Positions 1 through 55,260 are shown, numbered from the stretch's first letter. The stretch: DNA of 55,260 nucleotides from an uncultured bacterium (GCA_964635255.1 CAZWOY010000001.1:1-55260), one strand, 5' to 3'. The notes: generated from the letters alone by a model not told the origin. A program made the numbers and translations.

Positions 1-2
1 TC

Positions 3-773
3 GCTTCCGCCTTTGAACGCGCCTTCGCCGACAGATCAAAATGGCTCGGCGATGACGATTTTAGTCCGATACCGACAGCGGGACTGACGAGCAAAGAATA
101 CGCTGAAAAATTGCGGGAAGATATCGATCCGCAGACAAGAAACCCAGTCGAAAAGGCTGGCGATCCTTGGATTTACGATAATGCGAAAAATACAAGTCAT
201 ATTTCTGCAATCGACTGCGAAGGCAATATGTGTTCAATGACGACTTCAGTCAATTCGTCCTTCGGTTCCAAAGTTTATGTCGAGGATTTAGGATTTTTTC
301 TCAATAGCACAATGGATGATTTCGCGATAGAGCCAAAATCTCTAAATCATTATGATTTAATTGGCAGCGACGTCAACAAAGTCGAACCCCAAAAACGCCC
401 GTTGTCAAGTATGTCTCCGACGCTTGCGCTAAAAGACGGCAAACCATACCTGGCGATCGGTTCGGTCGGCGGACCTAAAATTATCACATCCGTCGCCCAA
501 ATGATAATCAATGTTATCGATTACGGCATGGATATTCAGGCGGCGGTCGATGCGCCCCGGATCCATACGCAATGGAAGCCGGATCTGCTTTACATAGAAG
601 AAGAAATCCCACCGGAGGTCGTTCGGGAATTGCGAATTATCGGATGGGATATTAAACAGAGATCCCTATGGTCTTTAAGCCAGGGTGTGATGTATAAGGC
701 GGATTCAGGTATTTTCTTTGGTGGAAGCGATGCTCGAGGAATTGGCTCCGCCGGTCCGGCTGAAGATCAATAA
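3..773 (+). CDS. ggt: gamma-glutamyltransferase, C-terminal part (5' end lies outside the window)
   Basis: The frame is open from nt 3 (ASAFERAFADRSKWLGDDDF...). It carries the small-subunit start-like NTSHISAID and the motifs TTSVNSSFGS and GSVGGPKIITSVAQ. Confidence 0.8.
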   Translation, partial: ASAFERAFADRSKWLGDDDFSPIPTAGLTSKEYAEKLREDIDPQTRNPVEKAGDPWIYDNAKNTSHISAIDCEGNMCSMTTSVNSSFGSKVYVEDLGFFLNSTMDDFAIEPKSLNHYDLIGSDVNKVEPQKRPLSSMSPTLALKDGKPYLAIGSVGGPKIITSVAQMIINVIDYGMDIQAAVDAPRIHTQWKPDLLYIEEEIPPEVVRELRIIGWDIKQRSLWSLSQGVMYKADSGIFFGGSDARGIGSAGPAEDQ

Positions 774-814
774 TTCCTAAAATTTGTTCGTAAGACTTAA
801 CAAAAACGGAAAAA

Positions 815-1159
815 ATGTTAGCGACAAACCAAAAAGACGTAATACTTACATTGATCACTGTTCCCGATGAACAATCGGCGTCAATAATTGCTTCGATGCT
901 GGTCGAGCAGGATTTAGCCGCTTGTGTAAACGTCATAAAAGGAGTGAATTCTTTCTTTAAATGGCAGGGACGCTTAAACAGCGAACAGGAAATCCTGCTG
1001 TTAGTCAAAACTACCCGAAGGTGTTTCGAAGCGTTAAAAGACGAAGTGCTCAAGAAGCATCCATACGAATTGCCTGAAATCATCGGCGTCGATGTATCCG
1101 AAGGTTTTAGAGGCTATTTAGAATGGGTTGCACAGGAAACAAAACACGAACAAATTTAG
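815..1159 (+). CDS. cutA: divalent-cation tolerance protein CutA
   Basis: 114 aa with a CutA-like pattern (LAACVN...SFFKWQG......E..L.VKT....F..L...V...HPYE.PEII). Confidence 0.8.
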   Translation: MLATNQKDVILTLITVPDEQSASIIASMLVEQDLAACVNVIKGVNSFFKWQGRLNSEQEILLLVKTTRRCFEALKDEVLKKHPYELPEIIGVDVSEGFRGYLEWVAQETKHEQI

Positions 1160-1180
1160 AAACATTTAAGAGGTAACATA

Positions 1181-1699
1181 ATGATCCAGGTAGGAAGCAA
1201 AGCGCCTGAATTCAAACTCGACGGCGTATTGGCAAACGGCGAATTCGGCGAGGTAAATCTCGCCGACTATCGCGGCAAGTGGGTAGTATTGTTTTTCTAT
1301 CCTCTTGATTTTACCGTCGTATGCCCCACCGAGATATCGAGTTTTTCTGAAAAATATGAAGATTTTCAGAGATTGAACGCCGAAATATTAGGCGCCAGCG
1401 TCGATTCAAAATTCTCGCACCTCGCTTGGATAAACAGCGAATTGGGAAAACTGAATTATCCACTGCTCAGCGACATTACAAAGGCGACAAGCCGCGATTA
1501 CGGCGTATTGCTGGAAGATGCGGGCGTGGCGCTGCGCGGAACGTTTATTATCGATCCCGACGGCAATTTAAAATGGCAGGTCGTCCATGATCTGGCGGTC
1601 GGTAGATCGGTGGATGAAGTTCTGCGTGTGATTTCAGCGCTTCAAACCGGTGAAAATTGTCCGGTGAATTGGAATCCCGGAGAAAATACTTTAGGATAG
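1181..1699 (+). CDS. peroxiredoxin (AhpC/TSA, typical 2-Cys type)
   Basis: Peroxidatic-Cys motif FYPLDFTVVCPTE, a resolving Cys near the C-terminus (ENCPVNW), and an AGAGG-type RBS upstream. Confidence 0.85.
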   Translation: MIQVGSKAPEFKLDGVLANGEFGEVNLADYRGKWVVLFFYPLDFTVVCPTEISSFSEKYEDFQRLNAEILGASVDSKFSHLAWINSELGKLNYPLLSDITKATSRDYGVLLEDAGVALRGTFIIDPDGNLKWQVVHDLAVGRSVDEVLRVISALQTGENCPVNWNPGENTLG

Positions 1700-1788
1700 A
1701 TTTAATTCTGTTTTATTAAAGCCATGGAACAAATTTTGGTTTCATGGCGCTTTTTATGTTTATACCCAAAGAAGAAGGGGAGTAATAC

Positions 1789-2805
1789 ATGGCTGAAAAG
1801 CAAACTCACCATCGCGTGATTATTTTAGGATCCGGTCCCGCCGGATTAACCGCAGCTATTTACACTGCTCGCGCTGACTTAAAACCTCTGGTTATTGAAG
1901 GCATTCAACCCGGCGGGCAGCTTACCATCACAACTGAAGTCGAAAACTACCCCGGATTCCCTGAAGGCGTCATGGGACCGCAGTTGATGGATTTGTTCAG
2001 AGCGCAGGCGGAAAGATTCGGTACGGAATATATTACCGACGCAGCTACAAAAGTTGATTTAAGCGATCGACCTTTTAAGATCGAGGTCGGTAAACAAACC
2101 TACACCGCGGATTCGTTAATCATTTCAACCGGCGCTTCTGCAAAACTTTTAGGATTAGAGTCTGAATCTAAACTGATGGGACATGGCGTTTCGGCTTGCG
2201 CTACCTGTGACGGGTGGTTTTTCAAGGATAAAGAGGTGGTTGTGATAGGAGGCGGCGATACGGCTTGTGAAGAAGCGAGCTTCCTGACCAAATTTGCAAG
2301 CAAAGTTACGATAATTCACCGCCGTGATGAACTGCGAGCCTCTAAAATAATGCAAAATAGAGTTTTTAAGAATCCGAAAATAGAATTTAAATGGAATTCA
2401 GTAGTAACAGAATTTATCGCGTCAGAATCGAACATGCTTGACGCGGTTAAAATTCGCGATACTCAAACAGGCGAAGAAGGAGCGTTGAAGTGCGATGGGG
2501 CGTTTCTTGGAATAGGTCATAAGCCCAACACGGATTTGTTTGTCGCCTTGACCTACAAACCCGATATAGACATTTCGCTTCCGGTGGATCATGATCCTAA
2601 ATCGGATCTGTTTAAGGGCCAGATCGATATGGATGAAAACGGCTATATCATCACCCAGCCGGATAGTACGAAAACAAATATTGAAGGCGTATTCGCCTGT
2701 GGCGACGTGCAGGACCACACATACCGGCAAGCCGTAACCGCGGCGGGATCCGGCTGTATGGCGGCAATTGAGACCGAACGGTTTCTTTCCGCAGAAGAGG
2801 AGTGA
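1789..2805 (+). CDS. trxB: thioredoxin-disulfide reductase, carrying a 24-aa insertion
   Basis: GSGPAG FAD motif, redox-active [21 protein letters not shown] motif and C-terminal [27 protein letters not shown]. Confidence 0.85.
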
Positions 2806-4421
2806 TTATGAAATTATCAACGCTTACTAAGTTTATCTTCGTTTTGCTAATCTTAGCGTTAGCTATTGGCTGTTCAAAATCACGCAGCGATTACAAGGCG
2901 GGAATTTACTGGCTCGAAAAAGAAAACAATTGGCAGATGGCTGTCAAAAAATTTCAAAGCGCCGTTGAAAAAGATCCCGGCAAATGGAAAATACACGCCA
3001 AGCTTTTCGAGGCAATGGGCATGGGAGCGCAGCCGGAGATCGTCGAACAGCAACTCAGACATACTCTTTCAGAATTTCCCGACAGCGCTTGGACGGCGGC
3101 CATAGAAATTCCCGGCACAAAGATATTAGGCGAAGACAGATACAACCGGGTAGCTGGATCTTTGGTTCTAAAACACCTTAGCAGTCAGTTAGCCAAAGAC
3201 CGGGATGATCTTGAACTAATATCCAAATGTATCATGGCCGCCTGTCGCGTAAAAGATTCTATTGCGGTTGTCGATTACTATAAAATGGGATTGTCTGCAA
3301 CCGAAGGGACCGGACTGCCGGACTCGGCGCTTCAGGAAATCCGTTTTTATCTTGGCAAATCTCAAATCGATTGGCTCAATTTAGAATGGAAGGTTGAAAG
3401 AAATCCGCAAGATGCAGCGACGCGCGTAGCGCAAATCGACGCCGGAATACTGTTAGGCGACTCGGTATCGGCAAGCCAAAAACTGCGCATTTTAGCAGCT
3501 AAAATTCCCGAGAGCGCTAAAGACAAAGAATTAGCGATAAAATATGGAAGACTGGTCGGTTACGATCCTTTTCAAACGAAAGTGTTGACTCGCGGCTGGG
3601 ACGCTTCTATATCGCATAATGGAAAGACTTTGATCTTTATCAAGAATATGGGCGATGAAGAATATCCGGACCTGTATATTTACAAACAACCTTTTCCTTC
3701 CGGGAGCATAAGTCCGGTCTTGAAAGCAGTGCAGCATACACTGGATGTAATCGCCTGGCCCAAATTCTCACCTGATGATAACTGGATTTATTTCTATGCT
3801 TCCAAAGATAAGCAGTGGGAGCCTGGAAACGTTGGCAGATTTCATTTATACCGAGTTAAACCGTTTTACAACTCACGCCCGGAAAAACTTACAGACTCGG
3901 ATTTAGTAATTTGCGACCCATTTTTCAAGGACGACGGCAATTTATTTTTAGTGCGAAGAGACATCGGCAGCACACGGGCGTCAGTCGAAATTGTCGAGTT
4001 GGATCCGGAGAGCAAAAACATTAATACCATAAGCAGGATCGGCGAGCCTGTGAGCGGCGCGGTCTTTTCAGCTAACGGCGATTCGCTGATTTTCATCACC
4101 GACCGTGGCATATTTAGAAGATCTATCAACGGCGGCTTGATAACGGTTGATCTTCAGTGGATAGGAATGAAGTTTCCTCAACTTTCTCCGGATGGGAAAT
4201 GGTTGAAAATGCTGAACCGATCTGACAGGATGCTGATAATAGACCGCACAAATCCCGAACCCATTTTCATAGGCAAAAAACCCAAACCCTGGATTAGTTT
4301 CATAGACGACAGCAAGATTTTGCTTTCAGAGAAAAATGGCAATGACATTAAGGCGTCTATGATTAACCTGAAGAATTCTTCGGTAGATCCAGCGAGATTT
4401 TTTAAAAAAATAATGGATTAA
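2802..4421 (+). CDS. lipoprotein with an N-terminal TPR-like region and a TolB/PD40-like beta-propeller region
   Basis: Lipobox LALAIGC, and repeated PD40-like motifs ([37 protein letters not shown]). Confidence 0.55.
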
Positions 4422-4424
4422 TAC

Positions 4425-5273
4425 ATGTTTCAAATAGGTAAATTCAAAGTCACACCGCTCGAATTCGGTCGATTTAAACTCGATGGCGGAGCGATGTTTG
4501 GCGTTGTCCCGAAAGTCTTATGGGAGAAAAAACATCCGGCGGATGATAGAAATCAGATTGAAATGGCGCTAAGGTGTTTATTAATAGAAACAGAAGACAG
4601 AAAGATATTAGTCGATACGGGCTTTGGCGAGGGTAGAGCAGATAAATTTAAAAAAATTTATCAATTCAGCGGGAGTGAAACCTATTTAGCGGAAACGCTT
4701 TCAGAAGCCGGTTTAAATCTGGATCAAATAACCGATGTCGTTCTGACGCATCTACATTTCGACCATGGCGGCGGTTCAACGATCGATAAACAGTCCGATC
4801 CAAAACCCGCATTCCCGAATGCACGCTACTATATTCAAAAAAATCAGGTAGATCACGCTCGCGAACGTTTTGAGCGAGACAAGGCAAGCTATTTTCCCGA
4901 GGATTTTGAACCTCTGATTGAAAACGGAAATGCCGTCATAAAAGACGGTCCCTGGGAACTTGTTCCTGGATTAGATACTATTGTATGCAATGGGCACACG
5001 CCGGGAATGCAATTGGTTAGAATATCGGATGAAAACAAAACTGTAATTTATGGAGCTGATTTGATACCATTGGCTTCACAATTTACCCTGCCCTGGATCA
5101 TGAGTTACGATCTATATCCTGTAACAACTCTCGAAGAAAAAAAGAAACTTTTAGCAGAAGCTGCTACTAAAGGGTGGATTTTTATATTCGAACACGATCC
5201 TGTTTACTTAAGCGGCAAGGTTGCTATCAATGAAAAAGGAGGGTATTCATTGATCGAACCAAATTGTCTGTAG
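4425..5273 (+). CDS. MBL-fold metallo-hydrolase
   Basis: HxHxDH motif (THLHFDHGGG) and a downstream His (CNGHTPG). Confidence 0.75.
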   Translation: MFQIGKFKVTPLEFGRFKLDGGAMFGVVPKVLWEKKHPADDRNQIEMALRCLLIETEDRKILVDTGFGEGRADKFKKIYQFSGSETYLAETLSEAGLNLDQITDVVLTHLHFDHGGGSTIDKQSDPKPAFPNARYYIQKNQVDHARERFERDKASYFPEDFEPLIENGNAVIKDGPWELVPGLDTIVCNGHTPGMQLVRISDENKTVIYGADLIPLASQFTLPWIMSYDLYPVTTLEEKKKLLAEAATKGWIFIFEHDPVYLSGKVAINEKGGYSLIEPNCL

Positions 5274-5290
5274 ATCTGTTTAACCGCATA

Positions 5291-5330
5291 AAAAAAACCG
5301 TTCAATTAAATTAACTGAACGGTTTTTTTA
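5291..5330. terminator. bidirectional intrinsic terminator between convergent genes
   Basis: An A-run, then the stem ACCGTTCA / TGAACGGT with an 11-nt loop, then a T-run. It lies between the stops at 5273 (+) and 5350 (-). Confidence 0.6.
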
Positions 5331-5349
5331 AACTATTTAAGAAGTTCCT

Positions 5350-6534
5350 TTATCTCTTCGCTTCTTTTTCCTCAAGCTTCTTCTTTAATTCCTCAAGTTC
5401 CTCTTCGGCTTTTCTGCGTTCCTCGCGGATCTGGTCGAGATCAAGTTCAACGGCTTCGACGTCTCCTCCCCGCTCTTCAATCGCCCATTTGAAGAGGGAT
5501 TGCCGATCCACAAATGAATTGGCGCTTGGCGTCGAAAGCTGCGTTCTTTTTTGTCGTCCGGAAAAAACGCCTTCTTCTTTATCGACCTTGAAGAATGTAG
5601 TTGAAGGATTGTATGCAAATCTGGTTGTGAATCGCCAGGTAGAATAATTTGCATAATTTTCGCTCAGAAGCGCATCGTTACTTCTACTTTTTACCGTCGT
5701 CTCTTCATTGCCAAGGACTAAAACGTCCAGACCAAGAATAATCTTAAGATTGCCTAAAGGTTTAAATCTGAGCATCGGCGTTACATAAACCCAATCCTCT
5801 CTTCCTAACACCGTTGGGCGCGGCCGCACGAAGAAAAACGAACCATAGATCTCAGCGCCGTAATCGAATCCTTTTTCGCGTGATTTAAGAAAACTAATAA
5901 GAAAGTTTACTTCTTGCGTGGAAGATAAATCTTCCGACATACCATCGTTATGAAATACCCAACCTAAATTAAAATGCGTTGAGAAATTTCGATCGGGATA
6001 TAGGGGCGTTTGGAAATAGGATAACAACAATTGAGTTTCAAGCTCAATCGCAAAGCTATAATATGGTTCGAATTGAATATCATGCACTTTTGCAGTTCTA
6101 AACCTTAAGCCTGGCATTATTCCCCATTTCATCTTGCGCAGAATCTCGGAATTGCCTAAGTAATAATTCCCGAATTTGAATCTCATATATGTATTGCCAG
6201 GAATTTGATAAGTCAGACCTAACTTGTCCCTTGTCAATGCATTAATATCCTGGTACATCACCTGTGTTACGGCAAACTCGACATTTTTTGTGTAACCAAA
6301 AGTGCCGGTTAACGCGGAAGTTCCATTATATAGAAAGACTGTCTCATCGCCGCTTTCAAAAGCGTCCGCGTAAGCTCGCGCATAAAAACTGACGTCAAGC
6401 GCTCCCGGCGGCATCGAGAGTGCCGTGTGTGAATGCAGAAATCCATATCCGCCTAAAAACTGTCCGGCAAAAACAGGAGATACTGCAAACAAAAGTATTA
6501 GCGAAATAAAAATCTTAAAAGGAGTCGATCTCAT
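5350..6534 (-). CDS. exported/outer-membrane-type protein with a charged coiled-coil C-terminus
   Basis: Start moved to the Met at 6534, which follows AAAGAGGAAAAA. Signal peptide MRSTPFKIFISLILLFAVSPVFA, beta-rich aromatic-alternating sequence, and a C-terminal EERRKAEEELEELKKKLEEKEAKR. Confidence 0.5.
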   Translation of the reverse strand: MRSTPFKIFISLILLFAVSPVFAGQFLGGYGFLHSHTALSMPPGALDVSFYARAYADAFESGDETVFLYNGTSALTGTFGYTKNVEFAVTQVMYQDINALTRDKLGLTYQIPGNTYMRFKFGNYYLGNSEILRKMKWGIMPGLRFRTAKVHDIQFEPYYSFAIELETQLLLSYFQTPLYPDRNFSTHFNLGWVFHNDGMSEDLSSTQEVNFLISFLKSREKGFDYGAEIYGSFFFVRPRPTVLGREDWVYVTPMLRFKPLGNLKIILGLDVLVLGNEETTVKSRSNDALLSENYANYSTWRFTTRFAYNPSTTFFKVDKEEGVFSGRQKRTQLSTPSANSFVDRQSLFKWAIEERGGDVEAVELDLDQIREERRKAEEELEELKKKLEEKEAKR

Positions 6535-6562
6535 TTTTTCCTCTTTAAAATTTGGAATTTTT

Positions 6563-7339
6563 TTAGCGACCATACCTGAAACCTAATCTGATCTGGAAAT
6601 AATCCATGCGACTGTCTTTTACCTCATCTCTGTCACTTAATCTTGCAGGCAATCCCCAGTAAGCAATTCTGACGTTTTCATTACCTATATCAACAAAATT
6701 ATACGCAGCAGAAATGTCAATAAAGAAGTTTTTTCTAAATTCGTATTGCATTCCTGCACAAAATTGAGCTCCTAAATTCGATCCTTCGGAATTATCCGAC
6801 CAGTCATCCTCAAAAGGCATACGATTCAACCTAGGCAAATCGGCAATTCGGTAAAGATTTTGATCTCTATGAACTTCCCAATGATATACAACCATCGCAA
6901 GACTCCCATAACCGCGGATTCTACTGGTTCGATTTCCAATAAGTCGCTCCAAATATAGACCAAATCCAACTGGAATTGACTTAAATGAACCTGATTGACC
7001 ACTCTGAATAGTAGTTACATAAGGTTGATATTCAGGTGGGAGTTCCCGAAGTCTTGAATCATCGATAATTTCCGCTTCCGACAATTCAGTAAAATAGTTT
7101 TTTCCCAGTCCAGTTATAAGGACAATGCCAGCGCCTGGCGTTACTTCATACCTGAAGTTCAGTTCGCCACTCATCATAGGATCCCAACGATCAGCCCATT
7201 TCCCGATGGGTAAACCATATCCGAAATTAACTCCGATATTTGTATTCATCGCGCTAAACGCAGCGCCTGCAAGGCAAAGAATACTTACAAAAGCGATAAA
7301 AAAACAGAAACCGAAGATTCTTTTCTTCATTTTCAGCAC
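6563..7339 (-). CDS. small outer-membrane beta-barrel-type protein
   Basis: Signal peptide (FFIAFVSILCLAGAAFSA), alternating hydrophobic/aromatic beta-strand pattern, and a C-terminal LGFRYGR. Confidence 0.5.
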   Translation of the reverse strand: MLKMKKRIFGFCFFIAFVSILCLAGAAFSAMNTNIGVNFGYGLPIGKWADRWDPMMSGELNFRYEVTPGAGIVLITGLGKNYFTELSEAEIIDDSRLRELPPEYQPYVTTIQSGQSGSFKSIPVGFGLYLERLIGNRTSRIRGYGSLAMVVYHWEVHRDQNLYRIADLPRLNRMPFEDDWSDNSEGSNLGAQFCAGMQYEFRKNFFIDISAAYNFVDIGNENVRIAYWGLPARLSDRDEVKDSRMDYFQIRLGFRYGR

Positions 7340-7573
7340 TCGTTCTCCTTAACAATGGTATGAATAAAACCGATAACCTATCAACCTTTGAATATAAACT
7401 GAGGACAAGCAAATGTCAAGTATAAAAACCACATTCAAAGCATTATTTACTCACATTGTAAATTATTCCGGAAATTACGTCATTATCCCAATAAAACTAC
7501 CATTAGATTTAATCAGCGCACAGTAATTATCTCAAAACAAAGGATCTGCTTTGGAGGAAACAGAATGAAAAAA

Positions 7574-9115
7574 CTAATAACTTTTTTTTGTTTCTTTGAC
7601 AAGCGCTTCGATAATTCCATCGATACTGTGTTTCAATGCCTCAACCTGAGTCACGAAACCATATTTACGAACTATTTTCGACGTCATGGGTCCGATTGTG
7701 ACTATTTTCGACTCACTGAAGAAGCTTTCCGCATTCTGGGATCCGATACACTTCATCATACCCTCAAATGTTGAACCGCTGGTGTAAACACAGAAATCAG
7801 GAGGATTGTTCAATAACTCCCGAAGCCAGTGCGGTTCCCATTCGGCAAAATCATTCCGATAGACTTTTAACGATAGAACATTAGCTCCTTTCGCCTCTGC
7901 TTTACGCTGAATTATATTATCGCTTTTATTCCCACAGATTCGAACGAGATTCACGCCCTGCAAATCGTAATTGCCGGCGAGCGTTTCAGCAAGCTCTCCA
8001 ACCAAAGCGTTAGCCGGGATTAGATCCGGGAAAATCCCTTTTTTCTGCAATGCCCGGGAAGTTCCATGTCCAACCGCCGCAATCTTGAAATTGCCCATAA
8101 TCCTGACGTCGTATTCATTTTTGAACAGTTTATCAAAGAAATAGTTAACGCCCGCTTCGCTTGTAAAAACGCACCAGCCTCCGGTTCTTGCCATACTCAT
8201 AAACTCTTTCCAGTTATCATTATCTTCTTCGCCGGATATCGAGATCGTTGGATAGGGCAAAGTATCCGCTCCTAATTCGCGAAATTTACCGCATGTTTCA
8301 GCATGATATTCCGCAGGACGGGTTATAAGAATTCGTTTTCCCTGAAGCGGAAGTTTCGCCGGCTGGAACTTTTCATTTGTAGTTCGTTTATGAGTATTCT
8401 TTCCTATCATAATTAATGCGGGCGGTGAAATGTTTTCTTCCTTACTTCGTTCTATGATATTTTGCAGTGTGCCGTAAACACTGCGCTCCAAGCCGGTTGT
8501 GGCGTTTTGGACGACCAGACAGCTCGTTCTCGGGTCCATACCGCCGCTTAATAGTTCGTTCACAATACGTTCAAATTGTCCAACGCCCATATAAATTGCG
8601 AGTAGTTTTCCCTCCAGCCCGCCGAGCTCTTTCCATGGCACAGATGGAGAATCGGAATCGGCTTCATGTCCGGTCGCCTGCACCACCCAGGAAACACTCG
8701 CTCGTTCCGTCAAGGAGAATCTGTTAGTTGCGGCTGCGCCGGAACTTGCAGTTACGCCCGGTATAATTATAAAAGGTATTTCGTTTTCAAAACAGGCGTC
8801 TATTTCTTCGCATAATCTGGCAAAAATCGTCGGATCTCCGCCCTTTAATCTAACGACGGTCTTACCTTTTTTCGCGTTTGTCACTAATAATTCATTTATT
8901 GAAGCCTGCGCCTGGGAGTGCGCTCCCGCTCGCTTGCCAACATAGATCCGTTCGATGCGCTGCGGCAATATGGTTAATAGTTCGGCTGAAACCAACGCAT
9001 CATAAATAACAATATCACACTTTTGCAGCAATTCGGAACCCTTTCTAGTAATCAGACCCGGATCGCCTGGTCCTGCGCCCACAAAATAAACAACCCCGGT
9101 TTTACTGGTCTTCAT
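7574..9115 (-). CDS. cobA/hemD: fused uroporphyrinogen-III C-methyltransferase / uroporphyrinogen-III synthase
   Basis: The N-terminal half is SUMT-like (VYFVGAGPGDPGLIT, VVRLKGGDP, IIPGVTA). The C-terminal half is HemD-like (GKRILITRP...). Confidence 0.85.
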   Translation of the reverse strand: MKTSKTGVVYFVGAGPGDPGLITRKGSELLQKCDIVIYDALVSAELLTILPQRIERIYVGKRAGAHSQAQASINELLVTNAKKGKTVVRLKGGDPTIFARLCEEIDACFENEIPFIIIPGVTASSGAAATNRFSLTERASVSWVVQATGHEADSDSPSVPWKELGGLEGKLLAIYMGVGQFERIVNELLSGGMDPRTSCLVVQNATTGLERSVYGTLQNIIERSKEENISPPALIMIGKNTHKRTTNEKFQPAKLPLQGKRILITRPAEYHAETCGKFRELGADTLPYPTISISGEEDNDNWKEFMSMARTGGWCVFTSEAGVNYFFDKLFKNEYDVRIMGNFKIAAVGHGTSRALQKKGIFPDLIPANALVGELAETLAGNYDLQGVNLVRICGNKSDNIIQRKAEAKGANVLSLKVYRNDFAEWEPHWLRELLNNPPDFCVYTSGSTFEGMMKCIGSQNAESFFSESKIVTIGPMTSKIVRKYGFVTQVEALKHSIDGIIEALVKETKKSY

Positions 9116-9752
9116 CGATTATTCGCTCCATTTTTTCCAGCCATTCCAACCATTCGTCAAAGCCTCCACCCATTGGCGCTCCTTCTGCCTCAGTTCGAAC
9201 AATAACATTGCCCATGCGTTTGAAGTATCGCATTTGTTCATCTGCGTTCTCGAATTTATTCCGAACTATCTCTCTAAAATCATGGGCCGCCTTTACCTTA
9301 CGGCCCCATCCCATGGCATGATCTTGAATCAGATTTCTTACCTTCGCAGCCATAAACGGCGCTTGTCCGCAGGTGCTGACTGCAATAACCAAAGGATCAT
9401 CCCGGAAAATTGCCGGAAAGGCAACGGTACATAGCTCGGGGTCATCGACTACGTTTACAGGAATGTTTAGCGATTTTGCCGCTTGATAAACGCTGCGGTT
9501 TACTTCTCTGTCTGAAGTAGCTGCAATAACTAAATTATAGGTCCGGCAATCATTTTGTTCAAATCTGCGTCTAATCCATTTGAGTCGGTTATTATCCGCA
9601 AGATGCATTATATCCGATATTGCATCGGGTGAAATGACGGTAATATCGGCTCGAAAACTAATTAAAATATTTATCTTATGGAGGGCGATCTTTCCGGCGC
9701 CGATTATAAGACAGTTTAATTCACTGGATTTAAAGAAAAGCGGGAGGTACAT
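9102..9752 (-). CDS. sirC: precorrin-2 dehydrogenase / sirohydrochlorin ferrochelatase (SirC/CysG-N type)
   Basis: N-terminal LPLFFK..ELNCLIIGAGKIALHKI Rossmann motif. It overlaps cobA/hemD by 14 nt. Confidence 0.75.
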   Translation of the reverse strand: MYLPLFFKSSELNCLIIGAGKIALHKINILISFRADITVISPDAISDIMHLADNNRLKWIRRRFEQNDCRTYNLVIAATSDREVNRSVYQAAKSLNIPVNVVDDPELCTVAFPAIFRDDPLVIAVSTCGQAPFMAAKVRNLIQDHAMGWGRKVKAAHDFREIVRNKFENADEQMRYFKRMGNVIVRTEAEGAPMGGGFDEWLEWLEKMERIIDEDQ

Positions 9753-9807
9753 AATTCACCTGCAGCAGTGAGATAAGCGGTCGATTAATTGCCAGAACAT
9801 TTTTATA

Positions 9808-11007
9808 TCAAGAATCATCCAGACCGCTGCTAACCGGTTTAGTTGTAATTCTTCTGACAAATTGTTTATAAAGGCTTTTCGAAAATGCCTCCAACGCCTT
9901 TTGATCTCCTTGCTTGAAATTGTTTCTAAATCGATTCAAAACCTCGCTGCGATCCTCATCCAATATCGCTCGCAATTCCGCATGATTGTTACTTTGAATC
10001 GTTTTTCTCCATTGTTCGAACTTCCGAACCTGTTCCTCGACAAGATCTAAAGCATAAGGCATTTCAATCGATTTTTCGAAGGCTTGTTTTTCCAGATACT
10101 GTTTGATATCGTCGAGATCCAAAAGTACATTATTAGTTAAATGCGTTATATCCGGATCCACATCGCGCGGCACTGCTAAGTCAATAATAATTCGTTGTTT
10201 CTGATCAAATTCGGAAAATATATTTTTATCGACAATAAATCCATCTGACGCTGTAAATGTTATTAAAATATCGATTTCGCTCATCAAATTTCTCAACTCA
10301 TCGAGTGTTTTAGGCGTTACGTTATTATAAAATCGCGCTAATTTTTCCGCTTTTGAATAAGTTCGATTGAACAGGTAGGTTTTGGGGTTTTCGCCGCTCA
10401 GTTTTCGCAGCAATATTTCGGTTGTGCCGTTAACGCCAATTATTCCTATACATGTCTCTTTTACATCAATATCGTAAATGTCTTTTATAATATCTAATGC
10501 CGCGCCGCCTAAACCTTGGGTTCCTTTTCCGATTTCCGTTTCAGTTCTGATTCTTTTGGAAATGTTAAACGCCTGATGAAAAAGTTTATGCAGGATTTTA
10601 CCCGCCCCATCGATTGAACATGCAGCGCTGTAAGCATCCTTGACCTGACTCAATATCTGATATTCGCCAAACAGCATAGAGTCCAAGCCTGAAGCGACCT
10701 TAAACAAATGGCGAGCCGCGCTGGTTTCCTGCCTGACAAAGAGGAAATCATTTAAATCTTTAAATTCATTTATAGCGCCACGCGATTTATAGAATTCAAA
10801 AAGGAGCCGGCGAATGTCCTTTTTTTTATCTGTTATCTGGTAATATTCAATACGATTGCAGGTCGGGACTATCACAATTTCCCGAACTCCTTCGATGTCT
10901 CTATAGTCGTTAACGGCTTGAGGAAGTTCACTGCGGGTTAACTGGAATTTTTCCCGCTGTTCTAATGTGCTTGTATTATGATTTATGCCGCCGCATACTA
11001 AATGCAT
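9808..11007 (-). CDS. hemA: glutamyl-tRNA reductase
   Basis: GINHNTSTLEQREKF, the active-site region VPTCNRIEYY, and a GVNGTTE NADPH-binding region. Confidence 0.85.
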   Translation of the reverse strand: MHLVCGGINHNTSTLEQREKFQLTRSELPQAVNDYRDIEGVREIVIVPTCNRIEYYQITDKKKDIRRLLFEFYKSRGAINEFKDLNDFLFVRQETSAARHLFKVASGLDSMLFGEYQILSQVKDAYSAACSIDGAGKILHKLFHQAFNISKRIRTETEIGKGTQGLGGAALDIIKDIYDIDVKETCIGIIGVNGTTEILLRKLSGENPKTYLFNRTYSKAEKLARFYNNVTPKTLDELRNLMSEIDILITFTASDGFIVDKNIFSEFDQKQRIIIDLAVPRDVDPDITHLTNNVLLDLDDIKQYLEKQAFEKSIEMPYALDLVEEQVRKFEQWRKTIQSNNHAELRAILDEDRSEVLNRFRNNFKQGDQKALEAFSKSLYKQFVRRITTKPVSSGLDDS

Positions 11008-11037
11008 ATCAACTCTTTAATTAACAGTACTATAATC

Positions 11038-12714
11038 TCAGATATGTTTGGGAAGGAACAATGCGCCGCCCGCTAATATTCCCACATCCGCCCATCCGGC
11101 TCGTCTTAAAATCAGCGCTGCGTCCCAACTGCGACCACCCATCTGGCATATAGCTGCAATCGATACGTTTTTAGGAATTTCTTTAATACGGGATCGCAGC
11201 TCTTCAACCGGAATCTCCAAAACTTGTTTATTTTGGGTTTGGATAGGAGTACCCTCTATTTCGTGAGGCAATCTGACGTCAACTATCACGGTTTTTTCAG
11301 ATATGTTCCCAAATTCGTGCGGCGGTACCAGGTTAACTCCGGCGCCGCGGCTGTTTTCCGCAATGAAAGCTATATTATGCAACGCATCGAATGGCAGCGA
11401 ATATGGCGGAGCGTAGGTATGCTCCAGGTCGGTCAATTTGTCTATAGTCCAACCGGCATGCATTATGAGCGATGCTTTATCGAGAATATGTTGAATATGA
11501 CCGTAGGATAACGCCTGTATTCCAAGAATCAGACCATTGCTTTTATCGTATATCGTTTTCAAATGCACCGGAGCGGCTTCGGGCATATAATGAACGCGGT
11601 CATGAAATGTTCCCCAGCACTCATCCACATAGTATCCGTTTTCATCGCATTCAGCCCTTGTTAGCCCAACCGATCCTATCGTCAGATCGAAGAATTTAAG
11701 AATCGACGCGCCGATAACCGGTTCGAATTTTGAGTCGCCATTGCATATATTATCGCCTACAATCCTACCCATGCGAATAGCCAAAGAACCGAAAGGATAG
11801 ATACCTGGTTTGCCATCGACCGCGTTGCTAAGTTCAACGCAATCGCCCGCGGCAAAAACTATCGGATCTGATGTCTGCAATCTGTCGTTAACTTTAATGC
11901 CGCCTGTAACTCCCGTCTCGATACCAGTTTCCTCAGCAATGAACGAATTAGGTTTTACTCCGACATTTACAACCAGATGATCGACTTCAATTCCTTTTCC
12001 ATTTTCCTTTCGTACTATAATTTTACCATTCTTTCTGTCTATCGAACTGCAATTAAAGCCAAGATGCAGATTCACTCCCTGTTCACGCAGCTCAGATTCA
12101 ACCAACATAGCCATATCCGGATCGATCATACTGGGAAGCACATGGTTTTCCAGTTCAAACAGGTCAACGTCGATTCCCCATAAGGCTCTAAACGCTTCAC
12201 AAAGTTCAATCCCAATGTATCCGCCGCCCAAGACGCCAACGCGATTTATCTTACCCTGTTCAAGCAATTTGCGAAGTTCTGCAGCATGATTAATCGAGTT
12301 AAACGCACTGACGCCTTCGCTATCGACTCCGGGAATCGATGGTTTAACCGGAATAGCTCCGGTAGCAAAAATTAAACGATCGTAAGGAATATCCAATAAT
12401 TCATTATTATCCAGACTCCGGCATTTTACAACTCGCAGAGTTCTGTCAACCTGTATAACCTCATGCCCGGTAAGAACTTCGACTCCTTTGACTTCCTTAA
12501 AATAACGCACGTCCTTTATCGTGCCGTTAGGCATGCTGAACAATGCCGAAGGTTGATCTACATCGCCGGAAAGATAATAAGCCAAACCGCAGGTCGAATA
12601 TCCGAATTTCTCATTTCTCTCCAAAACCCTGACATTGGCGTCAGGCTGCAGCCGGCTAATCCGGCAAGCGGCTTTCAAACCGGCTGCTGAACCTCCTATA
12701 ACAATAACTTCCAT
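11038..12714 (-). CDS. CoA-disulfide reductase/NADH-oxidase-family flavoprotein fused to a C-terminal rhodanese domain
   Basis: VIVIGGSAAG FAD motif, single redox Cys in YSTCGLAYY, a second dinucleotide motif VGVLGGGYIG, and a C-terminal rhodanese active-site loop CQMGGRS. Confidence 0.75.
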   Translation of the reverse strand: MEVIVIGGSAAGLKAACRISRLQPDANVRVLERNEKFGYSTCGLAYYLSGDVDQPSALFSMPNGTIKDVRYFKEVKGVEVLTGHEVIQVDRTLRVVKCRSLDNNELLDIPYDRLIFATGAIPVKPSIPGVDSEGVSAFNSINHAAELRKLLEQGKINRVGVLGGGYIGIELCEAFRALWGIDVDLFELENHVLPSMIDPDMAMLVESELREQGVNLHLGFNCSSIDRKNGKIIVRKENGKGIEVDHLVVNVGVKPNSFIAEETGIETGVTGGIKVNDRLQTSDPIVFAAGDCVELSNAVDGKPGIYPFGSLAIRMGRIVGDNICNGDSKFEPVIGASILKFFDLTIGSVGLTRAECDENGYYVDECWGTFHDRVHYMPEAAPVHLKTIYDKSNGLILGIQALSYGHIQHILDKASLIMHAGWTIDKLTDLEHTYAPPYSLPFDALHNIAFIAENSRGAGVNLVPPHEFGNISEKTVIVDVRLPHEIEGTPIQTQNKQVLEIPVEELRSRIKEIPKNVSIAAICQMGGRSWDAALILRRAGWADVGILAGGALFLPKHI

Positions 12715-12738
12715 AATTCTCTGAGTATTCTTTAAAAA

Positions 12739-13893
12739 TCAAGCAATGCTGGATCGTACAGATATTCCAATTTTGTATAGAACTGTTATGATCCCGGCTC
12801 CGAAAGCATAAACCATCAATGCGATCATCACTTCCGGAAATGTTGGCATGTATTCTGTCACCGTTCCCAGAGGAGACGGCACGAATCCTGTTACGACCAT
12901 TCCCATGCCCTTGTCGATCCAGATGGACAAGAACGTTATCACAGCCGTAAAAGCCAAAATCGATTCATTCCGGCGAGTTTTTGGATTTAGAAGCAGGAAC
13001 AGGGACGCCACCGCCAAAATCACGGAAATCCAAATCCAGGGAACTAAGGCGCTCTTACCCTCGATTCCCAAATACATATACTTGAAATGAAGCGTATGTT
13101 CGGGGATGTTGCTGTAAATCGCCGTAAATAATTCCATCAGGATTAGGAAAACGTTGATGGTCATCGCATAAGTCACAATTATCGCCAACTTCTGCACCGG
13201 CTCTTTTCCGACCTTGAAATCGCTTATTTTCCTCAGCAGCAGGCACATGATTATCAACAGCGAAGGACCGGATGCGAAAGCTGACGCGAGAAAGCGCGGA
13301 GCCAGCACAGCCGTCATCCAGAACGGACGCGCTGCGAGTCCTGAATATAAAAACGCCGTAACGGTGTGAATGCTGACCGCCCAGGGGATGGAAATGTAAA
13401 TGAACGGCTTAATCCATTTCGGCGGCGGGATCGATTTTTTCTCTGCGTGCAGGGTTGCGTTGCTGATAAGGACGTTGAGAACGAGATAGCCGCCGAGAGC
13501 GATCGTATCCCAGAACATCAGCGAATGAGGCGACGGATGCAGAAACAGATTCATTCCCCGATAGGGCTGCCCCAAATCGACAGCGATAAACGCCACGCAC
13601 ATAACGCAGGCGCCGACTGCCAAAAATTCGCCTAAGATGGTTAGTTTGCCAAACTCCTTATAATTGTGAAGATAGTATGGTAAAACCACCATAACGGCTG
13701 ATGCGGCGACTCCAACCATGAATGTAAACTGTGCGATATAAAAACCCCAGGTTACATCCCGGCTTAAACCGGTTATTCCCAAACCGACATTAAACTGTCT
13801 TACATAAAATGCAAAACCGATAAAAAAGATAATCGCCAGCGCGATAATCCATGACCAATAGTTTTTATTTCCAGTTAATGCTTTTTCTAACAT
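12739..13893 (-). CDS. dsrP: DsrP, NrfD/PsrC-like integral membrane quinone-interacting subunit
   Basis: 384 aa with about 10 predicted TM helices, in the last position of a dsrMKJOP array. Confidence 0.8.
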   Translation of the reverse strand: MLEKALTGNKNYWSWIIALAIIFFIGFAFYVRQFNVGLGITGLSRDVTWGFYIAQFTFMVGVAASAVMVVLPYYLHNYKEFGKLTILGEFLAVGACVMCVAFIAVDLGQPYRGMNLFLHPSPHSLMFWDTIALGGYLVLNVLISNATLHAEKKSIPPPKWIKPFIYISIPWAVSIHTVTAFLYSGLAARPFWMTAVLAPRFLASAFASGPSLLIIMCLLLRKISDFKVGKEPVQKLAIIVTYAMTINVFLILMELFTAIYSNIPEHTLHFKYMYLGIEGKSALVPWIWISVILAVASLFLLLNPKTRRNESILAFTAVITFLSIWIDKGMGMVVTGFVPSPLGTVTEYMPTFPEVMIALMVYAFGAGIITVLYKIGISVRSSIA

Positions 13894-13901
13894 TTTTTAC
13901 C

Positions 13902-14684
13902 TCACACTATATAGTAGATTTGAGGTTGCGTGCCCAGGGACGTTTTCCTGCGAATCGTAAAATTATCTGTAATTAATTCGCGCACTTTCGATTCGCTGTC
14001 TTCCAGATCGCCGAAAGTCAAAGCGCCGGCTTCACAAGCTTCAACGCATGCAGGCTGAAGACCTCGTGAAATTCTCTCTTCGCAGAAAGTGCATTTTTCG
14101 ACCACGCCTCTCATTCGAGTCGGGAAATCGGGATCGATCGAATCCAACAGTGGGCGAGGATTCTTCCAGTTAAAACTGCGAGCGCCGTAAGGACATCCAA
14201 CTATACAATAGCGACAGCCGATGCAACGGTGCCAATCCATCATAACAATGCCGTCCTCGCGCCGCCAAGTGGCTTCCGTCGGACATACCTTTGTACAGGG
14301 TGGATTTTCGCAGTGGTTGCACAGCATAAGAACCGGACCGTGTTCTTGTTCGCGGCTCTCTTTGCCGAGAATCTCTTCCAATACAGGATTTCCGAGTTCA
14401 TGGAAAGCATGATGGAAAGTATCCTTCCATATCCACTTTATTTCGTCTTTAGAATTTTCGATTTTAGGAACGTTGTGCGTTTCATGGCAGGCGTCTATGC
14501 ACTTTGTACAATTATCCTGTTCGAGGCATTTATTAAGATCGACAACCATCGCCCACCTTTTGCCTCCCATAGCGCGTGGATCATCCATAAATTCATCCGC
14601 CGTCAACTCCATCGCTGGGCGCAGAGTAAATCCTGCGACGCCAAGGCCGGCTAACTTGATAAATTTTCGCCTGTCTATACCCAT
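13902..14684 (-). CDS. dsrO: DsrO, periplasmic ferredoxin-like 4Fe-4S subunit
   Basis: Start set at MGIDRRKFIKLAGLG (a twin-arginine signal), whose ATG overlaps the dsrJ stop by 1 nt. Multiple CxxCxxCxxxCP clusters. Confidence 0.8.
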   Translation of the reverse strand: MGIDRRKFIKLAGLGVAGFTLRPAMELTADEFMDDPRAMGGKRWAMVVDLNKCLEQDNCTKCIDACHETHNVPKIENSKDEIKWIWKDTFHHAFHELGNPVLEEILGKESREQEHGPVLMLCNHCENPPCTKVCPTEATWRREDGIVMMDWHRCIGCRYCIVGCPYGARSFNWKNPRPLLDSIDPDFPTRMRGVVEKCTFCEERISRGLQPACVEACEAGALTFGDLEDSESKVRELITDNFTIRRKTSLGTQPQIYYIV

Positions 14685-15100
14685 TACTTTACCTCCTCGG
14701 GTGTAGTATGACAACTCCAGCAATATGGATCGACGCCGGCGTAATTATGGCATCTATCGCAAAAGTTGGCTTTGCTCTGGTGACAGTCGAGGCAGCTTTT
14801 CGACATCCCGCGCGTGTGGACATAATCGCTCACATTCGACAGGCTCATATTGTGTTTCTTGCCTTCGATTCCGACATATATGCGCTTGCCGTCGCGAACG
14901 ACTTTATCTCGCCACTCATCAAGAACGTCCATGTGCGAAGTGCGCATATATTTGGCGTCCTCTACGCATGGTCCCCGTTGAGCTTTTTCCAGTTCGGGCG
15001 CTCCCGCCGCGCTTCCGCTGGCAAAATTATACCAGATCGGAAAAGTGAAGATAATCAGAAAGATGATTATCCCGACTAATACTTTTCCGGTATCATGCAT
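14684..15100 (-). CDS. dsrJ: DsrJ, membrane-anchored triheme cytochrome c
   Basis: N-terminal TM helix plus three CxxCH motifs (CLDCH, CDRCH, CWSCH). Confidence 0.85.
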   Translation of the reverse strand: MHDTGKVLVGIIIFLIIFTFPIWYNFASGSAAGAPELEKAQRGPCVEDAKYMRTSHMDVLDEWRDKVVRDGKRIYVGIEGKKHNMSLSNVSDYVHTRGMSKSCLDCHQSKANFCDRCHNYAGVDPYCWSCHTTPEEVK

Positions 15101-16712
15101 CCTGTATTTCCTCCTCTTTAACGAATGGATTGCCCCGCATGTCGGTGCGATCTTCTTTCTCGCCCTTCATAATCAGCGCGTTGCCCACAAGTTCATGAAT
15201 TCCGCATACCTCAACTTCCGGCACCCAGAATTCCATCAGCGGAGGCAATGTCGCTTTATCGATTGCGCATATACAGCATAAGACATTTACGCCGTGCTTA
15301 TCATGCACATGTTTCACTGCATTAGCGCGCGGCATGCCGCCTCGCATTCTCATCTCAAAGTTCTCATCCGTGCCGAGTCCAGACCCCGATCCACAACAGA
15401 ACGTTTGTTCCCGGATCGTATTTTCCGGCATTTCGTGGAACTTGTTGCATACGCTGTTGATGCAGTATCGAGGTTCTTCGAGCAAGCCCATTGCGCGAGA
15501 CGGATTGCAGGAATCGTGGAACGTGACGTTCCATTGGTCGTTGCGGCTTTTATCTAAATTGAGTTTGCCGTTCTTAATCAGGTCTGCGGTGAATTCGCAG
15601 ATATGAGTCATCTTCGTTGATTTTGCATTATCAAAAACCGTTCCGGTGACTGGCGACTTCGGAACTTCGAGAAAATCTGCGGGACCGTTCAACGTATCCA
15701 TATATTGATGAAGCACCCGCCACATGTGGCCGCACTCGCCGCCAAGGATCCATTTAACGCCCAATCGCTTCGCTTCCGCGTAAATTTTAGCATTAAGACG
15801 TTTCATCATTTCATGGGAATGAAACAGCCCGAAATTTCCGCCTTCGGATGCGAAAGAACTGAATGTATAATCCAGTCCGATTTCATGAAACAAAGCCATA
15901 TAGCCTAAGAAGCCATAATAATGAGGATCGGCGAAATAGTCAGCCGACGGCACTACGAATAATATCTCTGCGCCCTTCTTATTGATCGGAGCATCGACTT
16001 TAATGCCGGTAATGTCATGCAGGTCGTCCATGGCAAATTCGACGCTGTCTTGAAAGCCGTGAGGCTGGATTCCCAAGTGGTTGCCGGTTCGAAAACAGTT
16101 CGCCGCCGGAGTCGTAACCCAATCGATTCCAATGCCGATCTCCTGCATGATTTCACGGGCGATCATCGTGATCTCCGCGGTGTCGACGCCATACGGGCAG
16201 AAAACCGAGCAGCGGCGGCATTCCGTACACTGATAGAAATAAAAGAACCATTCTTTCAGCACGTCGTAAGTAAGTTCGCGCGCGCCGACCATTTCGCCCA
16301 TCAGCTTGCCGGCTAATGTATATTTCTTGCGATAAATCGACCGGAACAATTCCGCGCGCAGAACCGGCATGTTTTTCGGATCGCCGGAACCGATAAAGAA
16401 ATGGCATTTATCCGCGCATGCGCCGCACCTTACGCAAATGTCCATAAAAATCTTAAGCGACCGGAATCGATCCAATCTTACCCGGAACGCCTCGAACAAA
16501 ATCTCCTGCCAGTTTTCGGGGAGCTGCCAATCGTCGTCCGTCGGCTGCCATTTCCGCGGGTAGGGCAGTTCCAAATAAGCTTGCGACTTCGGCGTCGCCG
16601 CATAATTATACGCGCCTTTTTTAAACTCGACTTTCGGATCCGTCCATTTCTTTCGCGGCGGCTTGAAATCTATTTGCGCAACCTTTTCAGGTTTAACTTG
16701 TTGTTCTGACAC
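15093..16712 (-). CDS. dsrK: DsrK, HdrD-like catalytic Fe-S subunit
   Basis: CVRCGACADKC and CTECRRCSVFCPYG clusters, plus CCG-domain signatures (FCCGSGSG). Confidence 0.85.
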   Translation of the reverse strand: MSEQQVKPEKVAQIDFKPPRKKWTDPKVEFKKGAYNYAATPKSQAYLELPYPRKWQPTDDDWQLPENWQEILFEAFRVRLDRFRSLKIFMDICVRCGACADKCHFFIGSGDPKNMPVLRAELFRSIYRKKYTLAGKLMGEMVGARELTYDVLKEWFFYFYQCTECRRCSVFCPYGVDTAEITMIAREIMQEIGIGIDWVTTPAANCFRTGNHLGIQPHGFQDSVEFAMDDLHDITGIKVDAPINKKGAEILFVVPSADYFADPHYYGFLGYMALFHEIGLDYTFSSFASEGGNFGLFHSHEMMKRLNAKIYAEAKRLGVKWILGGECGHMWRVLHQYMDTLNGPADFLEVPKSPVTGTVFDNAKSTKMTHICEFTADLIKNGKLNLDKSRNDQWNVTFHDSCNPSRAMGLLEEPRYCINSVCNKFHEMPENTIREQTFCCGSGSGLGTDENFEMRMRGGMPRANAVKHVHDKHGVNVLCCICAIDKATLPPLMEFWVPEVEVCGIHELVGNALIMKGEKEDRTDMRGNPFVKEEEIQDA

Positions 16713-16714
16713 AG

Positions 16715-17725
16715 CTATTTCTTCTCCTTCTCATTATCCTTTTCCAAAGGCATTCCCGCATCGCGCATAAGATCGCGAAACTCATCTTCATACTCCTCAT
16801 AAGTATGCGTTTTAACATCGTAATTCCATGGATTCTCATGCCGTTTGATACGGTTATCATTGACCATGTTTCTGGTCGGACTCATGAAGATTCCACCCAT
16901 GTGCATCAATTTGCTGAAAGGGAAATATATCAGCAAAACGCAAACGAGAAAGAGATGCGTAAAAAACAGCGATCCTATTCCTTCAGGTATGGTTGGCTGA
17001 AATGTTAACAATCCCATCGCCATTTCCTTGACGCTGACGAGATCGATTTTCGTGAAATATCTCATGAAAATTCCGGTGATTGCGATACCTAAAATCAGAA
17101 ATAAAGGGAAATAGTCTGTCAGCATCGACATGTATCGCAATTTCGGATCGATGATCCGCCTTAAAAACAAGTAAGTAACAGCGATTAATATGACGGCGTC
17201 GGTCATAAAAATAATCGGAAGACCTACTTGTAGAAAACCATCGACGAATTCTACCGCTTTAACAAATCCCGGCGTTGGATCGACAAATAGTTTAAAATGG
17301 CGAATAAAAATTATCAGAAATGAATAATGAAAAGCTAATCCGGCAGCCCATAACCATTTTGTGGAACCATAAACAATTTTAGGTCCATCCTTTAATTCGG
17401 ATCGGGTGTTTCTGAATAGAGATCGAAAAAAGAAAATCTCAAAAAACATCCTGCCGAGCAATCCACGTGTATTGCTTGGACTTTCCAGATTGTTTTGCTT
17501 GATCCAAGGCAGTGATTTTTCCTGGCCGCATGTTGTCGGAATCTTAAAGGGAACTGGCGACTTTGCCCAGTTGATTATCCTCAGTAAAAATCCGGCAAGG
17601 AAAACCAAAATAGCGATATATGGAATTATAACGCCAAAAAGAAACTGTATTCCTCCCGATTGCGCGCCAAAGAGCGGCAGCGCAACCAGAAGAAAAACAA
17701 GAACGAGAGATACGAAAATACTCAT
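16715..17725 (-). CDS. dsrM: DsrM, NarI-like diheme b membrane subunit
   Basis: Multi-TM protein immediately upstream of dsrK, with conserved His residues in the TM helices and a charged C-terminal tail. Confidence 0.8.
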   Translation of the reverse strand: MSIFVSLVLVFLLVALPLFGAQSGGIQFLFGVIIPYIAILVFLAGFLLRIINWAKSPVPFKIPTTCGQEKSLPWIKQNNLESPSNTRGLLGRMFFEIFFFRSLFRNTRSELKDGPKIVYGSTKWLWAAGLAFHYSFLIIFIRHFKLFVDPTPGFVKAVEFVDGFLQVGLPIIFMTDAVILIAVTYLFLRRIIDPKLRYMSMLTDYFPLFLILGIAITGIFMRYFTKIDLVSVKEMAMGLLTFQPTIPEGIGSLFFTHLFLVCVLLIYFPFSKLMHMGGIFMSPTRNMVNDNRIKRHENPWNYDVKTHTYEEYEDEFRDLMRDAGMPLEKDNEKEKK

Positions 17726-17746
17726 TAGTATCTCCCCTTTAAATTT

Positions 17747-18292
17747 TTATTTTTCTTTGTTCTGGTCTGCATTTTCCTGTTCCGGTTGAACAAAATAGGG
17801 ATGACGTTCCAAAAGTCTGAAATAATACCTCTTCACTTGTTCGGCTTGAACCTTATATAGTTGCTCTTTACAGGAATCATAATGATTAAAGCATTGCATG
17901 CAAAGCGAATCTATCTGATACTGCAAATCGAAAAATTGCTCTAAGATTAAAACATTGTTAAGTCTGTCAGATATGTGATCCTTAATAATCCTCTTAAGCA
18001 GAAAGAGAAAATCCGTCGCTTCGGACGGTTTAAAATCCTGCACTGATCGGATGCGCGTAATATTTTCCACAGCCGAATCAGCTTCTTCTTTTCCGGCGGC
18101 GCCGCTGAGAAAATCAAAAATTCTCTCGATGCTTTCCGCAATACCAACGCCAACCGGATTTGAAAACCGATTTTTCTGACGGTCAAAAAAGTTCACGGAT
18201 TCGCTCGGATATGCCTCCAAAATGCGGTTTTTCCAAGAGTTGAGCAACCTGGACTTATCCGCTCTAAGAATTTCCTGTAAATTCATCCCCAA
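17747..18292 (-). CDS. dsrT: DsrT-like protein (RsbRD N-terminal-domain type)
   Basis: Its position directly upstream of dsrM is the classical dsrT slot. The N-terminal pattern W..RILEAYPSES..FF..QKNRFSNPVG resembles the RsbRD_N domain. Confidence 0.5.
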   Translation of the reverse strand: MGMNLQEILRADKSRLLNSWKNRILEAYPSESVNFFDRQKNRFSNPVGVGIAESIERIFDFLSGAAGKEEADSAVENITRIRSVQDFKPSEATDFLFLLKRIIKDHISDRLNNVLILEQFFDLQYQIDSLCMQCFNHYDSCKEQLYKVQAEQVKRYYFRLLERHPYFVQPEQENADQNKEK

Positions 18293-18416
18293 CCAAATCC
18301 AAAAACTTTGCGCTGTTTTTCACAAATACCTTGCTTATGAATATAACAGCAGATATTAATTCTGACTGACTTTGTTCCAAATCAAACACAAAGAATGATT
18401 TTATGGAACTTATCAA

Positions 18417-18457
18417 ATCGGCGAGTGATATCCTGAAATAGACAACCACTCGCCGAT
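18417..18457 (-). terminator. hairpin (11-bp stem) 28 nt downstream of the dsrC stop; possible attenuator or mRNA stabiliser
   Basis: ATCGGCGAGTG-19 nt-CACTCGCCGAT. On the minus strand it is followed only by TTTGAT, which is a weak U-tract. Confidence 0.4.
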
Positions 18458-18484
18458 CGATTTAAATAGTGTTTGAAAATAGAA

Positions 18485-18802
18485 TCAGACGCAGCCAGTC
18501 GGCTTCGCCAAACCGGCAACTTTACAAGCGCCTTTAGCTGGACCGGAAGGGAACAGGTCGTAGATTTGCTTTAAAGAAAATCCGGTTTCCTTGCAAAGCT
18601 TGCGGATCATCGGTGCGATCCCGAATTTTTGGTAGTATTCGCGAAGGTAATTGACGACTTTCCAGTGATCTTCGGAAAGGTCATCTACGCCTTCGGTACT
18701 TGCCAAAGCCAAAGCTACGCGTTCGTTCCATTCATCCGGTTCCTGCATAAATCCGTCTTCATCGACTTCGATGTTAACATCGTTCCATTCAAATTGTGCC
18801 AT
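18485..18802 (-). CDS. dsrC: DsrC, sulfur-carrier / trisulfide-forming substrate of DsrAB
   Basis: 105 aa. The C-terminal arm ...GACKVAGLAKPTGCV carries both conserved cysteines. Confidence 0.9.
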   Translation of the reverse strand: MAQFEWNDVNIEVDEDGFMQEPDEWNERVALALASTEGVDDLSEDHWKVVNYLREYYQKFGIAPMIRKLCKETGFSLKQIYDLFPSGPAKGACKVAGLAKPTGCV

Positions 18803-18854
18803 TGGGTCTCCTCCCTAATGTATTTAAGTAAATTGGTTTTGCCTGTTTAACGGT

Positions 18855-20540
18855 TTACTTCATTTCAATGTAACCGCACGGGCAGGCGTCTTTACATTTG
18901 CTGCAACCGTTACAAAATTCCATTTTAAATGTATATGGATCGCCAGGCTTTAACGGTTTCTTGATTGCATTGTCCTGACAATAGCTCCAGCAGGTGCCGC
19001 AATCGAAACATGAACCGCAGCTCATACATCTGCTGGCTTCCTCGACAACCTGATCCTGCGTCAAGGTTGACTTAATTTCAGCCCAGGGATTTTCAAAACG
19101 TTCATCGACAGCCATTTCCTCGCAATGCTGTCTCATCTTCTTTTCATAATAAGACAAAACGAGCCGGTCGGCTTTAATGACTTCAAGTTTCTTCTTCGTT
19201 TCAGGCTCCTCGCCGCGGAACCGAGCATCCATCGTCTCTGCAGCCAGTCTTCCCTGAGCGATGGCAATTGTAACCAAGCCAAGATCGACTGTATCGCCGC
19301 CTGCGTAAGTTTTATCGACCGGCGTCACGCCTTTTTCATCGGCTTTTACCCAGTCTTTGCCTTCGTGAAGATCGTCTAAGCCTTCAAAATCCGGCTCTTG
19401 CGAAATAGCCGGAATTACGCAGGTAACATCTATGTCGAAAGTGTCGCCTTCAATCGGAACAGGACGGCGGCGTCCCGATGAATCAGGTTCGCCAAGCTCC
19501 ATCTGCTGGCATTTCATGCGGACAGCATTGCCGTCTTTGGTCTCAATTTCAATCGGAGCGGCGAGAAAATGGAAGATAATTCCCTCTTCCTCGGCGCCTA
19601 CGATTTCTTCTTCAATCGCCGGCATTTCGTTGCGCGTGCGGCGATAAAGAATTGTAACTTCTTTTGCGCCGATACGCAGGGCAACGCGAGCCGCGTCGAT
19701 CGCTGTGTCTCCCCCGCCGATTACGACGACTTTATCGCCGGTTTCGACGGGCTTGCCGTTGTTGACAAGATTGAGGAACTCTACGCCGGTATAAACATTT
19801 TCAGCATCCTCGCCTTCAACTCTAAGTCCTTTGCCCTTGTGAGCGCCGATGCCGACGAAAACGGCGTCGTAGTCTTTTTGCACCTGTTCGTAAGGTAGGT
19901 CCTTACCGACTGCGACGTTGGTTTTTAATTCGACGCCTAGATCCAGAATCTTCTGAATTTCGCCGTCAAGTATATCGCGCGGCAGACGATAAGCGGGGAT
20001 GCCGTACCTGAGCATACCGCCGGCTTTATCGAACGCTTCGAAAATTGTAACTCCATATCCGCGTTTTGCCAGATGATACGCACAGCTCAAACCAGCGGGT
20101 CCGGCGCCGATAACGGCGACCTTTTCGGATCTCTTTTCATCGGTAACTTTCTTAAAAGCTAAATTCTGCTCCAGCCCCCAGTCGCCGACAAATCGTTCGA
20201 TATTATTAATACCGACTGCTTCATCCCGTTCGTTCCGGTTGCATCCTTCCTCACAAGGATGAGGGCAAACCCTGCCGCAAACTGCAGGCAAAGGATTTTT
20301 TTCCGCTATAATCTCCCAGGCTTCCTTGAACGCCTGTTCAATCGGCTTTTCGTACTTTTCCGCCTGAGCGATTGTCATCAGCATCTTACGTATTTCGGTG
20401 CCTTGCGGACACGAATCCATACATGGAGCCAATTTCTCCAAATGGTATGGACGAAGAGGACTGGTTTCCACTCCCGAAGATCCGGAAGCGCCTGATGATT
20501 TTATGTCAAGCTTCTTTTTTGGTTTTCTCTTAAGCGCCAT
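18855..20540 (-). CDS. dsrL: DsrL-type NAD(P)H-dependent iron-sulfur flavoprotein (GltD-like core plus C-terminal 2x[4Fe-4S] ferredoxin domain)
   Basis: N-terminal CGRVCPHPCEEGC, two dinucleotide folds ([26 protein letters not shown]), and a C-terminal CMSCGSCFDCGTC ... CNGCSKCKDACPCG. It is located between dsrN and dsrC. Confidence 0.75.
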   Translation of the reverse strand: MALKRKPKKKLDIKSSGASGSSGVETSPLRPYHLEKLAPCMDSCPQGTEIRKMLMTIAQAEKYEKPIEQAFKEAWEIIAEKNPLPAVCGRVCPHPCEEGCNRNERDEAVGINNIERFVGDWGLEQNLAFKKVTDEKRSEKVAVIGAGPAGLSCAYHLAKRGYGVTIFEAFDKAGGMLRYGIPAYRLPRDILDGEIQKILDLGVELKTNVAVGKDLPYEQVQKDYDAVFVGIGAHKGKGLRVEGEDAENVYTGVEFLNLVNNGKPVETGDKVVVIGGGDTAIDAARVALRIGAKEVTILYRRTRNEMPAIEEEIVGAEEEGIIFHFLAAPIEIETKDGNAVRMKCQQMELGEPDSSGRRRPVPIEGDTFDIDVTCVIPAISQEPDFEGLDDLHEGKDWVKADEKGVTPVDKTYAGGDTVDLGLVTIAIAQGRLAAETMDARFRGEEPETKKKLEVIKADRLVLSYYEKKMRQHCEEMAVDERFENPWAEIKSTLTQDQVVEEASRCMSCGSCFDCGTCWSYCQDNAIKKPLKPGDPYTFKMEFCNGCSKCKDACPCGYIEMK

Positions 20541-20627
20541 GTTCTTTTTACTCTGTTAACGAAAACTCTCTTTTTCTCTTATGATACAACGATCCTCCTC
20601 GACTTTTAATAAATAGGTTCCTTTTAA

Positions 20628-22037
20628 CTATTGATCCTTTCTTTTCAATTTTGTTCGATTAAAATTTTCCGTTGCATATATTATACCATTTCGCCACACA
20701 TCCGTTCCAATTGCATGTACATGTAGATAAGCCGCCAAAACGTTGCGCTTTATTAACCCGTCTCTTTGCAATCCTAATCCTCTGCCTCTTTTTACTGAAA
20801 AAGCAGTACTGATTGTTTCATCAAAATTTACCAAGTTGGAATAATGAAACTCATGACCCCTGATTCGCGTACCCGTTTCATAAAATGGATTCGCTCTATC
20901 GACCTCGACCTCGACATATCCATGTCCCGCCGGTTTCCTGCTAATCGAAACGTCATGTTCGAAAACGCCCGCCATGGGAAATTGCTTATCATTCCAAATT
21001 ATCCTCCTGCATAAAAACATCAACCCGCCGCATTCGGCGTAAATCGGCAATCCGTTTTCAGCGTGTCTGCGCACAGAGTCTAAAAATCCTTTGTTATCTG
21101 ACAGCTTAGCTCCATGCGTCTCAGGAAATCCTCCACCGATATACAGCGCGTCGATATCGGGAAGCTCCCTTAATTCAAATGGATTAACCGGTATTAACTC
21201 GACGCTGTCGCTCTCAAGACTTTCGAGATTCTCCGGATAGTAAAAAGTAAACGCCGATCCGGTAAAATAACCGATCTTTAATCTACGCTTAATTACTGTA
21301 TCTGACGTAAGTTTCGTATTATCGCCAAGATCTTTTTTTAGTCCGGGAGCGCTGTGACAAGCGGCGGATATTTTACTAAGATCGACGCTGTCGCGAATCA
21401 ATTTTCCGGCCTCCTCGATCGCTTTAACCGCCTGTTGATTTTCCTCAGGCGTTATTAATCCCAAATGTCTGCCCGGCAGCAGATCGGTTTTGTTTCGATA
21501 TACCGCGCCAAGCGCCGGAATTCCGGTTTCGTTTTCGATAGCGCCGCGTATAACCGATTCCTGTCGTTTGGTGGCGACGTTATTTAGAATGACGCCGCAG
21601 AGATTTACATTTTTGTCAAAGAGCTTGATTCCTAAAAGGATCGCCGCTGCGGTTCTGGTCACTTTCACAACCGGCAGAACAAGCGCCACCGGACATTTTA
21701 GCAACTTGGCCAGTTCTGCAGACGAGTGAGTTCCCCTTGAATCTTCGCCGTCGTGCAGTCCGCGATTTGCCTCGATGATATTAATTCCATCATTAGTGCA
21801 AAATCTGTGGAATGAACTAACGACATTCTCAGCGCCCATCATCCACGTATCGAGATTTCTGGCGTGGTTTCCCGCAGCAAGTTTCAGCCAAGCGGGATCA
21901 ATATAGTCCGGTCCTTTCTTAAAAGGAACCACTGGAACCCCCTCGCAACGCCAGGCATTTATTAATCCTAACGTTACGAGGGTTTTTCCGCTGTCGCCTC
22001 CCGTCCCGGCAATTATCAAGCGGGGCGGATTGTACAC
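20628..22037 (-). CDS. dsrN: DsrN, cobyrinic-acid a,c-diamide synthase-like siroheme amidase
   Basis: N-terminal IIAGTGGDSGKT P-loop and a C-terminal glutamine amidotransferase region (YAECGGLMFL). Confidence 0.8.
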   Translation of the reverse strand: MYNPPRLIIAGTGGDSGKTLVTLGLINAWRCEGVPVVPFKKGPDYIDPAWLKLAAGNHARNLDTWMMGAENVVSSFHRFCTNDGINIIEANRGLHDGEDSRGTHSSAELAKLLKCPVALVLPVVKVTRTAAAILLGIKLFDKNVNLCGVILNNVATKRQESVIRGAIENETGIPALGAVYRNKTDLLPGRHLGLITPEENQQAVKAIEEAGKLIRDSVDLSKISAACHSAPGLKKDLGDNTKLTSDTVIKRRLKIGYFTGSAFTFYYPENLESLESDSVELIPVNPFELRELPDIDALYIGGGFPETHGAKLSDNKGFLDSVRRHAENGLPIYAECGGLMFLCRRIIWNDKQFPMAGVFEHDVSISRKPAGHGYVEVEVDRANPFYETGTRIRGHEFHYSNLVNFDETISTAFSVKRGRGLGLQRDGLIKRNVLAAYLHVHAIGTDVWRNGIIYATENFNRTKLKRKDQ

Positions 22038-22057
22038 AGTTTTACTCGATTCCAGGT

Positions 22058-22303
22058 TTAGTTTGCGGCGCCTTCTTTATGAGGCAGTTCTACAAAGCTG
22101 CCTCCGAAATAGGTATAGACGCAGCGACCGCTGTCAACGAGATACTTAACCGCGTCTTTGGCTAATTTCTTATCGACGTCGGGATACATCTCCCTTACGG
22201 CTTTTACGAGGTCGCCGGATTTGTATTTTTTCTGTCCGGTTCCCTCTTTTACCAACTTGTACATTACGTCTGCAAGTTCATCGCGTGTCGGTTGATCAGC
22301 CAT
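22058..22303 (-). CDS. dsrD: DsrD, small winged-helix protein of reductive dsr operons
   Basis: 81 aa directly after dsrB, K-rich, with a C-terminal ...YTYFGGSFVELP similar to the YWSSGSTTMYGL region of Desulfovibrio DsrD. Confidence 0.75.
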   Translation of the reverse strand: MADQPTRDELADVMYKLVKEGTGQKKYKSGDLVKAVREMYPDVDKKLAKDAVKYLVDSGRCVYTYFGGSFVELPHKEGAAN

Positions 22304-22330
22304 GATATGGCCTCCTTAATTATGTGTCAA

Positions 22331-23413
22331 CTAAAACCGCAGGTGCGCAGACGTCTTATAGGTCAATCCTGCATGTTTAAAGTCATCGATATGTTCTTTC
22401 TGGAATTCGACGCCGGTCATCTCAAAGAATCTTGGCCAACCGATTCGTTCGATCCATTCGCCTACTCTTTCGTAAGGATGCGCATTTTCTTTCCAGATAT
22501 TAACAATATTTTTGACCGCATCGACGACCTCTGGCCACCGCGGTGGATTATTTGGAATGTAAGGAATTGCCAATTTTGAGAACATCGGCTCCATGCGAGC
22601 GTTCGATACTTTTCCGCCGACCCAGATCGAAACGCCGTCAGTTACCGGATCGTTCAGTGGCATTGCCGGGCAAACCGTATAGCAGTTCGCGCAATACATG
22701 CAGCGTTCTTCCAAAACTTCGACGGACGGATTGCCATCGACTTCCGCCGGACGAATTGCCGCTGTCGGGCAGGAAGCGGTCACGTTTGGAATTTCGCAGA
22801 CTTTGCGAAGATTCCCGTGATCTACCACAGGGGCGCGGCGGTGAATTCCTAAAATAGCAATATCCGAGCAGTGTACGGCGCCGCACATATTCAGACAGCA
22901 AGCCAATGCAATTCTGATTTTGCCGGGTAAACGGGTATTGGTGAATTCATCGATCAATTCATCCATCACCGCTTTAACGATGCCGGATGCGTCAGTTGCC
23001 GCCGAGTGGCAGTGCACCCAACCTTGTGTATGAACGATATTCGAAATCGAATTCGCTACACCGCCAACAGGATGCCCTAAGCTCTCAATCGCTTTCTTTA
23101 TGGGCTGTAAATTTTCTTTCTTGGTGGTCAGCATCTCCACGTTATTACGACTTGTAAAACGGAAATATCCGTCACAATACTTATCGGCAATGTCGCAGAG
23201 TTGCCTGATTTTCTGAATCGACATAATCCGCGCCGAAGCAGCGCGAATTGTGTAAATCGAATCGCCCGATTCCGCAACGTGCATATATATGCCCGGTTCA
23301 AGAATCTCATGGTAATCCCACTTGCCGTAGTTTTCTTTAATTACGGGCGGGAGATTTAATTCATAATGAGGCGGACCAATGTCCGTAATCCTTTGTGCAG
23401 GTTCTGCAGCCAT
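22331..23413 (-). CDS. dsrB: dissimilatory sulfite reductase beta subunit
   Basis: Siroheme/4Fe-4S Cys motifs ([23 protein letters not shown]) and an inserted ferredoxin domain (CPTAAI...[12 protein letters not shown]). Confidence 0.9.
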
Positions 23414-23474
23414 TTCTGACTCCTTTATATCCTAATTATTTTTCGAAATTGAACAAACAACTACGAGGGAAGAA

Positions 23475-24689
23475 TTAATCTTCCTCTGCCTCGCCTAACT
23501 CGTAGAACACATAAGGATTCGTACGAGGATGAGCGACCATTTCCGCTTCGGGTTCAAGCCCGATGGCGTCGAGGAAGTTGCCCAAACCGATGCGCTGAAT
23601 GAATTCGCCAACGCGTTCGCGGTTCTTGCCTTCTTCGCCCCAGAGATCCCAAATCTCATCGACGAGTTCTTTGAGATCTTCAAAATTAGGATCATCGTCG
23701 TTATATGGCGGATCCATCTGCATGAAGGGAATCAAAACGCTCGAAAGCATTGCGCCTTCAAGAATAGGAGCTTTCGCGCCCAACAGAATAGTAGCTCCGC
23801 GGTCTTTACCGGGTTTCAGCGCGCGATGCATAACGTTAATACAATGCATACAGCGCGTACAATTCCGGTTGTCGATGTTCAACTGTTTGCCGTCCCATTC
23901 CATACACTGGGTCGGGCAGCGGTTGATTACGTCGCGTCCAATATTCAAGCCTTCATCCACATACTGTCCAACACGATCCTGATCGATTTGAATATCATCG
24001 CGCCAGGTTCCGATAATCGACATATCGGCGCGGGCAATCGACGCTACGCAATCGTTAGGGCAGCCCGCCATCTTAAACTTAAACTTGTAAGGGAAAAACG
24101 GACGGTGCAGCTCGTCTTGATATTGCATCGTCAAGTCGTATGTTACCCTTAAAGTATCGTACATCGCCCATTCGCAGCGTGCCGGTCCATTACAGCAGGA
24201 AGGCGTGCGCAATACCGATCCCGAGCCGCCAAGGTCAAAGCCAAGTTTTGTTAACTCAGCAAAGGTCGGTTCGAGTTCATCGGTAGTAGTGCCTAAAAAT
24301 ACGATGTCTCCAGTCGATCCGTGCATATTGGTCAAGCCGGATCCATGTTCTTCCCAAATATCGCACAGCTTACGCAATACATCGGTTGTGTAAAACCATC
24401 CAGCGGGCTGGTTAATACGTAGCGTGTGAAAATGCGAAATCGCCGGATAATCCTCGGGAATATCGACATAACGCCCAATGACGCCGCCGCCATATCCCAT
24501 GACGCCTACGATGCCGCCATGTTTCCAGTGTCCGATTCTCTCATTGTAAGAACGTTCCAATACGCCCAATAATGCATTGGACATATCATTTGTTTGCGCC
24601 GCAGCTTCAATTTCCTTTACAAAGCTGGGCCAGGCCCCTTTCTTTAACTCCGAAAGTTTTCCAGTGGCCTCTCTTTTTACATCAGCCAT
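23475..24689 (-). CDS. dsrA: dissimilatory sulfite reductase alpha subunit
   Basis: 404 aa with [21 protein letters not shown] and the ferredoxin-domain [10 protein letters not shown]. Paired with dsrB. Confidence 0.9.
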
Positions 24690-24753
24690 GACTCTCCTCA
24701 GTTTAGTTATGTTGAGGACATTTATTTACGAAACTTTTTTACTGAATATCCAA

Positions 24754-27015
24754 CTAAAATCCTTTGTAGGGATTTGGCTCCAGTTCCTCGATTTCCTCGC
24801 AGAACTCGTTTATCAACCCGGCAACGTATTCCCAATCGGAAATTTCGACCGATTCGATCTTAACGCGTTCGCGCTCAAGCACTAACTGTTCTAATTTCTC
24901 CTGCACATTCTTCATTCTGATCTTAGCCAATTCACTGCCGCGAATAAAGTGACACTGATAATCATCGCCTCTCTGACATCCGAGAAGCATAATACCGTCA
25001 AATCCATTCGACAACGCATCTGCAATCCAAACCGTGTTCACCGAACCGATGCATCTGACCGGAATTATCCTCGCCCATGCCGGCAATTTTACACGATGCA
25101 TCGCCGCAACGTCCAGCGCCGGTATAGCATCGTTTTCGCACATAAATACAAGAACTCTTGGTTTCTCATCTTCTTCGTCCGGGATCTCGATGCTCTTGAT
25201 CATCTGCGAAACCATATTCGGTCCATAATTCTTAAAGGAAATAATCCGTTCAGGACAGGCTCCCATACAAATTCCGCACCGACGGCATCGAAGCAGATTT
25301 GGCATGGGCGTACCCTTTTCATCTTCGTCCAGCGTACCAAACGGACATTCCTGTGTGCAACGCTTGCACTGCGTACAGCGCTGCAGGAAGAAATCCGGAA
25401 AACTGGCGTCGCCTGATCTGGGATGCACGGCTACGCCGCGATCTGAAATTTCCACCGATTGTATGGCTTTTAAAGCCGCTCCCAAACCATCATTCCTTGC
25501 AGTGGCAATATCCATCGGAGCGCGAACCATGCCCGACATATAAATGCCGGTTCGCCTCGTCTCATAAGGAAAACATATAAAATGGGAATCAGGGAACCCA
25601 TATTTCAATGTTGGAGCGTCCGGTCCTTGCATATATTGCAAATTAAGCACAAATTCTGACGGATCTTTTGCTTTTTCCTCTTTTTCCTCTTCTTCTTCCT
25701 CCTCTTCCTCTTTTTTAGGATCGGCTACTAATGGTTTATCCACAATCGGCGTGGCGTCGGGAACGATACCTGTCGCTAATACCAGAAGATCGGCTTCAAC
25801 GTCGATCGGTTCGCCTAACAGCGTATCCTCAAGCGAGACTTTGATTCCTTCATTATCGACGCCATCGACGCCGGCAATTTCGCCTTTGGTCAGATACACG
25901 CCTTCCTTCTGCTGAACCGCTTCATAGAATTGTTCGTACAAACCGGGACTTCTAATGTCCTTATACAGCAGGAATACTTCCGAATCTTTAATCATATCCC
26001 GGACATATAAAGACTGTTTCAACGCTGTGCGGCAGCACGCTGCGGAACAATAAGGCAGATGCTCCTTATCCCTGGATCCGGCGCAATGGACTATGGCGAC
26101 TCTTTTAGGCGCCTGCCCATCGGAAGGGCGCTTTATTCCGCCGTTTTGCACCATTTCCTCAAGTTCGACAGCGGTTACCACGTTTTTCAACCTGCCATAG
26201 CCGTATTTATCCTTAAGATTATTCGCGTCATAAGGTTTAAAGCCGGTTGCCTGGACTATAGCGCCAATATTTATGACTTGTTCTCCGGATCTATTTTTCA
26301 GCGTCACCTCAAACTGCCCGGGTTGTCCTTTGGTATTCCAGACTCTGGTCGAAGTGTGAACTGTAATGTTCTTATTGTTGTCGATTTCTTGGACAAGTCC
26401 TTTTACAGGTGGATCGACCAATTCCGTAAAGGGTGGTTCAGAAGGAAAAACTTTATGGTATTTTCCAGCCCATCCGCCAAGTTTATCTTCCTTTTCAACC
26501 AGAACAGCTTTGTAACCTGCTTTAGCGACGGCGAGCGCAGCCGACATGCCGGAAACGCCGCCCCCAACGACCATTATATCCTTATTAACTTCCTCATCTA
26601 TCGGAGCCGGCGCTTCGCCGTTTTCAACCTTCGCAGAAGCCATGCGGATATAATCCGCAGCCATTTCATGAATTGGGTGCTCGTCCTCATCCCAATCGTC
26701 TTCCTCGAAATCTTCCCGATTCTGAGTCCACGCCACATATTCTCTAAGCGGAACTCGCTCTACAAGAACACCGGGTCCGAAATCGAATCGCTCGGTGAAA
26801 TATCTGCCGGAACAGGCTCCGACGATGATCTTATTCAGACCTTTTTCATCGATATCCGACTTAATTTTATTAACGCATTCTCCGCACACTAAAGGATCAG
26901 TGTGGAGAACCTCAAAATTAAGTTCATCCTCTATCGTATCTTTCAACTCATCGAAATCGATCGTCTTGTCGATTCCACAGCCTGTACAGAGGTAAATTCC
27001 GATTTTCTTTTCCAT
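24754..27015 (-). CDS. qmoB: QmoB (HdrA-like flavoprotein with a C-terminal MvhD-like domain)
   Basis: VVGGGVSGMSAA FAD motif, HdrA-type CAGSRD...PYCSAACC, 2x[4Fe-4S] (CTQCKRCTQECP, CRRCGICMGACP) and an MvhD-like VLVFMCENDA. Contains a poly-Glu insert. Confidence 0.85.
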   Translation of the reverse strand: MEKKIGIYLCTGCGIDKTIDFDELKDTIEDELNFEVLHTDPLVCGECVNKIKSDIDEKGLNKIIVGACSGRYFTERFDFGPGVLVERVPLREYVAWTQNREDFEEDDWDEDEHPIHEMAADYIRMASAKVENGEAPAPIDEEVNKDIMVVGGGVSGMSAALAVAKAGYKAVLVEKEDKLGGWAGKYHKVFPSEPPFTELVDPPVKGLVQEIDNNKNITVHTSTRVWNTKGQPGQFEVTLKNRSGEQVINIGAIVQATGFKPYDANNLKDKYGYGRLKNVVTAVELEEMVQNGGIKRPSDGQAPKRVAIVHCAGSRDKEHLPYCSAACCRTALKQSLYVRDMIKDSEVFLLYKDIRSPGLYEQFYEAVQQKEGVYLTKGEIAGVDGVDNEGIKVSLEDTLLGEPIDVEADLLVLATGIVPDATPIVDKPLVADPKKEEEEEEEEEKEEKAKDPSEFVLNLQYMQGPDAPTLKYGFPDSHFICFPYETRRTGIYMSGMVRAPMDIATARNDGLGAALKAIQSVEISDRGVAVHPRSGDASFPDFFLQRCTQCKRCTQECPFGTLDEDEKGTPMPNLLRCRRCGICMGACPERIISFKNYGPNMVSQMIKSIEIPDEEDEKPRVLVFMCENDAIPALDVAAMHRVKLPAWARIIPVRCIGSVNTVWIADALSNGFDGIMLLGCQRGDDYQCHFIRGSELAKIRMKNVQEKLEQLVLERERVKIESVEISDWEYVAGLINEFCEEIEELEPNPYKGF

Positions 27016-28283
27016 TATTTCGCCCCCGCTATTTGCATCAAAGCTTTCGCAACCGCGCCGGTTGCATCCTGATTGCTGCCCGCTACGTCTTTAGGTCCGG
27101 TTGCTACTCCGGCTCCTATGGCGTCTCCCTGCCAAATAAAACCGAATTCATCCTGCGTTACATTCACCAATGGCTTTTCGGTTTTTGCCGCCGGCTGCAT
27201 TCCGGTCGCCAGAACCGCCATATCAACAGTTACGCGCTCTAAATTTCCTGTGAGCGTGTTCTCACCGACAACTGTAACCATGCCGTCTTCAGCCTCTTCA
27301 ATCTTTGCAACTTTACCGCGATGGATGATTGTTTTTTCATCGTCTTGCACGTTTTGATAGAAATCTTCCCATCGTCCAGGCGTTCTCGCATCGATAAAAA
27401 ATACGTGTATTTCCGCATCGGGATATTGTTCGCGAACATACCGGCTCTGCTTTAGCGACGCCATGCAGCAAATAGCCGAACAATACGGCAAATGATTTCT
27501 ATCGCGCGATCCGGCGCACTGGACAAATGCAACCTTGTTCAATTCCTTGCCGTCGGACGGACGAAGCAGCTTGCCGTTATAAATCCCGCCGGCGGCTATC
27601 ATCCGCTCCATAACCATGTTCGTTACAACATTGGGAAGCTTGCCGTAATTCATGCCCTCAAGCTTGGTCGCATCGTACGGCTCCCATCCTGTAGCCCAGA
27701 TAATCGATTTGCCCTTCACTGAAACCTGCTCTTCCTTCATATCCAAATCAATCGCATTCGCCGGGCAAATTTCGACTAACTTTTTCATCGCAGGATCGTT
27801 CACCGTCTCGGGGGCGACCATATAGAGATTTGGGAAAGCCATTTCATTTGGCAGCCTGATGGCTTTAGCCTTTTTTAATCCGAAGTTAAACGGATCATCG
27901 ACCTCGACTTCACAAGCTTTTTCGCAGTCTCCGCAAGCAGTGCACGCTTCCGTTACGTATCTCGGTTCTAATGTAGTCTGAACCGTGTAATTCCCAACGC
28001 CGCCTTCGATCTTGTCAAGTTTGGCTCCGGTCAGGACGGTAATGTTGGGATTGTTTTTTATCCGTCTAAAATTTATCTCCAGTCCGCAGAATGGAGGACA
28101 GATCTTTGGAAAATATCGGTGGAGTTGAGCTACCCGGCCACCGAGAAAATGTTCCTTTTCAAGCAATACAACCTTTTTCCCGACCTCTGCGGCTTCAATA
28201 GCGGCGGTAATACCGGAAATCCCGCCGCCGACCACGACCAGATCGGCTTCAAGGCTGTTATTGTCATTTCTGAATTGTGCCAT
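27015..28283 (-). CDS. qmoA: QmoA (HdrA-like flavoprotein)
   Basis: VVVGGGISGITAA, CAGSRDRNHLPYCSAICC and CTACGDCEKAC. Its stop overlaps the qmoB start by 1 nt. Confidence 0.85.
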   Translation of the reverse strand: MAQFRNDNNSLEADLVVVGGGISGITAAIEAAEVGKKVVLLEKEHFLGGRVAQLHRYFPKICPPFCGLEINFRRIKNNPNITVLTGAKLDKIEGGVGNYTVQTTLEPRYVTEACTACGDCEKACEVEVDDPFNFGLKKAKAIRLPNEMAFPNLYMVAPETVNDPAMKKLVEICPANAIDLDMKEEQVSVKGKSIIWATGWEPYDATKLEGMNYGKLPNVVTNMVMERMIAAGGIYNGKLLRPSDGKELNKVAFVQCAGSRDRNHLPYCSAICCMASLKQSRYVREQYPDAEIHVFFIDARTPGRWEDFYQNVQDDEKTIIHRGKVAKIEEAEDGMVTVVGENTLTGNLERVTVDMAVLATGMQPAAKTEKPLVNVTQDEFGFIWQGDAIGAGVATGPKDVAGSNQDATGAVAKALMQIAGAK

Positions 28284-28346
28284 TTAACAAAAAACCTCTT
28301 ATCCCGGTTAACAAAATTATCTGAATTTAAAGTCTAAAAATCAAAT

Positions 28347-29492
28347 TTACCGCAATTTCTGCGGTTCGCGCCCGATTGACTTGGCGTAAGTCATCCCCAG
28401 GGTGCGATAGAACATGTGCCCGAAATGACTGTAGGGCGCATACCATAGCAAGAAGAACACCAGCACGAGGTGAACGTAGTATGTCCCGTAAGCCAGCATC
28501 GGCAGTTCGCCCATGCGTAAGAACTGTATTATCATCCCGGTAAACGCCACGCCTAATAACACCACATAGAACAGCGTGTAGGAATACCTCATCGCTCCGC
28601 CCGCTTCAGGGTCGCGCGCGCGAATAACTATCACTATCGCCAGTCCCGCCAACAACGCCAGACCGCTGACATTGCCCAAAATCTTAATCGGATGGTACAT
28701 CGCCATCGATGGAATAGCGTCTAACGGGTAATGAGCCGGATGAATCAAATGCAAGTATTCCATTCTCGCCAGCGCTAACCCCGCCGTAGCCATTGCGCCG
28801 ATAAATCCATAAAAAACTAACAAGTGAGCGGCTCTGCGATATTTCGCGGCGTCGCATCTTCCAAACCGATTGTGGTTGATAATATCGCTTATCGTCCGAA
28901 AAAGCGCAGTCATGAAACCGATCTTGGGCTTAATTCCGCCTTCGCGAACCATTGCCTTATAAAACCGATGCAAACCGACGGCTGCGAATGCAAAAATCAT
29001 AATGTTGCCCGCCATCCACAAACCTTCGATCAATCCGTTCTTAACGAACTCGGTAAAGTGAACATGGCCTGTGAATTCGGTTATCTTCGACCAATCGGCT
29101 AACAGCGCCACAATAATTATCGGAATAATAAACAAAATCGGCAATCCCGACGGTCTCGCGAGAAGCTTTCCCATAAACGGAGGGAATGCGTAATGCTCGA
29201 ACGCATGATTTCGCGCCGCCGCCATAACGTCTCCCGGTCGAGCGCCTCTGGGGCATTTTACATTGCAGTCATTACATTGATGGCAAAGCCAGATATCCGG
29301 ATCCGCCGCGAGCTTATCTTCTAACCCCCATTGGGCGTACATCATTTCTTTGCGCGGGAACGGCCGGTCTTCCGGCGTCAATTTACATACAGCGGAGCAA
29401 GTCGCACACTGGTAGCATTTCTTAAGATCCTCGCCGCCAGCGGATTCAATTCTTTTTATGAATTTAGCGTCTGTCTTGTAAGTCGATGCCAA
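28347..29492 (-). CDS. qmoC: QmoC (HdrC-like 2x[4Fe-4S] domain fused to a NarI/HdrE-like heme-b membrane domain)
   Basis: N-terminal CYQCATCSAVC and CHQCNDCNVKCP, followed by about 6 TM helices with conserved His residues. Confidence 0.8.
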   Translation of the reverse strand: MASTYKTDAKFIKRIESAGGEDLKKCYQCATCSAVCKLTPEDRPFPRKEMMYAQWGLEDKLAADPDIWLCHQCNDCNVKCPRGARPGDVMAAARNHAFEHYAFPPFMGKLLARPSGLPILFIIPIIIVALLADWSKITEFTGHVHFTEFVKNGLIEGLWMAGNIMIFAFAAVGLHRFYKAMVREGGIKPKIGFMTALFRTISDIINHNRFGRCDAAKYRRAAHLLVFYGFIGAMATAGLALARMEYLHLIHPAHYPLDAIPSMAMYHPIKILGNVSGLALLAGLAIVIVIRARDPEAGGAMRYSYTLFYVVLLGVAFTGMIIQFLRMGELPMLAYGTYYVHLVLVFFLLWYAPYSHFGHMFYRTLGMTYAKSIGREPQKLR

Positions 29493-29501
29493 TCTTGTAT
29501 C

Positions 29502-30326
29502 CTATTTCTGGGAAACGGGTTGCTTAAATTTCGAAGCCGCTTCCGGCTTTATCGGCACTGTTTTCTCACCGAATAAAGCCACTTTCACCCATTTAAATCC
29601 AAATCTGAGCAATTCTTCATCATCCTTTTCCAGCAAACTTAACTCATTGTCAGAAATATCGAATCTCTGTAAAAACGTACTTCCAAAAATGAAAGTTCTG
29701 AATTTATCCAAATCGTATAAAGCCATCCAGTACATTTCCACATGTTTCGGCGTAGGTTTCCAGCCCTTTGTAAGTTTCGAGTGTAAAGTCACTTCTTTGA
29801 AAAGTTCACCGAACTCATCATAGGGTCTGATACCCTGATCGTCGATCCACTCGCCTATTTTCCATTTTTTTTCACAGCCGAAACCATGACAAACGTCTTC
29901 GCGCATTTCGAAATAAAACTTTTCATCGTTCAATCCTTCCATCTCGGAAGGCGATGCCGAGCCCAACGGGTACATCCGGCAGGGCCAGGGGCGATTATCA
30001 TAGATCGTACAGCCTTTTTCCTGATCGACAAAATGGCATTCCTTTTTATCCGTATCCTTCATCAGCATCAGCGGCATAGGCAGCTTCTGCTTTTCATCGA
30101 ACGGCACGATCGTATATCTGCTTAAAAACTGATCCGACCTGAGATCCAATGCATTTTTCATTCGCATAACGTCATAAGGCGTCAAGAAAATATTGACGTC
30201 GGCGCAACAAGCATTGAAACAATCCAAATGCGGTCCGCATTCGAATTGAAATATATCCTCTTCACTTAACCTTGGGTATTCCTTAAGAATCTTTTCCTTA
30301 AGCTTTTCGATTTCTTCGAAACTCAT
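29502..30326 (-). CDS. YkgJ-family (CxxCxxCC-type) cysteine-cluster protein
   Basis: ECGPHLDCFNACCADVNIFLTPYD and CHFVD..KGCTIYDNRPWPCRMYP match the hallmark pattern of the putative Zn/Fe-chelating YkgJ family. Start moved to the Met at 30326, because the upstream 37 codons of the ORF are REP hairpin sequence. Confidence 0.65.
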   Translation of the reverse strand: MSFEEIEKLKEKILKEYPRLSEEDIFQFECGPHLDCFNACCADVNIFLTPYDVMRMKNALDLRSDQFLSRYTIVPFDEKQKLPMPLMLMKDTDKKECHFVDQEKGCTIYDNRPWPCRMYPLGSASPSEMEGLNDEKFYFEMREDVCHGFGCEKKWKIGEWIDDQGIRPYDEFGELFKEVTLHSKLTKGWKPTPKHVEMYWMALYDLDKFRTFIFGSTFLQRFDISDNELSLLEKDDEELLRFGFKWVKVALFGEKTVPIKPEAASKFKQPVSQK

Positions 30327-30383
30327 CCACTCTCGATTTTTTAAATTGTTTTGCGATCTAAATACTCTTGTTCGATCAATCCA

Positions 30384-30463
30384 AGCAGCCCGAACACTCT
30401 TGTTCGGACGTTGTTTACATTTGGACGTCCACGACATCCGCGAACAAGAGTGTTCGCGCTGCT
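30384..30463. repeat. REPIN-like inverted doublet of the 24-nt hairpin element AGCAGCSCGAACACTCTTGTTCGS (family A)
   Basis: Copies at 30384-30407 and 30440-30463 are inverted relative to each other. Each folds as CGAACA/TGTTCG plus a closing pair. The right copy abuts the stop codon of the 104-aa gene. Confidence 0.85.
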
Positions 30464-30776
30464 AACCAATAATCCGATCCTTCATCGCGTTCTTCGACCA
30501 GACGGGCAAAGGGCCTGTTTGACCGGTTTTCGGATTAAAGAAATATCTGTATGATGTATTCGTTCTAAACTGACTCATCATCCATGACCAACCTCGAACG
30601 AAGTAGGGACATTCATCGTTGAAACAAACCTTAAAATACTCTACCTCATATCCCGCTTCAGGCGGCATCTCCATTTTCTTCAAATCTGAACCGCAATGCG
30701 GGCATTTCTGAATATCGATGATCTTTTCCTGATTCGAATCCAAAATCCAACTCAAATTTTGTGAAATATCACTCAT
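30462..30776 (-). CDS. small zinc-ribbon protein of unknown function
   Basis: 104 aa with CPHCGS...(26 aa)...CFNDECPYF, which gives four Cys in a ribbon-like arrangement. Trp/aromatic-rich C-terminal half. I recognise no family. Confidence 0.55.
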   Translation of the reverse strand: MSDISQNLSWILDSNQEKIIDIQKCPHCGSDLKKMEMPPEAGYEVEYFKVCFNDECPYFVRGWSWMMSQFRTNTSYRYFFNPKTGQTGPLPVWSKNAMKDRIIG

Positions 30777-30910
30777 GACGTCGCTTTATCGCTCTAATTC
30801 AGTGTGTTTACTTACTTTTTGCGATATGTAACATTAGTTATTGCAACACTTATGCCATTAAATGGTTTTGCTTTTAATAAAAAAGTTCAAATAGGGAAAA
30901 AGTATTTCAT

Positions 30911-30942
30911 AAACGGAAGCCCCTCACCGGGGGCTTCCGTTT
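30911..30942 (-). terminator. strong hairpin about 50 nt downstream of the aprA stop (terminator/attenuator)
   Basis: AAACGGAAGCCCC-TCACCG-GGGGCTTCCGTTT, a 13-bp stem. Both strands have a modest T-rich trail (GTTTAT). Confidence 0.55.
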
Positions 30943-30991
30943 ATTTCCAACAACCAGTAAAATACGTCATAGACGTATCTGACCGGGAAGA

Positions 30992-32908
30992 TTAGCCGCC
31001 TAACAACTCATGGTCTTCAGGGCACGGGAAAATGTGCTTCACAGGTCGCTTAATCATTTCCCATTCGGCTTTGTTCGGATCGTATTTACAATTAGCAAAT
31101 ACCAGCCAATCTTTGTTGTTCATCGCCGGGGTATCCGCGCGGAAATAATATCCGGGCCAACGGGTTTCTTCGCGGAACAGAATCGTGCGAACATGAGCTT
31201 CCGCCTGCCACATACGGTGGACGTTCTCCCAGGCGCGCATTAATTCATGCAGATCTTCCGCAGCCAGCTTCTTCGAGTCTTCAGCGAGAACGCCTAACAG
31301 CTCGAGACCTTTCTCAAGATTGGACTTGCTGGTCTTAAATTGAGAAGAAACTCCGCCTGCATATTCGTCCATGATCTTCTGGAGTCGGAACATGAACATT
31401 TTCGGGCGGATGTAATTTGCGTTGATGTGAGGATCGGTCGTCTCTTTCGAGTGTTTATCGAACAGATCCATCGGAGCAAGGATTTCTTCCTTTATTGCTT
31501 CGATATCTCCATCGAAAGATACATCTTCCGGATGATCGACAACCCACTTTACAGCGGCTTTGCCTGCGATACGGCCTTCAGCGTGCGAACCCGATGAGAA
31601 CTTATGCGAGGAAGCGCCGGAAGCGTCGCCTGCGCAGAACAGTCCATCGACGGTTGACATCTGCGGGTAATCCCAGTAGTATTCGCCTTTGGTGTCATCG
31701 TTCTGCAGGTCGGCAGGTCCGCTAACCCATGCGCCGGAAGCGCCGGAGTGCGAACCGATGAAGTACGGCTCGGCGGCGGCGATTTCGGAGGGCTTTTCTT
31801 CGGGAGCCACATCGGAGGCGGCCCAGAGAACCGCCTGAGAAATGGTCATATCGAGGAAGTCTTCCCAGGCTTCGCTTTCGAGTTCCTTCATCTTCTTCTT
31901 GTAGGCTTTCTTGTCGTCTTTGTACTTTTCAGCCAGGTTGGCGATGGCTTCTTCAGTTCTCATGAAGATGGGTCCCTTGCCTTCCATGACGTCAAGCATC
32001 ATCAGCCAGTTGCGGAGGTTAGCCGGAACGGGCTTTACGCTGCCGTAAGGTTTCCAGTTCTCGAGCTCAGGGCGGCGGGTTTCCATATAGGCTTCGCCGA
32101 GTCCGTTGGTTGCGCGGGACTTGAACAGCAGGAACCAGGCGCCGACAGGACCGTAGGCGTCCTTGAAGCGCACCGGAATGAAGCGAACTTCCTGGCAGGT
32201 CATTTCAGCGCCGGCTTTCAGCGTGAAATATGCAGAGGAACCGGAGTTCCACGGCGGATACCAGGCGCGTCCAAGACCTTCGCCGGATGAACGCGGCTTA
32301 AAGACATGAACAGCTCCGCCCATTACAGCGATAACTGCTTTCGCCGTAAAGACGTAGAATTTGTTTTCGCGAACGGAAAATCCGACTGCGCCAACGCAGC
32401 GGTTGCCGTTCATCAACGGACCGACGATGAAAACGCGTTCATAAATATTGTCGATTCCGAGTGCGTTTTTGGCTGCTTCAGCAACGATGACCTTATAAGA
32501 TTCACCATTGATCATAAGCTGCCAGCGACCTTCGTGAACATAACCGCCATCTTCAGCTTTCCAAATTGGGAGTCCCCATTTTTCGAAAAGGTGAACGGAT
32601 GAATCGACGTGGCGGGCGATATTCGCCACCAAGTCTTCGCGGGTTATGCCCATTAAGTCGTTGCGTACGTATTCAACGTAATCTTTGACGGTATTCTGAC
32701 CGTCTTTGATTCCCACATACTGGTTAATAGCGGAAAGACCCATAGCAACGGCGCCTGAGCGGTCCACAGCGGCCTTATCGACCATTGTAACCTGAACGTC
32801 GTGCTTCTTTGCCCAGTAGGCTGCTTCCACGGCTGCGCCGCAAGCTGCCATACCGCCACCGAGTATGAGAAGATCGGTTTTTACTTCTACAGTTTCAAAA
32901 TTCGGCAT
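30992..32908 (-). CDS. aprA: adenylylsulfate (APS) reductase alpha subunit
   Basis: 638 aa with N-terminal FAD motif DLLILGGGMAACGAA. Fumarate-reductase-family flavoprotein directly after aprB. Confidence 0.9.
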   Translation of the reverse strand: MPNFETVEVKTDLLILGGGMAACGAAVEAAYWAKKHDVQVTMVDKAAVDRSGAVAMGLSAINQYVGIKDGQNTVKDYVEYVRNDLMGITREDLVANIARHVDSSVHLFEKWGLPIWKAEDGGYVHEGRWQLMINGESYKVIVAEAAKNALGIDNIYERVFIVGPLMNGNRCVGAVGFSVRENKFYVFTAKAVIAVMGGAVHVFKPRSSGEGLGRAWYPPWNSGSSAYFTLKAGAEMTCQEVRFIPVRFKDAYGPVGAWFLLFKSRATNGLGEAYMETRRPELENWKPYGSVKPVPANLRNWLMMLDVMEGKGPIFMRTEEAIANLAEKYKDDKKAYKKKMKELESEAWEDFLDMTISQAVLWAASDVAPEEKPSEIAAAEPYFIGSHSGASGAWVSGPADLQNDDTKGEYYWDYPQMSTVDGLFCAGDASGASSHKFSSGSHAEGRIAGKAAVKWVVDHPEDVSFDGDIEAIKEEILAPMDLFDKHSKETTDPHINANYIRPKMFMFRLQKIMDEYAGGVSSQFKTSKSNLEKGLELLGVLAEDSKKLAAEDLHELMRAWENVHRMWQAEAHVRTILFREETRWPGYYFRADTPAMNNKDWLVFANCKYDPNKAEWEMIKRPVKHIFPCPEDHELLGG

Positions 32909-32919
32909 GACGGCTCCTC

Positions 32920-33360
32920 CTACTTAAGGGTGTATAATTCATCTAAACCACATGAACCTGGTTCTGTGAACAGAACCGGGCTGTCAAGATCGTCGGCGCC
33001 GGTCTCCCAACCGCCGTCGGGTACTGCTGAACCTTCTGCAGTTGTACGGATCGGGAACTTGAATCTTTTCAGGTTTCCATTGCGGAACTTAACCGTCCAC
33101 ATAATGGAATCCGTACTGCGCATTGGCGTTACCATCGCACCCAGCGGAACGAAATCTGCGTATCCGCGAACTTCGACTGCATCCTGCGGGCAAATCTTCA
33201 CGCAGTTGTAGCACTCCCAGCACATCTCCGGCTCAATGTTGGTTGCCTTCTCGGTCTTTTTATTCAAGACCATGAGATCATTGGGGCAGATATACTGGCA
33301 TGCTGTTTTGTCCAATGCTTTGCATCCGTCGCATTTCTCGGGATTTACATAGCTTGGCAT
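32920..33360 (-). CDS. aprB: adenylylsulfate reductase beta subunit
   Basis: MPSYVNPEKCDGCKALDKTACQYICP and CWECYNCVKICP clusters, with a C-terminal tail typical of AprB. Confidence 0.9.
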   Translation of the reverse strand: MPSYVNPEKCDGCKALDKTACQYICPNDLMVLNKKTEKATNIEPEMCWECYNCVKICPQDAVEVRGYADFVPLGAMVTPMRSTDSIMWTVKFRNGNLKRFKFPIRTTAEGSAVPDGGWETGADDLDSPVLFTEPGSCGLDELYTLK

Positions 33361-33431
33361 CTTACCTCCTGATTATATATGAACCTGGTTTTGGGATTTT
33401 CGTTTTCCAAAACACCTTTTTGTTTTCGATT

Positions 33432-34664
33432 TTACTTGGCGTCGCCGGTTGCGTGGCCATGAAGCTTAACTTCAACCTTCTCGGATAAACCGGCGTAATA
33501 ATCCATTAATATCTTTAACACTTCGGGACGGCTGAATTCTTTCGGAATCTCATCCGTTTGACCTTCGCTCAGCATCTTGCGCAGCTTCGTGCCGGAAAGG
33601 AAAAGCCTTTCTTCCTTGCCATGCGGACAGGTCTTCATCGAAGCCATGCCGGCGCAAGTGTAGCAGTAGAACGTCCAGTCGATCGGCAGGGGCTTCAGTT
33701 GCAGAGCGCCTTCCCACAGTTCATGGAAAATATTCTGCGCGTCGAACGGACCGTAATAGTCGCCTACGCCTGCATGATCGCGGCCTACGATCAGATGCGA
33801 GCATCCGAAGTTTTGACGGAACACGGCGTGCAGCAAAGCCTCGCGCGGTCCTGCGTAGCGCATATCCAGCGGATAGCCGCCAGTTACGACCGAGTCTTTG
33901 ACAAAGTAGTTTTCAACCAGCGTGTTGATGCACTTTACGCGAACATCGGCGGGAATATCGCCGGGTTTCAGCTTGCCGACCAATTGATGAATGTAAAGTC
34001 CGTCGGAAACTTCCAGAGCGATCTTCGCAAGGTATTCATGCGAACGGTGCATCGGATTGCGAAGCTGTAAAGCTGCGATTGTTTTCCAGCCTTTCGCTTC
34101 GAATGTCGCTCTCGATTCCGCCGGACGCTGGTATAATTTTGCGAATTCCTTCGGGAAAATACTTTCCGACAATACTTTCACCGGGCCGCCGAGGTTGACG
34201 TCTTTCTGCGCCATGACCATTTTAACGCCCGGATGTTCGATATCGTCCGTGGTATAAACGTGCTTGCACTCGAATTTTTTATCGATGGCGTACTTTTCCT
34301 CTACCTTCATGGTAGCCATTATCTCGCCATCTTCGTCATTGATCAGCGCAATCTCGTCGCCGTCTTTGAGCGAATCGGCAAATGCTTTGTCAACGCTTAC
34401 AGTAATTGGGATAGGCCAGAATGTGCCATCGGTCATTTTCATGTCCTGGCAAACGCCTTTCCAATCGTCGTGACCCATGAAGCCCTTGAGCGGCGTAAAA
34501 CCGCCGATCCCAAGCATAATTAAATCACCGGCTTCGCGTGAAGTAATGCGAGCCTGGGGCAGACTTTCTGCACGTTTGCGTTCCGCGGCAAGTTCATCTC
34601 CCTCTAAAAGGAGAGGCATTAATTCATCTGCGCCATGCGGTGGAATTAATGTTGATTCTGCCAT
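33432..34664 (-). CDS. sat: sulfate adenylyltransferase (ATP sulfurylase)
   Basis: [11 protein letters not shown] and VGRDHAGVG motifs. Confidence 0.9.
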
Positions 34665-34765
34665 TTTGAAATCTCCTCTATTAAAAAACTTAGTTTAAAT
34701 TACTTCTCTGTTTCTAAATGCCAAAATGCGACGAACTTTTTGTCCGCCGCACCGGCATTGCCTCC

Positions 34766-36886
34766 TCACAACAGGGGCGCAATCACAAGCGAGACTACGC
34801 TCATTAACTTAATCAAAATATTCAGCGAAGGACCCGCGGTATCCTTGAATGGATCGCCGACGGTATCGCCAACCACTGCGGCTTTATGTGCATCGGAACC
34901 CTTGCCCCCATGCGCGCCGGCTTCGATATGTTTCTTGGCGTTATCCCAAGCGCCGCCGGCGTTCGACATGAATATCGCCATAAGCACTCCAGCGCTGGTG
35001 ACGCCGGCTAACAAACCGCCAAGAATTTCCGGATGACTGCCAAATCCAAGGATTTTTGGTCCAAATCCGATAATCACCGGCGTTAACACTGCTAATAAAC
35101 CGGGGGCGATCATCTGCTTCAAAGCCCCGCCGGTTGCGATTGAGACGCAGCGGCTGTGATCCGCTTTGACGCCTTCTTTGCCTTCTAACAGTCCGGGGAT
35201 GTCTTTAAACTGCCGGCGGACTTCCTCGATCATAGCGCCAGCCGCTCTTCCCACCGCCTGCATAGCAAACGAACTGAACAAAAACGGAAGCATTGCTCCG
35301 ATAAAGAGACCAGCCATTACGTTCGGATTCAACACATCGATTTGAATGGGACCGTGTTTCCTCACAACAACGGTAACAAAAGCGCTGAACAGCGCCAATG
35401 CGGTTAGCGCCGCCGATCCAATAGCAAAGCCTTTGCCGATGGCTGCGGTTGTGTTGCCGACGGCGTCGAGTTTATCTGTCCTGGCTCTAATATCGGGTCC
35501 GAGTTCAGCCATTTCGGCGATGCCGCCTGCGTTGTCGGCAACGGGACCGTAAGCGTCGACGGCGAGCTGAATGCCGGTTGTCGAAAGCATGCCCACAGCG
35601 GCGATGGCTATCCCGTACAATCCGGCAAAGGCATAAGAAAGCACTATAGCGATTGCCAACACTAACAGCGGAAAACCGGTCGATCTCATGCCGGTGGCTA
35701 AACCGGAAATAATGTTCGTCGCGGCGCCGGTCAGGCTTTCCTTAGCAATCCCGTGAACCGGGCTTTTGTTTTCAGCCGTATAGAATTCAGTAATCAAACC
35801 GATTGCGGTGCCGGCAGCCAAACCGACAATCGTCGCCCAAAAGACGCCCATCCCGGTGTAACTGGTTGAACTGCCAAATAAATCGGTAACCTGAACGGGT
35901 TCAGGGATAAACCACTTTATAATAAAGAAGGAAGCGATAATCATCAGAATCGCAGCTAAAAAAGTTCCCGTGTTGAGGGCTGCCTGGGGATTGCCGCCTT
36001 CTTTGGTGCGAACAAACAAGGTTCCTATTATCGAGACGATAATGCCAGCCGCTCCCAACACCAGCGGCAGCGCAACCGGATTCAGATTTCCGGCGGACGC
36101 CACCCAGCTTGATCCAGCGATGACCATTGCGCCAATAATAGCGCCAACGTAGGATTCGAACAAGTCGGCTCCCATGCCCGCTACGTCGCCGACGTTATCG
36201 CCGACGTTATCGGCGATTACGGCGGGATTGCGCGGATCGTCCTCGGGAATGCCGGCTTCAACTTTGCCAACGAGGTCGGCTCCAACGTCGGCGGCTTTCG
36301 TATATATGCCGCCTCCGACCCTGGCGAAGAGCGCTATCGACGAGGCTCCCAGTGAAAATCCTGAGATAATCTGAAGCAGATATTCAACTTCAGTTCCGAT
36401 ACCGTATTTTATGTTCAGTACTTTCGTATAGAAAAGAAATAGGACTGTTAATCCGGTCAGCGCCAGTCCGACGACCGACATGCCCATGACCGCGCCGCCC
36501 GAAAAAGCAACGCCCAAAGCTTTGGTCAATCCTGTCCTGGCGGCGTTTGCCGTACGAACATTTGCCTTCGTTGCGACGCGCATTCCAAAGAAACCGGCAA
36601 GTCCGCTGCACAGAGCGCCGACAACGAATGAAAGAGCTACTAAAGCGGAAGAACTGGGATCCACAGCGTTTGCTATGCCCAGCAAAATGGCAACGATTAC
36701 GACAAAAATGGCTAAAATCGAGTACTCTTTACCCAGAAACGCCATAGCGCCTTCGCGGATATTACCGGCTATTTCAGCCATCTTGCTGCCGCCGTCATCC
36801 TGCTTGCTTACCCAGCTTGCTTTCAGCAAGGCAAAAAGCAGCGCTAAAATTCCGCATCCCAGGGTTACGATTACAAACGTATCCAA
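34766..36886 (-). CDS. hppA: membrane-integral ion-translocating pyrophosphatase (K+-dependent signature)
   Basis: 706 aa and about 16 TM helices. Motifs DNVGDNVGD and [11 protein letters not shown], plus [10 protein letters not shown] (Ala rather than Lys after GNTT). Confidence 0.9.
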
Positions 36887-37423
36887 GTGATCACTCCACC
36901 TCTTAAGATATTCTCGAAACTGTCTATTTTAAAAACCGGTTTTTCGAAGCGTTTGCGTTAGTGCATAAAAATATTACGCACTTCTTGTTCCTACATGCAC
37001 AAATATAGAGGCAATTATTTATTCTGTCAAGAGGTTTAATACAAAAAAATATACTTTTTTAAAGTCTTTGAACGTGAAAGTAATTTTGGCTTACCAAACT
37101 TAAGCAAGTAAGCTTCAGAAAAATGCAATCCCATAAGCCTGAATTCCTTTTATCCGGAATACTTTTTGGCTTAAAGTTTTTCTTGCCACAAATAATCGCC
37201 GGCAATCATTATTATCCCTTTACAATGCCGGTTAAATTTACTATATTGTTTCAGCAAGCCATTTTGCGGCAATCGGAATATTTTCTTTTTTTTCTTGTTA
37301 ATACATCGAACTCATACCTTAATATAGGTATTTAGATAGCTAACTTTAAAAAGTGTTTTCAATCTTGAAAATACAATTCACTCGGCTTAAAAGTTGTTTG
37401 TTTACTTTAGTTAAGAGGCTGTC

Positions 37424-40400
37424 ATGAATGTAAAGATCTCCACGATTTTTGTTGTTCTTTTTCTATTTAGTTGCGCCTTCTCCGCCGAATTGAAGTTCGA
37501 CGACGCGAAGGATTTAAAACTAAACCGCACACAATCATCGATTAGTCTGGAATTCGACCTGTCGGGATTTTCCGATGCGATAGCGTTTGGGGAAAACGAC
37601 AATACTGCGCTGGTCGATCCCGGTCAAGGAATATTGCTTGCGCCCGGAAAACCGATCCTGCCCGCGCTGCATAAATTTATCATCGTTCCGCCGGACAAAG
37701 GATTGGAAATGCAGGTAACGACCGGTCAGGCAAGACGGATTCATACAGATGCGGAACCGGTTCTGTTCGAAACTGCGGAAGCTGCAGATATGCAGCCGTT
37801 CGCCGATGAAGAAAACGACGGTCTGTTCCCTCCCATCACGGCTAAAATGTCCGATCCGGTTGTTATCCGCGGCGTTCGAGTGGTAAAGATAACCACCTAT
37901 CCCGTTCAGTACGACGCCGAAAATAACGACTATATCTTTCACGGTCACATTTCAACTAACGTCCGTTTCACCGAAGACGAACCTGTAAATCCCGTGCGCA
38001 ATCCCGTCAGGCGCAATCGCAGCCGGGAATTTCTAAAATACATCGACGCTTTAACCGTCAATGGAGATCAGATCCGGCGCGACGATCTCGACGATGTGCA
38101 GGCTCATGTCGGGCATTATCTGGTCGTGACGCATGAAAGCTGTCTCGAATACGCCGCCCCGTTTATCGAATGGCGGCGCAAATCGGGATATAAAGTAGAT
38201 ATTTTAAGTTTTAATCAGAATGATGCAATGAATCCTAATACGGTCAAGAACGAAATTCAGGATTTATACGATTTTTATTTGGATGAGGGTATGGATCCTT
38301 TCGATCAGATCCTGCTCATCGGCGATCGCGAAGTATACGATAATTTTGGAAATGGGAATTGGATATTGAGTTCATTTCGCGGAAATCCTATCTGGGGTCC
38401 AACAAATCATGCCGATTACGAATTTGCCTGTTTAGAGGGAAATGACAACTTTCCAGAAGCCGGTTTTGCCAGACTGCCAACGGGATCGATTGATTTAATG
38501 GAGCTTGCTGTCAACCGCACCCTCGCTTATGAAGCCGAACCCTATATGGAAGAAACCGAATGGTTCACGATGGGAGCGGTCTATTCGCAGCATTGGGGAC
38601 TGAATGTCAACTCAGCTTGGCATGTGTCGATAAACACCAACGTCAGATGGGGCAATCAGGTTTTAAGACGCCGCGGCTTCGACGATATCGCCTTTTTCGA
38701 AGATTTCGACTATGATAGAAACGGCGTTCGAATCGGAGAATGGTTCACAGATATTTTTAACGAAGGACGAAACGTTCTAATTGGCAGAGCGCAGCTTTGG
38801 AACTGGCAGCATAATTTTAACGGCGTGAATAATAACGTTGTTTTCCCAATTAATATCACTACCAACGGCATAGGCGATTGGGCGGGGAACCATATGTTCC
38901 GCACCGGCGACGGCAACAACCTGAAAGGTCCGGTCGCATTGACTTTTTCCTATGGAGATACGCCTACAATACCAATGAGCTGTGTCTGGATGGAAATGGT
39001 GAATGGAACTTTGTTGAAAGATTTAACATTTGGGTGGGGCAGAGTTTTAGGCATTACTGCTTTAGAGCGATATGTTGAGAACTTCCAATACCAAGGGCAA
39101 TGGGTCTATAACCATGTAAAAACCGATATCGAAGCCTTCGGCGATCCCGGCATTCAACCCTGGATAGGCGTGCCTCGAATTATTGAAACCGAAATCCCCG
39201 AATTTGCAACGCCTCAAACCAGATCGCTCGCCATCCGCGTCTTCGATCCGGAAAATGAAGAACCGGTTGCCGGAGCGCAGGTCACGATGTACTGCCCCGG
39301 AGATATGCCGGATTTCGACGACGACGCTTACGCGGAATACGACGAAATGATTATGGAAACGACAACAACCGGCGAGGATGGAATCGCGCGCGTCGCGTTC
39401 GACGAAGACGTCGAATTCGAAGCCGGGACAGATCTGTTTATTACCGTTACCGGTCGGGATATTCTCCCGCATTTCGACGAAATCGAAATCGAAATTCCGG
39501 ATCTGGCGGTGGACGTTGGCGGTTATGAATTGAGTGAAACCGAAGGAAACGGCGATGATATAGTTAATCCGGGCGAGTCATTCACAATTGAGATATTCGC
39601 TTTAAACACCGGCGATGAGGAAGTCGTAGAAGATTTGAGAGCGGTAGTTTCCTGCGCTTCGCCCTGGATCGAAGTCGAAGAAAACGAGATCGAATTCGGC
39701 GATATAGATCCCGGCGAAGACGCGCTGGGCGAACCGGCGGCAGCCTTTAATGCGTCTGTTCGCTGTCCGGACGGTTTGAGCCGTCAGATAACGATTCCAA
39801 CTATACTTATCGAATTCACAAGTGGAGACCGAACCTGGACGTCGGCGGTGAAGCTCGATCCGCTCGCGCCCAAACTCACGGTTCGCGAAGCCGGAAACGA
39901 CTTTTCCGTTCCATTAGGCGAAAGCGAACTGGAAATCGTTCTCGAAAATACCGGCAGGATGGATCTGCCGGAAACCGATGCGCGACTCGAATCTTTAAGC
40001 CGGGGAATCGGTCTTATCGAAGCCGAAACAAATTACCCGGAAATCGAGGTGAATGAACAAGCCGGACCTGCGGGGGAAAACTTCCAAATCATAACCACGA
40101 TCGACGCCATTCCCGGCGCGTCCGCAGACCTGGCGCTTATTCTGACAACCGAAGCCGGATTTGTCGATACAGCCTATTTCAGCGTACAGATGGGAAATTC
40201 GGCGGAAAACGAGCCCCACCCGCCGGACAAATATGGATATTGTTGTTTTGACGATACCGATGAAGAATGGGAAGCCGCGCCGGACTACGAATGGATTGAA
40301 ATCAATCCTGACGAAGAGAATCCGGATTTTGACGGCGAAATACTGGATTTCGAGGGCGAAAGCAATATGGATATCGGCGAAGCGGTCGTGGTGGAACTTG

Positions 40401-43375
40401 GATTCGCGGCTCAATTTTACGGCGAAGAATTCGAAGAAATAACCGTTTCTTCAAATGGCTTCGTCGTATTCGGCGATCACGAACTGATGGTCAACTTTCA
40501 AAACTGGCCGCTGGACAGGGGCATCGGCGGCTTAGGAATGGCGGCTCCGTTCTGGGATTGGCTCCGATTTGGCGATAATTCCGCTATTATCGCCATTCAC
40601 GACGAAGAAAACTTCCGGTTTATCGTGGAATGGTACAGATTGAGGCATATCGAGGGAGACGACGTCGATCAAACCTTCCAATTAATCATTAAAGATCCCG
40701 AGGTGTGGCAAAACGAGACCGGCGACTCGGATATTATTTTCCAATATCAGAGCGTTACCAACATTCGCGGTCCTGAGGACGGCAGAGCGCCCCGAGAGCG
40801 CAATAATTACTACGCTTCGGCCGGCATATCCAGTCCCGACGGCGCGACCGGCATTAATTATACCTTTAACGACCAGTATCCTGTTTCATCCGCCGTGATC
40901 GAACCGGAACGGGCGATACTATTTACTACTCAAGTCAGGATGGAACGCGCGCGCGTGTTCGGGTCAGTCATCGACGCCGAAAACGAGCAGCCGATAGAAG
41001 GCGCCGCGTTAACGACCAATTACGGCTTTGTCGCCCATACGAACGCTGATGGCGTCTATTCCATGCCGGAAGCCATCGCCGGCATGGAATTTTCGTTAAC
41101 CGCAAGACGCCGAGGCTATAACGACTCCACATTAACGGAATTAATCGTCCGTGAGGACGAGGAATTGCGGGTCGATTTCGCGCTGCTTCATCCGGAGTTT
41201 ACGCCCACTCATGACCGGCTCGGCGCTGTTTTAAATGTCGATGAAGAGATCGATCTGGAGTTTGGCGTTGAAAACACCGGAAACGGAACCTTAGATTGGC
41301 GCGTGCGGCGGGAGCTGCGCGGCGAAGCCAACGCCGATCCGTGGGAAATAAGAAGACAGTACAATGTTGGCGAAGTCACGGACGACAGCCGCATTCAAGG
41401 CGTTGTTTACGCGAACGGTTTATTTTATGTCGCCGGCGCCAACGATCATAATCCAATGATTTATATCTTCAACGGCGAAGGCGAATTAATCGATCAATTC
41501 GCACAGCCGGGCGACGACCGCTACGGCTTCCGCGACCTCGCCTGGGACGGCGAATGGATCTGGGGATCGGGAGACGACATTATTTATGCGCTCACCCCGG
41601 AAGGCGAAGTAATGCGCCAATTTGAAGGTCCCTACAATCCCAATAATAATGCAGCATGGGATCCGGATCGGGAAGTTTTGTGGGCGTCCTCCACAACTTC
41701 CAATATATCCGCCCTCGACCGCGAAGGAAACGTCATTTCCGAACTGGATAGAATGGACTTCCGTATTTACGGGCTTGCCTATTACCCGGAAGATCCGGAT
41801 GGTTATTCTCTGTACATTTTCCACAAGAATAGAGACATAGCTGAACAGATCATCCACAAGATGAATCCGGAAAACAACGACACTATGTTCGTAACCACGC
41901 TTGAACCGCCCGGCGGCGGATCGCCGATAGGAGCCTTTATTACCAATCAGTTCGACGTTTACAGCTATGTATTTGCAGCGGCGACCAATCGTGCAAGCGA
42001 TGATCGACTCGACCTTTGGCAGATCGAAGCCCGCAAAGAATGGATGGCCGTCGAACCGGCGGAAGGTACGATCGAGGCCGGAGATACTCAGGATTTCGAC
42101 GTAACTCTCAGCTCCGAAGATTTCCCGCCGGTCGAATTAGCCGGCGACCTGGTATTCACGCACAATGCCGCCGGTGGCGAAACGCGCGTCGAACTGCGGC
42201 TTGATATTCGCAACGAAGGAGCGGCGCCACAACTCAGAGAATTAAATATCAGAAACGGCTGGAGTTTGATTTCCCTGAATGTAACGCCGGAAGATAACGA
42301 TATCAGGGCGATATTGCAGCCGCTGGTTGAGGCAGGCGTATTAGAGCTTTTGAAGGACGGCGAAGGCCGATTTTATCTGCCGGAGCATGACTTCTGCAAC
42401 ATTCCGGAATGGGATGTTCAGGATGGCTATCAAATTAAGCTTTCCGAACCGTTCGTCTGGGAAGTGGAAGGAATTCCCGTTAATCCGGACGAAGCGCTGC
42501 AATTGAACGAAGGCTGGAACCTGAAATCCTACTACCCGCGCGAGCCGGTCGATGCTGTTACCGCACTCTCGAACATCCGGGAGGAGTTGATTATCGTCAA
42601 AGACTGGGTGGGACAGTTCTATCAGCCGCAGTTTAATTTCTGCAACATGGATTGGATGGTCGAGCTGCAGGGCTATCTGATCAACGTACGCGAAGACGTC
42701 GAACTGATCTACAACGTCGAAGACAATCGCGGTCAATTGGCTGTGAATAATCCGCCTGACTTAGATCCGGCGGAGAAGCGCTACTCAAGAGTAACGCCGA
42801 CCGGTTCGAATATGAGCTTGCTGCTGAATGGTGCTGCGAGCCTGAACGGCTGGGAGGCTGCCGCATTCTCGCCCGACGGCGGGATTGCCGGAGCCGGTTC
42901 ATTCGATGCGTCTGGTCGCTGCGGAATGGCTGTCTGGGGCGATGATCCGACCACAGATAAGCGCGACGGACTGCGCAGAGGCGAATCGTTCGCAATTAAA
43001 GTCTGGAATGGCCGGCATGAATTTCCGGCTGAGGTCAAACTGAAATCGGGCGAGTTAGTATATACCGCCGACGCCTTCGCGACAGGCGATCTCAAAGTAA
43101 ACGCGATTCCGACCGAGTTCGCCATAACCGGAATTTACCCTAATCCTTTCAACGCCGTAACCCGTTTAAGTTTCGCAATCCCAGAGGCGGGAAAGACCGT
43201 CGTTTCCATTTACGACATAGCAGGACGCAAAACAGCCGGTTTAATCGACGGCGACCTGAAAGCCGGCTATCACGCCATAACCTGGAACGCAGCAAACATT
43301 GCATCGGGAATGTACTTAGCGCGCGTTGGCTGGAATGGAAAGATAAAGATGGCAAAGGTTATAGTGATCAAGTAA
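37424..43375 (+). CDS. giant secreted multi-domain protein: peptidase-C25 (gingipain)-like domain, CarboxypepD_reg-like and beta-propeller-like regions, and a C-terminal T9SS/FlgD-Ig-type sorting domain
   Basis: Signal peptide MNVKISTIFVVLFLFSCAFSA. C25-like block (HYLVVTHESCLEYAAPFIEWRRKSGYKV; ADYEFACLEGNDNFPEAGFARLP). C-terminal YPNPFNAVTRLSFAIPEAGKTVVSIYDIAGRK...GMYLARV....KVIVIK. Confidence 0.75.
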   Translation: MNVKISTIFVVLFLFSCAFSAELKFDDAKDLKLNRTQSSISLEFDLSGFSDAIAFGENDNTALVDPGQGILLAPGKPILPALHKFIIVPPDKGLEMQVTTGQARRIHTDAEPVLFETAEAADMQPFADEENDGLFPPITAKMSDPVVIRGVRVVKITTYPVQYDAENNDYIFHGHISTNVRFTEDEPVNPVRNPVRRNRSREFLKYIDALTVNGDQIRRDDLDDVQAHVGHYLVVTHESCLEYAAPFIEWRRKSGYKVDILSFNQNDAMNPNTVKNEIQDLYDFYLDEGMDPFDQILLIGDREVYDNFGNGNWILSSFRGNPIWGPTNHADYEFACLEGNDNFPEAGFARLPTGSIDLMELAVNRTLAYEAEPYMEETEWFTMGAVYSQHWGLNVNSAWHVSINTNVRWGNQVLRRRGFDDIAFFEDFDYDRNGVRIGEWFTDIFNEGRNVLIGRAQLWNWQHNFNGVNNNVVFPINITTNGIGDWAGNHMFRTGDGNNLKGPVALTFSYGDTPTIPMSCVWMEMVNGTLLKDLTFGWGRVLGITALERYVENFQYQGQWVYNHVKTDIEAFGDPGIQPWIGVPRIIETEIPEFATPQTRSLAIRVFDPENEEPVAGAQVTMYCPGDMPDFDDDAYAEYDEMIMETTTTGEDGIARVAFDEDVEFEAGTDLFITVTGRDILPHFDEIEIEIPDLAVDVGGYELSETEGNGDDIVNPGESFTIEIFALNTGDEEVVEDLRAVVSCASPWIEVEENEIEFGDIDPGEDALGEPAAAFNASVRCPDGLSRQITIPTILIEFTSGDRTWTSAVKLDPLAPKLTVREAGNDFSVPLGESELEIVLENTGRMDLPETDARLESLSRGIGLIEAETNYPEIEVNEQAGPAGENFQIITTIDAIPGASADLALILTTEAGFVDTAYFSVQMGNSAENEPHPPDKYGYCCFDDTDEEWEAAPDYEWIEINPDEENPDFDGEILDFEGESNMDIGEAVVVELGFAAQFYGEEFEEITVSSNGFVVFGDHELMVNFQNWPLDRGIGGLGMAAPFWDWLRFGDNSAIIAIHDEENFRFIVEWYRLRHIEGDDVDQTFQLIIKDPEVWQNETGDSDIIFQYQSVTNIRGPEDGRAPRERNNYYASAGISSPDGATGINYTFNDQYPVSSAVIEPERAILFTTQVRMERARVFGSVIDAENEQPIEGAALTTNYGFVAHTNADGVYSMPEAIAGMEFSLTARRRGYNDSTLTELIVREDEELRVDFALLHPEFTPTHDRLGAVLNVDEEIDLEFGVENTGNGTLDWRVRRELRGEANADPWEIRRQYNVGEVTDDSRIQGVVYANGLFYVAGANDHNPMIYIFNGEGELIDQFAQPGDDRYGFRDLAWDGEWIWGSGDDIIYALTPEGEVMRQFEGPYNPNNNAAWDPDREVLWASSTTSNISALDREGNVISELDRMDFRIYGLAYYPEDPDGYSLYIFHKNRDIAEQIIHKMNPENNDTMFVTTLEPPGGGSPIGAFITNQFDVYSYVFAAATNRASDDRLDLWQIEARKEWMAVEPAEGTIEAGDTQDFDVTLSSEDFPPVELAGDLVFTHNAAGGETRVELRLDIRNEGAAPQLRELNIRNGWSLISLNVTPEDNDIRAILQPLVEAGVLELLKDGEGRFYLPEHDFCNIPEWDVQDGYQIKLSEPFVWEVEGIPVNPDEALQLNEGWNLKSYYPREPVDAVTALSNIREELIIVKDWVGQFYQPQFNFCNMDWMVELQGYLINVREDVELIYNVEDNRGQLAVNNPPDLDPAEKRYSRVTPTGSNMSLLLNGAASLNGWEAAAFSPDGGIAGAGSFDASGRCGMAVWGDDPTTDKRDGLRRGESFAIKVWNGRHEFPAEVKLKSGELVYTADAFATGDLKVNAIPTEFAITGIYPNPFNAVTRLSFAIPEAGKTVVSIYDIAGRKTAGLIDGDLKAGYHAITWNAANIASGMYLARVGWNGKIKMAKVIVIK

Positions 43376-43419
43376 TCAGCCGCGTCAACATTCCGACCGG
43401 GGGCGTTTAGTCTAAATTT

Positions 43420-43598
43420 GGAGCGCCCGCTTCAGCGTAGAGAAGCGGGCGCTCCAAAAATATGTGAGTGCCTGCCGCGTGTCCCCACGTGGCAGATAAG
43501 TGTTGTTAAAAGAAACAACGCTTATACCGTCAGGTGAGGACGCCTGACGGTCACTCCAAAAATATGTTTATGCGTTCCCACGCTGGAACATGGGAACG
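43420..43598. repeat. cluster of four REP-like hairpins joined by conserved linkers (CTCCAAAAATATGT)
   Basis: Hairpins at 43420-43455 (GGAGCGCCCGCTTC/GAAGCGGGCGCTCC), 43472-43495, 43527-43550 (CCGTCAGGTG-AGGA-CGCCTGACGG) and 43573-43598 (CGTTCCCA/TGGGAACG). The linker is repeated at 43452 and 43552. Confidence 0.85.
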
Positions 43599-43636
43599 AG
43601 TTCGAAATTCATCCGTCGCATCCATGTTATCCGTTT

Positions 43637-43684
43637 AACAATTTAACAATTTAACAATTTAGCAATTTAACAATTTAACAATTT
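43637..43684. repeat. tandem 8-bp repeat (AACAATTT) x6
   Basis: Six contiguous units, one of them AGCAATTT. The array ends 2 nt from the stop codon of the minus-strand gene 43686-44717. Confidence 0.9.
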
Positions 43685-43685
43685 A

Positions 43686-44717
43686 CTAAACCTCCCCCAA
43701 CCACCCCGGCGTCCCTTCAGCCCTATACTTCCCAAACAAAACCGGATAAACCCACAGCAGCAAAACCCTCGCCCAGTGCGACTTCGCCGCCAAGCTTGAT
43801 CCTAAGTTGTGATACCAGCTATCCGGCTGGGTCCAGGGGCAGCTTCCGATGCACATTCCGCAGTCCGTGCCGATTTTGTTCCAGAAGCTGATGCACTTCA
43901 CAGCGTCTAACTGCCATTTATCGACGCCCCGAACCGGCGTCTTGCCGCCTTTGGGTATCGCGCCCGACGGGCAGGCTTCGGCGCAAAGCCTGCACATCTC
44001 GCAGAAATCCTGAACGCCGATATCTATCGGACGGTCGCAGGCTGCCGGCAGGTCAGTGGTTACCGTCGCCAACCGGAGGCAGTTGCCAAACTCTTTCGTC
44101 AATAAGAATCCGCAGCGCGCCAGCTCGCCCATGCCCGCCTCGACGGCAAGCGGAACCGGCAGAACCTGGTAGTTTCTGAAATGATGCGCCCGCGCCGGAT
44201 AGCCTAACGAACGGATATAATCGGCTAAAACTACCGATATAACGGCGCTCTTCAGGTAAACCGAACCGGTCTCGATCATCTCGCTGTAACGGGGTCCCGT
44301 ATAAATTCGCTTTGGATCCATCGCAAAACCTAACGAAATCGCATACTTATGACTGATTTCGACAGGCTTGCCCCAAGGTTCGGACTCGTACTTGATCCTG
44401 CCGTGGCGGCTGTAAGCGTAGGCTGGATGCATTTCGGAAAAATTAACCAGATCGGCGCCTAACCATCCGGCGTAGTTCTTAATCTTCTCAGCGGCGCGTT
44501 CGGGCGTGATTTTAACGGTTTTCTCCGCAGGCTTGCCTTCGACGACGTCCGGCGCGCCGAGACGATACATCAGCTTAGCCGGCGAGAAAAACATCGCCTG
44601 GTCGGCTTCATGCATCGACGACCCCGGTCCGGGCAGCGACCTTATGTAATCGTCGATCTCTTTCAGCTCGGGATGCAGCCCGTAATACTCGTCGAACTGC
44701 CGCATCCCCGGATGCAA
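43686..44717 (-). CDS. reductive-dehalogenase / epoxyqueuosine-reductase (QueG) superfamily 2x[4Fe-4S] protein
   Basis: C-terminal FCEMCRLCAEACPSGAI and CGMCIGSCPW ferredoxin motifs. The preceding region is RdhA-like. TTG start. No twin-arginine signal. Confidence 0.55.
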   Translation of the reverse strand: MHPGMRQFDEYYGLHPELKEIDDYIRSLPGPGSSMHEADQAMFFSPAKLMYRLGAPDVVEGKPAEKTVKITPERAAEKIKNYAGWLGADLVNFSEMHPAYAYSRHGRIKYESEPWGKPVEISHKYAISLGFAMDPKRIYTGPRYSEMIETGSVYLKSAVISVVLADYIRSLGYPARAHHFRNYQVLPVPLAVEAGMGELARCGFLLTKEFGNCLRLATVTTDLPAACDRPIDIGVQDFCEMCRLCAEACPSGAIPKGGKTPVRGVDKWQLDAVKCISFWNKIGTDCGMCIGSCPWTQPDSWYHNLGSSLAAKSHWARVLLLWVYPVLFGKYRAEGTPGWLGEV

Positions 44718-44914
44718 CTCTTCCCGCGCGAAAACAGTGTCGCGCTCGTCGAAACGCTCTGCAGGCTTGGGAATTATAATGCGATTTCCTTTTGAATTTG
44801 TCTTGGTTTTTCCTTAATATTATGTAAGGTTTTTCAGGCTTTTGCGCAAGCGAGCTTCAACGCGGAACTAACAAACCTTCTAAATCCGTTCGAAACCGCG
44901 GGTTACATTTCGTT

Positions 44915-44963
44915 GGAGTACACGCTTTAGCGTGGGAATATTGCACGCTAAAGCGTGTACTCC
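44915..44963. repeat. REPIN-like long hairpin (family B, CGCT-NN-AGCG core)
   Basis: GGAGTACACGCTTTAGCGTG-GGAATATTG-CACGCTAAAGCGTGTACTCC, a 20-bp stem. Each arm is itself a small palindrome. Confidence 0.9.
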
Positions 44964-45038
44964 AGCATTATTATCCAAACGCAGTCAAAAAAACCAAACC
45001 CATACCCAAAATCCTTCATATCGTTCATTTCATTCATC
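44951..45038. repeat. 88-bp direct repeat, copy 1 (downstream of the DUF5615/DUF433 pair)
   Basis: Aligns with 45867-45954 with about 11 mismatches and no gaps. Contains three tandem 9-mers (CCTTCATAT CGTTCATTT CATTCATCT). Confidence 0.85.
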
Positions 45039-45089
45039 TCTGCCACAACTACTTGCGCCAAATGGTCGGAGTATATTTTATATTCGGAC

Positions 45090-45440
45090 TTATATTCGTC
45101 TGATTCTGATCAAATCCACTGTAACAACCGTGAAATAGCCTTTTATTTTATTAGAATGTTTTTTCAAAGCGGCGCTTACTATTTCTGCCTGCTTTACTGC
45201 CGGTATTCCGGCTAAACGTAATAAAACGACGCCCTGACTCATTTTTCGCTGCCTAAACACAAGTTCGCCGAAATCTTTATCGCTTGTTATAAGTGCGGCT
45301 GGAATTGAATTAGCTAAATCCAAAACCTTAGAGTCAGGCAGTGATGGAGCTTGTTCTGCAATGTATATGACTTCGAAACCTTCCTGCCTGAGATGTTCGA
45401 CAACCGGTTTATCGATGCATTCGTCCGCAATAAATTCCAT
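45090..45440 (-). CDS. DUF5615-family (PIN-like/Mut7-C-like) putative toxin
   Basis: 116 aa. MEFIADECID...EGFEV....E.....D..VL..A......LITSDKDFGELVF is the characteristic DUF5615 pattern. Its start overlaps the stop of the upstream DUF433 gene. Confidence 0.7.
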   Translation of the reverse strand: MEFIADECIDKPVVEHLRQEGFEVIYIAEQAPSLPDSKVLDLANSIPAALITSDKDFGELVFRQRKMSQGVVLLRLAGIPAVKQAEIVSAALKKHSNKIKGYFTVVTVDLIRIRRI

Positions 45441-45748
45441 CAGACTAATTCCGCTGTCGGATATACAACGTCAGCTTTCAACGCCTCCGCTGCAAACTCC
45501 AACGCAGCCTGAATCGCTTCCTGTGTGAGCCGTGGATGAGCCGCAAGGATTTGCTGCATCGACTCGCCGGCGGCTAATTTTTCCAAAATCAACTCGACAG
45601 TGATCCGCGTACCGGCAACGACGGGTTTTCCCATCATTATCGCCGGATCGGAAACAATCAGTTTTTGTGAATTCATTACTATGTCCTTGTTTTCCCCCGG
45701 GGTGTTTTTGCTTATCAGGAAATCGAATAGCGCATTTTTTTTCTTCAT
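45440..45748 (-). CDS. DUF433-family putative antitoxin (the true start is probably the Met at 45676)
   Basis: DPAIMMGKPVVAGTRITVELILEKLAAGES..QIL.AHP.LT.EAIQAAL is the typical DUF433 core. The first 24 codons of the ORF are doubtful. Confidence 0.7.
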   Translation of the reverse strand: MKKKNALFDFLISKNTPGENKDIVMNSQKLIVSDPAIMMGKPVVAGTRITVELILEKLAAGESMQQILAAHPRLTQEAIQAALEFAAEALKADVVYPTAELV

Positions 45749-45866
45749 ACTCTATTATAACCGCCTTTATCCAGTAAAACAAGATATTTTCAGAATTCAT
45801 TTTGAGTATTCAATCGTCCGCCATAAAAGTGCAATATATTTTTATGAGTAAGACGGCGGCGCTCTG

Positions 45867-45954
45867 AAGCGTGTACTCCAACGTTATTTCCCAAACGCAA
45901 TCAAAAAAACCAAACCCCTACCCAAAATCGTTCACATCGTTCACATTATTCATC
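45867..45954. repeat. 88-bp direct repeat, copy 2 (upstream of the DUF433/DUF5615 pair)
   Basis: See copy 1. It begins with only the right arm of a family-B hairpin (GAAGCGTGTACTCC) and contains the tandem CGTTCACAT x2. Confidence 0.85.
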
Positions 45955-46058
45955 AATTTTCGTTTCATTGCTCCATAATTTGCGGTTCTGAAATTTATAA
46001 AACGGAAGACGAATCGGTCGGGAATTTCCGACCGAATATTGACGTTGAACGAGAGTTT

Positions 46059-46124
46059 CCGAACAGGAGTGTTCGGGCTGCTTTCGAGAAAAGATTGTCT
46101 CCGAACAAGAGTGTTCGGGCTACT
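46059..46124. repeat. two direct copies of the family-A hairpin element (CCGAACARGAGTGTTCGGGCTRCT)
   Basis: Copies at 46059-46082 and 46101-46124. The second overlaps the uvrD stop codon (46120-46122), the same geometry as at 30440-30463. Confidence 0.85.
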
Positions 46125-48333
46125 TGACGGGTTTTAGTCGCGCGTAGCGCAGCACCAGCGTTTTCTCGCCGAAGTTGTCGAAATCTACCCGCAGGCGGCT
46201 GTCTAAGCCCATTTTCTGGAAACCGGTTATGACGCCTAAACCGAATTTGGCGTGGCTGACAAGGGCGCCCGTTCGCAGATCGTCCGGCGTCAACTCGAGG
46301 GAGGGTTTGCTCTCATAATCGTTTGACTTTCGCGAACTGTAACCGGAATTGCTGTATTTGGAAGCAAACAGCCTCTCGCTCGACGCCCGGCGTTTTGTTT
46401 TTTTCGGCTTCGTTTTGAACAACTCGACCGGTATCTCCTGCAGGAACCTCGACGGTCCGTTCCAGGTTGTGTTTCCCCAGCGCAGCCGGTTGAGCGCATA
46501 ACTTAGGTACAGCCGGTCCATCGCCCGCGTTACGCCTACGTAAAACAGGCGGCGTTCCTCCTGAACGTCCTCGCGCGAACCGTCCGGCGGCTTCAGCGGC
46601 AGCAAGCCCTCTTCCAAGCCTCCGATAAACACAACCGGAAATTCCAGCCCCTTGGCGCTGTGCAGAGTCAGCAAATTTACCTTATCGGCAGACCGGTCGA
46701 TATCGTCCGCATCGGCGACGAGCGCGACCTCTTCCAGGAAGTCATGCAGACCGGAATCGGGATTTTCTTCGGAGAATCGCTCGATTTCAGCCAGTAAGCT
46801 GTGAACGTTGCCGACTTTGGACTCGGCTTTCGATGGGTCGGCTTTTTCCTCTTCCAACAGCCGCTCCCTGATATTCGTCTTGTTCACAACTTCGACCGCT
46901 AAAATCGGAAACGGTTCGGTTTTGGCGCTGGTTCTGAATTGTTCCATCAATTCGATAAAGCCTGACAGGGCTTTCCGCTGTCTTGCCGTGATGTTGGAAC
47001 CGCCTAAAGTGTGAGCGATCGCCTGGCTGATCGAAATGTCCTGAGCGCGAGCTTTTGCCTGAATATCCGTCAACAGCCCCTTCCCTATCCCGCGCGGCGG
47101 GTAGTTTATAATGCGCAGCAGGCTGACGTCGTCCGCCGGATTGAGAACCAGCCGCAAGTAGGCGATTACGTCCTTAACCTCCTTGCGCTCGTAGAATTTT
47201 AACCCGCCGACCACATGATAAGGGATTTGACCGCTTCTGAGCGCGCGTTCGAACGGCAGCGACTGGGCGTTTGTGCGGTAGAGTATCGCCATTTTATTAA
47301 ACGGGATACTGGATTTCTTATGCAGGTCGTCGATCACGCCGACAAACCGCAGCGCTTCTTCCTCGTCGTCCTGAGTTTCCACCAGATCGATCAGTTCGCC
47401 TTTATCCCGTTCCGTCCACAATTTTTTGGGATGCCGTTTTTTATTATGGTGAATTACCGCCCAGGCGGTATCGAGAATCGGGCGCGTCGAACGGTAGTTC
47501 TGTTCGAGTTTTATGACCTCCGCTTCAGGCCAGTCGCGGCGAAAGTCGAGAATATTCTGAACGGTCGCCCCCCGCCAGCCGTATATCGCCTGATCGTCGT
47601 CTCCGACAACGCAGATGTTGCGATGCGCGAGGGCTATCTCGCGGACGAGGATATACTGGGCGTAGTTGGTGTCCTGGTATTCATCGACCATAACGTAGCG
47701 GAACCGGTTCTGCAGCCGGTTCAGGAAATCGGGATACTTTTCAAACGCCTCGATCGGCCGGATCAAAAGGTCGTCGAAATCGAGTCCGTTCATTTTCCGC
47801 AGCCGCCGGTCGTAAACCTCGTACACCTGGGCTGCCGTTTTTTCCAAAGGCGTCTTAGCCCGCGCCGCATAGTCGCCAGGCAGGATGAGGTTGTTTTTCG
47901 CGCCGCTGATCCGCCAATGGATCGGCGCCGGTTTGGCGAAATCGCCGGTGATGTGCTGTTCCTTTATGATCGCCTTGATCAACCGCCGCTGGTCGTCCGC
48001 ATCGACGATGGTAAAGTTCGGATCGACGTCGATGTTTCTGCCTTCCTGCCGCATGAGGCGCGCAAAAATCGAGTGAAAAGTGCCCGCCGCGATCAAAGCT
48101 CCCTTTTCCCCGACCATTTGCATCGACCGATATTTCAGTTCGGAAGCGGCTTTGTTTGTAAAAGTCAAGGCTAAAATCTGATACGGACGCGCCAGTCCTT
48201 CCTTTATCAAGTGCGCGCACCGGGCGACGAGAACGCGGGTTTTCCCCGATCCGGCGCCGGCTAAGATCAGCAGCGGACCTTCATTGTGTTCGACGGCTTT
48301 ACGCTGCTGCGGATTTAAATCGATTGCTGCCAA
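46120..48333 (-). CDS. uvrD: UvrD/PcrA/Rep-family ATP-dependent DNA helicase
   Basis: Walker A AGAGSGKT, DEYQDTN, the motif III/IV region, VTRA and a LHSAKGLEF-type motif. Confidence 0.9.
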   Translation of the reverse strand: MAAIDLNPQQRKAVEHNEGPLLILAGAGSGKTRVLVARCAHLIKEGLARPYQILALTFTNKAASELKYRSMQMVGEKGALIAAGTFHSIFARLMRQEGRNIDVDPNFTIVDADDQRRLIKAIIKEQHITGDFAKPAPIHWRISGAKNNLILPGDYAARAKTPLEKTAAQVYEVYDRRLRKMNGLDFDDLLIRPIEAFEKYPDFLNRLQNRFRYVMVDEYQDTNYAQYILVREIALAHRNICVVGDDDQAIYGWRGATVQNILDFRRDWPEAEVIKLEQNYRSTRPILDTAWAVIHHNKKRHPKKLWTERDKGELIDLVETQDDEEEALRFVGVIDDLHKKSSIPFNKMAILYRTNAQSLPFERALRSGQIPYHVVGGLKFYERKEVKDVIAYLRLVLNPADDVSLLRIINYPPRGIGKGLLTDIQAKARAQDISISQAIAHTLGGSNITARQRKALSGFIELMEQFRTSAKTEPFPILAVEVVNKTNIRERLLEEEKADPSKAESKVGNVHSLLAEIERFSEENPDSGLHDFLEEVALVADADDIDRSADKVNLLTLHSAKGLEFPVVFIGGLEEGLLPLKPPDGSREDVQEERRLFYVGVTRAMDRLYLSYALNRLRWGNTTWNGPSRFLQEIPVELFKTKPKKTKRRASSERLFASKYSNSGYSSRKSNDYESKPSLELTPDDLRTGALVSHAKFGLGVITGFQKMGLDSRLRVDFDNFGEKTLVLRYARLKPVK

Positions 48334-48388
48334 GTAACGCTATGCTCCTAAACCAAATCTGGGTAAACCAGAATCCAAAAGACTGGTA

Positions 48389-48454
48389 GGGCAGGCGTCC
48401 CTGCCTGCCCGCCTTCTTTCATTAAGGTTAAGATGGCAGGCGGGGACGCCTGCC
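48389..48454. repeat. REPIN-like inverted doublet of family-C hairpins (GGCAGGCG-GGGA-CGCCTGCC)
   Basis: Copies at 48389-48410 (loop TCCC orientation) and 48435-48454 (loop GGGA) are inverted, with a 24-nt spacer. Related to the hairpins at 43527 and 52063. Confidence 0.85.
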
Positions 48455-48524
48455 CCAGCAAAATATTTATGTAATTTCGCAAGTAAAACGTAATTCTAAT
48501 AACTTCGATATAAATTATCAACCT

Positions 48525-49580
48525 TCACTCATTCCCCCGCTTCCTCTTCTCGCGCGCCACTTTTCTGCGCACTTGCTGAAATTTGGCTTTATCGCGGACA
48601 TGGCCCTGCAGCGTGCTGTTAAAATAATGAGTTCCGTCGCCTTTGGCTACGAAGTAAATATAATCGGTATCGGCGGGATCGGCGGCGGCTTTTATCGCTT
48701 TGACGCCGGGATTGTTGATCGGGCCGGGGGGAAGTCCGGCGTATTTATAGGTGTTATAAGGATTTTTGATTTCTAAATCCTTGTTTAACAGCCGTCTGGG
48801 ACCATCGGGAATGATGTATTGAATAGTCGGATCCGCCGCTAAAGGAATTCTTCGTTTCAAACGATTATGATAAACCGACGAGATCAGCCGCGCTTCGTCC
48901 CAAACCATGACTTCGCCCTGAATAATCGACGCCAGCGTGAGCGCTTCATGCAGGCTCAGTCCGGACTGAGACGCTTTTTCCAGTATTTCGTTGTCGATGA
49001 GGTTAAAAAAGTGATCGACGATGCGTTTAATCGCCTGCCGGGAGTTCGAATTGAGGTAAAAATTATAAGTATTGGGATATAGATAGCCTTCCAGACTTCC
49101 GGCGTCAACGCCCAATTCGCCGATGAATTGACTGTCCGCGCACAGCGCCGAGAACTCAGCCGAATCGATGGCGAGCTCGTCCTGCAGGAGTCCGGCGATC
49201 TGCTTGTACGTCAAGCCTTCCGGTATGGTGACGTTTTTGGTGACCTCCCCCGGTTGAGTCAGCTTTTCGACCAGTTCCTTGTAGGTCAATCCGCGTTCGA
49301 TTACGTGCAGCCCCGGTTGAAAGCGATGGGCTGAGCGAGTTAGCCGCGCCGCCCATTTGAACTTTTCCCGATTCAGTATAACCTGTTTTTCCTCCAGTAT
49401 GTTCGCAATATCCGGCAGCGTCATGCCTTTTTCGATCTTGACTTCGACCTGCTCGCCGTATAACTCGCAGCAGGATTCGCTCATGATATCGAACCAGATA
49501 TAGGCGTAAACGAGAGAAATGACAATGACGAATGAAATCAGGATAGCGATTGCTATCAGGACGCGCGGTTTAACTTTCAT
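48525..49580 (-). CDS. mltG: endolytic murein transglycosylase MltG (YceG-like)
   Basis: Start moved to MKVKPRVLIAIAILISF (a TM anchor). Its ATG overlaps the upstream stop (ATGA). YceG-like core (LASIIQGE, YNTY...GLPPGPI.NPG). Confidence 0.8.
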   Translation of the reverse strand: MKVKPRVLIAIAILISFVIVISLVYAYIWFDIMSESCCELYGEQVEVKIEKGMTLPDIANILEEKQVILNREKFKWAARLTRSAHRFQPGLHVIERGLTYKELVEKLTQPGEVTKNVTIPEGLTYKQIAGLLQDELAIDSAEFSALCADSQFIGELGVDAGSLEGYLYPNTYNFYLNSNSRQAIKRIVDHFFNLIDNEILEKASQSGLSLHEALTLASIIQGEVMVWDEARLISSVYHNRLKRRIPLAADPTIQYIIPDGPRRLLNKDLEIKNPYNTYKYAGLPPGPINNPGVKAIKAAADPADTDYIYFVAKGDGTHYFNSTLQGHVRDKAKFQQVRRKVAREKRKRGNE

Positions 49581-50779
49581 CTGAAGGTTTTTCTCGTTCC
49601 TTTCGGTTGTTCCTTTTGATTGCAGCAACTGTCGATCAACGCCTGAAACGTTGAATCCGGGCGCACGCTCTCGGTGGGAATCCGCTCCCACTCGTAGCGT
49701 GAAATGTTAGATCCGTCCTCAGTCCAGATATCGAGGACGAGAACGAATTCGTTGTAATCGCCGGGATAAGCTAATAAGATAATTTTATCTTCGTCGAATT
49801 CAAACTTTTGAGGAGCTGACCGATACATTTCCTCATAAACGTTCCGCGCCTCCGGCATAACATAACCGCCGCCGCTGAGGATCATCAGGTCGAGATTTTG
49901 CCAGTTTTTGCATAAAGCCTGGAAGTTCTTATAAATTTCATCGAATTGATCTACTGAATCAGGCGTGTTCTCCACAAGAATTGATAAATGTTTCAAAGAT
50001 ATCCGATCCGGGTATTTAAGATCTTTTAGATAATCGTTCGTGTGTTTATAAGAATCGAGAAAAACCGTGTTTTTAGGCAATATCTCATTAAATTTCTTTT
50101 TTTTAGGCGATAGACTGCTGCAAATTTGAAAAATGATTTCCTTAGTCCATCGCACGGTTCGGTATTCAGATACTTGGATTTTCCCGCTATAAAAAGGTAA
50201 ATAACTTTCCGGTTTGCCGTAAATACTGAAAGGATTAGGATAACACAATTTACCAAAAATAAAAACGAAATTCGGGAATCTGGCGCTGCGTTCAGGTTTA
50301 AGGTATGAAATGTCGGATGTTCCATATATTTCATATCTTACTGACAACTTTTCAATGATCGACGTATCCGCTTCCTGACCGTTCAGAAATCCAAGCCTCA
50401 CAAAATCGCTAAGATAGCAGTTCACGACGTCGTAATCCAGCGAGTCCACCAGATCGATCAGCAGCCGGCATTCATCCGGCGTCATGCTTTCATGCGTCAG
50501 CTGTCCCAGGTCGATAAACACGGCGCCGCCGTCCTCAGCCCGCAGAGCGTCAAAGATAGACTTCACGCGCGCTAAGCCTCCCGGCTGGCCATAAGGACAT
50601 TTGCAATGCTTGATCGCGCCCTTCAGGTTGCCGGTTATGACGAAGCGGTGTTTGGTCTCCGCTTTTACCGCTGACAGCGTCGAAAGCAGGAAAAAAAATA
50701 TTAAAATCCGGTTCAGCACATTTGTAAGAACGAGAGAATATTCCTGCAGGTTCCCTAAAAGCGCCAAAAGGAAACGCAA
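49577..50779 (-). CDS. hypothetical exported protein, possibly a degenerate metallophosphatase/5'-nucleotidase-like fold
   Basis: Hydrophobic signal-like segment ILIFFFLLSTLSAVKA. FVITGNLKG....GGLARVKS......GGAVFIDLGQ resembles the HTND(L/I)HG...GG.AR...(L/I)DAGD layout, but the metal ligands are replaced. TTG start, which is uncertain. Confidence 0.45.
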   Translation of the reverse strand: MRFLLALLGNLQEYSLVLTNVLNRILIFFFLLSTLSAVKAETKHRFVITGNLKGAIKHCKCPYGQPGGLARVKSIFDALRAEDGGAVFIDLGQLTHESMTPDECRLLIDLVDSLDYDVVNCYLSDFVRLGFLNGQEADTSIIEKLSVRYEIYGTSDISYLKPERSARFPNFVFIFGKLCYPNPFSIYGKPESYLPFYSGKIQVSEYRTVRWTKEIIFQICSSLSPKKKKFNEILPKNTVFLDSYKHTNDYLKDLKYPDRISLKHLSILVENTPDSVDQFDEIYKNFQALCKNWQNLDLMILSGGGYVMPEARNVYEEMYRSAPQKFEFDEDKIILLAYPGDYNEFVLVLDIWTEDGSNISRYEWERIPTESVRPDSTFQALIDSCCNQKEQPKGTRKTFR

Positions 50780-50849
50780 CCGCTTCGTTGATTTATACTA
50801 CTGTGTGCATTAAATAGTGTACATACTCCTTGATGCATATAAACCGAAA

Positions 50850-50932
50850 CTCGTTCCCACGCTCCAGCGTGGGAATGCATACTTAACTATATAAGGTCGA
50901 TATGCATTCCCACGCTCCAGCGTGGGAACGAG
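50850..50932. repeat. REPIN-like doublet (family B, TTCCCACGCTCCAGCGTGGGAA)
   Basis: CTCGTTCCCACGCTCCAGCGTGGGAATGCAT (50850-50880) and ATGCATTCCCACGCTCCAGCGTGGGAACGAG (50902-50932) are inverted relative to each other. Confidence 0.9.
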
Positions 50933-51045
50933 TTAAAACAGGTTGCTGACAAAAATCAGCGTTTTTTTATTGAATTTGAAAACTTGTATTTAATCTTCTA
51001 TTTCATTATATTAACATAAAGAAATTCATCGAGTTAAAAGGTCAA

Positions 51046-51426
51046 ATGGTAAACATACCCAAACAGATCGACTATTGGCGCAACGGCGCGCTGCAGGATA
51101 TAGAGGTTGCCGAAGAACTGATAGGAAATGCAAGGTATTCGCATGGGTTGTTCTTTCTGCATTTAGCATTGGAGAAGATTTTAAAAGCCCATGTCTGCAG
51201 AGATACTAAGGATTTTGCGCCTAAAATTCACAACTTAGTCATATTAGCGCAGAAGACGAATTTGACCTTGTCGGAAAATCAATTGGATGTTCTTTCCGAT
51301 ATGAATATATATAACATTGAAGGAAGATATTCCGATATGTTGGGTCCGCTTCCGAAAAAGGAAGAAGCCTATGCGCAGTTAAACAGAAGTAAACCGGTGT
51401 TCGAATGGTTAAAGAATCAGTTGTAA
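51046..51426 (+). CDS. HEPN-domain protein (toxin-type partner of MNT)
   Basis: 126 aa. The pattern A..DL..A..L......Y....F..HLALEKILKA......HNL..L......(E)GRY matches the classical HEPN domain. Confidence 0.75.
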   Translation: MVNIPKQIDYWRNGALQDIEVAEELIGNARYSHGLFFLHLALEKILKAHVCRDTKDFAPKIHNLVILAQKTNLTLSENQLDVLSDMNIYNIEGRYSDMLGPLPKKEEAYAQLNRSKPVFEWLKNQL

Positions 51427-51728
51427 ACAGCATAAAAAGCTACCTGGAAACCGTACGCGAAAAAGGCGTTCCGGAAGCGTTTGGCATTTTATTCGGTTCC
51501 GAGGCTAATGGGAATTCGCACGAGTGGAGCGACATCGACCTATTGGTCGTCTCGCCGGAATTCGACGGACCGCCGGATAGAAACAACGCCTTCAAACTAT
51601 GGCGCATCGCGGCTCGCACCGACCCGCGCATCGAACCGATCCCCTGCGGTTTAAAGCAATGGGAAGAGGACGACTCCAGCGCGATTATCGAGATTGCCCG
51701 GCGGGAAGGGGTGGTGGTGCGGATTTGA
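51405..51728 (+). CDS. minimal nucleotidyltransferase (MNT) domain protein
   Basis: GILFGSEANGNSHEWSDIDLLVVS matches the GSxxxGxxxxxSDxD NTase motif. It overlaps the HEPN gene by 22 nt. Confidence 0.8.
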   Translation: MVKESVVNSIKSYLETVREKGVPEAFGILFGSEANGNSHEWSDIDLLVVSPEFDGPPDRNNAFKLWRIAARTDPRIEPIPCGLKQWEEDDSSAIIEIARREGVVVRI

Positions 51729-51843
51729 AAATTCTCCCAATTCTAAACCGATCTCGTTGAACCCGCTATTAATTCGCATTGCTCATTTCAGTTTTTGGGT
51801 GTAATCTATTGCCATGTGCAATAAAAAGCGAACAAATTATCGA

Positions 51844-51873
51844 CTCGTTCCCACGCCGGAGCGTGGGAACGAG
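51844..51873. repeat. family-B hairpin (13-bp perfect stem) inside the right TIR
   Basis: CTCGTTCCCACGC-CGGA-GCGTGGGAACGAG. Confidence 0.9.
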
Positions 51874-51965
51874 TTATGGTCTATACGCATCGAGGCGTAT
51901 GTCACTATTTAATGCACATAGTAGTATGATTATTACATGGAATAGAATCCTGGAATTATCGCATC

Positions 51966-52019
51966 GAGTGCGCGCTTCAGCGCGTACTGGACGCCTCATG
52001 CGCGCTAAAGCGCGCACTC
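51966..52019. repeat. REPIN-like doublet, GC-variant of family B
   Basis: GAGTGCGCGCTTCAGCGCGTAC ... ATGCGCGCTAAAGCGCGCACTC. Same architecture as 44915-44963, with co-varying stem positions (GTACAC changed to GTGCGC in both arms). Confidence 0.85.
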
Positions 52020-52062
52020 AATGTGATTAAGACGGCTTTTTCACGTATTGATCATATTACAC

Positions 52063-52088
52063 GGCGTCAGGCGAGGACGCCTGACGCC
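52063..52088. repeat. family-C hairpin (11-bp stem, AGGA loop)
   Basis: GGCGTCAGGCG-AGGA-CGCCTGACGCC, followed by CACTC as at 43551. Confidence 0.9.
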
Positions 52089-52106
52089 CACTCGTTTACA
52101 AACGTT

Positions 52107-52138
52107 CTTACTTTCTTACTTTCCTACTTTCTTACTTC
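52107..52138. repeat. tandem 8-bp repeat (CTTACTTT) x4
   Basis: CTTACTTT CTTACTTT CCTACTTT CTTACTTC. The array ends 11 nt from the nfnB stop codon. Confidence 0.85.
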
Positions 52139-52149
52139 TATCATCAACC

Positions 52150-53637
52150 TTACTCCGCCGGAACCGCCACGTCCAGCGACATTAAATATTCATGCATCGC
52201 CTTAGCCGCCGTCTTGCCCGCGCCCATGGCTAAAATTACGGTCGCGGCGCCGATGACTATGTCGCCGCCGGCGTAAACGCCTTTGATCGACGTCTCGCAG
52301 GTTTCGTCATCGGCTATGATGTTGCCCCATTTGTTCAGCTTCAGGTTGGGGGTCGCTTCGGTCAGCAGCGGGTTGGCGCCGTTGCCGATGGAGACTATGA
52401 CCGTATCGACCTCGAAATCGAACTCGCTGCCCTCGATAGGCACGGGGCGGCGCCTGCCGGATGCGTCCGGCTCGCCTAACTCCATCCTGACGCAGGTCAT
52501 GCTCTTCACCCAGCCGTTTTCGTCGCCGTTTATTTTTATTGGATTGGTCAGGAGGTTGAAATCGATTCCCTCTTCCTCCGCATGGTGGATTTCCTCGTCG
52601 CGGGCGGGCATCTCTTTGCGGCTGCGGCGATAGACGAGATAGACGTCTTCGGCGCCGAGTCTCAGCGCAGTGCGCGCCGCGTCCATAGCGACGTTGCCGC
52701 CGCCGATCACGGCGACCTTTTTACTTTTGGCTATGGGAGTGTCCGCGTTCGGGAAATCATAGGCGCGCATCAGGTTCGAGCGCGTCAGGTATTCGTTCGC
52801 CGAATAGACGCCGTTCAAGTTCTCGCCGGGTATATTCATAAAATAGGGCAGTCCGGCTCCGGTGCCGATGAATATCGCATCGTAGCCTTCCTCGCTCATC
52901 AGTTCATCTATCGTCAGGTACTTGCCGATTACAGCGTTATATTCGATCTCGACGCCCAATTTCTTCACGTAATCGACCTCAGCCATCACGATCTCTTTGG
53001 GCAGCCGGAATTCAGGAATGCCGTAGATCAGCACGCCGCCCGGCTTATGCAGGGCTTCGAAAATCTTGACATAATGTCCCTTCTTAGCCAACTCGCCGGC
53101 TACGGTCAATCCGGCGGGACCTGAGCCGACGATGGCGACTCTTCTGCCGGTCGGCGGATCTGCCGGCGGAATCGTTACCTTGTCGTTATCGCGCTCCCAG
53201 TCGGCTATGAAACGTTCGAGCCTGCCGATAGCCACCGGTTCGCCCTTGATGCCGATAACGCACTCTTTTTCGCACTGTTCTTCCTGCGGACAGACTCTGC
53301 CGCAGATGGCGGGGAGGGCGTTGGCGTCCTTCATAATCGAGATGGATTTGTCGAAATCGCGGTCGCGAATGGCTAATACAAAGCCGGGGATGTCTATTCC
53401 GACCGGGCAGCCGTCGATGCAGCTCGGCTTCTTGCATTTGATGCAGCGCGACGCTTCGATCACCGCGGTCTCTATCGAATATCCGTAAGGGACTTCCTGA
53501 AAATTGCGCTTCCGCTCCTCCGGCGGTTGCTCGGGCATAGCCTGGCGCGGTATCTTAGGTTTTTTAGGCTTGACTCGCCTGCCTTTTTTTCCCGCCGCCG
53601 GTCTGGTTGTAGCTGCTGTTTTCTGTTCTTCGCTCAT
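52150..53637 (-). CDS. nfnB: NfnB / GltD-like NADPH-dependent Fe-S flavoprotein (large subunit of NADH-dependent ferredoxin:NADP+ oxidoreductase; SudA-like)
   Basis: CIKCKKPSCIDGCP and CGRVCPQEEQCEKEC clusters, with VAIVGSGPAGL and VAVIGGGNVAMDAA folds. The start directly abuts the nfnA stop. An alternative start at MPEQPP (53538) is possible. Confidence 0.8.
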   Translation of the reverse strand: MSEEQKTAATTRPAAGKKGRRVKPKKPKIPRQAMPEQPPEERKRNFQEVPYGYSIETAVIEASRCIKCKKPSCIDGCPVGIDIPGFVLAIRDRDFDKSISIMKDANALPAICGRVCPQEEQCEKECVIGIKGEPVAIGRLERFIADWERDNDKVTIPPADPPTGRRVAIVGSGPAGLTVAGELAKKGHYVKIFEALHKPGGVLIYGIPEFRLPKEIVMAEVDYVKKLGVEIEYNAVIGKYLTIDELMSEEGYDAIFIGTGAGLPYFMNIPGENLNGVYSANEYLTRSNLMRAYDFPNADTPIAKSKKVAVIGGGNVAMDAARTALRLGAEDVYLVYRRSRKEMPARDEEIHHAEEEGIDFNLLTNPIKINGDENGWVKSMTCVRMELGEPDASGRRRPVPIEGSEFDFEVDTVIVSIGNGANPLLTEATPNLKLNKWGNIIADDETCETSIKGVYAGGDIVIGAATVILAMGAGKTAAKAMHEYLMSLDVAVPAE

Positions 53638-54483
53638 TTACCGGATACCCTCTAATTTGCATTTATGGAGATAGCGATCTAATGCTTCCTTTTCCTGCGG
53701 CAGATAGGCTCTCTGGCGCAGCATCAGTTCATCGAAATCGACCAGATGACCGTCGAATTCCGGTCCATCGACGCAGACGAACTTCGTCTTGTCGCCAAGG
53801 CTAACGCGGCAGCCGCCGCACATGCCGGTGCCATCGACCATAACCGAATTCAGGCTGACCTGAGTCGGAATCTCGTATTTTTTCGTCAAATTGGAAACGG
53901 CTTTCATCATAACGACCGGTCCGATCGCCAGGCACAGATCGATTTTCAAACCATCATTGATCAGGTTTTGGAGCATATCGGTCACAAAACCGTGCAATCC
54001 ATAGGATCCATCATCGGTTGTGACATGCAGTCCATCTGAAATCTCCGCCATTTCCTTTTCGAGAATCAACAGATCCTTCGACCGAGCGCCGATGATCGAG
54101 TATATTTTATTACCGGCTTCTTTCATGGCTTTAGCGATCGGATAGACCGGAGCCACGCCGATGCCGCCGCCGATGCAGACGACATTTCCAAAGTTCTCGA
54201 TGTGCGTCGCCCTGCCCAGCGGTCCAACAACGTCGATTAAGTTTTCTCCTTCCTTCAAATCTCCCATGTGGTAAGTCGATTTGCCGACTTCCTGGAAAAT
54301 CAAACGGATCGTTCCCGCTTCCGGGTTCGAATCGACGATCGTCAGCGGGATCCTTTCGCCGTCTTCGCTGACTCGCACCAGCACAAACTGACCGGCTTTA
54401 CGTTTTTTCGCAATCAGGGGCGCTTCGACGATATAGTCCTTGACGCCTTCCGACAGCGTTGTTTTCGATTGTATTTTATGCAT
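53638..54483 (-). CDS. nfnA: NfnA / PyrK-like FAD + [2Fe-2S] small subunit (SudB-like)
   Basis: FNR-like fold (RIPLTIV, GPLG, CIGGGIGVAP) and a C-terminal CGGCRV...CVDGP cluster. Confidence 0.8.
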   Translation of the reverse strand: MHKIQSKTTLSEGVKDYIVEAPLIAKKRKAGQFVLVRVSEDGERIPLTIVDSNPEAGTIRLIFQEVGKSTYHMGDLKEGENLIDVVGPLGRATHIENFGNVVCIGGGIGVAPVYPIAKAMKEAGNKIYSIIGARSKDLLILEKEMAEISDGLHVTTDDGSYGLHGFVTDMLQNLINDGLKIDLCLAIGPVVMMKAVSNLTKKYEIPTQVSLNSVMVDGTGMCGGCRVSLGDKTKFVCVDGPEFDGHLVDFDELMLRQRAYLPQEKEALDRYLHKCKLEGIR

Positions 54484-54853
54484 TGAACCTCTGCCTTTTT
54501 CTTCAAAAAAATATGTTCAATTAAGATAAATAAATGTGAATTTTATCGCAAACCTTATACCAGATTTCCTGAGATTCATTATAAAAATCATGCGCTTTTA
54601 ACTGACGTTTATGCCGTATGTTAGCGGCTTCCATTAACACAATCGAAAAATAAGATATTGAATAATTGGGTAAATATTCCCATTTTAATTGGACAGAATA
54701 CCTAATGTGGGGTATTTTTCCGCGCTTCTGCGTAGGAACGCATAAATGTTATATGTTGGAGTACACGCTTCAGCATGCAAAACCGAACGAAAATCAGTCA
54801 ACAAGTTTTTATAAACATTGTGACTGCTACAGGCACAAAATAGTTGTCATCTC

Positions 54854-55109
54854 TATTACTATTATGTGCATGAAATAGTTGTATCTCGCGAAATCCGCTG
54901 GATTAGGAATTCTAAGCGATATCAAGATGTTAGGAGATTGCTTAGTCTGCATAAGGCAGACTCGCAATGACGCTTTTTTATGCACGTAGTAATAATCTAA
55001 TGGCATGCAGACATTAAATCAATATCCAGCGCTATCAAGATGTAAGGAGATTGCTTAGTCTGCTAAAGGCAGACTCGCAATGACGCTTTTTACTGTACGT
55101 AGTAATAAT
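54854..55109. mobile_element. two tandem MITE-like units sharing the TAYTACT..GTGCAT terminal motif and an internal hairpin
   Basis: Unit 1 (54854-54994) has TIRs TATTACTATTATGTGCAT / ATGCACGTAGTAATA and flanks ATCTC / ATCTA. Two 82-bp direct repeats at 54915-54996 and 55028-55109 contain GATTGCTTAGTCTGC-NNNNG-GCAGACTCGCAATG hairpins. Confidence 0.6.
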
Positions 55110-55123
55110 GGTGTAAAAAACAT

Positions 55124-55152
55124 TTGACAATTCAGAAAACATTTGTTATTAT
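55124..55152 (+). promoter_or_regulatory. near-consensus sigma-70-type promoter (TTGACA-17 nt-TATTAT)
   Basis: TTGACA at 55124-55129 and TATTAT at 55147-55152, exactly 17 nt apart. It is followed by two hairpins before the window ends. Confidence 0.45.
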
Positions 55153-55260
55153 AGAATTTATACGGGTGTCTTTGATCCCGTATAAAGACGGGGGGAGACG
55201 CTTGCGCGCCTCCCCCGTCGGCGCTCGCCGCACGTTTGTTTCTTCGCTTGTCCCGATTTA

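Follow-up and report, generated by a model that had tools for sequence, protein, structure and literature searches.

A co-directional 25-gene sulfate-respiration array from an uncultured bacterium, very probably inherited with its surroundings

The window analyzed here is a 55,260-nucleotide stretch from an uncultured bacterium (GCA_964635255.1, CAZWOY010000001.1:1-55260), and its ORF listing contains an unbroken minus-strand run of 25 consecutive genes from position 36886 down to 7574 (~29 kb), as the original prediction had claimed. The array encodes HppA, Sat, AprBA, QmoCAB, DsrAB, a DsrD-like protein, DsrN, DsrL, DsrC, DsrT, DsrMKJOP, HemA, SirC and CobA/HemD, and its remaining members are a 104-amino-acid zinc-ribbon protein (orf104), a YkgJ-type Cys-rich protein and an Npsr-like CoA-disulfide-reductase/rhodanese fusion. 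The earlier gene list was right where it gave names, while orf104, ykgJ, dsrT and the fusion gene had been left nameless. Two further genes extend the same-strand run past the array, down to 5350. With corrected starts, 19 of the 24 junctions are 71 nt or shorter, and to that extent the description of the gaps as mostly small stands; the five exceptions are aprA/orf104 (215 nt), dsrC/dsrT (192 nt), orf104/ykgJ (about 135 nt), hppA/sat (101 nt) and dsrN/dsrL (87 nt). The four start/stop overlaps that had been noticed (qmoA/qmoB, dsrK/dsrJ, dsrJ/dsrO and sirC/cobA) were confirmed; that between dsrJ and dsrO measures 1 nt when DsrO starts at its TAT-signal Met. The assignment to the sulfate-reduction pathway was also correct, with most enzymes scoring above the curated NCBIfam cut-offs, but the claim that every step is covered was too strong: hemL, hemB, hemC and a sulfate transporter gene are absent from the window.

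All genes and hairpins of the array described below lie on the minus strand. It opens with hppA (34766..36886), for a membrane ion-translocating pyrophosphatase (NF001960, 958 bits, cut-off 546; TIGR01104, 920 bits, cut-off 652), followed by sat (33432..34664), for sulfate adenylyltransferase (NF003166, 519 bits, cut-off 387), and by the APS reductase genes aprB (beta; 32920..33360; TIGR02060, 203 bits, cut-off 136) and aprA (alpha; 30992..32908; TIGR02061, 892 bits, cut-off 642). The qmo genes come in the order C-A-B, not A-B-C. The product of qmoC (28347..29492) matches NF038018 with 386 bits (cut-off 300), while that of qmoA (27015..28283) is an HdrA-like flavoprotein whose matches fall below the HdrA cut-offs and whose name is assigned from position and size. 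QmoB (24754..27015) is likewise HdrA-like and has an MvhD/VhuD-like domain at its C-terminus (residues 619-751, VhuD-like match), and its homologues contain PF02662 FlpD.

Between aprA and qmoC sit orf104 and ykgJ, and this zinc-ribbon/YkgJ pair is the only little-studied part of the array. The 104-amino-acid product of orf104 (30462..30776) is recognized by its zinc-ribbon motif (CPHC...CFNDEC) and matches no family in Pfam or NCBIfam, and homologues of it match PF04606 Ogr_Delta, weakly in locus L092 and without that qualification in L091. The gene is kept after aprA in related loci L003, L084, L086, L093, L091 and L092, always paired with ykgJ. The ykgJ gene (29502..30326) encodes a CxxCxxCC cysteine-cluster protein (PF03692, E = 7e-11) with 1715 homologues; its true start is M38, giving 274 amino acids, as in the NCBI annotation, and its AF2 model (pLDDT 88) found no structural neighbor in the PDB. 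A repeat search placed a REP-like palindromic hairpin in the spacer between the two genes (30384..30463; fold z = -6.2), and copies of this element also occur in the right flank (46048-46125).

Both dsrA (23475..24689; TIGR02064, 559 bits, cut-off 393) and dsrB (22331..23413; TIGR02066, 509 bits, cut-off 342) are of the reductive bacterial type; the best solved relatives of DsrA are those of A. fulgidus and D. vulgaris, and the DsrAB phylogeny that had been suggested as a check, a neighbor-joining (NJ) tree, places the pair in the reductive bacterial clade. The 81-amino-acid DsrD-like protein (22058..22303) has no sequence match in Pfam, NCBIfam or the PDB; its fold is of the winged-helix type, with DsrD 1ucr as the rank 38 structural match (TM 0.62). 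A DsrD-like gene lies 3' of dsrB in every clade locus with sequence downstream of dsrB, and likewise in Thermodesulfovibrio. Next come dsrN (20628..22037), for a CobB/CbiA-family sirohaem amidase (NF002204, 412 bits, cut-off 254) whose DsrN name is assigned from gene position, and dsrL (18855..20540; NF009410, 615 bits, cut-off 516), whose residues 299-301 form the NADP(H)-type YRR motif and make it type 2 by a published criterion (PMC7596348). DsrC (18485..18802; TIGR03342, 119 bits, cut-off 54) retains both conserved C-terminal cysteines (C-terminus ...GACKVAGLAKPTGCV). The following gene, dsrT (17747..18292), encodes an RsbRD_N domain (PF14361, E = 6e-16) and has been described as always preceding dsrMKJOP (PMC6018805). 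The whole dsrMKJOP segment spans 12739..17725, and each product scores above its equivalog cut-off: DsrM (16715-17725, 536 bits), DsrK (15093-16712, 735 bits), DsrJ with three CxxCH haem motifs (14684-15100, 146 bits), DsrO from the TAT-signal Met (13902-14684, 315 bits) and DsrP (12739-13893, 449 bits).

The Npsr-like fusion (11038..12714) was identified by domain matches and motifs (Cys42 and the rhodanese loop CQMGGRS); it matches 6pfz over its full length (E = 3e-113), with further matches to 3nta, 3icr and 8a56, and its gene is kept 3' of dsrP in L088, L089 and L090. It is followed by hemA (9808..11007), for glutamyl-tRNA reductase (TIGR01035, 272 bits, cut-off 210), by sirC (9102..9752), for a SirC/CysG N-terminal-type precorrin-2 dehydrogenase (TIGR01470, 148 bits, cut-off 62) that could possibly double as chelatase, and by the cobA-hemD fusion (7574..9115), for uroporphyrinogen-III methyltransferase plus synthase (TIGR01469, 259 bits, cut-off 185). 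The HemD half of the latter scores below equivalog cut-offs, and homologues contain PF02602. The two further genes of the run, orf258 and orf407 (5350..7339), lie outside the pathway; their products have signal-peptide-like N-termini and match no Pfam or NCBIfam family above threshold, and L088 and L089 have homologues (43-49% identity) downstream of their arrays.

We infer the mechanism, including the pathway direction and any roles of orf104, YkgJ and the Npsr-like enzyme, from the protein families. Sat would convert sulfate and ATP to APS, with HppA coupling the hydrolysis of pyrophosphate to ion translocation, and AprBA would reduce APS to sulfite with electrons drawn from the quinone pool via QmoCAB. 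The reductive-type DsrAB would then reduce sulfite onto DsrC, with the DsrD-like protein as putative activator and DsrL-2 as a predicted NADPH-linked electron input, and DsrMKJOP would regenerate DsrC and release sulfide. DsrN, HemA, CobA/HemD and SirC would provide amidated sirohaem, and the Npsr-like enzyme is a probable NAD(P)H-dependent reductase of persulfide or polysulfide sulfur. It is unlikely that the set instead runs in an oxidative or disproportionating mode, from sulfide, sulfur or thiosulfate to sulfate. Such a mode would fit with the Npsr-like sulfane-sulfur enzyme inside the array and the peroxiredoxin and thioredoxin reductase genes in the flank, and there are precedents: DsrL-2 occurs in established sulfur oxidizers, so that its presence alone cannot fix direction (PMC7596348), sulfur disproportionators share the same gene set (PMC7596348, PMC6018805), and Desulfurivibrio and cable bacteria oxidize sulfide with a "reductive" set (PMC10591310, PMC13293266). 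However, DsrAB is of the reductive type, a DsrD-like gene lies 3' of dsrB, DsrL groups with DsrD-associated relatives, and dsrEFH was not found within the window. DsrD and DsrL-2C beside reductive DsrAB have been proposed as a reductive indicator (PMC10591310), and in situ transcription of a related Kapabacteria cluster fitted anoxic reduction, at least as PMC10591310 summarizes PMC6338057.

The block is most probably transcribed as several co-directional units, as suggested by conserved hairpins that follow aprA and dsrC. Just after aprA lies a hairpin (30909..30944; intergenic fold z = -4.5) whose 15-bp stem is G+C-rich and whose tail is U-rich; it appears terminator- or attenuator-like, and L003 and L086 have counterparts at this site. 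The terminator-like hairpin after dsrC (18416..18458; z = -5.85) has a 14-bp stem followed by UUUGAU, and L088, L089 (here with a U tract), L090, L002 and L010 likewise have a G+C-rich hairpin there. A+T-rich spacers of 130-190 nt come after both. The hairpins may punctuate units that would run roughly as hppA-sat-aprBA, orf104-ykgJ-qmoCAB-dsrABDNLC and dsrTMKJOP-npsr-hemA-sirC-cobA/hemD. That all 25 genes instead form one operon, read as a single mRNA from a promoter 5' of hppA, seems improbable to us, although the shared strand, the short gaps and the overlaps would favor it, as would the fact that the only strong intergenic promoter-like site on the array strand is found there (TTGACA-17-TATATT, 37002..37030, minus strand). 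This candidate is a consensus match (11 of 12 positions) whose -10 region alternatively reads TAtaTTTG, and the promoter and terminator scans as a whole did no better than chance. Against a single operon stand the stable hairpins with their spacers and the recurrence of the hairpins at the same positions in relatives despite differing sequences. Tight co-regulation of the array is a plausible hypothesis.

At least three other contigs carry all 25 genes in the identical order (GCA_964484805.1 contig CAZAGU010000006.1, ENA ERZ24794672 NODE_18 and "Calditrichota bacterium" GCA_042585405.1), and L003 has the same order across the 19 genes present, from aprB to dsrP. Relatives were retrieved with array genes as queries, a sample in which the genes are present by construction. 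The view that such consolidation is unusual finds no support, given these contigs and the clustered genes reported since 2005. Identity to the relatives is 72-88% for HppA, Sat, AprBA, DsrAB, DsrC and DsrP and 39-55% for Npsr, HemA, SirC and CobA/HemD. The flanks are partly syntenic, and a T9SS-sorted CarboxypepD_reg protein adjoins hppA both in the window and in L093. The best named relatives of the flanking UvrD are Calditrichota and Ca. Hatepunaea meridiana (56-63% identity, and at most 49% beyond them), and YkgJ and DsrP from the array lead to the same taxa. Judged by the names of best matches, the host appears to be an uncultivated FCB-group bacterium nearest Calditrichota-labelled MAGs and Candidatus Electryoneota.

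We consider it highly probable that the array is a chromosomal, lineage-typical sulfate-respiration supercluster of an FCB bacterium nearest Calditrichota/Electryoneota, inherited with its surroundings and not recently acquired. The laterally transferable island that the original prediction had envisaged is rejected as a very remote prospect. Its modules are contiguous and co-directional, its DsrAB clade is common to several phyla, the right flank carries toxin-antitoxin cassettes bracketed by repeats, and a "metabolic island" has been suggested for such clusters (Mussmann et al. 2005, as cited in PMC2702500). In contrast, the comparison with the flanks that had been advised revealed no break in composition (GC 0.472 in the array, 0.431 in the left and 0.494 in the right flank; tetranucleotide correlation of array versus flanks, r = 0.956), no integrase, transposase, tRNA or Rfam match was found in the window and no bordering repeats around the array, a host REP-like repeat lies within it, and DsrB had no match on plasmids. 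Gene order and, in part, neighbors are kept in relatives whose non-pathway neighbors share 43-49% identity, and UvrD and the array genes give the same taxa.

An older event, in which an ancestor of the FCB lineage gained the cluster pre-assembled by lateral transfer and passed it on vertically since, is a serious possibility but somewhat short of an even chance; at shallow depth it is compatible with vertical inheritance of the supercluster. In the NJ tree the window's DsrAB clade has an Acidobacteriota sequence as its sister and is nested among entries that bear the labels Zixibacteria, Ignavibacteria, Planctomycetes and Chloroflexi, the wider clade mixing FCB phyla with the latter two, and this placement makes it likely that the cluster was transferred between phyla at some ancient stage. 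In some phyla dsrAB is reported to have been transferred laterally more than once (PMC6018805), and of 28 Electryoneota genomes just 12 have the dsr operon, which implies gain or loss within that phylum (PMC10439189). In Zixibacteria and LCP-89 the same modules recur in a rearranged order, with orf104-ykgJ again placed after aprBA. However, the tree is without bootstrap support, MAG labels such as "Rickettsiales" and "Elusimicrobia" may be wrong, and many clade members belong to FCB-group phyla, so that vertical descent and loss explain much of the pattern.

Similar clusters have already been published (Mussmann 2005; Anantharaman 2018; Thiel 2019; Vigneron 2023), with clustered sulfate-respiration genes reported again in PMC6018805, PMC6338057 and PMC10439189, and since relatives carry the identical block, the array is a clean example of a known arrangement rather than a discovery. 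According to the accounts in PMC2702500 and PMC6338057, Mussmann et al. (J Bacteriol 187:7126) described a cluster of the same DsrAB lineage: the Wadden Sea fosmids 39f7 and ws7f8, from uncultured prokaryotes, likewise carry sulfate-respiration genes on one DNA fragment, and their DsrAB fall in the same environmental supercluster, with 73-75% identity to those of Kapabacteria/Ignavibacteria (PMC6338057). Concomitant horizontal transfer was proposed there, whereas the window gives mobility no support. Candidatus Thermonerobacter thiotrophicus (Kapabacteria) shares sat-aprBA-hyp-hyp-qmoC and then dsrAB-dsrD-dsrN-(hyp)-dsrL-dsrC, but has qmoA, qmoB and dsrP elsewhere, dsrM-2 and dsrK-2 after dsrC, dsrTMKJO at a separate locus and no described linkage of hppA, Npsr-like and sirohaem genes (PMC6338057). 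The Electryoneota/AABM5-125-24 MAGs, by best-hit names of the same or a neighboring lineage, also possess sat, aprAB, qmoABC and dsr in full, and within their dsr operon a gene for an NAD(P)H sulfur oxidoreductase is noted that matches the Npsr-like gene here (PMC10439189; PMC9324843). Operon structure is reported to vary across that phylum; in the Tariuqbacter operon petBCD replaces dsrJOP and dsrK is present in two copies, while the window has canonical dsrMKJOP. Single-region clusters of new lineages have DsrABDNCTMKJOP consecutively, with dsrT beside dsrM (PMC6018805 Fig. 5; PMC10504309), but are described for the dsr genes, to which the window adds hppA-sat-aprBA-qmoCAB upstream and npsr-hemA-sirC-cobA/hemD downstream. 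The contrast drawn with model sulfate reducers holds: Desulfovibrio vulgaris and Desulfobacterium autotrophicum share Sat, AprBA, QmoABC, DsrABCD and DsrMKJOP with the array but have the genes scattered around the chromosome, as PMC2702500 says of sequenced sulfate reducers. In the models the qmo genes follow aprBA in the order A-B-C, and DsrL beside dsrAB and the orf104-ykgJ pair are unreported, whereas the array has both.

The window is a complete NCBI contig of 55,260 bp in which minus-strand ORFs run unbroken from 36886 to 7574, with two further genes carrying the run on to 5350. NCBIfam and Pfam scans of the ORFs gave the gene identities and, with the ORF run, confirm the original prediction of an array of 25 co-directional genes, four of which had then been left without a name. 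All lie on the minus strand. The array opens with hppA, encoding an energy-conserving membrane pyrophosphatase (34766-36886), followed by sat (33432-34664), aprB (32920-33360) and aprA (30992-32908), the last three above curated NCBIfam cut-offs. Behind aprA stand orf104 (30462-30776), which has no assigned family and shows a CPHC...CFNDEC zinc-ribbon pattern, and ykgJ (29502-30326), encoding a YkgJ-type CxxCxxCC protein (PF03692; start at M38, 274 aa in the NCBI annotation). The qmo genes have the order C-A-B: qmoC (28347-29492) scores 386 bits on the QmoC equivalog (cut-off of 300), and because QmoA and QmoB had no match to a dedicated model, qmoA (27015-28283; HdrA-like) and qmoB (24754-27015; HdrA-like with a C-terminal MvhD/VhuD-like domain) were identified by architecture and position.

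The sulfite reduction genes begin with dsrA (23475-24689) and dsrB (22331-23413), both equivalogs above cut-off, and continue with a dsrD-like gene for an 81-aa protein (22058-22303), dsrN (20628-22037), dsrL (18855-20540; 561 aa), dsrC (18485-18802), dsrT (17747-18292; RsbRD_N domain) and dsrMKJOP (12739-17725; five equivalogs above cut-off). The array closes with an npsr-like gene for a CoA-disulfide-reductase/rhodanese fusion (11038-12714), hemA (9808-11007), sirC (9102-9752) and a cobA-hemD fusion (7574-9115). Every catalytic or complex subunit that has a dedicated NCBIfam model exceeded its curated cut-off, the DsrC C terminus (...GACKVAGLAKPTGCV) holds both conserved functional cysteines, and DsrJ has three CxxCH motifs. 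Nineteen of the 24 junctions are 71 nt or shorter and four are overlaps, counted with corrected starts. The core pathway is present, but the earlier statement that the array covers every step went too far, as hemL, hemB, hemC and a sulfate transporter were all missing among the window ORFs scanned.

Of the components expected of a reductive bacterial pathway, Sat, AprB, AprA, the Qmo complex, DsrC, and DsrMKJOP are there, and DsrA has its best solved relatives in the enzymes of Archaeoglobus fulgidus and Desulfovibrio. The DsrAB phylogeny that had been proposed as a check agrees. In a concatenated, midpoint-rooted neighbor-joining tree of 78 fetched loci, built without bootstraps or Desulfobacterota references, the window falls in a tight clade with L003 (a 274-kb MAG contig), L084 (from GCA_964484805.1) and L086 (from ENA ERZ24794672 NODE_18). 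The sister of this clade is an Acidobacteriota sequence, and both are nested within a larger clade labelled Zixibacteria, Ignavibacteria, Kryptoniota, Gemmatimonadota, Planctomycetes, and Chloroflexi, to which Thermodesulfovibrio is sister. All of these are well separated from the oxidative-type sequences, namely those of Proteobacteria, Nitrospirae RBG-16-64-22, and the Magnetococcia-like group. DsrB identity is 66 to 82% within the clade, compared to 55 to 58% against Nitrospirota reducers and 47 to 53% against oxidative types. Judged by its sequence, the DsrAB of the window is of the reductive bacterial type. No match to the DsrE, DsrF or DsrH families was found in the part of the listed window ORFs that was scanned.

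DsrL has YRR at residues 299 to 301, lacks the DsrL-1A insertions, and carries both Fe-S domains (Pfam Fer4_20 at the N terminus and Fer4_21/Fer4_7 at the C terminus), as is characteristic of type 2. Loffler et al. describe YRR as the signature of the NADP(H)-specific DsrL-2 (PMC7596348). The protein probably belongs to subcluster 2C, an assignment taken from its DsrD-associated relatives. The occurrence of DsrD and DsrL-2C beside a reductive DsrAB has been proposed as an indicator of the reductive pathway by Diao et al. (PMC10591310), and the weak point of the reductive call here is the assignment of DsrD. The 81-aa dsrD-like gene directly follows dsrB in every locus of the clade with sequence beyond dsrB, and also in Thermodesulfovibrio, and in these lineages the gene in this position is called dsrD (PMC6338057 and PMC10591310). 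The protein had no Pfam or NCBIfam match, and searches of PDB sequences, with it alone and with a profile of 18 sequences, did not find the solved DsrD. Its single-sequence AF2 model is a generic winged helix, for which the DsrD structures 1ucr and 1wq2 come at ranks 37 to 38 (TM scores of 0.62 to 0.67), with 1ucr at rank 38 amid many other winged-helix proteins.

Relatives were sought by a genome-collection scan with DsrB and tblastn mapping, then by protein searches with YkgJ and DsrP and contig look-ups; being retrieved through array genes, they bear the array by construction, and relatives that lack it fall outside the sample. Within this sample, the proposed search for the same gene order succeeded: the full order of 25 genes from hppA to cobA-hemD recurs on three other contigs (GCA_964484805.1, ENA ERZ24794672 NODE_18, and the "Calditrichota bacterium" GCA_042585405.1). 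The MAG contig L003 agrees with this order gene for gene from aprB through dsrP, with orf104, ykgJ and qmoC-A-B in place, and dsrABDNLC-T-MKJOP is also found in Ignavibacteria, Kryptoniota, and other loci. Contigs of equal length in both the YkgJ and the DsrP match lists suggest at least five further ones with the array. Identity to the relatives is 72 to 88% for HppA, Sat, AprBA, DsrAB, DsrC, and DsrP and 39 to 55% for the Npsr-like protein, HemA, SirC, and CobA/HemD. A single metagenome scan with YkgJ yielded two short contigs, neither of which helped with synteny, and exact look-ups found the DsrB of the window only on a 1.9-kb Logan contig and had no entry for the annotated YkgJ. The closest full relative, GCA_964484805.1, has an extra gene for a 146-aa hypothetical protein between dsrN and dsrL (19138-19578 in its locus L084 and 2908-3348 in L088), which resembles the "dsrN-hyp-dsrL" order of Kapabacteria; the same gap in the window is only 87 nt.

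The surroundings of the array are partly shared as well. The non-pathway genes orf258 and orf407 (5350-7339) have homologues downstream of the array in two relatives, at 43 to 49% identity, with an aminotransferase/kinase pair inserted in between, and a T9SS-sorted CarboxypepD_reg protein adjoins hppA both in the window and on the Calditrichota contig. The best named matches of the flanking UvrD are Calditrichota (61 to 63%) and Candidatus Hatepunaea meridiana of the phylum Electryoneota (56%), with the next at 49% or below, and the taxa named by UvrD are the same as those named by YkgJ and DsrP of the array.

The original prediction likened this consolidation to a laterally transferable sulfur island or a very tightly co-regulated regulon. 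What we find is the pattern that it had itself set against the island reading: composition and phylogeny are congruent, and relatives already carry the array. The tetranucleotide and GC comparison that it called for revealed no departure of the array (GC content of 0.472) from the left (0.431) and right (0.494) flanks. The tetranucleotide correlation between the array and about 26 kb of flank is 0.956, and the mean block correlation from array to flank (0.82) lies between those within the array (0.87) and within the flanks (0.79). None of three marks of a genomic island, namely mobility genes, a tRNA or direct repeats, and deviant composition, was found. The window has no tRNA and no Rfam match, the ORFs scanned include no integrase, transposase or conjugation gene, no repeat pair in the window brackets 7574-36886, and DsrB had no match among 72,556 plasmids. 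A REP-like palindrome between orf104 and ykgJ (30384-30463) recurs in the flank at 46048-46125, so that a repeat family of the host itself is present inside the array. The dsr operon is reported from only 12 of 28 Electryoneota genomes (PMC10439189), and the mixed-phylum DsrAB clade makes an ancient transfer between phyla at some depth of the tree likely.

Because promoter and terminator consensus scans of the window stayed at chance level, hairpins were assessed by comparing folds with those of shuffled sequences and by asking whether their positions are conserved. Behind aprA, the spacer of 215 nt contains a hairpin of 15 bp that is rich in G+C and has a U-rich tail (z = -4.5); behind dsrC, the spacer of 192 nt contains one of 14 bp, with UUUGAU next to it on the downstream side (z = -5.85). 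Hairpins of different sequence stand in the same position after aprA in L003 and L086 and after dsrC in L088, L089 (with a U tract), and L090, which are loci of the three contigs with the full order, and in comparison loci L002 and L010. Folding gave no unusual structure in the spacer after cobA-hemD. Consensus matches in a scan that was at chance level overall include a promoter-like site upstream of orf258 and TTGACA-17-TATATT about 115 nt upstream of hppA. The predicted hairpins suggest that the array may be divided into three or more co-directional transcription units.

The sole part of the locus that looks under-studied is the orf104-ykgJ pair. In the window's lineage the pair immediately follows aprBA, as it does on a Zixibacteria contig (qmoAB-sat-aprBA-orf103-ykgJ), and in candidate division LCP-89 two other genes separate it from aprBA (qmoCAB-sat-aprBA-x-x-orf94-ykgJ). 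Kapabacteria have the pair behind aprBA too, going by the "two conserved hypothetical genes" that Thiel et al. place between aprA and qmoC (PMC6338057). YkgJ has 1,715 homologues at an E value of ≤1e-5 and a confident AF2 model (pLDDT of 88.3 and pTM of 0.85) that has no structural neighbour in the PDB, and our literature search found no paper linking YkgJ to APS reductase. We tentatively raise the idea, which we consider rather doubtful, that orf104 and YkgJ are a dedicated uncharacterised accessory pair of the AprBA-Qmo step, acting as a maturation factor or as an extra electron transfer or docking partner.

The Npsr-like protein encoded after dsrP (558 aa) matches A. fulgidus NoxA-3 (6pfz), which we take to be a persulfide reductase, over its full length (E = 3e-113), and also matches structures of the Shewanella FAD-dependent disulfide oxidoreductase/rhodanese, B. 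anthracis CoADR-RHD, and CoA-persulfide reductase (3nta, 3icr, and 8a56). It has the build of an Npsr-type fusion, a CoADR-like flavoprotein with a C-terminal rhodanese domain, and retains both active-site cysteines, the N-terminal redox Cys42 and that of the rhodanese loop CQMGGRS. Its score remains below the cut-offs of the NCBIfam CoA-disulfide reductase equivalog (344 against 579), which sets it apart from a plain CoADR. In the dsr operons of Electryoneota, Vigneron et al. reported a gene for an NAD(P)H sulfur oxidoreductase (PMC10439189). On the Zixibacteria contig (GCA_011056555.1, 10989-18881), an Npsr-like gene leads hemA, sirC, cobA/hemD, hemC/hemD, hemB, and hemL, convergent with qmoAB-sat-aprBA-orf103-ykgJ, so that Npsr and sirohaem genes are linked outside the window's lineage as well.

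Clustered sulfate respiration genes have been described before. A passage in PMC2702500 credits Mussmann et al. (2005) with such clusters from uncultured prokaryotes and with the idea of a transferable "metabolic island," and a passage in PMC6338057 places the DsrAB of those fosmids in the same supercluster. Anantharaman et al. noted that in newly found lineages a single genomic region often holds the entire dsr pathway (PMC6018805), several lineages have DsrABDNCTMKJOP in a single cluster according to Neukirchen et al. (PMC10504309), and the arrangements in Kapabacteria (Thiel et al.) and Electryoneota (Vigneron et al.) are near equivalents of the array. To these the window adds a version, typical of its own lineage, in which all 25 genes are joined. 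As a discovery this matters little; it is a tidy reference example of a stable collinear block in one uncultivated FCB lineage, uniting the pyrophosphatase and the activation step with the two reductases, the two membrane complexes, cofactor amidation, and a part of the sirohaem pathway, with collinearity kept between genomes whose ordinary genes share only about 45 to 50% identity. Such stability bears on the old question of whether the pathway spread as a preassembled "metabolic island" and the loci of model organisms were scattered secondarily. As experimental candidates the locus offers orf104 and YkgJ beside APS reductase, the Npsr-like gene after dsrP, and DsrL-2 with its predicted NADPH specificity.

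Several features of the flanks deserve mention in their own right. The plus-strand gene beside hppA (37424-43375) encodes a 1,983-aa protein with the propeptide and catalytic domain of a C25 peptidase, a CarboxypepD_reg domain, and a tail for T9SS sorting. T9SS-sorted proteins also lie beside the array in NODE_18 (L086) and on the Calditrichota contig (L090 and L093), and we rejected the idea that this neighbour marks the boundary of a foreign insertion, as such proteins flank the array in relatives too. In the left flank, genes for CutA, peroxiredoxin, and thioredoxin reductase stand together (815-2805, plus strand), in keeping with proposals that related lineages tolerate oxygen. An NfnAB/SudAB-type pair on the minus strand (52150-54483), 15 kb from the array, consists of a GltD-like subunit (628 bits, TIGR01316) and an FAD/NAD-binding subunit (418 bits, NF004862) and could conceivably supply NADPH to DsrL-2. 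The minus-strand gene at 43686-44717 encodes a 343-aa 4Fe-4S dicluster protein that barely reaches the NCBIfam reductive-dehalogenase subfamily (162.1 bits against a cut-off of 160.35), and about seven tandem copies of the 8-nt unit TTAACAAT lie directly past its stop (43627-43685). The right flank is crowded with several families of REP-like palindromic intergenic repeats, such as GTTCCCACGCTCCAGCGTGGGAAC and TCCGAACAAGAGTGTTCGGGCTGCTT (43417-43602, 44911-44968, 46048-46125, 48384-48460, 50848-50934, 51843-52093, and 54717-54780), and the copy within the array is of the TCCGAACAAGAGTGTTCGGGCTGCTT family. A toxin-antitoxin-type pair, DUF433/DUF5615 (PIN-like; 45090-45748), is bracketed by 96-nt direct repeats that are 85% identical (44943-45038 and 45859-45954) and looks like a small repeat-bounded cassette. 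A second such cassette is formed by a HEPN/nucleotidyltransferase pair (51046-51728) between inverted repeats (50795-50875 and 51848-51927) of 55 nt (87% complementary) and 25 nt (96%).

Follow-up and report, generated by a model that had tools for sequence, protein, structure and literature searches.

Gene organization of the dsr locus

The window, a 55,260-nt (55-kb) stretch of DNA from an uncultured bacterium, carries on one strand the array hppA-sat-aprBA-qmoCAB-dsrA-dsrB-(81 aa)-dsrN-dsrL-dsrC-dsrT-dsrMKJOP. Its features are as follows:

52150..54483 (-): NfnB/GltA-like (495 aa) and NfnA/SudB-like (281 aa) gene pair
30992..36886 (-): membrane pyrophosphatase, sat, aprB and aprA, upstream of the dsr genes
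24754..29492 (-): qmoC (29492-28347), qmoA-like (28283-27015) and qmoB-like (27015-24754) genes
23475..24689 (-): dsrA (TIGR02064, 559 bits)
22331..23413 (-): dsrB (TIGR02066, 509 bits)
22058..22303 (-): 81-aa gene in the dsrD position; winged helix, divergent DsrD-like family
20628..22037 (-): dsrN (TIGR00379, 400 bits)
18855..20540 (-): dsrL, 561 aa, ATG start, assigned to type 2 (reductive subgroup) (NF009410, 615 bits; tree)
18485..18802 (-): dsrC; C-terminus ...CKVAGLAKPTGCV, both conserved Cys present
18412..18461 (-): hairpin directly 3' of dsrC (-27.8 kcal/mol, z -5.5)
17747..18292 (-): gene in the dsrT position; RsbRD_N domain, position kept in related loci
12739..17725 (-): dsrM, dsrK, dsrJ, dsrO and dsrP, all exceeding NCBIfam equivalog cut-offs

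Both parts of the inventory given in the original prediction were recovered: sat-aprBA-qmo is present, and no DsrE/F/H-like ORF was detected among the scanned ORFs of at least 100 aa. This view of the genome spans 55 kb, and any dsrEFH, sox, sqr or soeABC genes located elsewhere would escape it. The dsrA and dsrB genes are on the same strand as dsrL, 1.8-4.1 kb upstream, and the immediate neighbors of dsrL are dsrN and dsrC, with no adjoining genes for a pyruvate/ketoisovalerate:ferredoxin oxidoreductase. More than 15 genome loci keep the order qmo-dsrA-dsrB-Dlike-(N)-L-C-(T)-MKJOP. Co-occurrence of dsrL with dsrD was reported in 2018 (PMC6018796), and a DsrL of the NADPH-specific reductive type within a complete sulfate-reduction cluster, as seen here, has been described since then.

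The original prediction placed dsrL and dsrD in the same operon. The shared strand and intergenic gaps of 20-87 nt, on which that statement is based, suggest that dsrL probably shares a transcript with dsrA, dsrB, the DsrD-like gene, dsrN and dsrC, but a promoter/terminator scan returned a signal no higher than that of shuffled sequences. The hairpin following dsrC, whose folding energy was reached by 0 of 200 shuffles, is a possible terminator or attenuator.

The 81-aa protein encoded after dsrB

The protein taken for the reductive marker DsrD begins 27 nt past the dsrB stop codon, a position conserved in >15 loci. Its model (pLDDT 81) is a winged helix of H-H-H-beta-beta topology, and the DsrD structure 1WQ2 matches it with a TMt of 0.70, ranking only 42nd in a series of generic winged-helix matches. 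It resembles Desulfovibrio vulgaris DsrD (1UCR/1WQ2) in directly following dsrB, in its size of ~80 aa and in its fold. A Y-x-x-x-G-(G/S) motif in the wing also aligns between the two, reading YWSSGSTT in the Desulfobacterota proteins and YTYFGGSF in the window ORF. Canonical DsrD is devoid of Cys, whereas close relatives of the 81-aa protein keep one conserved Cys. While position, size and fold agree with the marker assignment, profile comparisons do not. Pfam DsrD (PF08679) scores the ORF at 16.1 bits (E 0.014), under the gathering score of 24.2, and matches 3 of the 32 members of its family, weakly; a profile of the family recovered no DsrD from the PDB, hhalign gave a probability of 1.3%, and the family HMM scored 1UCR at 5.9 bits, the same as decoys. 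We conclude that, as judged by sequence, the 81-aa protein represents a divergent DsrD-like family whose homology to characterised DsrD is not demonstrable. Its orthologues go by the name DsrD in the field. Allosteric activation of DsrAB has been demonstrated for the A. fulgidus and D. vulgaris DsrD proteins only (PMC8794893). A speculative reading, which we consider improbable, is that the DsrD-like protein, co-inherited with DsrL, is an adaptor specific to DsrL-2 rather than a DsrD orthologue.

Identity and type of DsrL

The dsrL ORF is complete, its start lining up with the starts of its homologues. Its product has the two dinucleotide folds and the C-terminal ferredoxin part first proposed for it, the latter with two Cys motifs, together with an N-terminal Fer4_20 domain and a linker. 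Its domains and motifs are:

20163..20465 (-): N-terminal two-[4Fe-4S] domain, residues 26-126 (Fer4_20, E 6e-18)
19221..20129 (-): FAD domain with embedded NADP(H) domain, residues 138-440 (Pyr_redox_2, E 8e-26)
19638..19646 (-): YRR motif, Tyr299-Arg300-Arg301, the DsrL-2 signature of NADP(H) preference (PMC7596348)
19029..19220 (-): linker, residues 441-504 (~64 aa), short type without the DsrL-1A extension; low pLDDT
18858..19028 (-): C-terminal ferredoxin region (Fer4_21/Fer4_7, E about 5e-4)

The N-terminal domain contains Cys40, Cys44, Cys88, Cys92, Cys96 and Cys100; across 35 homologues Cys88 is at least 90% conserved, and the other five are invariant together with Ser27 and Arg30. The dinucleotide folds are marked by GAGPAG (145-150) and GGGDTA (275-280), and the FAD/NADP(H) core is modeled with a pLDDT of 80-95. 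Two CxxCxxCxxxC motifs (511-521 and 543-553) form the C-terminal cluster sites, and all of their Cys, like YRR, are invariant in the 35 homologues.

Ser27 and Arg30 occupy the positions of NfnB Cys39 and Cys42, as mapped by the SxxR/C pattern without a structure. Ser or Thr has been reported in place of Cys39 for all DsrL proteins, and Arg at the Cys42 position only for DsrL-2 accompanied by reductive DsrA (PMC7596348). The window protein carries both signatures of that DsrL-2 subgroup, YRR and Arg30, and inspection of the NAD(P)H motifs, which had been proposed as a check, places YRR at residues 299-301. Since NfnB and the paralogs linked to pyruvate oxidoreductases have YRR as well, the motif marks NADP(H) use and not DsrL-2 itself. 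In proteins L016-L018, encoded beside dsrAB without dsrD, the Arg30 position is Cys and an insertion is present; against Arg30 of the window protein, this reproduces in our alignment the published contrast between types.

Allochromatium vinosum DsrL-1A resembles the window protein in overall architecture and in a presumed NAD(P)H-linked redox partnership with a DsrAB-type sulfite reductase. As compared through its published description and not its sequence, DsrL-1A has ~32 aa inserted into the NAD domain and a linker extended by ~30 aa, carries Cys where NfnB has Cys42, lacks YRR and prefers NADH. Neither the insertion nor the long linker is found in the window protein, and its NAD domain of 107 aa, an NfnB-like length, and short linker do not match DsrL-1A (the DsrL linker is quoted as ~100 aa under the domain boundaries of Loffler 2020; PMC7596348).

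Domain architecture alone is insufficient proof of DsrL, since proteins linked to pyruvate oxidoreductases share it at 36-49% identity. These GltD-like/ferredoxin fusions, including L023 and L052 beside porGAB or PFOR genes, agree with the window protein in length, domain order, YRR and C-terminal Cys motifs. On a rival reading, the ORF would encode a GltD/NfnB-family enzyme that carries a fused ferredoxin and acts as a general NADPH:ferredoxin oxidoreductase, merely situated in a dsr cluster; databases label the family no more specifically than "FAD-dependent oxidoreductase" or "NAD(P)-binding protein", and its nearest relatives of solved structure are Nfn/Stn subunits. We consider this very improbable. 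The fusions have GSWR..P where DsrL has its specific SxxR N-terminus, and they fall outside a single clade (bootstrap 90) that contains every dsr-linked protein in a neighbor-joining tree of 102 sequences (200 bootstraps; internal nodes weak). The ordinary NfnB-like paralog of the window likewise lies apart from the DsrL protein. The place of dsrL between dsrB/D/N and dsrC is kept across several phyla, and the window already has an ordinary NfnAB-like pair elsewhere. A. vinosum DsrL, moreover, purifies together with rDsrAB, and in vitro NADH supports sulfite reduction by the rDsrABL-1A complex. Loffler 2020 (PMC7596348) reserves the name DsrL for complete genes accompanied by dsrAB, with the characteristic domain order and without pyruvate-oxidoreductase neighbors, the last of which leaves the fusions out; all three are found for the window ORF.

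An ordinary NfnB, homotetrameric GltA or SudA was likewise rejected, as the original prediction had anticipated: TIGR01316 scores the protein at 332 bits, below the cut-off of 471.75, and no NfnA/SudB-type partner is adjacent, whereas the window paralog at 52150-53637 passes with 628 bits and lies beside one. The NfnB-type relatives (4YLF_B, 5JCA_L, 9BOV_A, 9N5U_A and 8OH5_C, from NfnB/NfnI-L, NfnABC and StnABC) share the Fe-S plus FAD/NADPH core fold and a YRR-type NADPH site at 38-43% identity (Foldseek TMt 0.78 to 4YLF_B), and in NfnABC and Stn the linker and first post-core Cys motif also align. The window protein differs from NfnB in having no adjoining NfnA gene, Ser and Arg in place of two cluster ligands, and a free-standing C-terminal ferredoxin domain.

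Within the dsr-linked clade, the phylogeny called for by the original prediction places the protein in a bootstrap-95 subclade with sequences from Ignavibacteria, Zixibacteria and Planctomycetota and with L005, from a contig of the ChocPot_Mid MAG (62% identity over residues 24-561). ROL58764, a DsrL of the same MAG, is listed as a DsrL-2 for which sulfate reduction has been proposed (Loffler 2020 supplement, PMC7596348). With the examples of DsrL-2C, namely Desulfurella amilsii DaDsrL-2, Ca. Sulfopaludibacter SbA3 and the ChocPot Bacteroidetes/Chlorobi MAG protein, the window protein shares the domain order, Ser/Arg ligands, YRR, all C-terminal Cys, the short NAD domain and linker, and the dsrAB-D-(N)-L-C context; it differs in coming from another FCB-group lineage. 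The assignment to type 2 over type 1 is based on motifs and two literature-anchored references, with no named DsrL-1 sequence. The best matches come from MAGs labeled Calditrichota (74-77% identity), a group that neither Loffler 2020 nor Diao 2023 lists, and the nearest named relative is Ca. Hatepunaea meridiana (71%), read in the literature as a sulfate reducer. The host is probably a sulfate reducer of the FCB group (Calditrichota/Electryoneota-like).

Direction of electron flow

We conclude that the 561-aa ORF is DsrL, most likely (probability roughly 0.8) of the DsrL-2 subgroup that accompanies reductive DsrAB (named DsrL-2C by Diao 2023) and working as an electron donor from NADPH to DsrAB. 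Its NADPH specificity, electron delivery and reductive direction would follow by analogy with other DsrL enzymes. NADPH would dock in the embedded Rossmann domain at YRR and reduce FAD, from which electrons would cross the two N-terminal [4Fe-4S] clusters, one with Ser/Arg ligands, to the tethered two-cluster ferredoxin domain, which may hand them to DsrAB. DsrAB would then reduce sulfite with DsrC, yielding a DsrC trisulfide that DsrMKJOP would reduce using the quinol pool. The supply of NADPH electrons to DsrAB is the literature view of DsrL-2, and the direct pyridine-nucleotide entry point suggested by the original prediction agrees with this accepted, analogy-based reading. NADP(H) specificity has been demonstrated for D. 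amilsii DsrL-2 alone, assayed only with the artificial acceptors MTT and methyl viologen; we found no literature demonstration of electron transfer from DsrL-2 to reductive DsrAB.

The original prediction held that direction could not be read from the gene list, a position outdated by work of 2020-2023 (PMC7596348, PMC10591310) and at odds with YRR and Arg30 in the protein. DsrL divides into types, and every organism with reductive DsrA carries DsrL-2 (PMC7596348). Loffler 2020, Ferreira 2022 and Diao 2023 read dsrD with DsrL-2 and reductive dsrAB as reductive or disproportionating, and Diao 2023 proposed that DsrL-2C beside reductive dsrAB and dsrD indicates reductive metabolism (PMC10591310). 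The window DsrA is 59% identical to the reductive DsrA of D. vulgaris and A. fulgidus, versus 50% to the DsrA of L017, which lacks dsrD. A DsrAB tree had also been proposed as a check; in the paralog-rooted tree DsrA groups with the reductive enzymes and L017 branches outside them, with modest support (bootstrap 54) and with L017 as the only putative oxidative sequence. The dsrL gene lies close to dsrAB and the DsrD-like gene, and DsrA is consistent with the reductive type, as set against that single sequence.

The same DsrL-2 could serve mainly sulfur oxidation or disproportionation, with electrons from the oxidation of DsrC-bound sulfur passing from DsrAB through DsrL to NADP+ and sat-apr-qmo-dsr reversed. 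Established sulfur oxidisers with rDsrAB also carry DsrL-2, its NAD(P)H:acceptor activity has been measured both ways, and relatives in the Electryoneota encode SoeABC and high-affinity oxidases. Hausmann 2018 raised this alternative for acidobacterial orthologues, and Ferreira 2022 tied DsrAB, DsrD and DsrL together to disproportionators. We nevertheless regard reversal as unlikely: residue 30 is Arg, the state tied to reductive DsrA, and not Cys; the gene in the dsrD position is there, with no dsrEFH within the window; DsrA groups among reductive enzymes, beside which DsrL-2C is the reductive indicator proposed by Diao 2023; and the NADPH pool is usually held reduced, making NADP+ a poor acceptor.

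DsrL-2 may, more speculatively still, carry out flavin-based electron bifurcation or confurcation instead of acting as a simple wire from NADPH to DsrAB. The idea, to which we give little credence, comes from the closest solved relatives, all bifurcating NfnB-type subunits (NfnAB, NfnABC, StnABC), and from the retention in DsrL of the NADPH/FAD site and two low-potential Ser/Arg-liganded clusters, to which a tethered ferredoxin is added. If true, of the electrons from NADPH one would run downhill to DsrAB (sulfite/DsrC) while the other is driven uphill to ferredoxin, providing an extra energy-coupling site in sulfite reduction. Separately, the ordinary NfnB/NfnA-like pair at 52150..54483, the in-genome paralog control of this study, is a possible source of NADPH.

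The sulfur gene array around dsrL

The sulfur-metabolism genes of the window, identified by ORF calls and family models, form an unbroken array on the minus strand, listed here with the genes directly downstream.

Genes of the minus-strand array, in transcription order
36886-34766, minus strand: membrane pyrophosphatase, first in transcription order
34664-33432, minus strand: sat
33360-32920, minus strand: aprB
32908-30992, minus strand: aprA
between aprA and qmoC, minus strand: 104-aa ORF with no family
between aprA and qmoC, minus strand: 311-aa ORF with a CxxCxxCC domain (PF03692)
29492-24754, minus strand: qmoC, qmoA-like and qmoB-like genes, then dsrA
24689-23475, minus strand: dsrA (TIGR02064, 559 bits)
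23413-22331, minus strand: dsrB (TIGR02066, 509 bits)
22303-22058, minus strand: 81-aa ORF after dsrB, in the dsrD position
between the 81-aa ORF and dsrL: dsrN
20540-18855, minus strand: dsrL (561-aa ORF)
18802-18485, minus strand: dsrC, C-terminal end CKVAGLAKPTGCV, both functional cysteines present
after dsrC and before dsrMKJOP, minus strand: dsrT-position gene with an RsbRD_N domain
17725-12739, minus strand: dsrMKJOP, every gene over its NCBIfam equivalog cut-off
within 7574-12714, minus strand: CoA-disulfide-reductase-like flavoprotein with a C-terminal rhodanese domain (558 aa), resembling NADH-dependent persulfide reductase
within 7574-12714, minus strand: hemA, a gene for a precorrin-2 dehydrogenase/siroheme-synthase N-terminal domain, and a cobA-hemD fusion; with the 558-aa flavoprotein, four genes directly after dsrP

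The coordinates and lengths in the original prediction were correct, and its gene list had left out dsrN. Intergenic gaps from dsrA to dsrC are 20-87 nt. Since a scan of the window for consensus promoters and terminators gave nothing above shuffles, placement of dsrL and the dsrD-position gene in the same operon is a reasonable inference from the gene arrangement. A very stable hairpin with a stem of about 16-17 bp (18461-18412, minus strand; -27.8 kcal/mol, z -5.5) lies immediately 3' of dsrC and before the dsrT-position gene, and could divide dsrABDNLC from dsrTMKJOP as a terminator or attenuator. With the four genes directly after dsrP, the dsr cluster and the siroheme synthesis genes make up a single block read in the same direction. 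The qmo genes of the window run C-A-B directly upstream of dsrA, and related loci have qmoA-B-C before dsrA (24754-30776 region).

Architecture and type of the DsrL protein

The DsrL architecture proposed for the 561-aa ORF was borne out by its Pfam domains, two dinucleotide folds and C-terminal cysteine motifs. Pfam places a dihydropyrimidine-dehydrogenase-type Fe-S domain (Fer4_20) at residues 38-126, Pyr_redox_2 with a second, embedded dinucleotide fold at 140-430, and weak dicluster ferredoxin matches at 510-560. The FAD motif GAGPAG lies at 145-150 and the NAD(P) motif GGGDTA at 275-280, and the C-terminal motifs C511xxC514xxC517xxxC521 and C543xxC546xxC549xxxC553 consist of cysteines that are all invariant among 35 homologues (61-77% identity). 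In an AlphaFold model built on the alignment of these homologues, the core has a pLDDT of 80-95; confidence is poor in the linker and C-terminal domain, as expected because the clusters are absent from the model. The top Foldseek matches to this model are the NfnB-like modules of NfnABC, StnABC, NfnI and NfnAB, followed by GltD and dihydropyrimidine dehydrogenase. Sequence and Foldseek searches found no solved DsrL structure in the PDB copy searched.

DsrL residues 456-513 (19002-19175, minus strand), which comprise the end of the linker and the first cysteine motif (…EEASRCMSCGSC), align with residues 17-75, at the N-terminus (…IEASRCIKCKKPSC), of the NfnB-like paralog encoded in the window (pairwise E 0.002). 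DsrL's own N-terminus has lost that motif and carries SxxR in its place, a hint that a segment for cluster binding was duplicated or displaced.

Published motifs distinguish DsrL types. All DsrL proteins have Ser or Thr at the position of NfnB Cys39; at the position of NfnB Cys42, DsrL-1 and the DsrL-2 of organisms with rDsrA have Cys, and the DsrL-2 of organisms with reductive DsrA has Arg. A YRR motif is common to all DsrL-2 and accounts for the strict specificity for NADP(H) that was measured with the Desulfurella amilsii enzyme; in DsrL-1A the NAD domain contains an insertion of some 32 aa, and the linker is longer by about 30 aa (Loffler 2020, PMC7596348). In our alignment the window DsrL reads T-S27-P-L-R30-P and Y299-R300-R301 and has neither DsrL-1A extension; S27, R30 and YRR are invariant in its 35 close homologues. 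Because of S27, R30, YRR and the missing extensions, the window DsrL is, by sequence, a DsrL-2 of the reductive subgroup, the DsrL-2C of Diao 2023 (PMC10591310).

The published contrast was reproduced in loci L016-L018 of our genome scan, which lack dsrD and encode DsrL-2-like proteins that have S-x-K-C, retain YRR and carry a 20-30-aa insertion in the NAD(P) domain. Their insertion resembles one described only for DsrL-1A, and the L017 gene lies beside dsrAB with dsrD absent; L018 belongs to CG2-30-53-67, a lineage described with an rdsrABL-2 set. Two further loci (L027 and L033) have YNK in place of YRR, the exception reported for Ca. Acidulodesulfobacterales (PMC7596348); the small ORF at these loci matches one from Ca. 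Acididesulfobacter at 80% identity. YRR alone was rejected as an identifier of DsrL-2, as NfnB-like and pyruvate-oxidoreductase-linked proteins have it too.

Separation from NfnB-like paralogs and look-alikes

The 561-aa ORF scores 332 bits against TIGR01316 (NfnB or homotetrameric GltA type), under the 471.75 cut-off. A true member of that family and its partner are encoded elsewhere in the window.

NfnAB-like pair in the window
53637-52150, minus strand: NfnB/GltA-type paralog, 495 aa (TIGR01316, 628 bits)
within 52150-54483, minus strand, adjoining the 495-aa paralog: NfnA/SudB-type partner, 281 aa (NF004862, 418 bits)

DsrL is 41% identical to the 495-aa paralog, which is without the C-terminal extension. 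Loffler 2020 (PMC7596348) applied the name DsrL to complete genes in dsrAB organisms, with a five-part domain order and no adjacent pyruvate/ketoisovalerate:ferredoxin oxidoreductase genes; all three hold for the window protein. A genome-context survey of species-representative genomes yielded 55 related loci. The order (qmo)-dsrA-dsrB-small ORF-(dsrN)-dsrL-dsrC-(dsrT)-dsrMKJOP was found in every full-length locus that encodes a protein at least 52% identical and has its upstream flank on the contig, in MAGs labelled Acidobacteriota, Planctomycetota, Ignavibacteriaceae and others. The L016-L018 proteins (48-49% identity to the window DsrL) are encoded beside dsrAB with the small ORF absent, and in other groups, at 36-49% identity, dsr genes are absent from the neighbourhood. 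No canonical DsrL of a sulfur oxidiser was among the loci from the scan; its matches in Chromatiales, Thiotrichales and Lewinellaceae are without dsr neighbours.

The full DsrL-like architecture together with YRR also occurs in look-alikes from Desulfobacterota/Nitrospirota (L021, L023, L026, L034 and L035) and in L045, L047 and L052. Of two checked for neighbours, L023 adjoins porG-porA-porB and L052 (Chromatiales) adjoins a PFOR gene, the type of protein left out of DsrL by Loffler's criterion. Because such pyruvate-oxidoreductase-linked proteins share the full architecture at up to 49% identity, architecture and percent identity are insufficient to call a DsrL. Annotation by similarity can easily mistake them for DsrL; what separates the two is gene context, phylogeny and the SxxR/C motif at the N-terminus.

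A neighbour-joining tree (102 sequences, 200 bootstraps) was built from 50%-identity cluster representatives with DsrL-like architecture and context-labelled locus proteins, with the in-window paralog as outgroup. One clade holds all dsr-linked proteins (bootstrap 90), and outside it lie the pyruvate-oxidoreductase-linked proteins and those with a C-terminal "CPR" ferredoxin motif. The subclade of the window DsrL (bootstrap 95) contains sequences labelled Ca. Hatepunaea, Calditrichaeota, Zixibacteria, Ignavibacteria and Planctomycetota. The closest named relative is that of Ca. Hatepunaea meridiana (Electryoneota), at 71% identity in a bootstrap-99 sister group. The bootstrap-95 subclade also holds L005, encoded on a contig of a ChocPot_Mid MAG. 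A DsrL of this MAG, ROL58764, is listed under "proposed sulfate reduction" in the Loffler supplement, and Figure 3 there gives it as a DsrL-2 encoded with reductive DsrA (PMC7596348). By TIGR01316 score, Loffler's definition, gene context and tree, the ORF does not group with ordinary GltD, NfnB or SudA homologues, the outcome that would have counted against the original prediction, and its identification as DsrL stands. Of the phylogeny and NAD(P)H-motif inspection proposed there, the tree supplied the dsr-linked clade, and YRR and R30 indicate DsrL-2; in place of a joint tree of both types, DsrL-1 was set apart by motifs. On those motifs and literature anchors, with a tree free of named DsrL-1, type 1 is excluded for the window DsrL.

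The dsrD-position gene, DsrAB and direction of metabolism

The original prediction had called the 81-aa product DsrD. Its position, its size and a winged-helix fold agree with that name; it fell below the Pfam DsrD threshold and has no significant similarity to Desulfovibrio vulgaris DsrD. Pfam DsrD is its best match (E 0.014, 16.1 bits vs 24.2), and only 3 of 32 members of its family make weak contact with that model. The family is well conserved (609 proteins in a database search, none of the 120 listed having a precomputed Pfam domain), with the core GRCVYTYFGGSF(I/V)E(L/I)PHKEGAAN. Single-sequence and family-profile searches with the 81-aa protein retrieved no DsrD from the PDB, hhalign against D. 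vulgaris DsrD (a sequence confirmed identical to 1UCR) gave 1.3% probability, and a broader family HMM scored 1UCR at 5.9 bits, the level of 6,544 decoys. None of the PDB searches, hhalign, Pfam or the wide HMM gave a significant link between the 81-aa protein and a characterised DsrD.

The predicted model is a confident winged helix (pLDDT 81), for which the DsrD structure 1WQ2 is a match (TMt 0.70) at rank 42 among generic winged-helix proteins, and YTYFGGSF sits in alignments in the register of the canonical YWSSGSTT motif. The family (window, L001-L015, L027 and L033) shares the core CVYTYFGGSF...PHKEGAAN. Close relatives conserve a Cys where distant members have Leu, whereas canonical DsrD is described as Cys-free. 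A gene of this family fills the dsrD position in every dsrAB-...-dsrL locus apart from the L016-L018 group. Acidobacterial orthologues were named DsrD from conserved hydrophobic residues (Hausmann 2018, PMC6018796), and UniRef gives the name DsrD to a Desulfurella multipotens protein with 38% identity to the 81-aa protein; this Desulfurella protein fails Pfam too and was reached by a search seeded with the most divergent family member. DsrD activates DsrAB and is missing from sulfur oxidisers (Ferreira 2022, PMC8794893). The family is thus DsrD by field usage, and its equivalence to the allosteric activator (PMC8794893) is assumed. The reductive-marker "DsrD" of DsrL-2 lineages is a divergent family missed by the standard DsrD model.

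Window DsrA is 59% identical to the reductive DsrA of Archaeoglobus fulgidus and D. vulgaris, whose structures are solved, 65-72% identical to DsrA of dsrABD(N)L loci, and 50% identical to DsrA of L017, which has a Cys-type DsrL and no small ORF. In the proposed check by DsrAB phylogeny, a DsrB-rooted DsrA tree has L017 branching first and window DsrA nested among reductive sequences with modest support (bootstrap 54). The nearest groups, Ignavibacteria and Zixibacteria, have DsrA of the reductive branch (Loffler 2020, PMC7596348). The window DsrAB is likely of the reductive type.

The first description of dsrL in combination with dsrD, reductive dsrAB and sat-aprBA-qmoABC came from peatland Acidobacteria in 2018, and the direction was discussed there as unclear in the same way (PMC6018796). 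DsrL has since been divided into types, with DsrL-2 found in all reductive-DsrA organisms (PMC7596348), and DsrL-2C beside reductive dsrAB and dsrD has been proposed to indicate reductive metabolism, with Zixibacteria and AABM5-125-24 (= Ca. Electryoneota) among the lineages covered (Diao 2023, PMC10591310). There are also reports of Calditrichaeota bins that carry sat, qmo, aprAB and dsrAB, and Ca. Hatepunaea meridiana was interpreted as a facultatively anaerobic sulfate reducer. The view that direction cannot be read from these genes is outdated given Loffler 2020, Ferreira 2022 and Diao 2023; disproportionation or reversal by the window gene set is a formal possibility from 55 kb. We conclude that the observation is correct and the system known: the combination and its interpretation are already published, and current understanding is unchanged.

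Others have shown NADH-dependent sulfite reduction by Allochromatium vinosum DsrL-1A with rDsrAB, and activity of D. amilsii DsrL-2 with NADP(H) only, measured with the artificial acceptors MTT and methyl viologen; [4Fe-4S] clusters are present in both proteins. To the identity, domains, motifs, clade and conserved synteny observed for the window DsrL we add a proposed electron path. NADPH would reduce the FAD of DsrL, and electrons would reach DsrAB by way of the N-terminal clusters and then the tethered ferredoxin domain. DsrAB would reduce sulfite with DsrC to the trisulfide, and DsrMKJOP would complete reduction of the trisulfide. More speculatively, the 495-aa and 281-aa pair may be an NADH/ferredoxin:NADP+ oxidoreductase, supplying NADPH for DsrL-2 from NADH and reduced ferredoxin. 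The original prediction's idea of an NAD(P)H entry point stands. The window adds one more FCB-group (Calditrichota/Electryoneota-like) lineage with NADPH as the likely electron donor to DsrAB; no such donor is, to our knowledge, established for classical sulfate reducers.

Other genes in the window
37424-43375, plus strand: secreted peptidase C25 (gingipain-like), 1983 aa, with carboxypeptidase-regulatory domains and a type IX secretion C-terminal sorting domain
43686-44717, minus strand: 343-aa protein barely reaching the TIGR02486 reductive dehalogenase subfamily cut-off (162.1 vs 160.35 bits)
45090-45748, minus strand: probable toxin-antitoxin pair, DUF433 and DUF5615/PIN-like
51046-51728, plus strand: probable toxin-antitoxin pair, HEPN and nucleotidyltransferase

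The type IX-sorted peptidase C25 is consistent with an FCB-group organism.
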